Of a DNA stretch of 64,000 nt, positions 1 to 64,000 are shown piece by piece. The stretch's first letter is position 1, and every line of letters begins with the position of its first letter. The notes under the pieces are model-generated. The model was given only the letters and a program-made list of their open reading frames with translations, did not search any database and had not been told where the DNA came from. Both the position numbers and the translations under genes were made by a program. Origin of the DNA: Ophelia neglecta. Taxonomy: Eukaryota. The stretch covers positions 61,876,001-61,940,000 of the forward strand of contig OZ260661.1 of assembly GCA_965285935.1 (NCBI GenBank), read 5' to 3'.

Positions 1-432
1 TTCACAAACTATAGACCCTACACAATAAATTGATAAAAAAAAGGAAAAGGACTTCGTAATATGTGATAATACTTGTCCCTTTCTTTGGTTGATTTCTAAA
101 ACTTCCTACTACCACTTTGTCATGTACTTAGACCATGTTTTTTTCACCTTTGCCGGTTGTGTAAACAAATTCCTCCTTTCCTTCCGCCTTAACGATGATA
201 ATTCAAATGACAGTTTCATAATAAATAAGAGGAACACCGCTAATGTACAGAATGAGATGTATGATTCATTTGGTTTCAGTCCAATTGTGATAATCGTTAG
301 TCCCTAAATTCACAATGAATTAATGAATGAATCTTTTATCACCAAGTTAGTATAATTTACAATCGTATATCATTATTACATTCAAAACACAAATATACAA
401 TATACAATAGCATTTTGTAAATAATAATAAAT

Positions 433-3400
433 ATGGTGAGTATACTGACAATTAGTAAATGTTAAGAGACAGAGTGAAATACACACGTGCTTATATGCCA
501 CACATTTAGTCAGATAATAAACCAAGCATGGTGCAAAAGGAGCAAAAGTAACTCAATGATTAATTGTAGTTAATTTACAAAATAATAATGCTTAATGACT
601 CATGAAACATTCAGTGTCATCAGGGTGCATTCCGGAAGGCATGGCTTTTTTAATGAAATTCATCACTGTCCAGGAAAAGAGCAAATCACACACGTATACA
701 AGGCGCTGAAAGAACCACCAGCGAGCTCGTACAATATGGAAATGAAAAAGTCGGTAAATGCCCAGCACATATTACAGGCTTTAGGATAGCATAGCTGGCA
801 GCTTGTTGATCTCGGTGAGAGATCATATTCCAGTACACACTTTAATAGTATGAGGAGGAAGGGTGGGATTTGTATGTTTTGACACGGCATTGGTAATGCT
901 TTTTAAACGATGCAACGGTATATATATATATATTTAATCAGATGTCTTTTTTTATACTTCATAGGTGAAAATAATAAAAGATGGCGTGGGCCATACCAGA
1001 GATGGCCAAGAAGTTTTCAGGTGAATAGATACGTACTTCAGATTACATGTCGCCTGAAAACCTGTCTCTCTTTTATCAAATTCGGTATTTGTAAACCTAA
1101 TTGTCATATTATACAGCGAACACATGTCTTTCTAGATACACATTTAGAAATGAGAACGATTTGGAGCTGCAGATATTGACCTACGGCGGCATAATTTCCT
1201 CAATAAAGGTACCTGATAAAGACGGTAAATTTGTCGATGTTGTTTTGGGATACGACTCTCTTCTAGGTGAGCAAATTATAAAAACTTTATTTTCCAATTC
1301 AGTATTTTCCATCTTGCTATTTCAAACGGTCGCATGTGTAATACGGTGAAACCTGTCTATGTAGTCACCAGTGTTATAAGGTCACTTGCCAAATAAGGTC
1401 ACTAAATAACAATCCGGTCTCATTTGAACCTTTGTCAATTGACCTGTTTATTAATGCCACCTACATAATGTGGTAAGTTTTTCCAACAACCCTTTAAGGA
1501 GGAGTTGATTTCGTGGCGCTGGTGTTTCCTTCTACTGTGTCTACACGACAACGATAGGTTACTGCAGCATATTTGTTTGGGAATTTGCTTCTAACTATTA
1601 TTTATTTACTCTTCCATAAACCTTAATACATACAACTTGAATCATATATTAAACTAAGATACGACGAAACTTCAAGGCTGTTTGCCCAATGTACCATTTT
1701 GCCCCATGTCTCGTTTTGCTCGCTCAGTGCATAGGAGAATTGACGAGGAGCGGTAGATTCGTGCAGTCGAATCAACGGGGCGCGACATCACCAATATATT
1801 TGCATGGTCATATAGTGTGGCTTGAGACAATGAGCAGTAGATTCGAGACAATGAGCAGTAGATTCGTGCTTCCGAATCTACTGCCCTCTGAATAGAGAGA
1901 CGTCACAAGAATATTTTAATTCCTTATAAAACATGGTCTGTGAGTCTATTGAGTAAACTGTATCTTTGTTAGAATATGAAGAGAACCATAACTATTTTGG
2001 AGCGATAATCGGCAGAGTGGCAAACCGAATTGCCAATGCTACATTTACTCTTGATGGTAAAACGTACAAGTTAAACGCCAACAATGGAAATCATGCGCTC
2101 CACGGGGGACCAAATGGCTGGGACACGGTAAATCTCATTTTATTACACTGTTGAAGAGATGTAAGACCAGTTTCCTCATTGTCATTGCAAATGGTATCAT
2201 GCAATGACAGCAGTTTCTGCTGAATTCGGCTTGATTCAATGAATACTTCCGGGTTAATGAGTTTAAAATTTCTGCCAGGTATCCACTCGCATTTTCCTTT
2301 TCCTCGGATAAGTGACTTATTCAATCATCGGCCTATCTCGGCTTATCAGAGGTGATCCTATGTATAAACTGGATTCAAATGTAGTTTAACCAAAATATCA
2401 ACGTCATCATTTTGCTTAGTTGTCTTTATCGGTATAACCTATATTGATTTCCCTCGTCCAGGTTGTTTGGAAGGATTACTTGGAATCCGACCACGTCCGC
2501 CTAACATATACAAGTCCCGATGGGGATGAGAACTATCCTGGTGATGTTGAAGTGATTGCAACTTTCCAATTGACAGACGACAATCAAGTGATCATCAACT
2601 ACACTGCCACGACCCGCGGCAAAGGCACCCCAATTAACCTCACCCATCACCCGTATTTCAATCTGGCAGGCGAGGTAAATAAACAAGTAAAACAATTTAA
2701 TAAACAGTAAACGGATATCGATGCTATTTTCTTCTGATCAGCCCGATAAAAAAGGGGTTGAAAAATCACACATATAGTTAGCATTATCGATGGGTACAGC
2801 AATAAAAAATTGAAATGTACTCTTTAGATGTCTCGCCATGTTGCTCTCACGATAATTTGAGGAATTAAAATATTGCTCCAAATCATTATTGGTCTTAGCC
2901 CCCGTATTCACGTCTAAGTAAAGTTCTATTTGCTTGACCTTTCGGCTTGTCAAGCATCTTTTTCGACGCCTTCTAGGGATCGGGAGCGGTTTACAACCAT
3001 GAGTTTGTCATTAACGCCGACAGATACACTCCAACCAACGAGGAGCTGATTCCAACTGGTATATTTGTACGCTTTGGATATCTTTAAGTCCATGTGATCA
3101 TCGCCTCATTACCGCTGGATTAACCATAATGTTCTATTTTAATAACTGTTCTTCTTTCATCAAACGTACACTATGCCCTTATCATATAACACAGTATTTT
3201 GAGGTAATCAGTCTTAACTTCTCTTTTGAAAAACCTATCAAGGAAAAATGCCAGAGGTGACTGACACCCCATTTGATTTACGGCGTCCAACGAAATTAGG
3301 GGACGTGGTGGATAAGATAAACAGTAACATCACCAATGGTCCAGGGTTCGACACAAACTTCTGCATAAACGGTCCAACCGGTAAACGATATGCCGCAAGG

Positions 3401-4183
3401 TATGAAGCAACCACCTGCTTTTATCACTCACGGTTTTCGAATACGGATCGTGTATTTGAGAACTTTTTAAGCTTAGTTGAACGCGTCATCACTTTTTAAG
3501 CTTACTTGAAAGCGTCATCACTTAATAAACTTACACCTGCCTTTATTTTAATCAGCGTTGAACACAGTACGCCATTTTTGTTTTAGAGGGCTTGTTTCAC
3601 TCTGAATACAGCTCAAGCTCTTTGGTATACATATGCTACACTAATTGTAAAAGTATGGCGTTTTCCTGTATATTGTCATTGCAGAATTAGAGACCCTTTG
3701 AGTCATAGAGTGATGGAAATTTACACCAACCAGCCAGGGTTACAGTTCTATGTCGGTAATCATTTGAATGTTAGTGATGCCAAAAACGGCCACATGTACC
3801 AGAAACATTCAGGATTTGCCATGGAAACCCAAAACTATCCAGATGCAATCAACCAGGTGGGTCTTAATATATGGATGTAGTTACTACATCCATGGTCGTA
3901 ATATTTCTGCTAATTTTTTTATGTTTCTTTGAATCACATGGCTATTAAATACATGGCCGAACATGTTATAATTTAATGCCCATGAATGGCGCGCGCATAC
4001 AAACATATAGACTAACAATTACGCCTATAAATTTCTGTATTGTTATTTATATTGGATGCCTAAATATTCAAAATAATCAAATGCCTAATTTTTTCGCAGC
4101 CAAATTTCCCAGATTCGGTGCTAAGGCCTGGATCAATATATCGACATCAGATTTGGCTGAGGTTTTCCACCAGTGCCGTGTGA
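433..4183 (+). CDS. GALM: Galactose mutarotase / aldose 1-epimerase (~350 aa, 9 coding exons)
   Basis: Exons 433-435 (ATG only, inferred), 965-1020, 1136-1266, 1973-2127, 2462-2674, 2977-3058, 3243-3399, 3685-3856, 4100-4183 join in frame (1053 nt) with GT-AG introns. Motifs [63 protein letters not shown]. Confidence 0.95.
1343..1480 (+). mobile_element. Degenerate pogo/Tigger-like MITE remnant
   Basis: Begins TA-CGGTGAAACCTGTC, similar to the CAGTGAAACCTG ends of the MITEs at 35131 and 44332. The right end is not clear. Confidence 0.35.
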
Positions 4184-5479
4184 TATTTCATAGACGACTT
4201 GGTAGTCCTGAATGATGATTGGCACTTTGAGCTACATTTGGATCATACTAGACTTGTATATTAGGAAGGAAATAGAAATACATATCAATTCACGTACCTC
4301 AATGATGATTTTTATGTCACAACTCCCAGATATTCTTACATTTATCTTACTTTGATTGCAGCTTGGGCTGTATAAGAAAATGCACCTTCAGGAGTTCAAA
4401 CTTTTAGGATATATTACACAACTCTCGAGGAACTAATTGACCTAAATCACTGTATGTGTGCCAGATTCTAACGCAAGTTGAAGCCATTCAGTAGGCCTAC
4501 ACAAGTGACTTGTGTATATTAAAACGACATTCTAAGTTTAATTCATCATGACCACCTGGAATTTAAGTATTTTGCTTAGCATTCGAACCCTTCTGCTCAT
4601 GTTATCACTCGTATGCACTCGTATTAGAAGTCAATGTGCCAGTGTTATCATACAATGTAAAGCCAATAATGAATAAAGCTTTATGTAGGCCTGAGCACAA
4701 GCCCAGCATATCTAAACACAATCGTGCCCACGTGTACTCACTGAAACCCTCGCGTACATCAGTTCGACGACTTGGGCAGCCTCATACAAGCTGCTCTCTC
4801 TACAAAGGCCGGTGGTTTGCAACCAGATTGCCCGGATTATAGACGTTTATATGGCGCATTACTCAAAATCAATTAAGCTTTGTAAGGTGCCTTACTGGAT
4901 CGCTTGCATTATGTAAAGCGATCGCTTGCATGATGAATAGCTATAAATTAAAAGCTATAGTATATAGTCAAATTATTGAGCCAATAAGCTGGCCTATATG
5001 TGCAAATTGAGCATTTAAATTGTAAAAATTTGAATTAATTCATATATTATAATAAAGGAATGTTTAAAGTCATTATGACTCGTGTCTGTAGGTTTCTCCT
5101 AACAATTTTTCACTTTTTTAATCACTTAAGAGAAGACAACGTCGGACAACCGTTGGTAAGATATTCCATTACCCTGTTGACTTCGCCTTGAAGTTTTCTC
5201 CTCTGTCTATTTCCTCTATTCCTTGGTACCACCAGCAGCGACTGGCTCTCTGATCAGAGCTACTGTGTAGGGTGGTAACGTTATTCTTTGATCAGGTCTG
5301 ATTAGTACCAAATCATTCAACAACTTGTAACTATATTAAAGCATCTGAGGGTAACAGGAAATATTTATAGCAGTAAGGGCAAAAGTGTATAAATTTAAAC
5401 ATATCTGCATGATGCAAATCTCTATTATCACACACCATTCTACTGACCAATGATATAAGTCATATTCACAAAGTGCACA

Positions 5480-6230
5480 AGAAAACTTCACTGAATGGGA
5501 ACTTTGAGCAGAGGTGCATAATCAGCGGGGTGCCTCAGGGATTCATTCTCGGCCCTGTGTTATTCTTCTCTTTGCAAAGGACATTCCTTTGGCCATCAAG
5601 TACGAAACTTTTCGCCGACGACACTACGATGTGTCGAAAGACTTATAGTTATCAGGAATGTTTACGAATCACTACAAGTAGTCCCAGTTCTCTATCTGCT
5701 TAATTCAAATCCTTGCTTCTGCACTTTAATTTTTCTAAATGTTCTGTTTAACGCATAGGAAATAAAACAATTAAGATACAACAATAGACCGGGGCATGAA
5801 GATTGTGATTCTCAGATGAACGTCGGTGTTATTTGCTCAGCAGATCTCTCACCATCAAGGCATACAACATCATCGCTCATCAGAAAAAGCAGGTGCTTTG
5901 CTAATCTAACTCGGCCCTAACTTTAAACATTGTAATTCCTTATTCATCAGACCGGTGTTAGAATACGCATCATACACCTGGAATCCGTGGCTATAAAAGA
6001 TAAACATTAACAGGAACCTACAAAGACGTGGCTTCAGGCTCAGCTAGTGACCCGTACGTTGAATTGCAATCTCATGAAGGGAAAAAGTTAACTTGGTGTG
6101 GACTTGAAAGTTATTAGGCGGATTCTGCAAAACAGATTCCAGTGATGTTTTCTCTACTCTACATCGAAACCTTAGAGGTCATGCCAGATAATTTTTAAAA
6201 CCAAGGTGCCATACCGAGGCGATTTATTGT
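5480..6230 (+). mobile_element. Decayed non-LTR retrotransposon (CR1/L2-like LINE) reverse transcriptase fragment
   Basis: Frameshifted RT motifs SGVPQGFILGPVLF, KLFADDT, FNFSKC and IRPVLEYASYTWNPW, with stops and frameshifts. Confidence 0.85.
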
Positions 6231-6524
6231 CATTTATCTATTCATCGATCGGTGGGATTCCTAGGCCTATATACTCTGCAAGCCTACTTTTACGGCTGCC
6301 ACAGCTGGATGGACGAGAGTGCAACCAAAGGGTGAAGTGCAAAAAAACTTCCAACTTTCAAATGAATATTTCTAGTCTGAGCAAAACGAATTTACCACGT
6401 GAATATTTGTCACCATAGCCTTCCATGGCAACCACTTTGTTTGAAGTTGAAGCGTGAAATGATGTCAGGTCCGTTATATTCTGCCGTTGTTGCTGGATAA
6501 CATGCTGATGTGCAATCTACCAGG

Positions 6525-8930
6525 ATGTCCTCAAAAAGTCAAGAAACTGGAGCAGATTCATCAAATGGAGGAAACTTCCAACAAGGCCAACTGCTTATCA
6601 ACGGGAATGAAAATAACAAGGCAAGACTAGATCTATATTGGTCAAAGTATTTCATCAATGCGCTATGCGTCAAGCCAATCGGCCTATGCAACGTGACTTG
6701 TCCTAAATGTGTTTACTTTTGCATAGAGAAATAAAAGAAAATGATTTAGGCCATGGCAACATCCAAATTTTGTCTTGAATCACTTCCAGGCTATCGCAAT
6801 TAAAACTTCTAAAAAAAAGGTTAGCCATATGCCATTAAGTTAATAGAAGGGTTATACATATGAATATACAAGAGAACCAGGCGTTGAGTTCGGCATGTCT
6901 AACTGGGAGAAGGATGGATATATTTCTACTCTTAGATATAAGTATGCTCGTTAAAGACGATAGGCTAATCTGGTTTTCGTTGTCAGAGTTTAAATTTCAA
7001 ACTTTCACGCTTTTACAGGAGAATAGAAGCATCCCAACCACAGGACTATCCACCTCCATCTCCAATCATATTTACTCAACCATATCTTCGGACTCCTCGG
7101 AATTCTGTCCAGTTGAAAATGTATCATCTCTATGGGTCGATGACTCGAATTCCGATGATCGGCAAATGTCGCCCTTGTGTGCGGACACTCCGTCCAATTC
7201 CATGACAATAAGAATAGCAGAGTGCACTAGGCTGGTTAGCCCTCATACGACAAGATCCACCCCAGATGTTGTCTACCACCATGGCGCAATTGAACCTTGT
7301 ATCTCGGAAGTAGCTGTTGAAGATATGGAAATCAACCCAACAGAGGTGCGCATCTGTAACTCTAACGAAACCACGTCATCAACCAATTCCATTATCTGCA
7401 GAATTTGTCAACTGAACGAGAAAGAATCGGGTAGGTTATGAGACACAAAATGTTCCTCACAAAAATGCGCACCTTTATTTGATTGAGATCTCAATTGAGT
7501 ATATGTGCTACAATTACTTATGAATTGCCGTATAGTGACTTATCATTATTTACCAGTGCCATAACATAATATGCGGGAGGGGATGGGGGGGGGGCATTAT
7601 TTGTCCCCTATATGGCATCCTGATATAAGTAGGCCTACCTGTGGCGGGATTTGGATTGGGAATTCTTGTTAGAGGTTCCGAATATTTGGCTAAACATTTA
7701 TTCCGGGGGTTGATCAGCAGTGCACTTCGTAGTATTGATTAGTTTCTGATCTCAGCGGCCTGGAAAACCGGTAGGGTTTTAAGTTTAAATCTGTATGTCT
7801 AATATGGCCGCCATTTCAAATTCTGTTTGCCATCCTCTCTTTCTTGGAAGTCTTCATGATGTCCTAGCTTGAACGCTGACCGTCGGCGAAAATTGTCTGA
7901 AGCTTAGAAAAAGAAAGAAACGTTCTTTCCTTCTACTGAGTAGCATTTCTACTATATTTCCTATTCCATATATCTTCAGAAACTGCATGCTTTGGACTGC
8001 ACATAGGACTTATGTTAAATGCTTATCCCGGTAATTTCATCTGCTTGCAGGCGAGCCTTTAGAAGACACAGGTTGTGAGTGCCGCGGGACGATGGGACAT
8101 TGTCATTTTAAATGCATGGAGGAGTGGACTCGACGTCGTAGAACCAACATGTGTGAACTCTGCGAAAAACCAACAAAATATGAGACGCCGCCCCCGGATG
8201 AAGAGGTATCCATTACTTATGATCAAGAAATTGGCATAAATGCGCATATGGAAGCCGCCCGAATGGTATGGCTAAGATGACTGTGTAATAAGTACCCGAA
8301 CCTGAAGTTTTATAATCATCTCGATGAAACCGACAGCAGTATATGTCAACTTTCCATCAGCGGCTGTAACTCTTTTCTTTCACGTTCGTAATATGTTAAA
8401 AATATGCCAAGTCGTAAATTAACCAAACGAAACATGTGTACTATCATAAATATACACCATGTTCTTAAAAACAATGATAAATAGCAAAGTTCACTGAATG
8501 TTAAGTGAGTTTGATATTTAAGCAAGGATTTGTGACTTTTTTGTAGATCATGTATCCCCGTATGTGCAACAACAATAGGAGGGTATGGTTCAGTTTGATA
8601 TTCAGCTTGTTGCTGTTTTGCACGTTTGCTTCTGGGGCGCTTATCGTCTACGTGAAAGATGACTACTCGTCTGCCATGAAGGATTCGCTGGAAGCGGGCT
8701 ACTCTGACCTCCCCGATGAGCTTAGAGAGCACTATCACCTCGCCTTTTCCCTGAGCCTTTCCTTCGTAGTCTTCTGTGCCACGATGACCATTGGATTTGT
8801 GGGAATCTGGCTCGTAGCAGAGGTTTATCTCTGGCCCCACGAGTCTAGAATTCAACAACAGTTGGAGGGTTTTACGTCGGTCGACATAGATCAATCCGCA
8901 GAAGGACTTGAGCTGGAGACCGTTACATAA
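6525..8930 (+). CDS. Membrane-associated RING-CH (MARCH-like) E3 ubiquitin ligase, ~348 aa
   Basis: Exons 6525-6620 (GC donor AAG|gcaaga, least certain), 7019-7430, 8051-8205, 8547-8930 (1047 nt, in frame). C4HC3 RINGv CRIC...CECRGTMGHCHFKCMEEW...CELC followed by two hydrophobic TM helices. Ser/Thr-rich N-terminus. Confidence 0.85.
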
Positions 8931-9549
8931 TGAAATATAATTATTAAATTTATTCAACCAGTAAATCTACAGCATAAAAAAATGAAGGAACAAATGAACA
9001 TTAGAGTCTTGTTCACTTTCTAGGAAACTTAATTTGTAGCTGATTTACATGGTGGAAAATAATAAGACTAAAAGTATATATATATATGTGCGTGTATGTA
9101 TGTATATATGTATATATATAGACATATATATAGGAAGTTACTTTGTTAATGAAGGTAATAAACTGATTTAAGCAGCTAGTTGGCCTATAGAACAGTCGAA
9201 GTGTTTATATAAACTGAACCGTGCTTACTTATCTAGATTACTCCTTGAGTCTTATAAGACAACACATTCTAAACTGAGTGTGTGCCAATTATTATTTAAT
9301 GAGGGAGATAGAGGAAAAATAGCTATATGGCAATCAGTAACTTCTCCAACTTTTAATCTTGTTTGAACACTTACAGAACTAAAATGTGTACAAATTCACC
9401 ATACAAGAAATAACAAAAAATCGAACAAAGAAATAATTTTTTTAGATTGGAAAAATCTTCATTTACAATGTTCACCAGAATATCGTTTGCTCACTCAGTT
9501 GAAATTTGACACTAAACTTGAGGGAAAAACTTAAAGAGAACAAACTTAC

Positions 9550-11420
9550 ACAAGTATCTTTAAAAATAGGTGAATGTGGTTGAATGGGGGTGCCGTTTAT
9601 CAGAAAAAGAGGCGTCCTATTGGAATTAGGTTTCGAGCTAATTGCCTGCTGTTGCTTCTGGGTGAACGAGGGTGAATGTGGGTGAATGGGATGCCGCATG
9701 GCAGAAGAATCAATCTACAACTAGGCCAACGCTGTCGGGGGGCCGACAGCAAGGGGGTATATCCGCGAATGCGTGCAATAATCGAATGGGGAACATGGTA
9801 TAAGGCGAGGTAGTGAATATGGTAGTTTTTTAGTTGGCACAAAATATAACGACCTTAACTAAACTTTGTTCAGGTCATTAATAAAGGTAAACTAGTTAAC
9901 TTATTACCCAGTACTAGTTCACTTATTACACAGATTGTAGTAGGTTCTATTTGACCTCAATAATAATGCAGGTCATTCTTAAAGTTGGTGTCAGATGACC
10001 TCCATAATAATGCAAAACGACCCTAACTAATTTTTTTTCAGGTCATTAATAAAGTGAACTAGTGAACTTATTAGTAGGTTCCATAAGATCTCAATAATAA
10101 TGCAAAATGACCTTAACTAAATTTTTTTCAGGTCATTAATAAAGTTAACTAGTTAACTTATTACACACATTGTAGTAGGTTCCATATGACCTCCATAATA
10201 ATGAAAAACTGCCTTAACTAATTTGTTTTCAGGTCATTAATAAAGTTAACTAGTTAACTTATTACACAGTACTGGTTAACTTTTTACACAGATTGTAGTA
10301 GCTTCTATATAACCTCAATAATAAGGCAGGTCATTAATAAAGTTGGTTCCATATGACCTTAAGAATAATGCAAAACCACCTTAACTAATTTTTTTTTCAG
10401 GTCATTAATAAAGTTACCTAGTTAACTTATTACCCAGATTGTATATAGTTATTACATAAATCATGACACAAAACTTTAAGCCAATATCATCTATACTTGG
10501 GAATATATGATAGAAAATGTGTTTTTGACATAATTAATTTATTATTTTAACTAATTAATAATTATCAGAAATTCACCAGAATAAATACAGGTCTTCCTCT
10601 CAATAAGGTCTATGGCTGTGTCAAATTAGAAAAAGATATATCAAATATTTTATTGTGTTATTGCAGAAAATGCGTTTCTGACGTAATTAATTAATTGTTT
10701 TAACTAATTAATAATTATTGGATTTTAACCAGAATCTAATCAGTTCCTCCTTTCAATAAGGTCTATGGCTGTGTTGAATTTGAAAAAGATGTACGAAATG
10801 GTTTTTGAGTTATCGCGTTAACGACTAAAATCTGCGGCGGCGGCGGCGCTACTGAAAACATAATATCCGCATTTCGCGGATATAATTATAGGGTGATGCT
10901 TGTTGCTGCTGGGTGAACAGTGGTGAATAGGATTGCTGTTTAGAAATGGATGGTGTGGTCTCGCAGGTTTAATGTATTTTTGATGCTGAGTGATCCTAGG
11001 TGTTCTAGGCTAAACGTGGATGAATGTGATACCGTTTATACGGAAAAGGCCTCCGAATCGAATAATAATTCGAATTATTTGCCTGCGGTTGTTTCTGGTT
11101 GAATGTCGGTAAACGTGGGTGAATGGCAAGCCGCCTTTCAAATTATCAATGTAGAACCAGCAACTTGATGCTCTCTTTAATATAGGGTGATGAATGTTGC
11201 TGTTGGGTGAATGGTGGTGAATATATGTTTCGTGGTTGGAAAATTCTTATATAGATTTGCAGGTTTAAAGCTTAATTGAGACTAGGGGCTCTGGCTGGCC
11301 ATGTGGGTGAATGGGGCTCCAATTGTCATTAACATGCGCTTATTTTGTATAGATAAATTTACTCTTTTGTTTGTAGTTGCTTCTGGGTGAACGTTGCTGA
11401 ATGGGATTCACGTTAGAAAT
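9550..11420. repeat. Old degenerate repeat carrying the recurrent GGGTGAATG motif, split by a younger insertion
   Basis: GGGTGAATG/CTGGGTGAAC motifs recur at about 9570-9690 and again at about 10890-11400, on both sides of the 9840-10887 element. Confidence 0.55.
9840..10887 (+). mobile_element. Non-autonomous Helentron/HINE (DINE-1/Pearl-like) element with internal tandem arrays
   Basis: About 5 copies of a GACCTTAACTAA...CAGGTCATTAATAAAGTTAACTAGTTAACTT unit (9849-10440), two copies of a ~150-bp second unit (10510-10815), a (GGC)n microsatellite and a 3' hairpin ATATCCGC-atttc-GCGGATAT (10863-10883). Confidence 0.6.
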
Positions 11421-12817
11421 TTGTGAAGTGGTTTAATAATGGTTCAGTCTCAGTTGTAATGCAATGAATGAATTATAAACTAAGTCATGCTAACTTTTGC
11501 TTTTCACTACACCACTAAACCCTTTATTGAGACCTGTTGCATTTGATCACACTAAACCACATATCGTTATTCATTAACTCTTTCACAGTCAAAATGTTAT
11601 CCCAGCTACATTTCCATATGTGGCAATTTATTTCATTTAGACCTATCTATACAACTTTTTTCAAAATAGAATTAAATTACTCATGGGTATCTGTATTAAA
11701 CTTTCAGTATTGAACATTCCATGTGTAATGTGTTTCATTACCTACGGAATATTCTGGCAGTTGACATTGGCAGCAAAAGAGTAATGTCAAAAAGTCAACA
11801 TCGACAGTTAGAGTTAATATTAATATGAAAGTCATAAATATATGTTATTGAATTTGTGTGATGGAGTACCATTATTCAATTTTAACTTTAAATTGTTCCT
11901 ATAAAAATTAAAGAAATTCAGGTGAAAGCTTACCTGTTCAAATAAGTAAGTAAAATTATTACTATGGCAACTCAATATTGTCGGATTTCACCCAAAAGTT
12001 AATCAGCCCATGTCCACCTCTAGAAGTCTCATCCTTGTCAATTTCAGCTTTGCACCTTACCGGTATAAAGTACTTTTACAATCTTTTATGAAGTATTTAA
12101 TGAAAGTAGTATAGGTAGTAGTATCGTTAATACTATTTGAAAAATATTTGCCTGGCCTAAACACCCTAGGTGTGCAATGCAAGGTCTGAGGCTCAAGGGG
12201 TGGGAAAGTTATAGCCATTTGAAAATGTGTTGGCAGAGAAGATGGCAGATGAGGCCCAATACACATCCCCCCCCCCCAAATTTGTTCTCCAAAAAGGTGG
12301 GAAAGGGGGGGGGAGGGAGGTAGTGGGCAACAAAGTATCCATACTACTGGCAGAAACCAGCAGGGCCGTCTAGTCTCTATTGATCGCCAATCCAATGGCT
12401 TCATAATGGGCCACAAACTGAAGTTACAATGTATTTAATAATGTATGTAGCTCCTGGCTAGTGACCATTATTTAAGCCATTCATAGCTGGTAGCTTCTTT
12501 TGTTCAGGGCAGCTAGTCTTTAATCACATTAAGATAATTTTTAATTTTTAATCTCTATATTTATTTCAAATGATCATTTTAAGTGGTGCATTTATACCAG
12601 ACAAAAAATCACCATAACATATATGACAACAGTTTATTGTCTTCTTCAGACAAATTGATATTTTACAAATCTCAAAACTGAAATATACTACTGGAACATT
12701 TCCCTTTGAGAATATACGACCATCTATTAACACAAAGAAACATTTAACACAATTGTCATTCAGCAAAGGCTGGGTGCTTGATCAGCAATATACAAAGACA
12801 ATGATACTATCAATTAG

Positions 12818-14440
12818 TTATTTCCCTTTTTTTAAATTCCTCTGCAATGAAGACTGCACATCCCTGAGACCTTTGTCCTGTCTGGTCCTGCAACAAAAAT
12901 ACAGAAAAATTTAACACGTACATTCTAAGATGGTAGAAGATTCTACTAAACTTGCCTGATATAATGCTTGTTGGGTTTACTGTCGAGCTAGACAGTAGAT
13001 TAACTGGGGAAAATGTGGAGATACATTTCATTGATTTATGATTTATGTCAATCAAATTTACATTATAATCTCAATATAATCGATGGCCCATTGATCAGTC
13101 CTAGCTCCTCCATGTTCAGGCTGCCACCACCTAAACTGGATACCATATGTCCTGGCAGCGGGAGGAATCTCATAAGCCACACGCTTAGGCAGCAAGAATT
13201 CACTAGGTTCATGGGTGGCTATTAAGTTCCAATCTATCCCCTAGAGGAAATGGTGATGTTACATATTAAAGTCAAAAAACATACTTCCATCATTTATATG
13301 TTAGTATCATAACAGCACAAATGTTGAGCTGCATTGTCAGAATGAAACATAAAAGGATTGGGTTTAAAAGTATTATATTGTGCTTTGACATGTAAGTACA
13401 TTTACTTAGGTCCTGAATTCATGACAAACCTTATTTTTGGTATACTCTAAGACAACTACAGCTCTCCCAGACCCAGCTTTCAGATTTACATTACATGTGG
13501 GAACCTGTCGGTTGCTCCCTATCTGCAGCACAAACATCACCTTGCTGAAATGGTGGAAAGAAAAATGATTACCTGGGTTCCATATCGCTAAACAAAACAT
13601 CCAACAAAGTTATGAGTCACTTACCTTGCACGTGTGACGTCCATTTCGGTGGTAACTGCTTGACGAATACCACAGCCATTAAAGTAGAGGTTTTTACCAT
13701 GTGCCAGTGGGAGTAAAGAGCCACATCCCATACCAAGTCCACCTCCTTCAACAGTCTCCCACAGGCCAGTTGACACTCCACCTTCAAAGCCGTCTGTCAT
13801 GTGACTTGGTAATTCAGAACGAACAGGCTTACATGTGTCACCTGGGAAAAGCATGGATCCCATTATATCATAAACAGGATGACATTTGTAAAATGTTTTA
13901 AGCATCAATATACAGTATTAAAGCAACTTCTAAATGAAACATTTTGTCATGACATTTACCTAAATAGCCTGGGTCGCATTCACAAAGCCCATTAACACAG
14001 TCACCTCTTCCATTACACAGTCCAGGGCATTCTTCACCAATATATATGTCATCAATGGCCCAGCCAGGTCCCTCATTGAGAGCTGTATCATCCTGGAACC
14101 AACGAAATCGGGTCTGTCTGAAAATGCAAGATTAGGTAAATGATGTAATAAAGTGTTTGATAGTTTGAAACATTCCCCAAAGTCATGCATCAAATCCACA
14201 TTGAATAAAATAAACAGCACACAAAACTTGGGAATGATCTTGTATTGGAATTTCAACCTTCTTTTTTAAGTTTTCAATTAATGCAAAAAGAATGCAAAAA
14301 GAATGCATAAATAAGCTATGGCCAACCTTATTCTAAAATCAAATTTGGTTTCTATGTCCGATACATTTCTTCTATATCATGCACAGTATTTAAAATTTAA
14401 ATGTCGATAATGTTTTATTTCAATGTAGTATTTCAACTGA

Positions 14441-14485
<45 letters not shown>

Positions 14486-17400
14486 GTAGCTAAATAGCAA
14501 TTAATGGGTGAGAATGAAAAAGGAAAGTTTTAACCTGCTATCTGACTTTATACTGACCATCTAAACAAAAAAGAGTTATAATAATAAAGAAATATAAGAG
14601 GGTAAATCATAGCCTGTATTAAATACTAACACATTCTAAAATTCAATACACCAAAAACAACTGTATTAACTGAATTAGTAAAACAAACGGGCTGAAAACT
14701 CAAGACCAGTGAATATTGCTTCAACACACATGCGTGAGTGAAAATTCCCATGACATGATATTGTTGGTCACTACTTAGGTTTTTTCGGTTTCACTTTCTG
14801 GAAAACAACAGTGAAGTTAATTATACAGCTCAGAGCTGTGTAAGAAAAAGTGAGAACACAGTTTTTTAGGAAGGAAGCAGTTAGTTTAATGCTCCAACTG
14901 GTTTACCCTGAATAGACTTTAGGTGGTAGTAGTAGAGTTGCCCTGCGCCACTCCCTGTGGGTGCTGGCTGTGTAGATCGACCCCTGCTGATACTTGTAGG
15001 GCCTGCACTCCATGTTGTTTTCATGATCATTGATCAGACACTGAGGGTGTATGACATGCCAATCCTCAGAACTGGGATCTTTATTGAACTGCAGTAAGAT
15101 GGCATGTCTGGTATCACAGGCATACTTAGTGTCACCACAACCAACGGTTATCTAAAAAGAGAAAATATATTAATGATACTTAAAGGACCTTTCCTATGAT
15201 CAAGATATACATAAAACAGGGAAAAAATATCAGTAATATCAAGAGTAACATTTAGAACATTTTACTAGCCTTAAACTGTATCATATAATGCTCTTGTACG
15301 ATCATCTGCCTTGTTGTGACCATTTTCATTCCGGAATCATCTTTCCATGCTAACACATGGTCTTGCTTTCCACACATGTTGGTTTCTAGGTGGCCACTGG
15401 GATAGAACTCAATATCATCCATCTCTTCTTCAAAAGTCTCTAGGACATCACTAGGGTTGATCTCAGCACCCCCAATATACACATCATCGAGGCTCCAGGA
15501 GTGTGGCATGTCTGACAGGGGATAGGAGCCCTCTTCCCAGCCCGGGGGAAGTGGCTGCCACCATCGTACACGGGTACTGTTGGTGCGAGCAGCAGCAGGC
15601 AGAGGAATATACTCATGAAGAGGCTCTGCCCAGTAGTTGTTGTGGTCCAACACATGTAGGTTTAACCAAGTAATACCTGAATTAAAACTACACAATTAAT
15701 AAAGAAAATAATTTAATAAAAAAAAATTACAATAAATTAAAAAAGAAAAATGCTTACCACCATCAGTAGAATATTGCAAAAAAACACTCTCATTTCTTGA
15801 GGCCGGTACCCCACATCCCTTTTGTTCAGATGGTCCTCCTATCATGGCATAATACTGGATAAATCTAAAAGAAAGGGTAAATTAAACACTATTTTCTATA
15901 AAAACAGGCAGAGGCAAATATATATCATTTTAACCAGTGTGTGGTAGCAATACCAGGTTGTACCTTTTGTACATTAAATCCATGTTAATAAGCTTCTTAG
16001 AGATTAATTCGGAGGTCACCTTAGAAGGTGTGATTTCCTGCATAGAAAGTACATGTATGTGGGTGTTATCTCACATCTGGCCTTAGAATACGTCTGGTTT
16101 GTCCCTAAAGGTGAAAGTTACTTCCAAGATAACCATCAGACAGAAAACTAAAAGTTGTTTGGCTCTAAGATCTGCCATTTAAAGCAAAACCAATACAAAA
16201 CATTTCCACTTTTGCATGGGAATGAGCCAAATACATATCACCCTTTTTTCTTCAAAAATGGTAGGTGGCATTTAAAAATATCCTAAAAACAAAAGTTGCT
16301 TCAATGCTTTACCTAGCATTTCGTAGATCTAAGTCAACAGTGACAGCTTGTCTCTGACCAGGACCATCAAAGTGTAGACCTGGGGCCTCCATCAATGCAG
16401 AACAGCCTAATCCAACACCACTTCCCTGAATCATGCTCCACCTCCTAGGATCTACAGTTTTGTTCTCAAATGTGTCTTTTAGATCAGTCTGAAAAAGAGA
16501 TCCTAGTACATTATGTGTTATTTAAGTACATGTATTGGTAAAAGATTCTTTGGGAGAAAGATTCTATTCTCTTGTATTTGGTGAAATATTTGATAATTGA
16601 ATCATTTAAGGCATGTTGTTGAGCTGGCACTCTTCATTTTGTCCTTTCCAAGGGAGATTTTCATTTCACAATATGACATTTGTTTGCCATTTCTTTATCA
16701 CTTGTAAAAGGTGGTATCAAATTATCAAGTCATTCAAACAAATAAAATCAAACCATTCTCACCATTGTGGATCTAACTTGGTAGCAGTTTTCACCACGAT
16801 ATCCGCGGTCACAAATGCAGACAGGGTGGTCGCAATGTCCGTGCCCCCCACAGAGATCAGCACAGGCTGGGCCAATATACACATCATCCAGAGCCCAACT
16901 CTGCCTTCCTGATGCTGATGGATCCTCAGGAAGCCACTGCACCCAGCGAAACCTGGTGCCACTGTTTTTCCATGGAAATATATGCTACAGCTTTTTTAAA
17001 AGTTATCACAGCAATAGCTGCTTTTAAGCAAATTGTATCAGAAATATTACACAAGAAAATTGACTAAAGTTTCAATGAAAAAAATATGTGCTCAGTACAA
17101 GAAATATGTTACAGGCTTTAGGCTTTACAAAAACATAGCACAGTAGCACAGGCCAATAAGTTGCTTACTTTGAAACCACAGTTCCATCTAATGGTATGGT
17201 AATCCTTCTCCATCCCACATTGGGATAATAAACACTGGGAATAGTGGCATTGTCATGACACATGGGTATAAATGGCAGACATTGATCTACCAAATGGTGC
17301 CAGTTCATTCCATAGTCATTAGAATACTGCAAATGGACTGGGGCTACATATTTATCACTGGAGCTATTGCATCCTACACTGATGCTGAACTGTAAGATAT

Positions 17401-20400
17401 ATCCTGGCTCAATAGTCAAATCTGAAGACATCAAAGTGACATTTTCATCTTCTTTAAGTTGTCCAGTTACAGTATAGCTAGACCCACAGTATCTTCCAAA
17501 TTTAACGTTATCCTGCTGCAGCCAGACATATCTCCTTTCACTGTCATTACCATGAAAGCCGTCTTTGACCTCAATTGGATTAATGTCATTGCCACCAATG
17601 ACAACATTGTCAACAGCCCAGTCACTCTTAGCTGGGCCTCCATGTTTAGGTTGCCACCATCTAACCCTCACACCATTCTTCTTAGCATCTTTAGGTAAGC
17701 CAAGGCTCACGGAACTGAAAGAATTGATAAAGTTATGCAGTAACTGTTCTAGTAACTTGAACCATGATAGGCATCAACTACGGACAAAGCTTGAACATGT
17801 GTTATCACCTTGGCCTCCTATAGTGCACATAATACAACTCTTTCAACAAATTCCAAGTTTTGCCACCATTAGTTGAGTAGTCAACAATCACTCCTTCATC
17901 TCTGTGAGTTGGAGGAGAAAGGCAGCCGAACTTGATAACAAACTGGATGAATACAGCCTGTCTAAGGTCCAAATCTATGGTAATCAGCTGACGAATACAC
18001 CCCTACAAATGGGGAGCCAATGTTAGACAATACATACACTGTTTGGGTGAATCTCAAAGCACTATTAAATAATAATAATACTAAGAATATAATTTATTCA
18101 AGAAATAAAAAGTAAAAAAAGCTATCATATTGTATTGATTCAGAGGCAGATGATAAATATATATATTTATAAACTGCTAATGTATAGTAACAGATATCGC
18201 CCACAGACAATCCTTACGCCTTTGAAGTGAATTGAGGGACCTGAAGCCAGAACGCCACATTCGGTAGAGATGGATCCCCCATTGATGCTGATCCAGTCCT
18301 GTTTAGTTGGTACTTGTGTAAATGAGTCTGTAAGCAACGTCTGAAGTGTGGAATCGGGTTCCGAGCAGGAATCTCCACTCCAATGCTTGTCACAACTATA
18401 CAACACACACACAAAACATTTATATAATATTTGATATTCTTGACACAACAATTTAAACATAAATGTACAAGTATGCATACATTAGAACACTTTTCATACA
18501 AGAATGTTTCCAATCAGGCTGCATCTAAAGCTAGAATATTTACATTCTTACATGCACATTCCTTGGTCACATCTGCCATGTCCAGCACAAGAACATTTAC
18601 ACTCGTCTCCAATGTAGACATCTTTAATGGCCCATGTGTTTTCAGAATAGAACCCTGGTCGCTGGATCCACCGAAACCGAGTGGCCTTGGACCTAAGTAA
18701 CAGTAGTGTAATTACAATTGCATGTATTTCTTGTTAAAAGTCATCTTATTTGTAAACTTTGTGAAGGGAATACAGCAAATATACAGGGATGAGAATGGGA
18801 AACTTTGAAAAAGCCAGGGGTGTGCTGGGGGGGTTTCAAAGGGGGGCAAAAAACTCGGAAAACCGCGAATCCACCTTGTGTAGTAGGGAAGTTCCACAGT
18901 GATCCTGTTCCAACCATGATAGACATCTGAGGTGTACTGACTCTTTCTATGGAACTGTGAACATTCAACATCAGAAGGCAGACATTCGTCCCATACCAGG
19001 TTCCAAGTCTTTCCCAAATCCAAGGCATATTGGAGCTCAATGGCTTTAAAATAGACATCAGCAGATCATTAAGACACTATACCTCAAAGGAATTACAATG
19101 AGCAATTTGAACCTCCCTTTGTTTTTATAATAGCAACATAACAAATTGCCCACCATAACATCTTCCCGATGGCTCACATCCCATAGCAAGGGTGAACTGC
19201 AGGTAAGTGGCTTCTGTAACCGAGACATCATTGCTCACCACATATCTTACTGGATCATCACCTATAGTCATGAAATGATTCCTGATAAATCATTAGTCAT
19301 AATGTGTTTATTTGTAGAACACAACAATTCTACCAAAAGTCAAGTAAAACAACATGTAAAAACTACAGACTGCAATTAACCTGCAAAATTGAGTGATTTG
19401 GTTTCGACACCACAAGCTGGTTGAATCATGGCACCAGGATAGAGCAGCCAGTTATCTAGGCTCGGGTCACTTAAATTGTCTTGCAGCACCATACGACCAT
19501 TGATATTTCCACCAATGTATATCTATTCAAGAAATTCGAAGACATTCACAGACAAAGAAAACTTCTCAAACTAGCTATGATCCGATATACATTGTTAGGC
19601 AAAGTGTTAGGTGTATTTTGCTCATAAAGCCAGTAGTACAACACCTGATCAACAGCCCAGGTATCCAGGAAGGTGCCATTTTCTGTTGGCTGCCACCATC
19701 GAATTCTGGTAGCATTAGTTTGCACTTCGTATGGCACTGGCATGGCCACATAGAAGGCTCGTCCATAATCTGGTACAGCAAAGTCAAACTGTTGGAGGGT
19801 GTGCCACAGAATGCCCCCATTGGTGGAATACTGGAGCATCACTGGGGATGTGTGGTTATTTGGGCCCCTCACACCACAACCCAGTTTGATGAAAAACTGA
19901 ATCACACTGTGATAAAATAGAAACACTTTACACTGAGTGCCTTTCCTATATTTAAAGTAATTCTTAATTGTACTAAACAACAATTTTATTTGATATCTAA
20001 TAGAAAAGAATTCATTATTGCTGACCTAGCAAGATTGAGATCCAAGTCTTGTGTGATGAGAGCTCTCACTCCGGTGTTTGTGAACACCAGGCCATTATCA
20101 CTGACTAGTGTGCCACACTCCTGATTTTTCACTCCACCACTGTTTAACCACCATTTGCTTTCATTCAAAGGCTTCATATCACTGTCATCAAAGCTCTCTT
20201 AAAACAATTCAATGAAAGTTGGAGGACTTTATTTAAATGGGAGAGGAAGAAAGTACAAAAACAAGAAAAGGGTTTAAATTATCCATTTATGATATACCCG
20301 GTAAGCATAATGAACGAAATATCAATAAGTGATATGGTACTTGGAACAAGTACCCTGTTTTATAAAGCATAGTTTCTTGAAATAAGAGTTCAGCTGAACA

Positions 20401-23400
20401 CAAATATGACCTGTTAATCACTATATACAGTACCTAAGAGGAAGTTTGGATTTTTCCTGTTAGCCACACACAATTCCCTATCATAGCCAGTGTCACACTG
20501 ACAAAACATGCCATTGATGCAGGTGCCATGTCCATTGCAGTGAGCCTCACACTGCATACCGACTAGGACATTATCTATAGCCCACTCCACGGCCAGCTCC
20601 TTCTGACTGGGGTAAAAACCTTGATACCATCGAAACCTTACATCTCTGGAATACACATACAATGTTTTTCATAGTTGAAATTTCTGGAATTAACAGCTAT
20701 GTATAGTGTGTAAGTAGTACAGAGTTATGCCATAACTTTTCTTTTACAAATTACCCCCAGCATGATACAGTGAGAACTCACAAGGACTGGTTTTTTTTAC
20801 ATAGGCCTACAAAAGATATGTAGAACAAGTTATTTATGCTCTCATGAATTGAATGACAAGTGTAACATTGATTTCACCAGGAATTTCCATGCACTCACAA
20901 GTTAATCAGTACATATTGACGAGACTTACCCACAAAGCTGGAGCTCACTGAGTGGTACTACTACCCTCCTCCAGTATTCTGTTGTACCTTGGTAGTAGAT
21001 GGTGGAGTCTATCCTACGGTCAGCACAGTTAGGGAGAGAATCCTTAGTACATGGTGGTACCACCAACTGCCAAGACTTTCCCTGATTATAGGAATATTCT
21101 AGTCTAACTGGATTTATGTGAGAAGGCTGGGGTGTGCATCCTATGTTGATCTGCAAAGAACAATTCATTCACATGTAGCCTGAGTAACTAGTTTGATTGT
21201 TCCAATAATATTATTTTGAGATGGTCTAGTGCCAGCAAGACGGATTTACTAATGATATTTCCAACGATTGTACATTGCATGTTATTTTAAAACTATTGGT
21301 TTAAACATATTTATTTGGATTGACCGTATAGCGCCAAGCTAATCTCTCCTTAATTTTAGTACACCTATTGTACATTGCATACATCAAATTGTATGATGGA
21401 CATATCTGAGATGGCCAAATCTCTGGTGGACACTGATCTCTCTCCTGGCCCTGAACTGAACACCAAGGAAGGGGTCCCTGTTAACAATTCACCATTCCTG
21501 CAATGGGGCAAGCTTTTTACTCTAACAGAAACATTATTATGATTTTTATGTTGTTGGCATTTACTGTCAGGCCAATAAAGTATTAGGTTCTATCTTTTGG
21601 ACCAAGGATGAAATTTATGATGAATTTTATTACAATTTATTTGATTTCTTTTGTATTTCTTTCCTTTGCTTTTAACTAATACTGTGCAATGGCCGATTAC
21701 AATTTTCAGATGGAGGTAAAAACCATTTAAGTCCACTTTTGATACTTATCTACTTCAATGTACCAGTACCACCATGAAATGCCAAATATTGTGAAAATAC
21801 CCAAAGAAGTAAACTATGGAACTTGGACATCATGTCTCACAAGTTTGGAGTATTTTTTGCAGGAGCAACAGTATAAACAAATCAAGAAATTTGTATTTTT
21901 TATAGCAGGTTTTGCAGGGGCTTACCTAGTACTAAATGAGCAATATTCAGCAGTCGTGCCTCCAGGCCAGAACAGCCAGTCGTCTGGGTGTGGACCGGAA
22001 TTAAACGTCTCCTGCAGCATGTCTGGGTTCATCAGATCTCCACCAATGTAAAAGTTATCAATACTCCACACTGACTTCATCAGACCTGTTTTTTCAAGAA
22101 ACAATTAGAAAAAATTACAAAACTGAAATGCAGTCCATAAAAAAATTCAATCTAACTGCATATTAAATGCATTTCTATATAGTAATATCATTTACAAGGC
22201 ATGGCTTATAAAGATAATAGATTTAAATAAGGGAAGGTTCACCTCCATGCTTGGGCTGCCAAAACCGGAATCTAGTTGAATTGATCTGAGCTTGGCTAGG
22301 CAAAGGGTGAGTAAAATATCTGAAAAATAATTCCATAAAGATGTTGCACGAATAAAAAATGATTATTTTTAATTCATCCTGATTTAACTCTGCTCATTAC
22401 GACAATGAACTTTAATGTGAGCAAGCTGTCAAAGAATTTCTTAAGGTGAGTAAGTAGATGATGAGACAACCTTGGTGTGCCATCACTTTCATAATGGATT
22501 TCATCCAGAAGATGCCAGAGTATGCCTCCATTGACAGAATACTGAAGGAGTACCATATGCTCTGATGGCCAGGTTGAGGTATCACGTACGGTGTTGCAGC
22601 CATACTGAAAGGTGAACTGCAGGAACAGCGACATGGAGACATCCATATCTCTTGTCACGGCCATGCGAAGGTTATCCTGCCAGAAAAAAATAAAAAGGTG
22701 AAATTGAAATCATATCCTAGGATTGTTTAATCACTAAGCTACACTTTCTCATGGTAATACATTTGGTATAGAGTAAAACATGCCTTATAGAAGGTTAGAG
22801 CCTTGCCCGTAACCAACAGTCCACATATGTTAGAAGGCTCTCCGCCATGCATTACAGGCCAATCGTTGGGTGTTATACCCATATCAAAGTCATCTCTGAG
22901 GGTGGTGGGAAGCTGGATGGCTGGCACACAATACTCCCCAGCATAACCTGGGTCACACCTGCAATGCAACAGCCATGTTATAATCCTATAACTACTCATA
23001 CCTTGGTAAATGGAATTCGGATACTGAGACCAAAGCACTATCCTATGTGCATAATCTATAATCTATCGGATAAAAACAGATAATATTTATTTATTTGTAG
23101 TATATGCATCTTACATGCATACTCCATGACTGCAGTGACCATGTCCCGAGCACATCCACGGACATCCATCACCAAGATAGATGTTATCAAGGGCCCAGAC
23201 ATTCCCTCTTAGAGACACTGTCTGCTGCAGCCAGCGGAAACGAGTGGCTGGGGAGCTACAGTTTAAAAAGTAACAGGTTAAAGTATTACATGTACACTAT
23301 CTATTATCTAATAATGGGATAACAGAAAACAGAAAAATTTAAATGCAAGCTTTTGTTTCACATATCTGCAAAACTATAACTTGGCACAAGCATGTGTATT

Positions 23401-26400
23401 GCATATGTTTGTCTATGGTGAAACACAATATATAAAGGTCAACTGTGGGTGTGGTGCACTCTCGCCAGAAAATACTTGTGGCTGTTTAATGGTTGCATGA
23501 TAGAAATAAGCATCTTTAGGATGTGAAAATAAAATTACACAGCATTAGAAGGAAGATAAAGTGTGACTCTAGTCCAGTTGGCATGACTGTCAGACATAAA
23601 GTTGCTGCTGACATGGTAGCCGGAGCAGTCTGATTGGGGTGGTAAACACTCCTCGGCCACCGGGTGCCAAGTACGTCCCATGTCCACCGAGAACTCCAGC
23701 ATCACCCCATACAGGGTGGAGTAGGTCCCACTACAGCCCATGGATATGTCAAATTGTAGGAAAGAAGAGGGGGTCACTTCATAATCCCATGTTTCAGCAT
23801 AGCGCATATTCCCTAAAATGAATCATAATATGTGTGCCAATTATGACAGCAGTTTACTTAACTGGTTAAACTTTACCAAAAATAAAACAATATTGGGATG
23901 TATTTAACTGGGGGGGGGGGGACTGTGGCCTGTTTTGACAGGGTGTGCCTCTGGGTTTTGGAAACCAGACCCATTCATGTAAATCGCCTAGCAAGATATA
24001 CCATACAAGTAAATATGAGGCAAAAAGAGGAGCCATTAAAGTTCAAATGGGCATGCAGCACTACCCCGTATAATTTAGAAACAAAATATGCATGAATCTG
24101 GTTCCAATTTTCTACTTAATTTTGTATTTCTTCTTTAATGACATCATGCTTTGGGGGAGAAAATATTTTGTCATTCTTGTAAAATAATCTTGAAAGCACA
24201 TCCATTCATTTAAGAAAGGTCAAAATTGTCCCCTATACATGTAAATTCATGCTCAAAGAACTCACCAATGTAAGGGGGACATGCTGTATGCCTAATTGCC
24301 TATACATGATAGTACCCCTCCCCCAAAGTAAATTAATAAAGTGTTCAATAGCACAGATCCCATTTTCTTCATACTCACCATTTTTACTGAACTCTAGAGC
24401 ATTATCCCTTGAATGACATGTGATCTTGGGCACAGCGTTCATGGCCATAAACCAGATGTCTTTTTTCATTGGATTGAAGTTTTCTTGGAAACCATTGTAG
24501 CTGGTATCATTGCCAGCTATAATAACATCATCCAGGGCCCATTCAGCTCTCGGTTTGTCTGTATATGAATATAATTAACCAATATCAATTGAAGACAAAA
24601 ATGATGAAGTAGGGAACAGGAACTGGGGCTAGCAGTGTATGTTCCCTTCACAGTAAATAAATAGCCATTTATGAACCAATCATACTATGCACCTGGTTTG
24701 CCAAGTGGTTGCCACCATCTGAACACTGTTGAGGCTGATTTAGCCTCAGGTGGAATTTCTATAGTAACAGAATGTGGGTCATCTTCTAAACTCTTTGGAT
24801 CTAGAGTTTTCAGCATATGCCAGGTGACTCCATTGTCTTTGGAGTAATCCACTACCACTCCTTCATTTCTATTGACAGGTCTACGGCAGCCTTTCAGGTC
24901 TTTTCTGCTACCAATCTTGATGTGAAACTGTAGAACTCTGAAGGGACAAAACATTTTCACTTTTACTAGGTGAATAATCTGAAATAGAACCTTTTCTTAC
25001 TCAGAACTTGAATTGGCGAAACAAAAACAATATAAAAAGCCTCTTGCCTGATGCTCTTCACATCCAGGGGGACAGTTCTGGCTTCCCTAGTGCCTTCCCC
25101 ATCAAAGTAAATAGAGTTTCCATTACTTATAACTCCACAGCCATTTCCCAGTTTGCCTCCCAGCGCATGCTCCCACAACTCTCCAGGTCTGTTGGAATTC
25201 TCAAATCTCTCGACCATGCCGTATGGTTGGTCAGCAAGTGGCTCACAGTTGTCTCCTGTTAGAGCAGATAGACATTGGATGCTTTTGTACCTCCTTCAAG
25301 AGTTAGGTTATTGCTTAGTTACAAAATGGTGCCTTATACCCAGGAGATCAACTCAATGTGGTGAGTAGTAAATTGGTTGTCAAAGCTTTCAACAATTCTG
25401 TACAGGTTTAATTTCATTTATGCTGTGTGGGATCATCAAACTCCCCTTGTAGAAACTACAATTTAAACAAATAATTTGTCTTTTTTCCATGACAATTTCC
25501 AGATACTTTAAGGCAACATGTTGCATTGGGACATATATATTCATAGTTTCATTTAAATGGTTTCATTGTTGCAAGTATTGTATAATGAAAAATGTGGTAT
25601 CAGTAAGGACTTATAATTGTTAAAGCCTTAAGACTCTGCCTACCACCATATCCTCGTTGACAATGACACATGGAGCCATCCCTGCAGACTCCATGGCCGC
25701 TGCATACATCAGGGCAGGGAGATCCAATGTACACATCATCCAAGGCAAAACTAGAGTCTGACCCTCCAGACTGCCACCATCGAAAGTTAACCTTTCTGTA
25801 ATTAATATCATGTTTGCAATTGGTTCAAATTACCATGATTACTGTGCTCTGATTATATGACTTGCCTTGAGCACTTGGAAGGTCCAAATAATATACAAGA
25901 TAAACTTGATAAAGGTCTCAATACTACCCAGTAGTTTTGGTTTTCCAAGTCCTCCAAGAAAGATTCGAAGCACTTCTATTTTTTTGGTTTATGAATTACA
26001 ACTTTACTAATTACAGTGTTCCCTGCGATGAAGGGCAACTCTGATGAAGGGCCACCTGCGGTGAAGGGCCCCCTTTCCTTGGATTTAGGGGTGGCCCTAC
26101 ATCGCAGGGACCACTGTACCATCTTTATTGTTATTATTTTTGTTACTTAATTCTGTTATGAATCTTTTTCAAAAATATTGCATGAAAAGCTTGAAATAGC
26201 TATAAACAAGCTAGTACATGGCATAATATGATATAAATTAAATATCATTGCAAAACAATTTAGACTCTTCTTGCAGCTAGCAATAATGCCTTATAATTCA
26301 CCTCCAAATGTTGGGAGGTGGTATTTAACTTACCCAGAGAGCAGTTGAGGGGATACAGGTATCAACACCAGTCTCCACTCCCCATATGTACCTGCATGGT

Positions 26401-29400
26401 AGATACTGCCCTCATTGTATTTGTCTGGACACTGATGATCCAGATAACATGATTCTTCTACTAGGTTCCAGGACATTCCTGCATCTTTACTAAATTGGAA
26501 CAGGACTGGGTAATCAAATGAAAAGCTCTTGCTGCATCCAACATTGATCTAAAAGAAAGAAAATGTTCTAATCAGTTTAAAAGTAGTGATATGCACAACC
26601 GATCATATTTCAGTACCAGTGAGATCAATAAATATATCATTGACAAGATCAAACATAGAAAGTTGTTTAAAACACTAAAATAGCTAGTTTTTGTCTGTTC
26701 ATAATGTTTTCCTACCCTGAATTGTATGATGTCTCCTTTCTTAAGAATCATGTCAGTAGTTTGTGCAAACTTGTCATTATTTTGATTGGCAAACATGAGT
26801 GCGTCATTCTGAGACCCACAATAAGGAGCGTACATAGCCTCAGTTATAGTCAGCCACCGGTGCTGGCTGGCTTCATCCGCTGGCTCATCTAAAAGCTGAA
26901 GTGATAAATGGTTAATATCCAAAATAGAAAGGTTTAAAGTTACATCACATTTTACCAAACAATCTATACAAGCAACTGTACATAAGAATAAGGTAATATT
27001 GATGACAAAAAAAAGCTTAAAGGGTTTCAGACAATATTTCTACATTCATGATTTATAAACTGGTAAGTGCAATCACCTCAAAATTGTCTTCTATTTTGGG
27101 CATGTTATCATATTTCCCCAATATAACTTGGTCAATAGACCACTGGTCTGTATTTTGTCCGGAGTGTGTAGGTTGCCACCAACGGAACCTTGTCAGTTGA
27201 GTCTGTGATTCTTCAGGTAGGTTAATGTGTGCCAAACTGACAAAACACAACTTCATCAATGTGGAAATGGTAATAAGAGCTTATGGAAATAACTATTATC
27301 AAAAAAATAATATGTATTAACAGTGTAGCTAGCATGTGACAACATGGAAATTTTTCTGAATCAACTGTCTAGCATAGGAACAAACCTGGGCTTTCTGAAA
27401 TCATTCCCTTGCAATTCTTTCAGTAACTTCCAAGAAATACCACCATCAGTGCTGTACTGGACCAGAACATTTTCCTGTCTCCGGTCAATACCGAAGCATT
27501 GAATATCATTGATACCACCCAATTGGGCATAGAAACTGAGAAATTGGGCTTTAGTTGTGTTCAAATCCTTGCTCATGAGTACTCTGGGGCCATCCTGGAA
27601 GAAAACACAATGCATTGTTAGTTAGTTGTACATCACATGACTGAATATTAGGAACACGATAAAAATAGATATTCTGTACTACCATGTTGAAAAGTATTTT
27701 GTACCTTAAAGAAGAAGAGGGACTCCCCTGATAGAATGGTGCCACAGCCCTGGTTGGCCCCGGCTGGTTCCCCACCATATAGAGACTGCCAGTCTTTCTC
27801 AAGCTGAGATATTAAAGAGAAGTCATTCTTCATGCCATCTGGAAGGGTGATGTTTGGTTCGCACGATGGACCTGCAAAGTTGGTGTCACATCTGGAATCA
27901 AAGTGTGACCTTATATTAGCAGAATACAACATTTGCATAAACATTTTTGTGGGGGTAAAAAGTCATACAAATTCCGTCTTTTACTACTATTCAATGCACC
28001 ATGATGTCATAATGCCCAAAAGAGTTCGTGACACTATTGTTCATTTGTCCCAGTGTGTAATGTTATTATGATACACAGTTAAAAAAACACTTGCAATCAA
28101 TGTAATAGAGAGAAAAAAATTGAATAAGAATTTTTCAGATTAATCAGTGAGAGATGATAACATACATGCATGCTCCTTGCTGGCACTTGCCATGTCCATG
28201 ACACATATTGGGACACTGCTGACCCACATACAGACTACCAATTGCCCAGCTATCACTGCCGGTCCATCGTGACTGCCGGAAACGAAGCCTAGTTATACTG
28301 GACCTATACAAATAAAGCAGAATACATACAGAGCATGATGATAGGTTTAGCATTGACCTTTGTATGGCAAGGCCAGTATCCTAATCAGTTACATACTTTA
28401 CAAGGACTGAAAGAATTAAATTTTCTTACCATGTTGGAGAAGGTAATATGATAGTGACTCTTTTCCACTGAAGGAACTGGGATGCATGGAATATAGTGGG
28501 CATATGGTAGTTTTCACACATGCGGGGAGGCCAGCAACCCCTTCTGACCAGGTCCCATGTCATCCCATGATCTACAGAGTACTCCAGATATACACTATTG
28601 TCCAGATCTGGCAAGAAATGGAAGCTGCAGCCCATTACCAATTCAAACTGAAGAATGTACGAGGGACCTATCAGCATTGAACTCGTCATCAGATATCTGT
28701 ACTCCCCTTCCTGATAGGGATCTGTGAAACTAAATTAAAACATTAAAATAAAAATGAAGCTGATTCAACTCTTTCGGCAAACAATTGGTGTTAACAGGTA
28801 CTGAGGAATTAATTGTTATTCCATTAAAACTGTTTTAAAACTGTTGTAAAACTGTGTAGTTCCAAATACCTCATTGGATGCATTCTGCCACAGTACATCT
28901 CAATACTGCCCAAATGGACATCCAGTGAGTGTGAAGCTTCCTCTGGGTCAGAGAAATCCTCCAATATAGTGTTATACATCTCACTAGTAACTGACACATC
29001 ATCTATGGCCCATACATCCTGCCCAGGTCCTGAGTGGAAAGGTTGGTTCCAGCGGAAACGGCAAAGGTTCTTCTGTGCTGAAGGAGGCAAGTGGATGGAA
29101 ACCACCCTGAAATACAGATAAAAACAAGAGAAAGTACAAAACATGATCAACTGAGCCCGATATTCTGACTAGAAAAGGTCAAAGAAAAAAAAGAATGACC
29201 TACATTGGATCACTAAATTCTTCAGGAGTAAGTGTCTTCATCAAAGACCAGGAGATTCCTCCGTTACAAGAGTACTGTAGGAATATTGAGTTTTCTGGCT
29301 GATCAGGAGGTGGGCATCCCCCTACAGCTGACTCACTGCCAACTCTGATACTAAACTGCAAATACCTATGAGAAATAAAGAAAATGAGTAATATAAAGTG

Positions 29401-32400
29401 AAGATGGGTCAATTCTTGGAACCATTGATAACATGGAGAGCTCCTCAATCATGCAATCTTGCCATGACACAAGGCTTCCTGATAGAGCTGTAATGGGGGC
29501 ATGTAAGTCATATCATAAAACAGTGACACATTTTGTAATATATTGAAACATTAAGTCCAGTCTCGGTACATTGCATGAAGGATCCAGACATACATGATAG
29601 GCATTTTACCATTGGCCCAAATAAAATCTGCCACTGCATCCTTAGGTTACAGAAACATATCATTTGCATATAGGTGGGCTAAAGCAGCTAAAGACTGCTG
29701 ATTACACCATTAAACTAAATAATAAACCATTCCTTTTTTTCAAAATTGTTTAAACATAATAGTCCAATTCTGAATGGGCATTTGTTTGTATCCAGAAAGG
29801 ATGAATCAAATTGTGTTCCAACTTGTATTAAGCTGACTTGCATGCCTTATATTAAATGTTACCTACATGCTCTTTACAGTCTGATGTTATAATACAGGGG
29901 GGAAGGTGGGGAAGGACAAGTGGATGGGGATGGGGGAGAGTAGGGAAAGGGAGGAGGGGAGGGAAAGAGTAGGGGAAGGGAGGAGAGGAGGGGCCATTAT
30001 GGAGAGTGATTGCTTGTTTCCATTACTTAATTTGCCAGGGGATAAAAATTGCAGATAAAAAGAAGCACAAGATCACCTTGCATTTGTTGTGTTCAGATCT
30101 CTGGTTTCCAGCTGTCGTAAGCCTCCTAGATTAAACACAGCTGCCTTGCCGCTGCTAACCAACCCACAACTATAGCCGAGATTGGCCCCTTTAACAATGT
30201 CAAAGTTTGAATGTATTGTGTCGGGATCAGTCATAAGGTCTATGAGATGGTCGTACACTGGCCCGGTGGCTGTATCACATTGGAAACCTTCATATCCAAA
30301 GTCACACCTAGGATTAGAATTACCAGGGAAGAGCAGGAACTACTAGTGTTTTAATATGTAAAGTAACAAGCTGTGTTTTCAACATATATTGCAAATTCAA
30401 AATTCCTCTCTTCAGACTATGTATGATGATCTTGTCTGCAAAATGTATGGCATTAGTGCTAAACACTATTATAATACTGACTTACTGACATCCATTTTCA
30501 GTGCATTTTCCATGGCCCATGCATCCATTTGGGCAATGACCAATGAAAACTGAAATCAGAATTCATAATGTAAATCAAAATCAGGTAAAAAATACATTTA
30601 TATAAATGGGGTACAAGTGTGAACAAATCGTTTCAAATGCATTTCAAAGTGGCTTTATACAAATGGTGTACAATTATTGTGAATATGATGCATTTAAAAG
30701 TGGGCACTGCTCTCCCTCACCTGAATCTAGTGCCCATTTACTCTTTCCATCATTCAATTGCCTCCACCTAAATCTGCTATATTTGGTAAGAGCAACTTTT
30801 GGCACGGGTAGTGTATATCTTGTCCAGCTGTAAATGCAGATTTACATCTTTGTTGTCTCGTTCAGGCAAAGATTTAAAAGAAACACTTCATGTCATTTAT
30901 CTGTTGAAATGGGACTGGCCATGTATATATAAAGTGAATTTAGTTACAGTTGAAATATCCTACCCGTCTTGTGAATCACCAGAATAAGTTGAAGTCTGGA
31001 CAGACTGGGTTCCATTACAAGTTCCCTCAATACATTGCTCATACATAGGAAACCAATGTTTGCCATGGTCGGTTGAAAATTCCAATACCGCACTGAAAGA
31101 GCAGGGTAAAATGTAACATGTGTTAAATATAAGCATAAAAAAATACATTTTAAAGCAACTGATAAATGGTTGTTTATAATTTTACACTCTGACTCCACCT
31201 GCTGTTGTTTCCATTTGGGCCATATTTCATGTTGAGACTGAATTGGAGAAAATGCTGAGGGTCTTCAGGAAGCAAAGGTAATATGGAAACCATGTCCACG
31301 GCCCAGGCGTCTAGAGCCTGACCACTGTGCTGCTTCTGATTCCAGCAGACTCTCTGTTTAGGCCCTCGTCCCTTTAGGGGAATTGGTACCGACACAAGTG
31401 AGGACATCTAGAATGAAAGTCAAGATCATTTTACATTGTGACCATTAATATAGCTGTTATTTATGTTGTGATAATATTGTGTTGCAAAAAGATTTGGAAG
31501 AATCTGGATCACCCTGGAAATGGACCCTTCTTTTTATGAAATTTCAAAGTATCATGTGTTTCACCTCAGATACCAGAGTGGGCTCTAGGGAATGGAGTTT
31601 GTATATATATATATGCAGATACAAAATTGAGAATATTACATGAACATAGCTGGCCGGTGAAGCAGTTATAATTAGGGCAGTAGTACGTTGTCACAGAGCA
31701 GTCACATTTCAAATGTTGAAACCAAAGAAAACTGCTTTTATGAGACAGATAAATAGTTACTATGTAGGCCTACACCATTTTGTCTGTGTATTTGGTTGTT
31801 TCTTATTCGGATACTTTCCTCCACTGAGGACTTTTCCACAGGTCACTGCTAGCAGGGGCTAATCTACCGTGATGCACGGACGCACGTGCGTCATCCCTGG
31901 CCTGTATTTAAATGCCCTATTTTCTGTGGAATTAACAATAACTTAACTTTTAGGGTGGGTGCATCCACCCTAAAAAATCCTGGATTAGCCCATGGCTAGT
32001 TATATATATATATATCCAGCAAGAAAATTTCTAGGTCCAAAACAAGGTTTTTTCTTTTCATTTTCAATGGTTGAACCATAACTTCTCCGTTACTGTTCTG
32101 GGACACAGCAAACGTTGAAAACAGACAGCTCCAGGTTGTGCAATTAGAGGTAGAGTAAGTGAAACAATACTGGGACCTAACAATTAAAAAACATGTTATC
32201 AACATGTGGTTCAAATGTAACATGGAATGCTCATGTTTCAGAACACTGAGTGATAATTGTACCTCATTGCCTTCGATGGCAAGATCTATCAACTGGATGC
32301 TGTATCCCTCTGCATCTTCTATATACAAGAAAACCTCTGATTTCCAATCGACCACAGTGGTGCAAGCTTTGTTACCTACAAGATAAAGACACGAGGAACT

Positions 32401-35400
32401 GATAATATAGAAATATATTTGGAAGGCTCAGATAGTGTTATTATGTCAAATTGACATTGGGGAATACACCGCTTAGTTAATGTAATTCACTGCATATGTA
32501 CCAAATGTGAAGAAGAACTGCAGGGCCCCAGCATCTTCCAGGTTGACGAGTGGTGTACACAGTCGTCTTCTTTTAGAGCCTCCGGACATCACAGCGTAGT
32601 CACCCAAGTCCATAGTACCACAGTCATGGCCAATATGACCTCCTTCAAAAACCCACCTTTCAGTAAAAAAATAGAAGATTACTTACCATTTATCATAACG
32701 TGCTTGTCAGAATTTGAAAAAAAAAAGTCTTAGTTCTAGTGGTGACAGTCTCAACTATATATAGTAATATCAATAATACATTATCTTACAATTTCTGAGG
32801 CTAGGCTCAGATAGAATCATGACAACAGAAATGTTATTTTTCATAGTGTCCTCTGTACCTCCTGTACCTACCAGTTATATCACAGGCACACACAAACTCT
32901 CGGGCGCATTATATATACAATTATAACAATGTAATACAATGATATGACTTTAAATCCTGGTAATTAAGTTTCTTTGGGTAGTTCTGTTTTACAAACAAAA
33001 TTCTACAATGGCATGACTATTTGCTAATTATATGCTAGAAGAGAAAAGAGGAAAGCACTTCAAAATCTACATTCATGCAGTGGATATATAATTGGGCAGA
33101 AACACAATTAAATAAAAGAGAATCGTGATATCATATTGGATATAAAAATGACTTACTCCTTGATATCACTGGCATCATTCATTTCATTATATAGAATGCT
33201 GCTTGCTTTTTCAAATGTCTTGAGGTTCATGTCCCGGCTGGTAACAAAGTTATATTCAGCATCTTCACTTTCAAACACCAAAGCATGGTTGTCTGAGTGG
33301 CATTTATGCTGTAAAGACATTTTACCTTGTTTACTTCAATGACCCACAGTAGTAGCTCACAGTTAAATTGAGATTTTGGATTTACATGTTTTAAATTTCA
33401 TCTGTTCACAGTGAAAATGGAAATGAGTATTGACATATTTGAACCAACAGCACACAATTAAAACATGCTGTGAACAAAATTGATGTTAGAAAATGGCACA
33501 AATTCAATGAAAAAGATTTACCCTAATATTTGCTCCAGGCAGAAACAGCCAGTTGGCTGGGTCAATGGGGTCGAAGTCTTCTTGCAGCATGGTGCTGGGT
33601 TCTGCCAGGTTGGTGATGACAACGTTGTCTACCGCCCAGCAGCCTGTGTATTTGGGACTCAAGGTGTTTGTTCTCTCCTCCCAGCGAAGACAGACCCCGT
33701 CACGTCGAGCACCTACAGGCAGGTGGACCAAGTGGATGGTCATCTGCTCTCTTGTTGGAGACCTAACCAGAAATTTCATTCGTATATCTAATTTTCAGGT
33801 ACACACATGTATGTAAAGGAAATAGTACAGGCTCTTTACATCTGTTATTGAGGTTTTCACTGTTGCACATTAAGTGCATGCTTCCTACTTGTTTCTCATG
33901 CACAAGTACTGAAAATCTAGAGCGAATTGGTCAAGAAGAGGGGCCTGTATACAAAATCAAACTGATGGCCACAGCACAACAAGACTAAGAAAATTGGGAA
34001 TGTACTCAACATAATCTTTACAAATTTTTACTAGAAATATGAGTTACCAAAGAACGAATGAAGACAAAAAATGCTGGGTCTCTTTTAAGACAGTGCACAT
34101 TATGCAGGAATATGGCTATTATTAAAAGATAACAAAAGATCATTACATGATAGTGGTGACATCAGTGAAGTTAACACAGCCATCTTTTCCATATGAGAAT
34201 ATAATCTGTTCTCCATCCTTCGCCGGTTCACAGCTACCTGAAGCTAATATATATATATATATAACAATCCATGAAATGTATGCAGTTTAATCTGCTGCAA
34301 AAGAAATAATTATATACTTATAATTATACCTGGAAAATTTAATTTTATTGAGTAACAATCCACTAGTTGCGATGAGATGATGAAAGGCGCCAATCTCATA
34401 TTTTGACCACAGAAACTTGTTTTATGTCTTACCTATGGCAAACTGAACTACTGAGGCTGAAGTCAGGTTAAAAGGATGTGTGATGAGGTGCCGGTCTCCG
34501 GTGGCATTACAGGCTACTGCTGATTTGCCATGTAGTACAGTCCCACAGCTAATACCCAGTTCAAATCCTCTGTGGTTGTTCCTGGATAATATCAAAAATG
34601 TCTAGGACTTGATTACAGAATTATTTAAACTCAACATACAATTTATAAATATATGGCATCCTTTCAACAGTAATATGTGAGTTCTTGGGTAGAACTCAAC
34701 AGAAGGATCATTTTCACAGATGACATTATGGCCCACTAGTTTGAGGATCAGTACCAGCATGTAAATATATGACCCAATGCACCACGTCTCTTGAAAGATG
34801 CTGCCAAACATATGTAGCATGTTGTTGACAAGTTATGACACAGGACATTCTATGGCTCCATAAACCGGCCTTAAAACAGCAACTTGCTCAAATAGAATTG
34901 CCAAATTCATATTGCATGAATAAGTAATGGTTTGTGTAATTGCCTTCTCTGGTTACTGGATAACAAGTTAATAAATTTAAGTGATGATGGTAACCAGACA
35001 GCAACAGTAAATAATAGACTTTAAGAATAGTCCTGGAATATCGGCACTGCATGTTAAAGGGTCATAGTAAGTTACATGTATATTATTATGTCACATGACA
35101 ATTTTCTATGTCATGGGACATTATCAATTACAGTAAAACCTGTCCGCAAGGACACCTGACAATTAGGGACACACTTACTATTAAGGACATTGTTTTTAGT
35201 ACAGCTGTAATACTTTACATGTAAAGTAACCTGAGAAGTAAGGACAACTGAGAAAAGAGGACAGATTTCCCAGTCCCTTGGCTGTCCCTAATTGTCAACT
35301 TTCACTGTACATCAGTTCAAAACATTTTAAATGTATATTGATACCATTTACCAAATTTGGGGGCTGAAGTCTGACCCAGAATCAAAGTCCTCTCTTAAAA

Positions 35401-37143
35401 TAACTCCATCAGAATAAGTTGTGGTCAGTGTTGGCCTGGGGGGCACTGCACCTGATCCTATTATTCAACTTGCATATAAAACATCTTATATGAAGCGGTA
35501 CTTTGTATAATCATAAGAAGTGCTAGGATTAATTATCATACACTCATCAGTGGGAAACTGTGCAAACTCATCAAAAAGTAATTATGTGCAGAGTACAGAT
35601 TTATAAAAGATAATTTATTACAAGAGTAAGGTAATAAATGTTGTGAAATATTTTCAAATTTAAGTTAGTATATTTATCTGAAAATAAATGTAGAAGGTTG
35701 CAATACTTACCACCTTCTTCACACAGCTGCATAACAGTGGTGTCTTTGAATAATATTTGAGGTCCAAGTGTTGCAGTTGCTCTATAAAGATATATGATCA
35801 TAGACAAGTGATACCAGATCCACACAAAGAATCATGATCCAAGCCCTACAAAGGCTTTTGGAACTTTGGCTATTTAAAAAGAAAACTGAATTTGAGAAAA
35901 GATGGACCACAATTATATAATGATATTTACTTGTTTTGTTCTAAGCAGCATCTCTTAGTCAGGCCATTAAAGGATAAAATCATTATGTAAAACCAGGACA
36001 TTAACTTGGGACAAGAGTAAAACTTGAAAATAAGTTAATTTCAATCAGTTGTGATCAGTTTACTTAAAGCTTATTAAAATACTAAGAGATAGTCTAGTAT
36101 AGCTTACACAAAACTGACACATCCTGTGCCCTGGGCAGGAGCCTTCCATGTAAATGATAGTTGATGTTTCGGGCGGTGGCTGATATGGGAATGAACATGG
36201 GAGCACATAAAATTTTGTCCAAAAGGTTTTCCAGAGTTGATGGCCAGGCCGGGTAAACTGTTCATAGGAAACCGAGAAAAGTCGCTTGGTATTGTATAAA
36301 GGCCGGTGAGAAGAAAACCATCAAAATCCCTACTAGAGGTTATTGAAACTGAAAGAAAGAGGTATGTGTACCATTCCATTTATTATGTAAACTTATTTAA
36401 TGTAAATTTTTCTTTTTTCATGTGAGACTGCAACATTTTTGTGAATTGAATTATGAAATTATCCGAAACAAAAAAACAATACAAAAACTGCTAATGTTAC
36501 AGTAAATTTCAAGCATGTCTGGTAGGATGAAAATAACTAACAATTTTCATCAAAATAACAATTTCTTACATTGTAATCAAGCTAATATGTTAATATGACA
36601 AATGAAAATTGATAAATAGGTTAAGATCTACGGTAAGAAAAAGCAGGGAGGGAATTCCCAAGAATTCGTGTTTATGAACACAATAAGTACACATTAAATA
36701 CAATGTTATATAAAACACAGACCCTGGGGAAAAAAATCCATTAACTGTCAGATAGTCAATATCCAACTCACCTTCATATAATTCTGAGGGAATGTAATAT
36801 TCTGGATTGTCTTTGATGCTTACACTGATAGCCACTTCACCAGTGTTCAAAGTTGAGAGATCAGACTCAGTATGGTAATTACACATGAAGAAGAATGGAG
36901 ACATGAGGTGGTGTTGAGCTACCCCAAATCCCAGTAATAACAGAAAAATGAGACATTTGGAAAGTTCTTCTTTCATCATTACCACTGATATGGCATCTAA
37001 AATGAATTCATGCAGAAATATCAAACTTTATGAAAGAGATGGATTACTATGATTCAAAAGCTTTGAAGAAATAATGGGTTTTTTAATGAATAATTACTAC
37101 CCAGAAGGCTCTCCTGCTATTCAAACAACTTACCTGATAGCAT
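12818..37143 (-). CDS. RELN: Reelin, full length: signal peptide, reeler/F-spondin-like domain, H region, 8 reelin repeats (A-EGF-B), short basic C-terminus; ~57 coding exons
   Basis: N-terminus ...[28 protein letters not shown]...[18 protein letters not shown]...[11 protein letters not shown] matches Reelin. Repeated YSxxGGxxW Asp-box, TRFRWWQP and WAIDxVYIG motifs. Eight EGF modules at ~30500, 28200, 25690, 23140, 20510, 18580, 16830 and 14000. Last exon 12887-12818 ends ...NLKKGK*. First ATG at 37143 has an upstream in-frame stop; an alternative ATG lies at ~36979. Confidence 0.97.
14447..14480. repeat. (TA)n microsatellite
   Basis: About 17 consecutive AT units in a Reelin intron. Confidence 0.95.
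26014..26116. mobile_element. pogo/Tigger-like MITE (103 bp)
   Basis: TIRs CAGTGTTCCCTGCGATGAAGGGC / GCCCTACATCGCAGGGACCACTG, flanked by TA on both sides. Internal repeats of GATGAAGGGC. Confidence 0.85.
29897..29993 (+). repeat. Purine/G-rich low-complexity tract (G-quadruplex-capable)
   Basis: Multiple GGG-GGGGG runs with repeated GAGTAGGGAAAGGGAGG in a Reelin intron. Confidence 0.7.
35131..35307. mobile_element. pogo/Tigger-like MITE
   Basis: TA-CAGTAAAACCTG...ACTTTCACTG-TA termini, with internal GGACA/TGTCC subterminal repeats. Confidence 0.75.
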
Positions 37144-38352
37144 GATGAGGTTTTTACATCACTTGCTCCCAGAAGAAACAATGATGAGGAAAGAGAAGTT
37201 CAAACACAGACGTATCCTTCCCTGTTTAAGGATGACGCAGTGAATAACAGGGAAGCTGCACATACCATAAGGAATTTATTTCAACCCTAATAAAACCCTA
37301 TACTTCAACACATTGAACAAAAAACTGTGATAATTAGGAGGCAAAACTTAAATTTCCCCATGTGTAAATGTTGATAAAATGAGCTTGCCATAAATCCTAT
37401 CCCAGTGTGACAATACGCAGTACCCTTGAACTAAAGCTGCTATTTATCCTTACAGAGATTATAGAGAAATGCTCAGAAAAGCTACGAACCTTGGCAAGTG
37501 CAAAGTTTTAGAAAATGGGCTCCAGATAGCTTATCCAGTTCATAAGGCACTAATCAGCACATAAAGCTGGTGATTTCTATCAGTGTCAGGGGGTTAGTTT
37601 TAAGTGCCACACAGTTAAAGATAGGAGGCAGCCTGGGAACTGCTGGTTAACGCACAATTATTGTATCATGGAATATCATTTTGAATGTTTTTACAATAAT
37701 GTAACAATGTTTACTTTATATCTTAATGAATCTTTTCTTTATTATTTTTTTATATATTAACCATAAGACATCTTTCGGAGTATTTCATTTAAATTTGATG
37801 TAGCATGTAAGGCTTATTAACAATATAAAATTTTATGATTACAGTTATCTGATTATAAATGTACCTTTTAAAGTATTCATTTTCATACAACAATGCTGGC
37901 CCATCCCAAGGTCAATGACTGGCCTCACCAGGTCCCAGCATATTTAAAATCTCAACTTCTTATCAGCAAACCCCAGGTTGACACCCTTTGGCCGAGCTAA
38001 GCCCATATCAAATTCTAATTGGGACTAAAAACACGGGAGGCCAGAATGCCAGGTCCAATATCATATTTCACTTCTTGCTAGTGTTAGCAGTGATAAAGTG
38101 GTCTGTTTAATCCAAAATTTATGTCTGATATTAAGCTGGAACCATAAATCTTTAAATCAATTGTTTACTTTGAGTGTGTATTTCTAACAAAGTAAGAAAA
38201 CAGGAGCATGCATTGATCATTCATTTATTGACATATAACGTTACATTGTTTTTTATCAATATCTAGAGCCATTTGGTTATTGTCAAGCTCATAAAAATGG
38301 TGGCACAATAATCAAAATGTATTTTCCTTCTGGAGGTGATGTAGAGGATATT

Positions 38353-41300
38353 TCAGCTAATAAAATCAAAGAGATATCTCACTACTTCAAAGTTAACAGA
38401 TCTGAAACAAAAGAATAATCTCTATCATGCGCATAGCATTCTACCCAAGGAAGGTCTTACAGTCAAAATAATATACATGCAATCAACAAAAAGGACTGGC
38501 AAATACATACATTAATCATGAGAAAAATATTTCAAATAGCATTTTCAACATTTAACTAAAACATGATTAGCAGAATTACTTTCTAGTGTCTGTCATTATT
38601 TTTTACTTCATTTTTGTACTGGGATTCAAATGAAAAATATCTGACCCACCTAGAAATGGCTTTGATGAAATCTAACGACACCAAGCATTTATACTTTGGG
38701 CTGTCAAGATGATCTGAGCTGGCAACTTGAGTTATCAGGCCAAGGGTCACTAAAGATGTTATCTGATTAAAAGAAACAGAATCTTTTAATCTTTGATAAA
38801 GTGTGTTTATTTAAACATGGAATTTAGAAACACATGCCCCCCCCCCACACACACACCAATTAAAAGGGACAGTAAAAAAGTTTTTTGCACTTTCAACTCC
38901 TGTGAAAGCAAATATAACCAGATAAATTCTGAAATTCTGTATTTTGCAAAAAAAAAGTGGTTTTCTATAGGTTCTGAATAAAGTGCTAGCATTTTGCTGC
39001 TAAGACAAAGGTGGAAATTGTCATTCTGGTAATTTGACCTTGAAAATGAACACCAAGGTCAAATTGGAGAACTCAATAAGATGCAAAAAATTTCATTTCC
39101 TATATGCTTCCAACATACCTCTAGGCTCTAACTGCTAATATAAATGCTATTTTGATCATTTTGATAATTTGGCTCTAAAGTGAACACTAAGGTCAAATCA
39201 AAGAACTTGCGAAAAAGTGTTGTTTCCTATAGGTTCCCAATGTACTTCTAGGCTCAAGCTTCTTCCATAAATGTCGTTTCCTATAGGTTTTTGAATGTAC
39301 CTCTAGGCCCTAACCATCAGAATTAAGGCTTTATTCATCATTTAATAGTATGACCTTGAAAATGAAAACCAAGGTCAAGTCTGAAAACTTCCTTAGATTA
39401 AAAAAATGTGATTTTTATAGGTACCTATGTACTTCTAGGATCTCACTGCTAAAAATAAGGCTGAAATCATCATTTTTGTAATTTGACCTTGAAAAATTAA
39501 TGAAAACCAAGGCATAGGCACTTCATCCCTGTCAATTTTAGTACCGTCCCTATGCTATTTTTTGTTAAAATGAGTAACAGAGAGTAGTGAAAACAGTTTG
39601 TAACTACGGTAGTAATAGTAGTAAGTTAGTGAAAAGTATTCCCAAAAAATTCCAAAGGCCCAGCACACCAATAATTGCTAATGGTTTCTGTACGTTCATC
39701 GAGGCATTGCTTAGTTAAAACAAATTCATCAGGCGGCAGGGCTTATGGACAACCTCTAGGCCCAATACATGTCCCCCATTTTTTCTTTGAAAAGGGTAGG
39801 GGGAGGGGGGGGGCAATAATAAATATATATCAGACTGTCAATTTTGTTGTTGTCTTGATACTTCAAGCGAAAAGAGTACTACCTGTGTGAATATATTAGC
39901 AGTAGGTGCAACTCTTCCCTCAACAATGGAGTAAAAAATGGCCATGAGTCTGTCCAATGGAAACGGCTTGGGCCCAAGCAACTGGTTACTGGTCTACATC
40001 AAAAAGTAAAATTAAAGGATACATTATCAAATACAAAGTACAATCAAAGGAGCTTACAACTGATAAGTAGCATAGAATACATCAATGAAGAGGAGACTAG
40101 TAAAAAAAAAGCGCAAATAATTGTTCTTCCCCATCAAGAATACAAGTTAATTCTTTATATGATTAGTAACTTATATATTTTAAGGTGTAGCATTGTAAAT
40201 ATGTTGCCAATATAAAAGAGTAGACTGTTCCAGTTTAAGTTGCCATTTTAAGAAATCTAGCCTATATCATTCCAATGGGTTGCTTATTTTCATTTTCAAT
40301 CATGAGTTAGACAATTAGTTTAGATACCTGACAAATTCTAACCTTCAGTTGCAAACTCAAATAATGTACTTATGAACACCCAGACCACTCAGCAATTGTG
40401 ATCACAAAATAGGAAAATCAACATGGCATTGTGGAGGATTGCATTTCATGCTGAAGCTCATACTGCACCCACAAAGGGGGCCAGGGTATGCCCTTCAGTG
40501 AACTTTTGAAATATTGCATAGCATGGGCTGCTTGTTGACAACGGTTTGTCCTTGATTTTTAAAGAACCTTTTATTACATGAAGTTAACAATGCGCACCCC
40601 CATCTAGATAATACATGATAAAATGCATGATAAAACGCAAGATATTACATGATAAAATGCAATGTATTATCAAATACATACTCATATACTAACCCTTTCA
40701 TGTTTCTTGTGAACTGCCAATTGGGCTCTTTTATTTATCTTCCCAGAGTGCTGTAGAAAAATAAAATCAGTTAGAAGGGCGGTGCTCACCTGCAAACAAT
40801 TACATGTACATGTCTCCCTAAGTGGGTGAAGCAATTGTTATGAGAAATATAAAACACACCGGGGCCAAATGAACAATATATGCTGAGAACTGTTAAGGGA
40901 ATTATGATGTCACTGTGCATTGAAAACTCTAGTATAAAATGGAGCTGTATTACATTTTTACCCCCACAAAAAGTTGACGACCCATTTTTATTACTTTTAT
41001 TGCCTAGCGTGAAATATGGCCTAAGGACATTAACTACTGGACAGTATTTAATTTCATATACTCTTCCAATGCATTTAGAAAGCTTACCTGCTTCCATAAA
41101 TGTTATATTTGGCTTGAAAAATGTATTCTTGGTTAAAAAAGTATTTATACAAAGAAGAAAAAAAATACAAATAAAGATTTGTATGAATCTTAGTAGGCCA
41201 AAACCTCCAGGACCTTAATAACTGCTCTTTCACTAAATAACTAGGACTCCAACTCAAAGGGCAACTTAAAACAACACAGTTTGTGTTACAAAGTGACCAG

Positions 41301-44300
41301 GCCAAGTCAATACCTCTGTCTAGCCAATAGGAAGAGAGTCCTAGTCCAAAAAGCCAATCAAATGACTCCAGCCTATATATACTGGGAGTTACTAGCTACC
41401 CTACTTGACTGTTTAGAAGTCACTTGTGTTGCCACCAGATCACATCTTATTACCCTTCCGACAAACCCGTATCTAGTACCTCATGGTCTACCACACGTAA
41501 GAAATTTTGCCAGGAATCTAGGGAAACTCGGTAAACATGCACCCAACACTGATTGACTCACAAATCAGGCTCAGAAAAAGGACACCAGGCAATGTGAGCA
41601 GAGTAACACAACCTGTGCTGATAACAAAGGAGATGTTTAAGCAAATGAAATGCCTTAACATGGCCATGAGGGCATATGAAACCAGATGAATCACTGTATT
41701 TGCCAGTATTGGAAGACAATCTCTTTTCTGAGACGGGAGCAGGTGACGACTCTTCACAATTGGATGTCCAAATCTTTATAATCCACCTACTGATAAGTAG
41801 CAAGACTGATCAAATCAAAGTCCTTCAGCAACCACTAACAGCACTTCTCAGGTTCAGCACTCCTCAAAGGAATGGTTAAAATGCAATAAATAAATGATAT
41901 GATTGGACCAACTCACTTCAAAATCTTATAGCCATAGGCTAATAGCATTTTATAAAAAGTTTATCTGAATTTCAAAGGAAACACATTGATAATATATGGT
42001 GGGGGTAATTAATGAAATTATTTGAAGGAATTTCACAAATACAAATCAAAAAAATAAATGGGGAACAGTGCTCTTTCCATACTTGAGGAAGTTTTATTCT
42101 AAAGTTATTTTTTGTATTAAATTACCAGTTTTTTGGGAGGTGAGGAGAGTTGCCAAAACAATAAAAATTTGAGACCCCATATCTTACTGTGGTTCTAGCT
42201 ATCACATTCCACATAAAATATTGTGAAAGTGCCAGAAATCTATTTTAAAGCATATAATCCTGAAACAATACAAAGCAAATGAAAAAGAAGAATGCAAAAT
42301 TTCTTAATATAAAAAAGTGGAGCCTTTCTAACAGTGATTCAATGTTGGGTTTATATTTATATTTATATTATAGACATCTAGAACAAGTTACCAGCCTAGC
42401 TTGAGTGTTACATTTCAGGCACAGTCTATATTTTAGCAAACATGTATTAAAACTATTGTAATCAGAGTGGGAAAAGTCTCCATGTGGCATATCCAGAGCA
42501 CCCTACAGGTAGTCCAAAAATCTCTGACTTTAATGGCTTTTTAATGTATTGTCAAATGGATATGCCCATTTATTGACCCTACCTATACCAATATAGTCAG
42601 AGATTTTCTGGCCACCCTACAGGACCCATCTCCAGTCACTCCAAATACCGAGATTAAAACAATACCATGAATAATATTGAGTACCTCACTTTATTTATAA
42701 ATGGAAGGAAAAAAGGTTATATCAACATGAAAATCACTCAAGGCAGGGCAAAAATATATCATCTGGAGGAATGGTGAAACCTAGTCCAACTAACTGTCTA
42801 CTTAATTGTTCAAACTTGGCTACATTAGACAGGTGGCCGTATCTCAAATTTCAACTTCAGTGTGGCTGAATTGTTAAAGACAGACAACAGGCATATTAAG
42901 CATCCCCAAAGCATGTGACTCAAGTAGTTGTCACTTCATCAATATTGATTTTTGTTAAGAAAATACCTCTTACCATAGCAAAATACATTTATATGTATAA
43001 TTGTCTGATATTGGAAATCATTCAATCACTACAATTGTGAAACATGGGTTAGGCACAAAGACATTTTAACATTTCAGGCCAGTAGAGATACCCAACATTC
43101 TTCTAGCAATCGATAACATTGAGATGGCAGTCATATATGGACAGTTTGCCATGGGACAACTATCCATCCAAATCTCTATTCTGGAAGGCATTAAAGACAT
43201 TGACAAATTCCTCATAAACTGTATATAAACACAATATTCACTGCAAAGTAAATGAGGAAGACATCATAATGACATTATAATTCCCTGAAGAGTTCCCAGA
43301 ACCCTTTTGTTCCTTTGGCCCTAATAATGATAGCTATGTAATGCTACAGCTACCTACAAGAGTTGTAAAACTTGGACCAATTGGATTTCTACAACAGCAA
43401 TCGAGTGACGACTGTTCTGAGAACCAGCAATACACACAACTAATATGTTGTTATTTTAGTAACTTACAAAATATACATATATATCTCATTATTCACTATG
43501 TCTAATTGGTAATATTTAAGTTTTTTTGTTTCTTTAAGACTCTGTTTAAAATAATATGTAAAGATCAAATTTAGTCTAAAATGTGTTTCAATAAGAGGAT
43601 GTATTCAGAACTGTATCTAAATGAAGTTTGAGAGCTGTGAGAAGTGGCTGTTTAGATGACTATTAAATGTAGTAATAGATCTAAGTGTATTTTTCTGGAC
43701 ACTTTGTATGACTATACTTCATACAATAACCTACTATTACATTAATTTGTACACCTGCATCAACGTTGAATGCCATTGTATGCCAACACAATGACCCCTT
43801 AAGGTATCATGATCAAAATATTGAAGTGGAACTGAAATCCCACGAACCAAGTCTGTGCATGTATGTTGTACATTACTGTGTTTGAATACCTTAAAACTAT
43901 TCTTTACCATAACTGAGGAGTGAGATGGCAAAAACAATGGGGTCTACCAGCAATGAAACATGTCACCATTATTGTGGATATTAAATTTAAAGTGTTATGC
44001 CTGATATAATGAGAGAATTCACCACAAGTAGTTGTTTTACCAAACACTAGTAGTTGATTAAGCAATCATGAGTAGTGGTTTTACACACCTTAACGAAGAA
44101 TCTCTTGTCTGATTTGGCAGGATTGTAGGATGCCAGGTATGCAGCAATCAGTAGGTATTTAGAGTAGAAGGGTAATTCAATGTTGCTTCTTCCTGAAATG
44201 CCTGCAAACCAATCTAAACTTTGAGAATGAGGCATATGACATAAAAATCCATGATTAGCCAACAAATAAAACAGATTCATTGTGTAGATCACAAACTGCA

Positions 44301-47300
44301 GTCCTTGTACAAACATCTATTATTACTACTACAGTGAAACTTGTGAACTTGTGAATTGAGACCACCTAAGGAACTGCAAAATACAGGTCTGATTATGTAG
44401 GTGGTCTGACTAGACAGGTCATTAAACATTTTAAGTGTGTAGTAGGGTCTTCATATTAGAGGTCTGAATTGACAGGCAGGTTTCACTGTATATATTCATG
44501 AAATATTTCTATATTTTCATAGGTCAGGTACAACACATACCTTGGACAGGAGGCAATTCACTGTTTTCAGATGCCAGTTGCTGCATCTTCTCCCATTGGG
44601 CACTGAAATTACATTTGTCCAGAGACCACAATTGTCAGTTTGTTGTAGACAAAAAGACTTAGTTTACAAATTTTTATAGATAAATAAAAAAAACACAAAT
44701 ACTTGACACATTAATACAGAAATGGACGTTTGAAGTTGCTTAGATATACATGTCTCAGTGCCAAGTATCAGTGTTTACCATAAAAAATGGGGGAAGCAAT
44801 AATAAGAAAATAGCATGCCTTGGCTTGTAATGTTTGCAGAAGGGCAATGACATGATCAACTAAATCCAAACAATGTTGTCTAATCGTTTAAAAAATAAAC
44901 AAGACATAAAGTTGCAAAAATGAATCTCAAGAATCCCGCACAAAAGTTTTGGGCATAGTATGAAAGGCTGATCAATTTTGTTTCTCGTCACAAGAGTATT
45001 TATCAGAATATGATAGACTGTTTGATGAATATCTAAAGACATTTCACCACAAAAATCATCATTTCTTTTTTTGAATCACATAAAGATCTGCATGATTCTG
45101 AAGTGAACACTGTTATGATTTTGCTGAACAGTCTTTTGGTGGATAACCTTAAGGTTGCTGCATTTTGACTTGTTCAGCTATTGGTAACAACTCATCTAGG
45201 TGAGTGATGATGCAAGTAAAGGTTTTCTAAATCTGAAGGTCAGAGTTTTGTGACAAAGCATGTAGCAAAAAGTGTTCTGAAACTTCAATTTTCATTTTCT
45301 TTGTACACTCCGTCCCTCAGATCATTTTGTAAATCTGGACTCTGTGTGTGCAGGATAAAAATGAAGTAAAAGTTTACGGTATGCTGGGCATGGTTAAAGG
45401 TGTAGCTGTTCTTATTACCTAGAGATTTCCCTCAGATACACAGTTTCAAGGGCTTTCTTTAAATGACTTTCTATGTTCCTCCACAGTTTGCGGGAGTCAT
45501 TCGCAGTGGCTGCAATAAACAGTAGATCATTTCATATATAGCTTTCTAACTAAAACTAAATTAATTTCAATTACAAGTATCAGATTTGGGTTGATTTACA
45601 GCCAATGTAACAACCAGTAGCACATCCCTGATCATACAGAATACAGTAGCTATGTGGACAACTGTCTGATGAAGATACTGTTGCTTGAAAATGCCTGCTT
45701 ATATGACAGTTCACCAACTTTGGTAAATCAATTGTGTATGAGGAGTATAAAGCAAGGCTTGAATTTACATGTATGTAAGCAAACAACCATGAAGAACTGT
45801 ACAGCATTTTTGCAACAATGAAGGATTGAACAACAAAGCAAAAATGCATACAACAAAATATAACTACCTTCTCCTTTCTTGATAGGTTCAACATACTTTG
45901 GAAAATTTAGTATTGCCTGCAATGAAAGAGAGTTTATCAATTGACTTGTTGCTTTGTATTGGGTGTAATTGTTATAAGGTCTAAGGAATCTTACATTTGT
46001 CACATGCACCCCAGGTTTTGACACTTAATGATCCAAATAAAACCCTTATTTTGATCTGGGAATAATATGTCCCTGCTTAGATCGACCAGAATTCTCTAAT
46101 GTACTACTTACATCACAACAAAATGTGTAGCACCATTATTTTGATAAACCTTAAATACAAATAAATCTGACAGACAGTTGAGCAGACAGACAAAGCAAAC
46201 AGTTGTTATACCCGGTAATTACTAATCAACATGGTGAATATAATCAAGATACATGTATAACATTCTACTTACTAGATGTCGTAGTTCATTCAGATCCCTG
46301 CATGCAACATGGAAAACACTCAGTAACAGGTTCGTATAGTTCATGTACAATTCTCGTGGATAATCACTGGGAGAGTCTGCTGACATAATTTCAACTAATT
46401 CGGCTGAAAAAATATATCAATATCTCCTTAATTGCATGGAGCCAAACAGATATAAAATGTTTACTTGACTCAGAAATGTCAATAACGTATTTAGTGATTT
46501 TGACTGGAAAAAGGTCGCACTCAGGGTATGCCCGTACAATGTACCTTTTGTGTAGTCGGGAAAATGTATGATGTATGGTTCCATGACACCAGTGTTGCCC
46601 CTAAACTTTTCCCAAACAATGTCCGTCTCAAAAATCACACACACATTCAAACCACTCTGAAAATAATAATACAAGGAATAGCCATCAAATACCTGCACAT
46701 TATTTATTTAAGGCTTAAGGCAACATCAGGCACTAAAGGCATTTTCATTGTTTACACTTTAAATATGGATGATAAAACAACACTAATAATATAAAAATTG
46801 TGCAACAAATAATTATATATAGAGGAAAACAGGATTTTAGCTAAATCTACTTACAAGTTCTTGCAGCCTGAGGAGAGCTGGCAACACATTTATGTCCATA
46901 TCTCTTAGCCTTTCTGCTCTTTCAAAAACCTTGAAGGAAAGATACTTGCCTTTTCAAACTAGAACAATTTAGGCACTTTTAAAACACCCAGAATCTTATA
47001 AAAATTCCATTGGAGTTAATTCACAAGGAGAAAATGTCATGCATAAAGACAAATAATACATGTAAATGCATAAAAAATTACCATTCTCATTTCTGATGTC
47101 TTTGAAAAAATGGAGAACAATTAAATAAAACACACTAAGTATTAGGGGTCATACTTACAATGTATGTGGTTTCCTCAGAAAGATTTTCTTCCTCAATGGT
47201 TTGTCTCAATAGGTATATAAAGTCATTCATATTGTCACACCTCACACTTTTTTCATATTCATTTAGAGCGCTTGGCTTTTTGTGTGATAATTGGTTGATG

Positions 47301-48623
47301 ATCTCTTCGTACATCATTCTTGCAGTAAACAGTTCAACACAATTCAAATTCGCATATTTACCCTGTAAATATTGGGAAGTTAAAACAATTGATTTGTATA
47401 ATTCTGCATCGTTTAATTGGTTGTCTCGTCATATGGAATGTAACTGAAAAGCCTGCCACATACATATACATTCAAATGGAAAAATCATCTTTAAAATAAT
47501 ACTGATATAATATATACAAGATTCTGTCCAATAAGGCTTAATAATATCCTACTGTATTTAAGATGAACCCTTTGTACCTGAATTTTATCCATAACTGCCC
47601 TCAAAACAGTTGACTTTCCAGTTGCACAGTGGCCATAAACAAAGAGACTTGGCACCACATAATGGCCCTTCTGAAAAATAATGGCAAGAAAAAACAACCT
47701 TTATAGACAGGCTATATACAAGTATTGCTATTTACTCCAGCTGAAAGCTGAAGGGCATACAGCCTCCTAGCTGGATGTACTAACCTATGGTGGCCTGGGA
47801 ACAAGCACAGAATTATACATGTAGTCCTTTGATCTGCCTAGAAAGATGCTGACAGGCATGATAGGCATGACAGGCATGACAGGCACAGCGCATAGCGCAT
47901 AAAAAAAGTCGGGCAGCTCATTTGTCATGAAATTACTAATTAATTCCTGATAACCTATTGTCACCTGAAAGGTGCGAAATGACAGAATTCCAGTCTTCGT
48001 GAAAAAAGAGCTCCAGACCTTTTTAGTACACAGTGCCATCAGTGCAGTGATAGTGTCCTCTTCCAAATGATAAGCTACTAATAATAACATGCTAAAGCCA
48101 TGACACAAATTATTAGGTGACACCCTAACAATGCTTTTTATGTAGCACCCTCTGGTACCATTCATTGCACTGGACTGGGGCAGGAGCAATAGCGGTCAGC
48201 ATGTCATTTACAGGGTTCTTTAGTAACGAGGAAAAGCTCAAGAAATGCAAAAATTTTGAATTATGCAATTATTGACTTATGATTTATTAGTAACTTGGAG
48301 TTTTAAATTTCATACATCAAATTCTGGGCGAAATTTGTGCATCAAATGATTTATTAGTAAATTTGTGCATCATGTCCACTAGTTGTCAAAGTGTGTTTAC
48401 TGTGTGTACTACTACCAGCAGCTGCCAGGGTGTGGTTTTAAGGCAGTAAGGTTTATATGCCTAAAATATCTACATATGCATGTAATACTATGATCATAAC
48501 AATGAATAAGATAAGGAGAATGCTTACTTCACCAAATAATGAGATCAACAAGTCAATTTGTGCTCTTCTGGACGGAACTGACTGGTATATGTCCTTGATA
48601 GCCTCAGGTACATCTAAATCCAT
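38353..48623 (-). CDS. ORC5: Origin recognition complex subunit 5 (~451 aa, 14 coding exons)
   Basis: Exons 48623-48528, 47670-47578, 47362-47159, 46929-46855, 46656-46545, 46403-46273, 45916-45868, 45509-45419, 44602-44541, 44201-44089, 40750-40694, 39993-39883, 38762-38650, 38401-38353 total 1356 nt in frame. Walker A GHCATGKS; motifs [42 protein letters not shown]. Confidence 0.97.
38940..39680 (+). mobile_element. Non-autonomous element with ~140-170 bp internal tandem repeats (Helentron/HINE-like) in an ORC5 intron
   Basis: Repeated TGACCTTGAAAATGAA..CCAAGGTCAA...TTTCCTATAGGTT...CTCTAGGC units (39036, 39180, 39351, 39484) followed by a (GTA)n-like tail. A similar tail occurs at ~12020-12180. 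Confidence 0.55.
41275..41617 (+). mobile_element. Inverted-repeat-bounded element (solo-LTR-like or MITE) with CCAAT-CCAAT-TATA
   Basis: CACAGTTTGTGTTAC ... GTAACACAACCTGTG (14/15 inverted match). AGCCAATAG at 41322, AGCCAATCA at 41352, TATATATA at 41374. No clear TSD. Confidence 0.45.
44332..44488. mobile_element. pogo/Tigger-like MITE
   Basis: TA-CAGTGAAACTTG...CAGGTTTCACTG-TA termini, with internal AGGTC/GACC repeats. Confidence 0.8.
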
Positions 48624-49584
48624 TTTATCTTAGACTGTAAAACAATAATTCACATTTAACTGGGTTACAATCATAACTTATCAAAGGACTCATGGGCATC
48701 AAAGATGAACATTTAATTACTTCTTAATTACTTCTTAATTCAATCTCCAGATTGTGACACCATCAGATGGGGGGGGGGGGGGGGGTCATAAAATTGTGGC
48801 TCAATCCTATAGCAGGGGGGGGGGGGGGCTTAAAGTTAAATCCCTGTCATTTCAATTGAAATACTGTAGTGGCTTTGGAAGTATTCCATTTTATTTACAG
48901 GAGATTTATTTCTTGCAAAAATACATGGTAGTGTGTGGCAAATTATTTCGCCTTGGAGGGGGGTGCATGGGGATCAACAAAACCATACTCTGAAATGGGG
49001 GGGGGGGGAGGATTACAGAATAGGTGCGGTCTGTGAAAGTGGAGATCGTAAATTTTCACCAAAACCTGAGTAAGGATTACATTGTGCCCCCCCCCTCCAA
49101 TGTTGCATGACCACCTCCTCTTATTTTTGGGACAATTTAATTTAAACTCATATTACTTGTCCTATGCACACATTTACTTGTAATGAGTCCATGGCTGTCA
49201 AGCAAGTGGGTTCTAGAAATTGTTTGCCATAAGTCAGCCAACTCAAACAACCACCTGCCCTGTTTCTCCTATTTGCTCTAGCCCTAACAACCCCCCCCCC
49301 CCCCACCCCCACACCGTCCTGGTGAAATTAAATATTTGGGAAATGATTTCACCATATCTGCATAGGAACAGAGTTTAATCTAGATATATCAGGGGTAAAC
49401 ACAAGTCATCAAGTCATATATTGGCTGAGCTGTGCTCATCAAACATTTAGTCAAACTACTTTAATACATCTGTAGTTTTCTGCACATTTACTTAAATGAC
49501 AGTAATGTTGTCTAATCCCGGTCTGATCACAGTTGTTTGGCGTTTTTCCTATTTATATACTGGCGGTTGCAAATGGTTATTTAC

Positions 49585-49756
49585 CTAATTTCTAGAGCGG
49601 TATTCAACGAGTTCAATCAATCTTCTGTTTTCAACACCATGTTGTCTTCCCCGCGCTGAGATCCGCTATGAATGTAGGGAGAACTTCTGATTGGTCAAAT
49701 AACGTCGAGGAAAAGAGACTTCCGGTAAATGTAAACAAGGAGTGGATTCGGCCCAG
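49585..49756. promoter_or_regulatory. Candidate bidirectional promoter and first non-coding exons of ORC5 (-) and LHFPL (+)
   Basis: Locally CpG-enriched. Minus-strand donor TAG|gtaaat at 49585 and plus-strand donor CAG|gtgaga at 49756, with matching acceptors at 48634 and 50959. Inverted CCAAT (ATTGG 49690-49694) and ETS site ACTTCCGGT (49718-49726) lie between them. Confidence 0.65.
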
Positions 49757-50987
49757 GTGAGAATATGTTAGACTATCTAACTTTATTTGCAATCTTAGAC
49801 AACAGTTTACTGAAAAAACATGCCAGATGTTTATTAAGTCGACAAATAATGTGCAGCAAACAAGAAAAACTGTTTTAGTAGTTCTGAAATAGTAAATTTA
49901 GGTGATTTTATTAAATGTCACACCTGGCTGAATTTGTGGGTCGTGACATCTGTATAACTTCACTTCTATTTGACAGTAGGAGTACTAGTAGGAGATTCTC
50001 TTACAGGCCTATAGCAGAGACGAGTTACTTTTTCTGTACAATTGCTTTCTATCTCTGAAAATTAATGAATGTAATACCAAATATATCTACTAGTAGAACA
50101 TGTCAAGTTGAACATTATTTATAGTTGGCCGGTTATCAGTCATCAGTGTATTCTGTGGCAATATTGATTAAATGATGCATATCAATGTGTAAATATAATA
50201 GGGTTCATTACCCAGCGACCTGTATTATACAGGTCGCTGGCTAATACAGGTGTATGAGACTGTCGGTCTTTATACATGTTCAATAGACTGTATTGTGTCC
50301 AGTGAACAAGATGAATTATTTTATAGATTAATGAATCTTGAATATTTTTAAAGAAGTTAAATAATTACTGATTGCAAATTTATGGTGGTTTTAATATTGT
50401 ATGAAAATGTTTTAACAACATTTAACAAAGAAGAAAACTCATTTACTAATTAATCAATAAAACATATTAAAGTAGGTAATATATATATTGATTGTTTGGA
50501 AATTGATTCCTGATATTTCATATTAACATGGGAAATTAATTACTGGTATTTTAAATTGTGTCCAATTTTTGTGATTTATAATAGGGTTTCTTTTGACATG
50601 ATCCCCCTATCCTCCCTGCAGACCCATATAGCCATTAATTCTTTACTTAAGAGTGAACTATGTTCAAATATGTGTCCTGTTCAACATATATTGCTACACA
50701 TGTCTGCCATGACAGCCTTTCCCCAAAAGATGTATGTCTGGCATAATATTATTTGCTCCAATAAAGGTATGATTCAGTCAATTTTTGCGAGGGTGGTGAA
50801 GGTACCTTGTGCCGTATATGTAGTGACCAGTTTGGTATTGTGAGTCATATCTACCCATGCTAACATTGTGTGCCTGTTTTGGTATGAAATTTTATATGCA
50901 GGATAATGTATTTAATATTATATATAGGTTAAGACATGTTTTCTATTAATTGTTTCAGGAGTCAGGGAGTCACAGAGAGTTCACAAA

Positions 50988-53900
50988 ATGGAGTACCAGA
51001 CGCAAGAAACCTCCAGGGTGTACTACACCAAATATGTTCGCAATTCCCGGGCAGTGGGAGTGATGTGGGGAATCTTTACCATTTGCTTTGCAATCATTAA
51101 CATTATTGTTTTCATCCAACCTCAATGGATCGGAGACACTCTTGATAGTCCCGGCACTGGATATTTTGGCCTGTATCAATTCTGTGAACTCTTCCAATCA
51201 GGCCAAGACTTGGTTTGCCAGGGAAGTTTCAACAATTTCAACACCATCATATCCGATCCTTTTAAGGCATCAGCCTTTTTTATTGGATTTTCTGCCATAG
51301 TTGTGCTTCTTTGTATCGTCTGTATGATTCTCTTTGCATTCATCAAGCCTGGCAAAGTGTACCTCATCTGTGGTTGGCTGCTCATAATTTCAGGTAAGTT
51401 TCATGTCCTTGTATTGGCACTGCATGGCCATTGGCAAGTCATCATTTAATACTGATAATTAACATCTGACAATATGGTGAATGCTATTTATAATTGAAGG
51501 TTGCATGTACATGTGTACATGTGTAAAATCAAATTAGGTGATTCCAGTATATGTATAAAACTCAAGCAAGCACTTCTTTGTAGCATGTGGAGAAGGACAG
51601 GTACATTGTCTATGACCATGTACTAAAGAACAGTGTCTAGCACAGTGCTTTTCTGCTATGCATGGTCTCATTCATGGAATTCCATCTTTTTGTTGCAAAA
51701 GGGCTATGCACTGTATACATTGAAAACTGTTCATACTTGGTTGCTCAGCTGAAACACCGCGTGAACACCATAGACCATAGCATGACTTGAATACATTAAT
51801 TAATTGATCATGTGGCCATTTCCTCAAGCAAAAGTATTACAGTTGCCAATTTTGTTACTGAGTGGGTTTCACATACATGTTCCTTTGTTAGTTCACACAT
51901 ATTTCCCTGGTGAATATGCTAGTGGGATGTTGCGTTGTTTGTGTAAATTCTTTTGCTATCTGTTAGGCATTTCCGAAAGTCTATACAGTTATACTACAAG
52001 CTGTATATACTGTATATATAATTATATTATCTGAAAGAGAAATCCAATTAAGCCCAGAATAAAAACATGAAAAAGAGACATACATTATTCAGTGGGGGCC
52101 TGATTTTTCCATGCTAAGACACTTCCTTATTACCCATATATGTACATGTAGATGTATATATGCAATTTAATTAGTCCTAATTGATGTATACCAAAACACA
52201 ATGAAGCGGTCATATAAATGATGTAAAAATTGAAAACTTATTTGGATAGACATATAAACAAATTAAAACAATGTTAAATAATTGACTTAGTTCATCATAA
52301 TTTATTCCACTTTTCCTAAAACAAAGTGGGGGCAGCCTAAGTGTAAACTGAAATAAAAATCAACATTTATGGCTTAAAAGGATTGTTAAAATGGAATGTT
52401 TTGTATCATTAAGCATGATGCATGTTAACTTTTAACTTTTAAATCATTGTTTTAGGACTATGCATGTTCTTGGGGTGTGTTATCTTCCCAGCCGGTTGGG
52501 ACAATGATGACGTAAGAAGAATCTGTGGCGCTGAAGCTGAACAGTATCGCATTGGTAATTGCGGCGTTCGCTGGGCCTTCATCCTGGCTATTATTGGAAT
52601 ATTTGATGCTCTCGTCCTCTCCATTTTGGCTTTCGTACTTGCCAGCAGACAGGCATACTTCCATGAGTATACTGGTCAAAAATGTAAGTTTGATAAATTG
52701 ATTTTTGAAATATTAAGATTTTTAATATTCATATTCCTTCACTAAAATGATCATGGCTGGCCATGATCTCACTATGCATTGGATTGTTATACCTCATGAT
52801 TTTTCATCATTGTTCTCCACATAAATTTGTTATTTAAGAGTAAAGTGTGTGTTTAAAGCATTGACACTAAACAGGGCTATCTAGACATACATTTTAAATG
52901 TCAGTTTTATTAAACTATTCCAGTTATACCCAATTAATAAGTATGGTAAGTTGACATTGTCCCATCGGCAAAAGAGGACCATTTTGCACTGGCTTAGATT
53001 GCTCTTCCCTTTATATTTCATCTTTAATGTGCACTATTCTGCTCACTATTCAAAAAATGTGTGAATATCTGGATCTATCATGTATTCTAGTAGCAAATCT
53101 GAGATATGTATTAAAACCCTAGTCATAGGTAAATATGATAGTATTGCTTAGTTCAGTCTGATTTGCAACCTTGAAAAGTTAGAGCATATTAAATCAAACC
53201 ATGAGCACATTTGCCAACCACCTTCCTTTTGTACTTTCATTTGTTTGATTTTTGAGACAATTTTCACTTAAGTGAAAAGGGCAACACTTCTATACAAAAT
53301 AAAAAAGCATTCTGTATTTCCTGAATTTGTCTTAATTATGCTACTAGAACTAAATAGAATGGCCACGCACCCTGCCGCAGTACATTGTTTTAGCCATAAC
53401 TAAGCAATGCTTGACGCATTTAATATTTTTTTCCTTATTGATGTATTTGGGACTGGGAAATGTTTATGGATACTTTTATGAACTTATTGCTACTACTAGT
53501 CTCAAGTTAAGATATAATAACCACCGTGCTTATATAAGGTGAGCCATTGACAGGGATAAAGTGCCTGTACTTGGCCATGAACTGATTAACACTTGCCAAT
53601 GGGAGAAAATGGAAAAAGATTAGTTGCCATGGCAATACGAAATGAAATGTGCAATTGACAAAAAATAGTGAAGGCCTTTCTTGCCACTACAGGCAAATTG
53701 AAGTGTGTTGAGAAAACTATTGGGGGGGGGGTCTTTATCAATTCAATCTGACAGTGTTATGTATTCAAATTGGGGATGGGGGGAGGGAGGGGATACAAAT
53801 TCCTGTCTATGAATTTCTGGACATTTCAAGTAATTTCCTAGCAAGTTCATAGCAAGTACAAAATTTGGTTGGGAGTGGTCTGTAGGACAGACATGTTTAC

Positions 53901-54272
53901 TAAACCTTACCATAGGTGGGGGGCTTGCATTCCTAAACACTTTGTTGTTCATTGTGCTCAAAGTTTGCATAAACTGTGAATAAGAAGGCCGCAAGTAAAC
54001 TCTTCTGGTCATGTATTAAAGAGAGGTAACCTTTGTAAATAATCTGTCAGCACTATAAAAATGTAAATGAATTTATACAGTGGAATACCAGTATACACTA
54101 GATTATTGTTTGCTCTTCCTTTTTAGCTGACCTCAATGGCTATGCTATTGACACCGAGTCGAAGAGGTCGATGATGATTCAGCCAGTCCTCGCCGTCCCA
54201 GAAGGTGACCACTACTCAGAGTACTCCCATGCCTCAGGCAAACGCTCCAGGAAGGGAGATTTTGCTCTGTAA
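50988..54272 (+). CDS. LHFPL3: LHFPL tetraspan subfamily protein (LHFPL3/4/5, TMHS-like), ~259 aa
   Basis: Exons 50988-51393, 52456-52683, 54127-54272 (780 nt). Signature [22 protein letters not shown]...IQPQWIGD...GYFGLY, four TM helices, FPAGWD...CG...[14 protein letters not shown]. Ends KGDFAL*. AATAAA at 55733. The symbol is family-level (likely co-ortholog of LHFPL3/4/5). Confidence 0.93.

Positions 54273-64000: not shown

Follow-up and report, generated by a model that had tools for sequence, protein, structure and literature searches.

Pairs of unrelated genes that have been adjacent since early bilaterians are known as ancient metazoan microsyntenic pairs (Irimia et al. 2012, PMC3514665). 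The closest described counterpart of the locus reported here is the mouse 5A3/human 7q22 region, where RELN, ORC5 and LHFPL3 are all contained in a 2-Mb interval (PMC4569895); on dog chromosome 18, all three genes are likewise contained in one candidate interval, about 5 Mb long (PMC9897549). The linkage of the trio in human and mouse is documented (PMC10244266, PMC4569895), and the human ORC5 gene is ubiquitous and LHFPL3 specific to the brain (PMC10244266). The present analysis concerns a stretch of 64,000 nucleotides of Ophelia neglecta (the window), which holds Reelin, ORC5 and an LHFPL gene. For the human trio, we took RELN and ORC5 to be on the minus strand and LHFPL3 on the plus strand, in a locus presumed to span more than 1 Mb (a figure also given by the first-pass annotation), with spacers presumably of the order of 100 kb and, as we assume, SLC26A5 and KMT2E as the flanking genes.

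Gene structure in the window

Reelin (minus strand), ORC5 (minus strand) and LHFPL (plus strand) are direct neighbours within about 41.5 kb (Table 1), with LHFPL divergent from ORC5 and Reelin following ORC5 in the same direction; the first-pass annotation had placed the three genes within about 42 kb, its start and end coordinates coincide with the predicted Reelin stop and the LHFPL stop, and its coordinates and strands were correct. The open reading frames of both spacers matched no Pfam family, and no recognisable gene lies between the trio members. Outside the trio, the window holds an aldose epimerase gene, a RING-CH gene and a cytochrome b561 gene; it has no runs of N. Single exons, rather than joined-exon protein models, served as queries in the homology searches and as genomic rows in the trees. 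A search for sequencing runs of this genome returned three DNA-type runs of one sample and no RNA run.

Table 1. Positions of the features in the window
Feature	Position	Strand	Description	Basis
Reelin orthologue	12818..36979	-	complete; ATG at 36979, stop 12818-12820; leader and N-terminal region, eight repeats, predicted short basic C-terminal exon	Pfam, EGF modules, PDB
ORC5-Reelin spacer	36980..38352	.	1,373 bp, ORC5 stop to Reelin ATG	exon maps
Non-coding element	37525..37588	.	about 64 bp; 77% identical to L002:4111-4173	blastn, alignment
ORC5	38353..48617	-	complete; ATG at 48617, stop 38353-38355; 14 coding exon pieces	per-exon blastp, Pfam, PDB
ORC5-LHFPL spacer	48618..50987	.	2,370 bp, ATG to ATG, head-to-head; candidate bidirectional promoter region	
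ETS/forkhead element	49718..49764	+	47 bp; 83% identical to L002:9291-9336	blastn, alignment, motif scan
LHFPL3/4/5-type tetraspan gene	50988..54272	+	ATG at 50988, stop 54270-54272; three coding exons	Pfam, PDB, tblastn exon map, trees
LHFPL exons	50988-~51407, ~52443-52700, ~54102-54272	+		tblastn exon map

All 19 matches to Reelin_subrepeat-B in the 762-Mb genome lie in the window, between 13.1 and 29.4 kb (best E for the window open reading frames, 1.8e-27; Pfam), and Reelin is single-copy in this genome. Eight EGF modules on the minus strand (at about 30.3, 28.2, 25.7, 23.16, 20.55, 18.65, 16.86 and 14.03 kb; spacing, about 2-3 kb) occupy the centres of eight tandem repeats, each composed of subrepeat A, EGF and subrepeat B. 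For the repeats compared, the gene is colinear with vertebrate Reelin repeat by repeat: the subrepeat-B piece of repeat 5 matched the crystal chain of mouse Reelin R5-6 over residues 277-369 with an E of 1.5e-50 and R3 at only 3e-18, and the piece that follows it matched subrepeat A of R6 (residues 450-507), the PDB coverage behind this comparison being R3, R5-6 and a few other fragments. The last exon is predicted from the sequence, by a splice from about 13062 to 12887 that is followed by the stop. The first exon, which encodes a hydrophobic leader, could be aligned with the initial Reelin exons of Lottia, Lingula and Ptychodera; Pfam Reeler gave no match with exon 1 alone, and exon 2 gave none in the PDB. 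Reeler matches in the Reelin orthologues of the same three species are themselves weak or faint.

The exon pieces of ORC5 match Lingula ORC5 colinearly over its full length, residues 1-451 (per-exon blastp), and encode an N-terminal AAA+ domain that has a Walker A motif and, after it, the C-terminal domain of ORC5 (AAA_16 and ORC5_C, the latter at 1.5e-11, Pfam; human ORC5 in the PDB, 2.4e-11). ORC5_C was found nowhere else in the 762-Mb genome, and the gene is single-copy. The introns are inflated by repeats (the largest, at about 40.84-44.05 kb; the direct repeats D8 and D9 are intronic), and the open reading frames of the large intron matched no Pfam family. Per-exon identity is 51-60% to every phylum compared.

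The LHFPL gene matched L_HMGIC_fpl (2.9e-27 and 1.6e-27, Pfam) as well as LHFPL4 (2.6e-41) and LHFPL5 (1.2e-35) in the PDB, and its named best matches are all LHFPL3/4/5. In the trees, in which the genomic rows are exon 1 only and the named vertebrate proteins do not include LHFPL1, 2, 3 or 6, the ORC5-adjacent LHFPL copies form one LHFPL3/4/5 clade with vertebrate LHFPL4 and LHFPL5 (support, 99/98 and 100/100), and an LHFPL6-like clade, to which the C2 paralogue of the same genome belongs, is separate from it. The first-pass annotation had made its case depend on this point, namely that the gene should not group with LHFPL1/2/6; it falls with the 3/4/5 type and outside the LHFPL6-like clade. 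Its identity to vertebrate LHFPL4/5 is about 50%, against 24-28% for its own paralogues. The five further LHFPL-family loci in the genome, one of which was checked by tree and is LHFPL6-like, are 25-28% identical to LHFPL3/4/5 proteins, and the window gene is the only 3/4/5-type copy in the 762-Mb genome. In the exon tree, it stands beside the Capitella sequence, as fits a spiralian that is perhaps an annelid; the ORC5 identities given above do not discriminate between the phyla.

The trio in other genomes

Loci were compared across genomes with ORC5 as the anchor. The trio was found in identical order and orientation in four further assemblies, each backed by exon-level tblastn: Lingula (Brachiopoda; LFEI02000177), Lottia (Mollusca; KB202283; Reelin, 3454 aa), Ptychodera (Hemichordata; CM083788; Reelin, 3459 aa) and the ENA contig L002 of a relative, in which all three genes start within 12 kb. 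In the five assemblies (the window included), LHFPL is divergent from ORC5, and Reelin lies downstream of ORC5 on the same strand. Adjacency without an intervening gene is seen among protostomes in Mollusca, Brachiopoda and the window species, and among deuterostomes in Hemichordata; the ORC5 span of Ptychodera contains a DEAD-box helicase gene, and otherwise no called gene lies between the trio members. ORC5 and LHFPL are separated by 1.2-2.2 kb in Lingula, Lottia, Ptychodera and the teleost Chanos chanos and by about 1.7 kb in L002; with the window included, the head-to-head gap, measured between coding starts or gene models, is 1.2-2.4 kb in six assemblies; the gap from ORC5 to Reelin is 1.4-5.7 kb across the block-keeping species. 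The other syntenic loci have flanking genes unlike those of the window, and the trio is intact.

In Chanos, LHFPL (minus) and ORC5 (plus) are head-to-head, 2.2 kb apart, and the LHFPL belongs to the 3/4/5 clade but to neither the LHFPL4 nor the LHFPL5 clade, the position to be expected of an LHFPL3. A Chanos gene of 2995 aa located 9.3 kb downstream of ORC5 is an unconfirmed Reelin candidate (about 660 bp of it are in the locus, with no tblastn match). Of the arrangement given by the first-pass annotation for human 7q22, the linkage is published (PMC4569895, PMC10244266), and the teleost shows the head-to-head LHFPL-ORC5 pair. The human strands entered this comparison as assumed above. The human RELN, ORC5 and LHFPL3 genes and the window trio are the same three orthologues, adjacent in both.

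Chance is excluded by the recurrence of the trio, in order and orientation, in four further assemblies. For a genome of about 20,000 genes, we estimate the likelihood that a specified triple occurs in a given order and orientation by chance at roughly 1e-9. A coincidence, a convergently assembled neighbourhood, or an artefact of assembly or annotation would moreover have had to arise in five independent assemblies from different projects; nothing was found in favour of this explanation, and we regard it as practically negligible.

Adjacency was absent within 10 kb of ORC5 in Owenia, Capitella, Acanthaster, Priapulus, Daphnia and the coral Oculina, a call that means not adjacent within this distance and does not mean unlinked; Oculina, examined within the same 10 kb, accordingly gave no cnidarian instance of the trio. 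In Tubulanus and Paralvinella, ORC5 and LHFPL are on different contigs. In Owenia and Gigantopelta, the contigs with ORC5 and LHFPL are equally long, and the two genes presumably share one chromosome. The first-pass annotation had named, as evidence against it, a trio unlinked in most other invertebrates; by number this is what was found (six lineages without adjacency within 10 kb and two with the genes on different contigs), and it makes a strong constraint doubtful while leaving common ancestry unaffected. The trio is an inherited bilaterian microsyntenic block that predates the split from vertebrates, as had been proposed, the same arrangement being present in a hemichordate, a mollusc, a brachiopod, the window genome and its relative. 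With this distribution, the block must be at least as old as the protostome-deuterostome ancestor, and it has been lost more than once; on present evidence, it is bilaterian rather than metazoan. The eight-repeat Reelin and its neighbourhood date to the same ancestor, and position as well as sequence identifies the invertebrate Reelin genes of about 3,450 aa as true RELN orthologues.

The block is not named in the searchable literature, where full-text searches yielded only disease papers on human, dog and mouse; the supplementary lists of systematic surveys, which lie outside that search, may list it. Later surveys of ancient metazoan microsyntenic blocks have reportedly been made by Simakov and colleagues. 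At present, the trio adds one block to the hundreds of ancient microsyntenic ones known.

Spacers, introns and retention of the block

Non-coding conservation with the relative (L002) was detected by blastn only in the two spacers. The ORC5-Reelin spacer must hold the ORC5 3' UTR together with the promoter and 5' UTR of Reelin. Its conserved element, which combines a palindromic pair of the GATA type with a TAATCA core, is a candidate for either a proximal promoter element of Reelin or an element of the ORC5 3' UTR. The element in the ORC5-LHFPL spacer has an ETS site, ACTTCCGG, at 49718 and a forkhead site, TGTAAACA, at 49730 (motif scan), followed by a conserved splice-donor-like CAG/GTGAG with the exon end at 49756. 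The element probably marks the LHFPL core promoter and a short non-coding first exon, and the donor suggests that LHFPL starts within about 1.1 kb of the ORC5 ATG. In the motif scan, the element was absent from the spacers of the other phyla; a single ETS core in the opposite orientation upstream of Capitella LHFPL was judged to be a chance occurrence. The shared ORC5/LHFPL promoter proposed by the first-pass annotation is consistent with the short head-to-head gap in six assemblies and with the ETS/forkhead element conserved in the relative; the sharing itself has the standing of a candidate.

The same annotation had also placed Reelin enhancers in the ORC5 introns, which would make the locus a classical genomic regulatory block, with enhancers of Reelin or LHFPL in the introns and ORC5 as a trapped bystander. 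The layout is of the bystander type, with ORC5 between two tissue-restricted genes (in human, LHFPL3 is specific to the brain and ORC5 is ubiquitous; PMC10244266), and in all syntenic species the start of Reelin lies immediately downstream of ORC5. However, the ORC5 of the relative spans 3.2 kb, and its approximately 1.6 kb of non-exonic sequence aligns nowhere in the 8.4 kb of intronic sequence in the window (best E, 0.8; a comparison made with one relative and with blastn only), the long window introns carry repeats, and the usual targets in such blocks are transcription factors, which Reelin is not. Cross-phylum nucleotide matches in blastn, at a distance too great for most enhancers, were all exonic or of low complexity, and included no non-exonic conserved element. 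The intronic-enhancer proposal thus drew no support from either comparison, and we consider a regulatory block of this kind quite improbable.

Tight spacers are found in every block-keeping species. At about even odds, the block survives because three tightly packed transcription units have interlocking control regions. ORC5 and LHFPL would diverge from a probably shared or overlapping promoter region in the 1.2-2.4 kb between them, and the Reelin promoter would lie 1.4-5.7 kb behind the ORC5 stop, so that the upstream control DNA of Reelin would overlap ORC5. A breakpoint almost anywhere in the block would then either disrupt an essential replication gene or sever a promoter, and would be removed by selection. 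Such a constraint would not be absolute, the block having been broken several times independently. With human spacers that we take to be about 100 kb, a literally shared promoter cannot explain retention in human.

Nothing need hold the trio together if an ancestral block whose spacers of 1-3 kb offer a tiny target for breakpoints was simply lost wherever rearrangement was faster. In favour of such neutral inertia are the several independent losses (in annelids, a nemertean, a sea star, a priapulid, a crustacean and a coral), the lack of conserved non-coding sequence in the ORC5 introns or across phyla (blastn), and the hundreds of ancient microsyntenic pairs known from the same slowly evolving genomes (PMC3514665). 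The vertebrates, however, kept the order and orientation in a locus that we take to exceed 1 Mb, where the breakpoint target is no longer small; the flanking genes have changed around an intact trio; and head-to-head geometry has been linked to constraint by systematic surveys. The block-keeping lineages (Lottia, Lingula and the hemichordates) are slow rearrangers, which fits neutral retention too. On balance, we consider neutral inertia rather unlikely, and the explanation as a whole that we prefer, an ancestral block retained by tight packing, somewhat probable. The stronger version, in which the trio is a functionally coupled unit whose replication gene has been locked between two nervous-system genes for more than 550 million years, by a promoter region common to ORC5 and LHFPL and by Reelin control DNA that overlaps ORC5, is unlikely, a shade more so than inertia.

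Loci of 12-42 kb that keep or lack the block provide a compact, naturally replicated test of selection against inertia. If the coupling were true, it would bear on non-coding variants between ORC5, LHFPL3 and RELN at human 7q22, and the 12-42 kb invertebrate versions would be miniature models of the locus of more than 1 Mb and of its non-coding disease associations.

Comparison with known systems

The trio is like the ancient microsyntenic pairs (PMC3514665) in being kept in slow genomes (Lottia, hemichordates and vertebrates) and lost in fast ones, and in that it includes two head-to-head genes, with a housekeeping gene next to tissue-specific ones. With genomic regulatory blocks, it shares its geometry, a bystander-like housekeeping gene between regulated genes, and long-lived synteny, but its putative targets are not transcription factors, and the conserved non-coding elements sought in the bystander introns were not found. 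As in bidirectional promoter pairs with ETS sites, ORC5 and LHFPL diverge from a short spacer (six assemblies), with the ETS core ACTTCCGG in mid-spacer in the window genome and its relative; the usual criterion for such pairs is, however, starts less than 1 kb apart, whereas the 1.2-2.4 kb of the trio is an ATG-to-ATG figure, and the LHFPL partner is expected to be tissue-specific rather than housekeeping. The human/mouse 7q22/5A3 locus is the nearest of all: the same three orthologues are adjacent, ORC5 is, on the strands assumed above, upstream of RELN in the same direction with LHFPL3 divergent, and a ubiquitous ORC5 sits between two nervous-system genes. The human locus differs in size (presumably more than 1 Mb, against about 41.5 kb in the window and gene starts within 12 kb in L002), in its spacers (about 100 kb, as assumed, against 1.4 and 2.4 kb) and in its flanks (SLC26A5 and KMT2E, as we take them to be, against aldose epimerase, the RING-CH gene and cytochrome b561).

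Gene content of the window and its flanks

The source assembly comprises 762 Mb in 223 contigs, and the window, drawn from the contig here called C1, is eukaryotic DNA (G+C, 32-45%) with zero N runs. The features discussed are listed in the table below. Reelin exon pieces matched the Pfam family Reelin_subrepeat-B (best, 1.8e-27), and the gene has the canonical eight-repeat architecture, with EGF modules at about 30.3, 28.2, 25.7, 23.16, 20.55, 18.65, 16.86, and 14.03 kb. The presumed subrepeat B of repeat 5 matched the crystallized R5-6 chain of mouse Reelin (residues 277-369) at 1.5e-50 and the equivalent part of R3 at only 3e-18, and the next piece matched subrepeat A of R6; because these matches are repeat-specific, the repeats of the window are individually orthologous to those of vertebrates. 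For the tail, we infer a last splice (13062 to 12887) from a GTAAAT donor past 13062 and an acceptor ahead of 12887; it would yield a short basic C-terminus, whose stop (12818-12820) lies where the first-pass annotation began the block.

The 14 exon pieces of ORC5 were colinear with residues 1-451 of Lingula ORC5 and were also supported by Pfam ORC5_C and by human ORC5 in PDB. The 57-bp match to Lottia may be a small additional exon outside this 14-piece map. Direct repeats (D8 and D9) lie in an ORC5 intron; long introns here are thus partly repeat-derived. Since all genome-wide matches to Reelin_subrepeat-B and to ORC5_C fall within the window, Reelin and ORC5 are each single-copy.

A spacer of 1,373 bp separates the ORC5 stop from the Reelin ATG, and one of 2,370 bp lies between the ATGs of ORC5 and LHFPL. 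No Pfam family was matched by the ORFs of either spacer or of the 3.2-kb ORC5 intron, so that Reelin (-), ORC5 (-), and LHFPL (+) are immediate neighbours, as the first-pass annotation had read them.

Features of the window (window-numbered positions)
Feature	Position	Strand	Remark
Aldose 1-epimerase gene	1.1-3.9 kb	+	Flank, outside trio
ORF fragment	5413-5700	+	Reverse-transcriptase-like motif; between aldose epimerase and RING-CH genes
RING-CH gene	about 8 kb	+	Flank, outside trio
Short tandem and direct repeats, clustered	9884-10804		Units about 90-155 nt; gene-poor, RING-CH gene to Reelin
Low-complexity ORFs	12060-12435, 39675-39890, 48739-49152, 58658-58879	opposite strands	G- or P-run-rich, alike
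Reelin, complete gene	36979 down to 12818	-	Pfam, EGF modules, PDB matches
Conserved element	37525-37588		ORC5-Reelin spacer; GATA-type palindrome and TAATCA core
ORC5	48617 (ATG) to 38353 (stop)	-	Upstream of Reelin, same strand; 14 exon pieces
Direct repeats D8/D9	38986-39495		61-69 nt; 3 and 2 copies
57-bp match	43451-43506		79%, E 0.003, to Lottia sequence abutting an ORC5 exon
Conserved element	49718-49764		Mid ORC5/LHFPL spacer; ETS core, forkhead core, CAG|GTGAG donor on LHFPL strand
LHFPL, three exons	50988-54272	+	Pfam, PDB
Cytochrome b561 gene	57.6-59.2 kb	-	Flank, outside trio
G-rich tandem satellite	62636-63985		Unit about 84-100 nt, 12-16 copies, 60-93% identical, up to window end; GC skew up to +0.35

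The CpG observed/expected ratio was 0.62-0.96 over 1-12 kb (the aldose epimerase and RING-CH genes), fell at a sharp boundary at ~12 kb to 0.07-0.43 over 12-61 kb (Reelin, ORC5, LHFPL, cytochrome b561, and the intervening spacers), and rose again beyond 61 kb, with GpC at ~1 throughout. This composition suggests that 12-61 kb is a single continuous, historically methylated domain, promoters included; methylation spanning promoters would be unusual for tissue-specific invertebrate genes. The low-complexity ORFs, whose sites include both block edges and the ORC5/LHFPL spacer, may be a dispersed short repeat, and the motif of the ORF fragment suggests a retroelement remnant.

Subfamily of the LHFPL gene

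Both main LHFPL exons matched L_HMGIC_fpl (Pfam) at about 1e-27, and the closest solved structures were LHFPL4 (2.6e-41) and LHFPL5 (1.2e-35). The genome holds five further LHFPL-family loci (on contigs C2, C5, and C12). Their identity to LHFPL3/4/5 proteins is only 25-28%, against about 50% between the window copy and vertebrate LHFPL4/5; the paralogue on C2 retrieves proteins named LHFPL6-like. In maximum likelihood trees, in which genomic sequences were represented by exon 1 only and the named vertebrate members were LHFPL4 and LHFPL5 only, the window copy shared one clade (support, 99/98 and 100/100) with these two vertebrate proteins, with invertebrate proteins named 'LHFPL3-like', and with the copies that neighbour ORC5 in Lingula, Lottia, Ptychodera, and Chanos; the LHFPL6-like clade stood apart. 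The assignment of the gene to the LHFPL3/4/5 type therefore held. The Chanos copy belonged to neither the LHFPL4 clade nor the LHFPL5 clade, the placement to be expected of LHFPL3.

The block in other animals

The first-pass annotation had regarded the trio as an ancient block shared with human 7q22, where we take the strands to be RELN (-), ORC5 (-), and LHFPL3 (+). The comparison was anchored on the middle gene, ORC5, and 10 kb on each side was inspected in annotated assemblies. The layout LHFPL(-), ORC5(+), Reelin(+), which is that of the window inverted, was found in Lingula anatina (gaps, 1.3 and 3.0 kb), Ptychodera flava (1.9 and 5.7 kb; Reelin, 3459 aa), Lottia gigantea (1.2 and 2.9 kb; Reelin, 3454 aa), and a relative represented by an 18.5-kb ENA contig, of which a 12.3-kb stretch was inspected (the 5' part of Reelin, the whole of ORC5 (3.2 kb), and LHFPL, with exon 1 86% identical to that of the window). 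All trio genes in these four were confirmed by tblastn with the window exons. The teleost Chanos chanos has LHFPL and ORC5 in head-to-head arrangement with 2.2 kb between them, and its ORC5 is followed by an EF-hand gene and then by a 2995-aa gene (candidate Reelin). The EF-hand gene (189 aa, opposite strand; 17374-20281 of the Chanos ORC5 locus, L020) is an insertion relative to the invertebrate layout. In human and mouse, all three genes lie inside a 2-Mb 7q22/mouse 5A3 interval (PMC4569895).

Two side observations concern these loci. A 609-aa DEAD-box helicase gene lies inside the ORC5 span of Ptychodera on the same strand (16440-18768 of its ORC5 locus, L014) and, being called within 2.3 kb, has few or no introns. 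Two near-identical Lingula ORC5 proteins (P0147 and P0198; one 90%-identity cluster), lie on different scaffolds (575 kb and 303 kb) and may represent either haplotigs or the product of a recent duplication.

Within 10 kb of ORC5, the adjacency was not found in Owenia (neighbours, Thg1 and a methyltransferase gene), Acanthaster (ORC5 nested in an ABC transporter gene), Priapulus, Daphnia, or the coral Oculina. In Capitella, no ORC5 lay upstream of LHFPL within 10 kb, ORC5 being on a separate scaffold, and in Tubulanus and Paralvinella the contigs that carry ORC5 and LHFPL differ in length. Because protostomes and deuterostomes both carry the block in identical orientation, it had arisen by the time of their last shared ancestor, and we consider it nearly certain that it predates the vertebrate split; it was lost independently several times. 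One cnidarian lacks it, so that on this sampling the block is dated no further back.

Candidate control sequences and persistence of the block

The proposal of a regulatory block, with Reelin enhancers inside ORC5 introns, predicts conserved non-coding sequence in those introns. Colinear nucleotide matches with the relative's contig were all exonic except for two short elements, both in spacers. When the ORC5 introns were compared with masking and at looser settings, no match emerged (best E, 0.8), the relative's non-exonic ORC5 sequence amounting to only about 1.6 kb; between phyla, matches were solely exonic or low-complexity, and the ETS/forkhead pair was not found in the spacers of other phyla. 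Intronic enhancers are thus unsupported, though these tests have low power, and of the regulatory explanation the promoter-sharing form remains plausible. The element at 49718-49764, which lies some 1.1 kb from the ATG of ORC5, probably comprises the core promoter of LHFPL and a short first exon that is non-coding.

In all block-keeping species, the divergent spacer and the tandem spacer are both short. Overlapping promoter and control regions together with an essential middle gene would make breakpoints within the block harmful. Chief among the alternatives is neutral inertia, by which the block simply persists in slowly rearranging genomes, and the many losses favour it; interlocking control regions around the essential ORC5 are our preferred reading, to which, judging from sequence, we would give about an even chance.

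A full-text literature search, whose scope was article text and not the supplementary tables of surveys, found no text naming the Reelin-ORC5-LHFPL block. Some recent neuroscience papers still treat Reelin orthology outside vertebrates as open (PMC9454125); the block adds positional evidence for it. Ancient microsynteny of unrelated genes is well described, with hundreds of examples (PMC3514665), and the trio matches this class in every respect tested.

What the first reader, a model, noticed from the sequence alone, without database searches (positions are those of the whole stretch)
18551..19522. Reelin repeat 6 lacks both lipoprotein-receptor-binding lysines (K2360 to Asp, K2467 to Ser)
Seen: repeat 6A reads [21 protein letters not shown] (Asp codon 19257-19259) and [18 protein letters not shown] (Ser codon 18644-18646). 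Known: mouse Reelin binds ApoER2/VLDLR LA modules through K2360 and K2467; recalled vertebrate context is [21 protein letters not shown] and RFRWHQPAPFD-K-QQTWAI, which aligns without gaps. Inference: a complete 8-repeat Reelin here probably does not use the canonical two-lysine ApoER2/VLDLR-Dab1 mode, and one site is even charge-reversed. That points to a different receptor or an ancestral matrix role.
Basis: partly seen in the sequence, partly recalled or inferred. Interest (0 to 1): 0.8.

Follow-up and report, generated by a model that had tools for sequence, protein, structure and literature searches.

The report
Invertebrate Reelin lacks receptor-binding lysines
This invertebrate (probably annelid) genome has one intact eight-repeat Reelin gene that lacks both lysines vertebrate Reelin uses to dock onto its lipoprotein receptors, and so did every non-vertebrate Reelin I could collect, so the docking site looks like a vertebrate invention.

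Summary
Four GT/AG-bounded minus-strand exons (19522-18552) encode Reelin repeat 6 subrepeat A. They align without gaps to the mouse R5-6 crystal chain. Asp (codon 19259-19257) falls on K2360 and Ser (18646-18644) on K2467. The gene is single-copy and looks complete.

The absence is not special to this animal. In a survey of fetched Reelins, 84 of 84 jawed-vertebrate cluster representatives have K/K. None of 29 non-vertebrate orthologues has both lysines (tunicates, amphioxus, hemichordates, echinoderms, chelicerates, an annelid, molluscs, a nemertean). Lamprey shows K/W, from a low-quality model.

The best reading is that this is the ordinary non-vertebrate state and that the lysine pair was gained on the vertebrate stem. 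K2467A and even K2467R abolish binding in mouse, so the vertebrate docking mode cannot operate at this site.

The same genome still carries a VLDLR/LDLR-type receptor with canonical Trp/Asp LA pockets and an FDNPVY tail. It also has a Dab orthologue, and the Reelin keeps the Cys2101-equivalent dimer cysteine. Binding through another site is therefore not excluded.

There is no RNA evidence. No structure or complex model of the spliced domain could be run. The scan had no earlier Reelin note in this genome.

The parts
13061..36907 (-). Reelin gene: reeler domain, eight Reelin repeats, about 45 coding exons. It is the only Reelin locus in the genome.
   Evidence: Collinear tblastn chains cover residues 1-3441 of Lottia, 68-3380 of Owenia (50% identity) and 33-3384 of Tachypleus Reelin. 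Pfam finds Reeler on 36349-36107 and Reelin_subrepeat-B on several exons. All 19 PF21471 hits in the 762-Mb genome lie at window 13067-29370. Eight RFRW...EGF exon motifs are present.
19381..19522 (-). R6A exon 1 (IYIGGN...SLNFA plus the first base of a Gly codon)
   Evidence: Matches PDB 3A7Q chain 367-410, E 3e-13.
19154..19261 (-). R6A exon 2 ((G)DDPVRYVVS...GRCY)
   Evidence: Matches PDB chain 418-449.
19257..19259 (-). Asp codon (GAT) at the column of mouse Lys2360
   Evidence: Both flanking gap-free alignments place it on chain position 415, which is 2360 minus 1945. MAFFT column check.
18875..19043 (-). R6A exon 3 ((A)[13 protein letters not shown]...PYYT)
18552..18692 (-). R6A exon 4 and start of the EGF module ((R)[22 protein letters not shown]...CDQGMC)
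   Evidence: Matches PDB 3A7Q chain 507-553, E 5e-25, no gaps.
18644..18646 (-). Ser codon (TCT) at the column of mouse Lys2467
   Evidence: Query residue 16 aligns to chain Lys522, which is 2467 minus 1945. MAFFT column check.
20932..20934 (-). Cys codon (TGT) in ...LQLCG|DVRFRW of R5A, at the column of the mouse dimer-forming Cys2101
   Evidence: The motif CG.VRFRW lies 259 residues before the K2360 column in Zootoca and Callorhinchus, the same as 2360 minus 2101. Window sequence and splice junction.
23207..23209 (-). Arg codon in R4A (...SLRGNVW) at the repeat-4 column that corresponds to K2467. It is the only basic residue at either column in any other repeat.
   Evidence: Self-tblastn of R6A against the window; coordinates.

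Best explanation
The stretch encodes subrepeat A of Reelin repeat 6 in a single-copy, apparently intact Reelin orthologue of an invertebrate, probably an annelid.

Shown: the two surface positions that carry Lys2360 and Lys2467 in vertebrates carry Asp and Ser here.

Shown by comparison: this is the ordinary non-vertebrate condition. No sampled tunicate, cephalochordate, hemichordate, echinoderm, chelicerate, annelid, mollusc or nemertean Reelin has both lysines. All sampled jawed vertebrates do.

Inferred: the lysine pair was gained on the vertebrate stem. That gain let Reelin plug into the generic lysine-binding pocket of LDLR-family LA modules, which already existed. In this animal the vertebrate-type R6A-LA contact cannot form, so Reelin here does not use the canonical docking mode. 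It still looks like a secreted protein that may form disulfide-linked dimers, because the Cys2101 column is kept. Its partner is unknown.
For: - Exon structure and open frame.
- Gap-free residue-by-residue match to the crystal chain of mouse R5-6, with Ser on Lys522 and Asp on position 415.
- Numbering checked on vertebrate sequences.
- R6A orthology: the best hit in every full-length Reelin is its R6A, well above R4A.
- Column survey: 84/84 gnathostome representatives K/K. Among non-vertebrates: Branchiostoma N/P; hemichordates and echinoderms N/P; tunicates D/S, D/P, N/S; chelicerates P/S; Owenia N/A; molluscs mixed. A further relative, L002, reads T/P.
- One Reelin locus only.
- No other repeat of this protein has Lys at either column.
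- Mouse K2467A and K2467R both abolish binding and K2360A disrupts it: PMC7701066. Both lysines form salt bridges with the LA1 acidic cluster and Trp: PMC5452030, PMC4882317.
- Vertebrate R6A sits on a long, well-supported stem branch (0.59 changes per site, 99/99).
Against: - No binding data and no RNA evidence exist for this gene.
- LA modules accept many lysine-bearing surfaces, and the genome retains the receptor and the adaptor.
- The dimer cysteine needed for vertebrate signalling is conserved. That fits a receptor-clustering role.
- Some invertebrates have one basic residue at or next to the columns: Argonauta, Pinctada and one unnamed sequence (P0254) have K at the K2467 column, Lottia has K at the K2360 column, two bivalves have R, and chelicerates have K one residue earlier.
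- The lamprey model shows K/W, so the timing within vertebrates is unsure.
- The sample of non-vertebrates is 29 sequences, several from automatic gene models.
Confidence: 0.75

Rival explanations
1. This Reelin still signals through the LDLR-type receptor and Dab. It would dock an LA module with other basic residues: near the old site (Arg five residues before the Ser, Lys seven residues before the Asp or after the Ser), on another repeat (Arg in R4A at 23209-23207), or elsewhere.
For: - The receptor has at least six LA modules with W..CDG..DC.D.SDE pockets, one YWTD propeller and an NFDNPVY tail at G000:C5:57.04-57.052 Mb.
- A Dab PTB exon is present at C5:73.32 Mb.
- The Cys2101 column is conserved.
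- Fly LpR receptors respond to mammalian Reelin, so invertebrate receptors are competent (PMC9454125 and PMC12867693, as abstracted).
Against: - In mouse even Lys to Arg at 2467 abolishes binding (PMC7701066), so geometry is strict at this site.
- No repeat has Lys at either column.
- Receptor and Dab are present in animals that have no Reelin at all, such as Drosophila, so their presence says nothing about coupling.
- R6 is not better conserved than the other repeats (35% against 36-44% to Callorhinchus).
Confidence: 0.22
2. The lysines were present in the bilaterian ancestor and were lost secondarily in this lineage.
For: Single lysines occur sporadically in molluscs: Argonauta, Pinctada and one unnamed sequence (P0254) at the K2467 column, Lottia at the K2360 column.
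Against: Every non-vertebrate lineage sampled lacks the pair, including the two closest outgroups of vertebrates, tunicates and amphioxus. That would need many independent losses against one gain. Ambulacrarians and amphioxus share a conserved N/P state.
Confidence: 0.02
3. The replacement is an artefact of the gene model or of the alignment.
For: There is no transcript evidence. The Asp lies one codon after an exon junction.
Against: Splice sites are canonical and the frame is open. Two independent flanking alignments agree on the register. The introns are tiny and the alternative acceptor gives a stop. Annotated mRNA-based models of other invertebrates show the same gap-free register.
Confidence: 0.01

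Closest known systems
Vertebrate Reelin, central fragment R5-6 (mouse; PDB 2E26, and 3A7Q/5B4X with ApoER2)
   Same: Same gene family and the same repeat. R6A is about 46-50% identical, aligns without gaps, and has the same RFRW/EGF landmarks. The Cys2101 column is conserved. The overall layout of eight repeats plus a reeler domain is the same.
   Different: Lys2360 is Asp and Lys2467 is Ser, so the two salt-bridging residues of the LA1 interface are missing.
Predicted 'reelin-like' proteins of other invertebrates (Owenia fusiformis, Branchiostoma, Ptychodera, sea urchins, Tachypleus, Lottia, bivalves, Ciona)
   Same: Full-length eight-repeat orthologues, 44-50% identical over the gene. All lack the lysine pair.
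   Different: The residues at the two columns differ by lineage: N/P in deuterostome invertebrates, P/S in chelicerates, N/A in Owenia and D/S here. No sampled species is closer than about 50% identity over the whole gene.
Drosophila Drospondin / F-spondin (proposed functional stand-in for Reelin in flies, PMC12867693)
   Same: A secreted reeler-domain protein linked genetically to LpR receptors.
   Different: Drospondin has no Reelin repeats. The window gene is a true Reelin orthologue with all eight.

Membership tests
Reelin (orthologue) | N-terminal reeler domain | tested here: met
   PF02014 on window 36349-36107, 22.3 bits against a cut-off of 21. It is collinear with the N-termini of annotated Reelins.
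Reelin (orthologue) | Eight Reelin repeats, each subrepeat A - EGF - subrepeat B | tested here: met
   Eight RFRW...C..C.GHG.C exons. Nineteen PF21471 hits, all in this locus. Collinear chains cover more than 3000 residues of 3400-residue Reelins.
Reelin (orthologue) | Repeat-by-repeat orthology of the stretch with R6A | tested here: met
   The best hit in each full-length Reelin is R6A (185-228 bits); the next is R4A (120-145 bits).
Reelin (orthologue) | Expressed, correctly spliced transcript | not testable with these tools
   No RNA run holds the stretch.
Canonical ApoER2/VLDLR-binding Reelin (vertebrate mode) | Lys at the K2467 column, the core residue inserted in the LA1 acidic pocket | tested here: not met
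   Ser, codon 18646-18644, aligned to chain Lys522.
Canonical ApoER2/VLDLR-binding Reelin (vertebrate mode) | Lys at the K2360 column | tested here: not met
   Asp, codon 19259-19257.
Canonical ApoER2/VLDLR-binding Reelin (vertebrate mode) | Intermolecular disulfide cysteine (Cys2101) needed for signalling | tested here: met
   Cys at 20934-20932 in LQLCG|DVRFRW, the same column as in vertebrates.
Canonical ApoER2/VLDLR-binding Reelin (vertebrate mode) | Core LDLR-type receptor with LA modules and an NPxY tail, plus a Dab adaptor, in the same genome | tested here: met
   Receptor at C5:57.04-57.052 Mb. Its best single-propeller PDB matches are VLDLR, ApoER2 and LDLR, and it has an FDNPVY tail. 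The Dab PTB exon at C5:73322052 matches Dab2 and Dab1 at 3.5e-21 and 4.8e-18.
Canonical ApoER2/VLDLR-binding Reelin (vertebrate mode) | Measured Ca2+-dependent binding to the receptor | not testable with these tools
   Needs recombinant protein. The spliced domain could not be sent to the fold or complex tools.

The most novel reading that the evidence does not exclude
Reelin is an old bilaterian protein whose coupling to lipoprotein receptors and Dab is a vertebrate-stem invention. The coupling was made by gaining two surface lysines on R6A that fit a pre-existing, generic lysine pocket. Non-vertebrate Reelins, this one included, would then work through a different and still unknown partner. 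Cephalopod and pearl-oyster Reelins may have gained the core lysine independently.
Probability: 0.5. Interest if true: 0.65.

Novelty: new variant of a known kind. Interest (0 to 1): 0.45.

Why it matters
Reelin-ApoER2/VLDLR-Dab1 signalling is the textbook pathway for layering the vertebrate cortex. A 2025 review still states that Reelin is not found in invertebrates (PMC11808024). Full-length invertebrate Reelins exist and uniformly lack the docking lysines, while their genomes keep competent receptors and Dab. This turns the question 'when and how did Reelin become a lipoprotein-receptor ligand?' into a simple two-residue gain-of-binding experiment. It also points to an undiscovered ancestral Reelin function. 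For this window alone the result is modest, because it is a typical member of that non-vertebrate class.

Tried and rejected
- RNA support: no RNA run holds the stretch.
- Structure and complex prediction of the window's R6A were not run. The domain is split over four exons and a joined model has no reference. Exons were sent to the search tools one by one. They were joined only inside local scripts, from window coordinates, for alignment with fetched proteins.
- Complex prediction was not sent. The report does not claim binding, and a negative result would mean nothing.
- Yasui 2007 (PMC1891246) and Manoharan 2015 (PMC4687978) are not held. The mutational facts are cited second-hand from PMC7701066, PMC5452030 and PMC6403468.
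- The Pfam PID search of the genome gave Shc-like, Numb and other PTB genes but not Dab. I first took L005 for Dab from memory; the PDB search showed it is Numb. Dab was then found with a short degenerate pattern.
- L001, a 67%-identical relative, ends before R6A.
- The snake fragment P0026 and the partial models P0005, P0006 and P0008 do not give usable R6A columns.
- The R6A tree does not resolve the animal's phylum.
- Per-repeat identity shows no special conservation of R6.
- Literature searches found no paper that compares these columns in invertebrate Reelins.

Full report
**What is there.** The window carries a multi-exon gene on the minus strand from about 36.9 kb to 13.06 kb. It is collinear with annotated full-length Reelins over more than 3000 residues. 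The chains cover Owenia 68-3380 at 50% identity, Lottia 1-3441 and Tachypleus 33-3384. Pfam finds a Reeler domain on the exon at 36349-36107 and Reelin subrepeats on several exons. Eight RFRW...EGF exon motifs are present. All 19 Reelin-subrepeat hits in the 762-Mb genome fall inside this locus, so there is one Reelin gene and no paralogue. Earlier notes of the scan call this genome probably an annelid's. That fits Owenia being the closest full-length Reelin, but the R6A tree does not resolve the phylum.

**The observation.** Repeat 6 subrepeat A is encoded by four exons: 19522-19381, 19261-19154, 19043-18875 and 18692-18552.
- All four have AG/GT boundaries.
- Joined, they give an open 186-residue frame.
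- The introns are 119, 110 and 182 nt, so there is no space for alternative exons.
- The only upstream AG in the first intron leads to a TGA.

Each exon was searched by reference against solved structures.
- Exon 4 aligns without gaps to mouse Reelin R5-6 (3A7Q/2E26) chain residues 507-553. The Ser sits on chain Lys522.
- Exon 1 aligns to chain 367-410.
- Exon 2 aligns from chain 418.
- Both flanks therefore put the first Asp on chain position 415.
- 522 minus 415 is 107, the same as 2467 minus 2360.
- In mammal, bird, lizard and chimaera sequences the Lys of FIEK lies 48 residues after the R6A start and 107 before the Lys of PFDKQQTW.

**Joined model.** The joined four-exon model was never sent to a search, fold or complex tool. 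It was built only inside local scripts, from window coordinates, for alignment with fetched proteins. Structure and complex prediction of this domain were therefore left out.

**Is it special?** No. One exhaustive profile-free search with the neighbouring 181-residue exon and two region-restricted searches returned Reelins from many phyla. They were named by their sources. In each, the best match of the window's R6A is that protein's R6A.

| Group | K2360 column / K2467 column |
|---|---|
| Jawed vertebrates (84 of 84 cluster representatives) | K/K |
| Lamprey (a 'LOW QUALITY' model) | K/W |
| Tunicates | D/S, D/P, N/S |
| Amphioxus | N/P |
| Hemichordates and echinoderms | N/P |
| Chelicerates | P/S, with a Lys one residue before the K2467 column |
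| Owenia (annelid) | N/A |
| Argonauta (cephalopod) | E/K |
| Pinctada (bivalve) | D/K |
| Lottia (gastropod) | K/P |
| Tegillarca (bivalve) | P/R |
| Mya (bivalve) | E/R |
| Littorina (gastropod) | E/E |
| This window | D/S |

A further relative from an ENA assembly (L002) reads T/P. None of the 29 non-vertebrate orthologues has both lysines. At about 46% identity, losing two given residues is not remarkable by itself. The clean split between vertebrates and everything else is the real signal. In the R6A tree the vertebrates form a well-supported clade on a long stem.

**What it means.** In mouse, both lysines form salt bridges with the acidic cluster and Trp of ApoER2 LA1 (PMC5452030, PMC4882317). 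K2467A and even K2467R abolish binding, and K2360A disrupts it (PMC7701066, citing Yasui 2007/2010). With Ser and Asp at these columns, the vertebrate contact cannot form here. No other repeat of this protein has Lys at either equivalent column. Only R4A has an Arg at the second one. By parsimony the pair was gained on the vertebrate stem, after the split from tunicates.

**What remains open.** The same genome holds the other parts of the pathway.
- A core LDLR-type receptor lies at G000:C5:57.04-57.052 Mb. It has at least six LA modules carrying the W..CDG..DC.D.SDE lysine pocket, one YWTD propeller and an NFDNPVY tail. Among single-propeller structures its best matches are VLDLR, ApoER2 and LDLR.
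- A Dab PTB exon lies at C5:73.32 Mb. It matches Dab2 and Dab1 at 3.5e-21 and 4.8e-18.
- The Reelin keeps the cysteine at the Cys2101 column (LQLCG|DVRFRW, 20934-20932). In mouse this cysteine makes the signalling-competent dimer (PMC7701066).

These facts fit either a conserved dimeric scaffold with another partner or binding to the same receptor through another surface. Receptor and Dab also exist in flies, which have no Reelin (PMC9454125, PMC12867693). Their presence therefore does not argue for coupling. I put about 0.75 on 'no canonical docking; typical non-vertebrate state' and about 0.2 on 'still a lipoprotein-receptor ligand by another site'.

**Novelty.** Invertebrate 'reelin-like' models are in public databases. 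A 2025 review nevertheless states that Reelin is not found in invertebrates (PMC11808024), and the 2026 Drospondin paper says that Reelin was until recently considered to exist only in vertebrates (PMC12867693). Six full-text searches found no comparison of the receptor-binding lysines outside vertebrates. The class-level pattern seems unreported. The window's gene is an ordinary member of that class.

**Limits.**
- There is no RNA evidence.
- There are no binding data and no structural model of this domain.
- Several comparison sequences are automatic gene models.
- The key primary paper (Yasui 2007) was not held.

Noticed in passing
window 39871-47655 (-): A gene for an origin-recognition-complex subunit lies just upstream of Reelin on the same strand. 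The Pinctada imbricata model P0248 fuses the same two genes, so the neighbourhood is conserved between this animal and a bivalve (31-81% identity per exon).
   Followed up: partly
window 20932-20934 (-): The cysteine at the column of mouse Cys2101 (the intermolecular disulfide needed for signalling) is conserved in this Reelin, and also in Lytechinus (HVCGTVRFRW).
   Followed up: partly
window 23207-23209 (-): R4A has Arg (SLRGNVW) at the column equivalent to K2467. Ptychodera and Helobdella R4A also carry Arg there. This could be an alternative basic hot spot.
   Followed up: no
P0245 (Argonauta hians), P0248 (Pinctada), P0254, P0252 (Lottia): A few molluscs have one of the two lysines. Argonauta reads HAPFDKEQKW, with the first six residues after the His almost the same as the vertebrate APFDKQQTW. 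Pinctada and one unnamed sequence (P0254) have K at the K2467 column, and Lottia has K at the K2360 column. Possible independent gains.
   Followed up: no
P0265 (Lampetra fluviatilis, 'LOW QUALITY PROTEIN'): Lamprey Reelin has Lys at the K2360 column but Trp (PFDWQQSW) at the K2467 column. This is either a real intermediate state or a model or sequence error.
   Followed up: no
G000:C7:79278-1029972 and C7:7848180: About twenty near-identical PID/PTB-domain exon hits on one strand, spread over 1 Mb of contig 7 (for example ...FAYVARDRMTRIHMCHVFRCDTPARQIANTL...). This looks like a large tandem gene array.
   Followed up: no
L004 = G000:C2:1843891-1847265 (-): A single open frame of 547 residues with a complete PTB domain, followed by a long Thr/Asn-rich low-complexity tail. 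Apparently intronless.
   Followed up: no
L005 = G000:C1:63803732-63806890: A Numb orthologue exon (44 of 54 residues nearly identical to Drosophila Numb PTB, E 1e-25). It lies on the same chromosome, 1.9 Mb from Reelin.
   Followed up: partly
L002 (ENA ERZ25069853 ctg33102l) 566-3275: A related invertebrate assembly carries Reelin R6A exons with the same exon layout. The last R6A exon is 61% identical to the window's. The columns read T and P, with Arg just before the second.
   Followed up: partly
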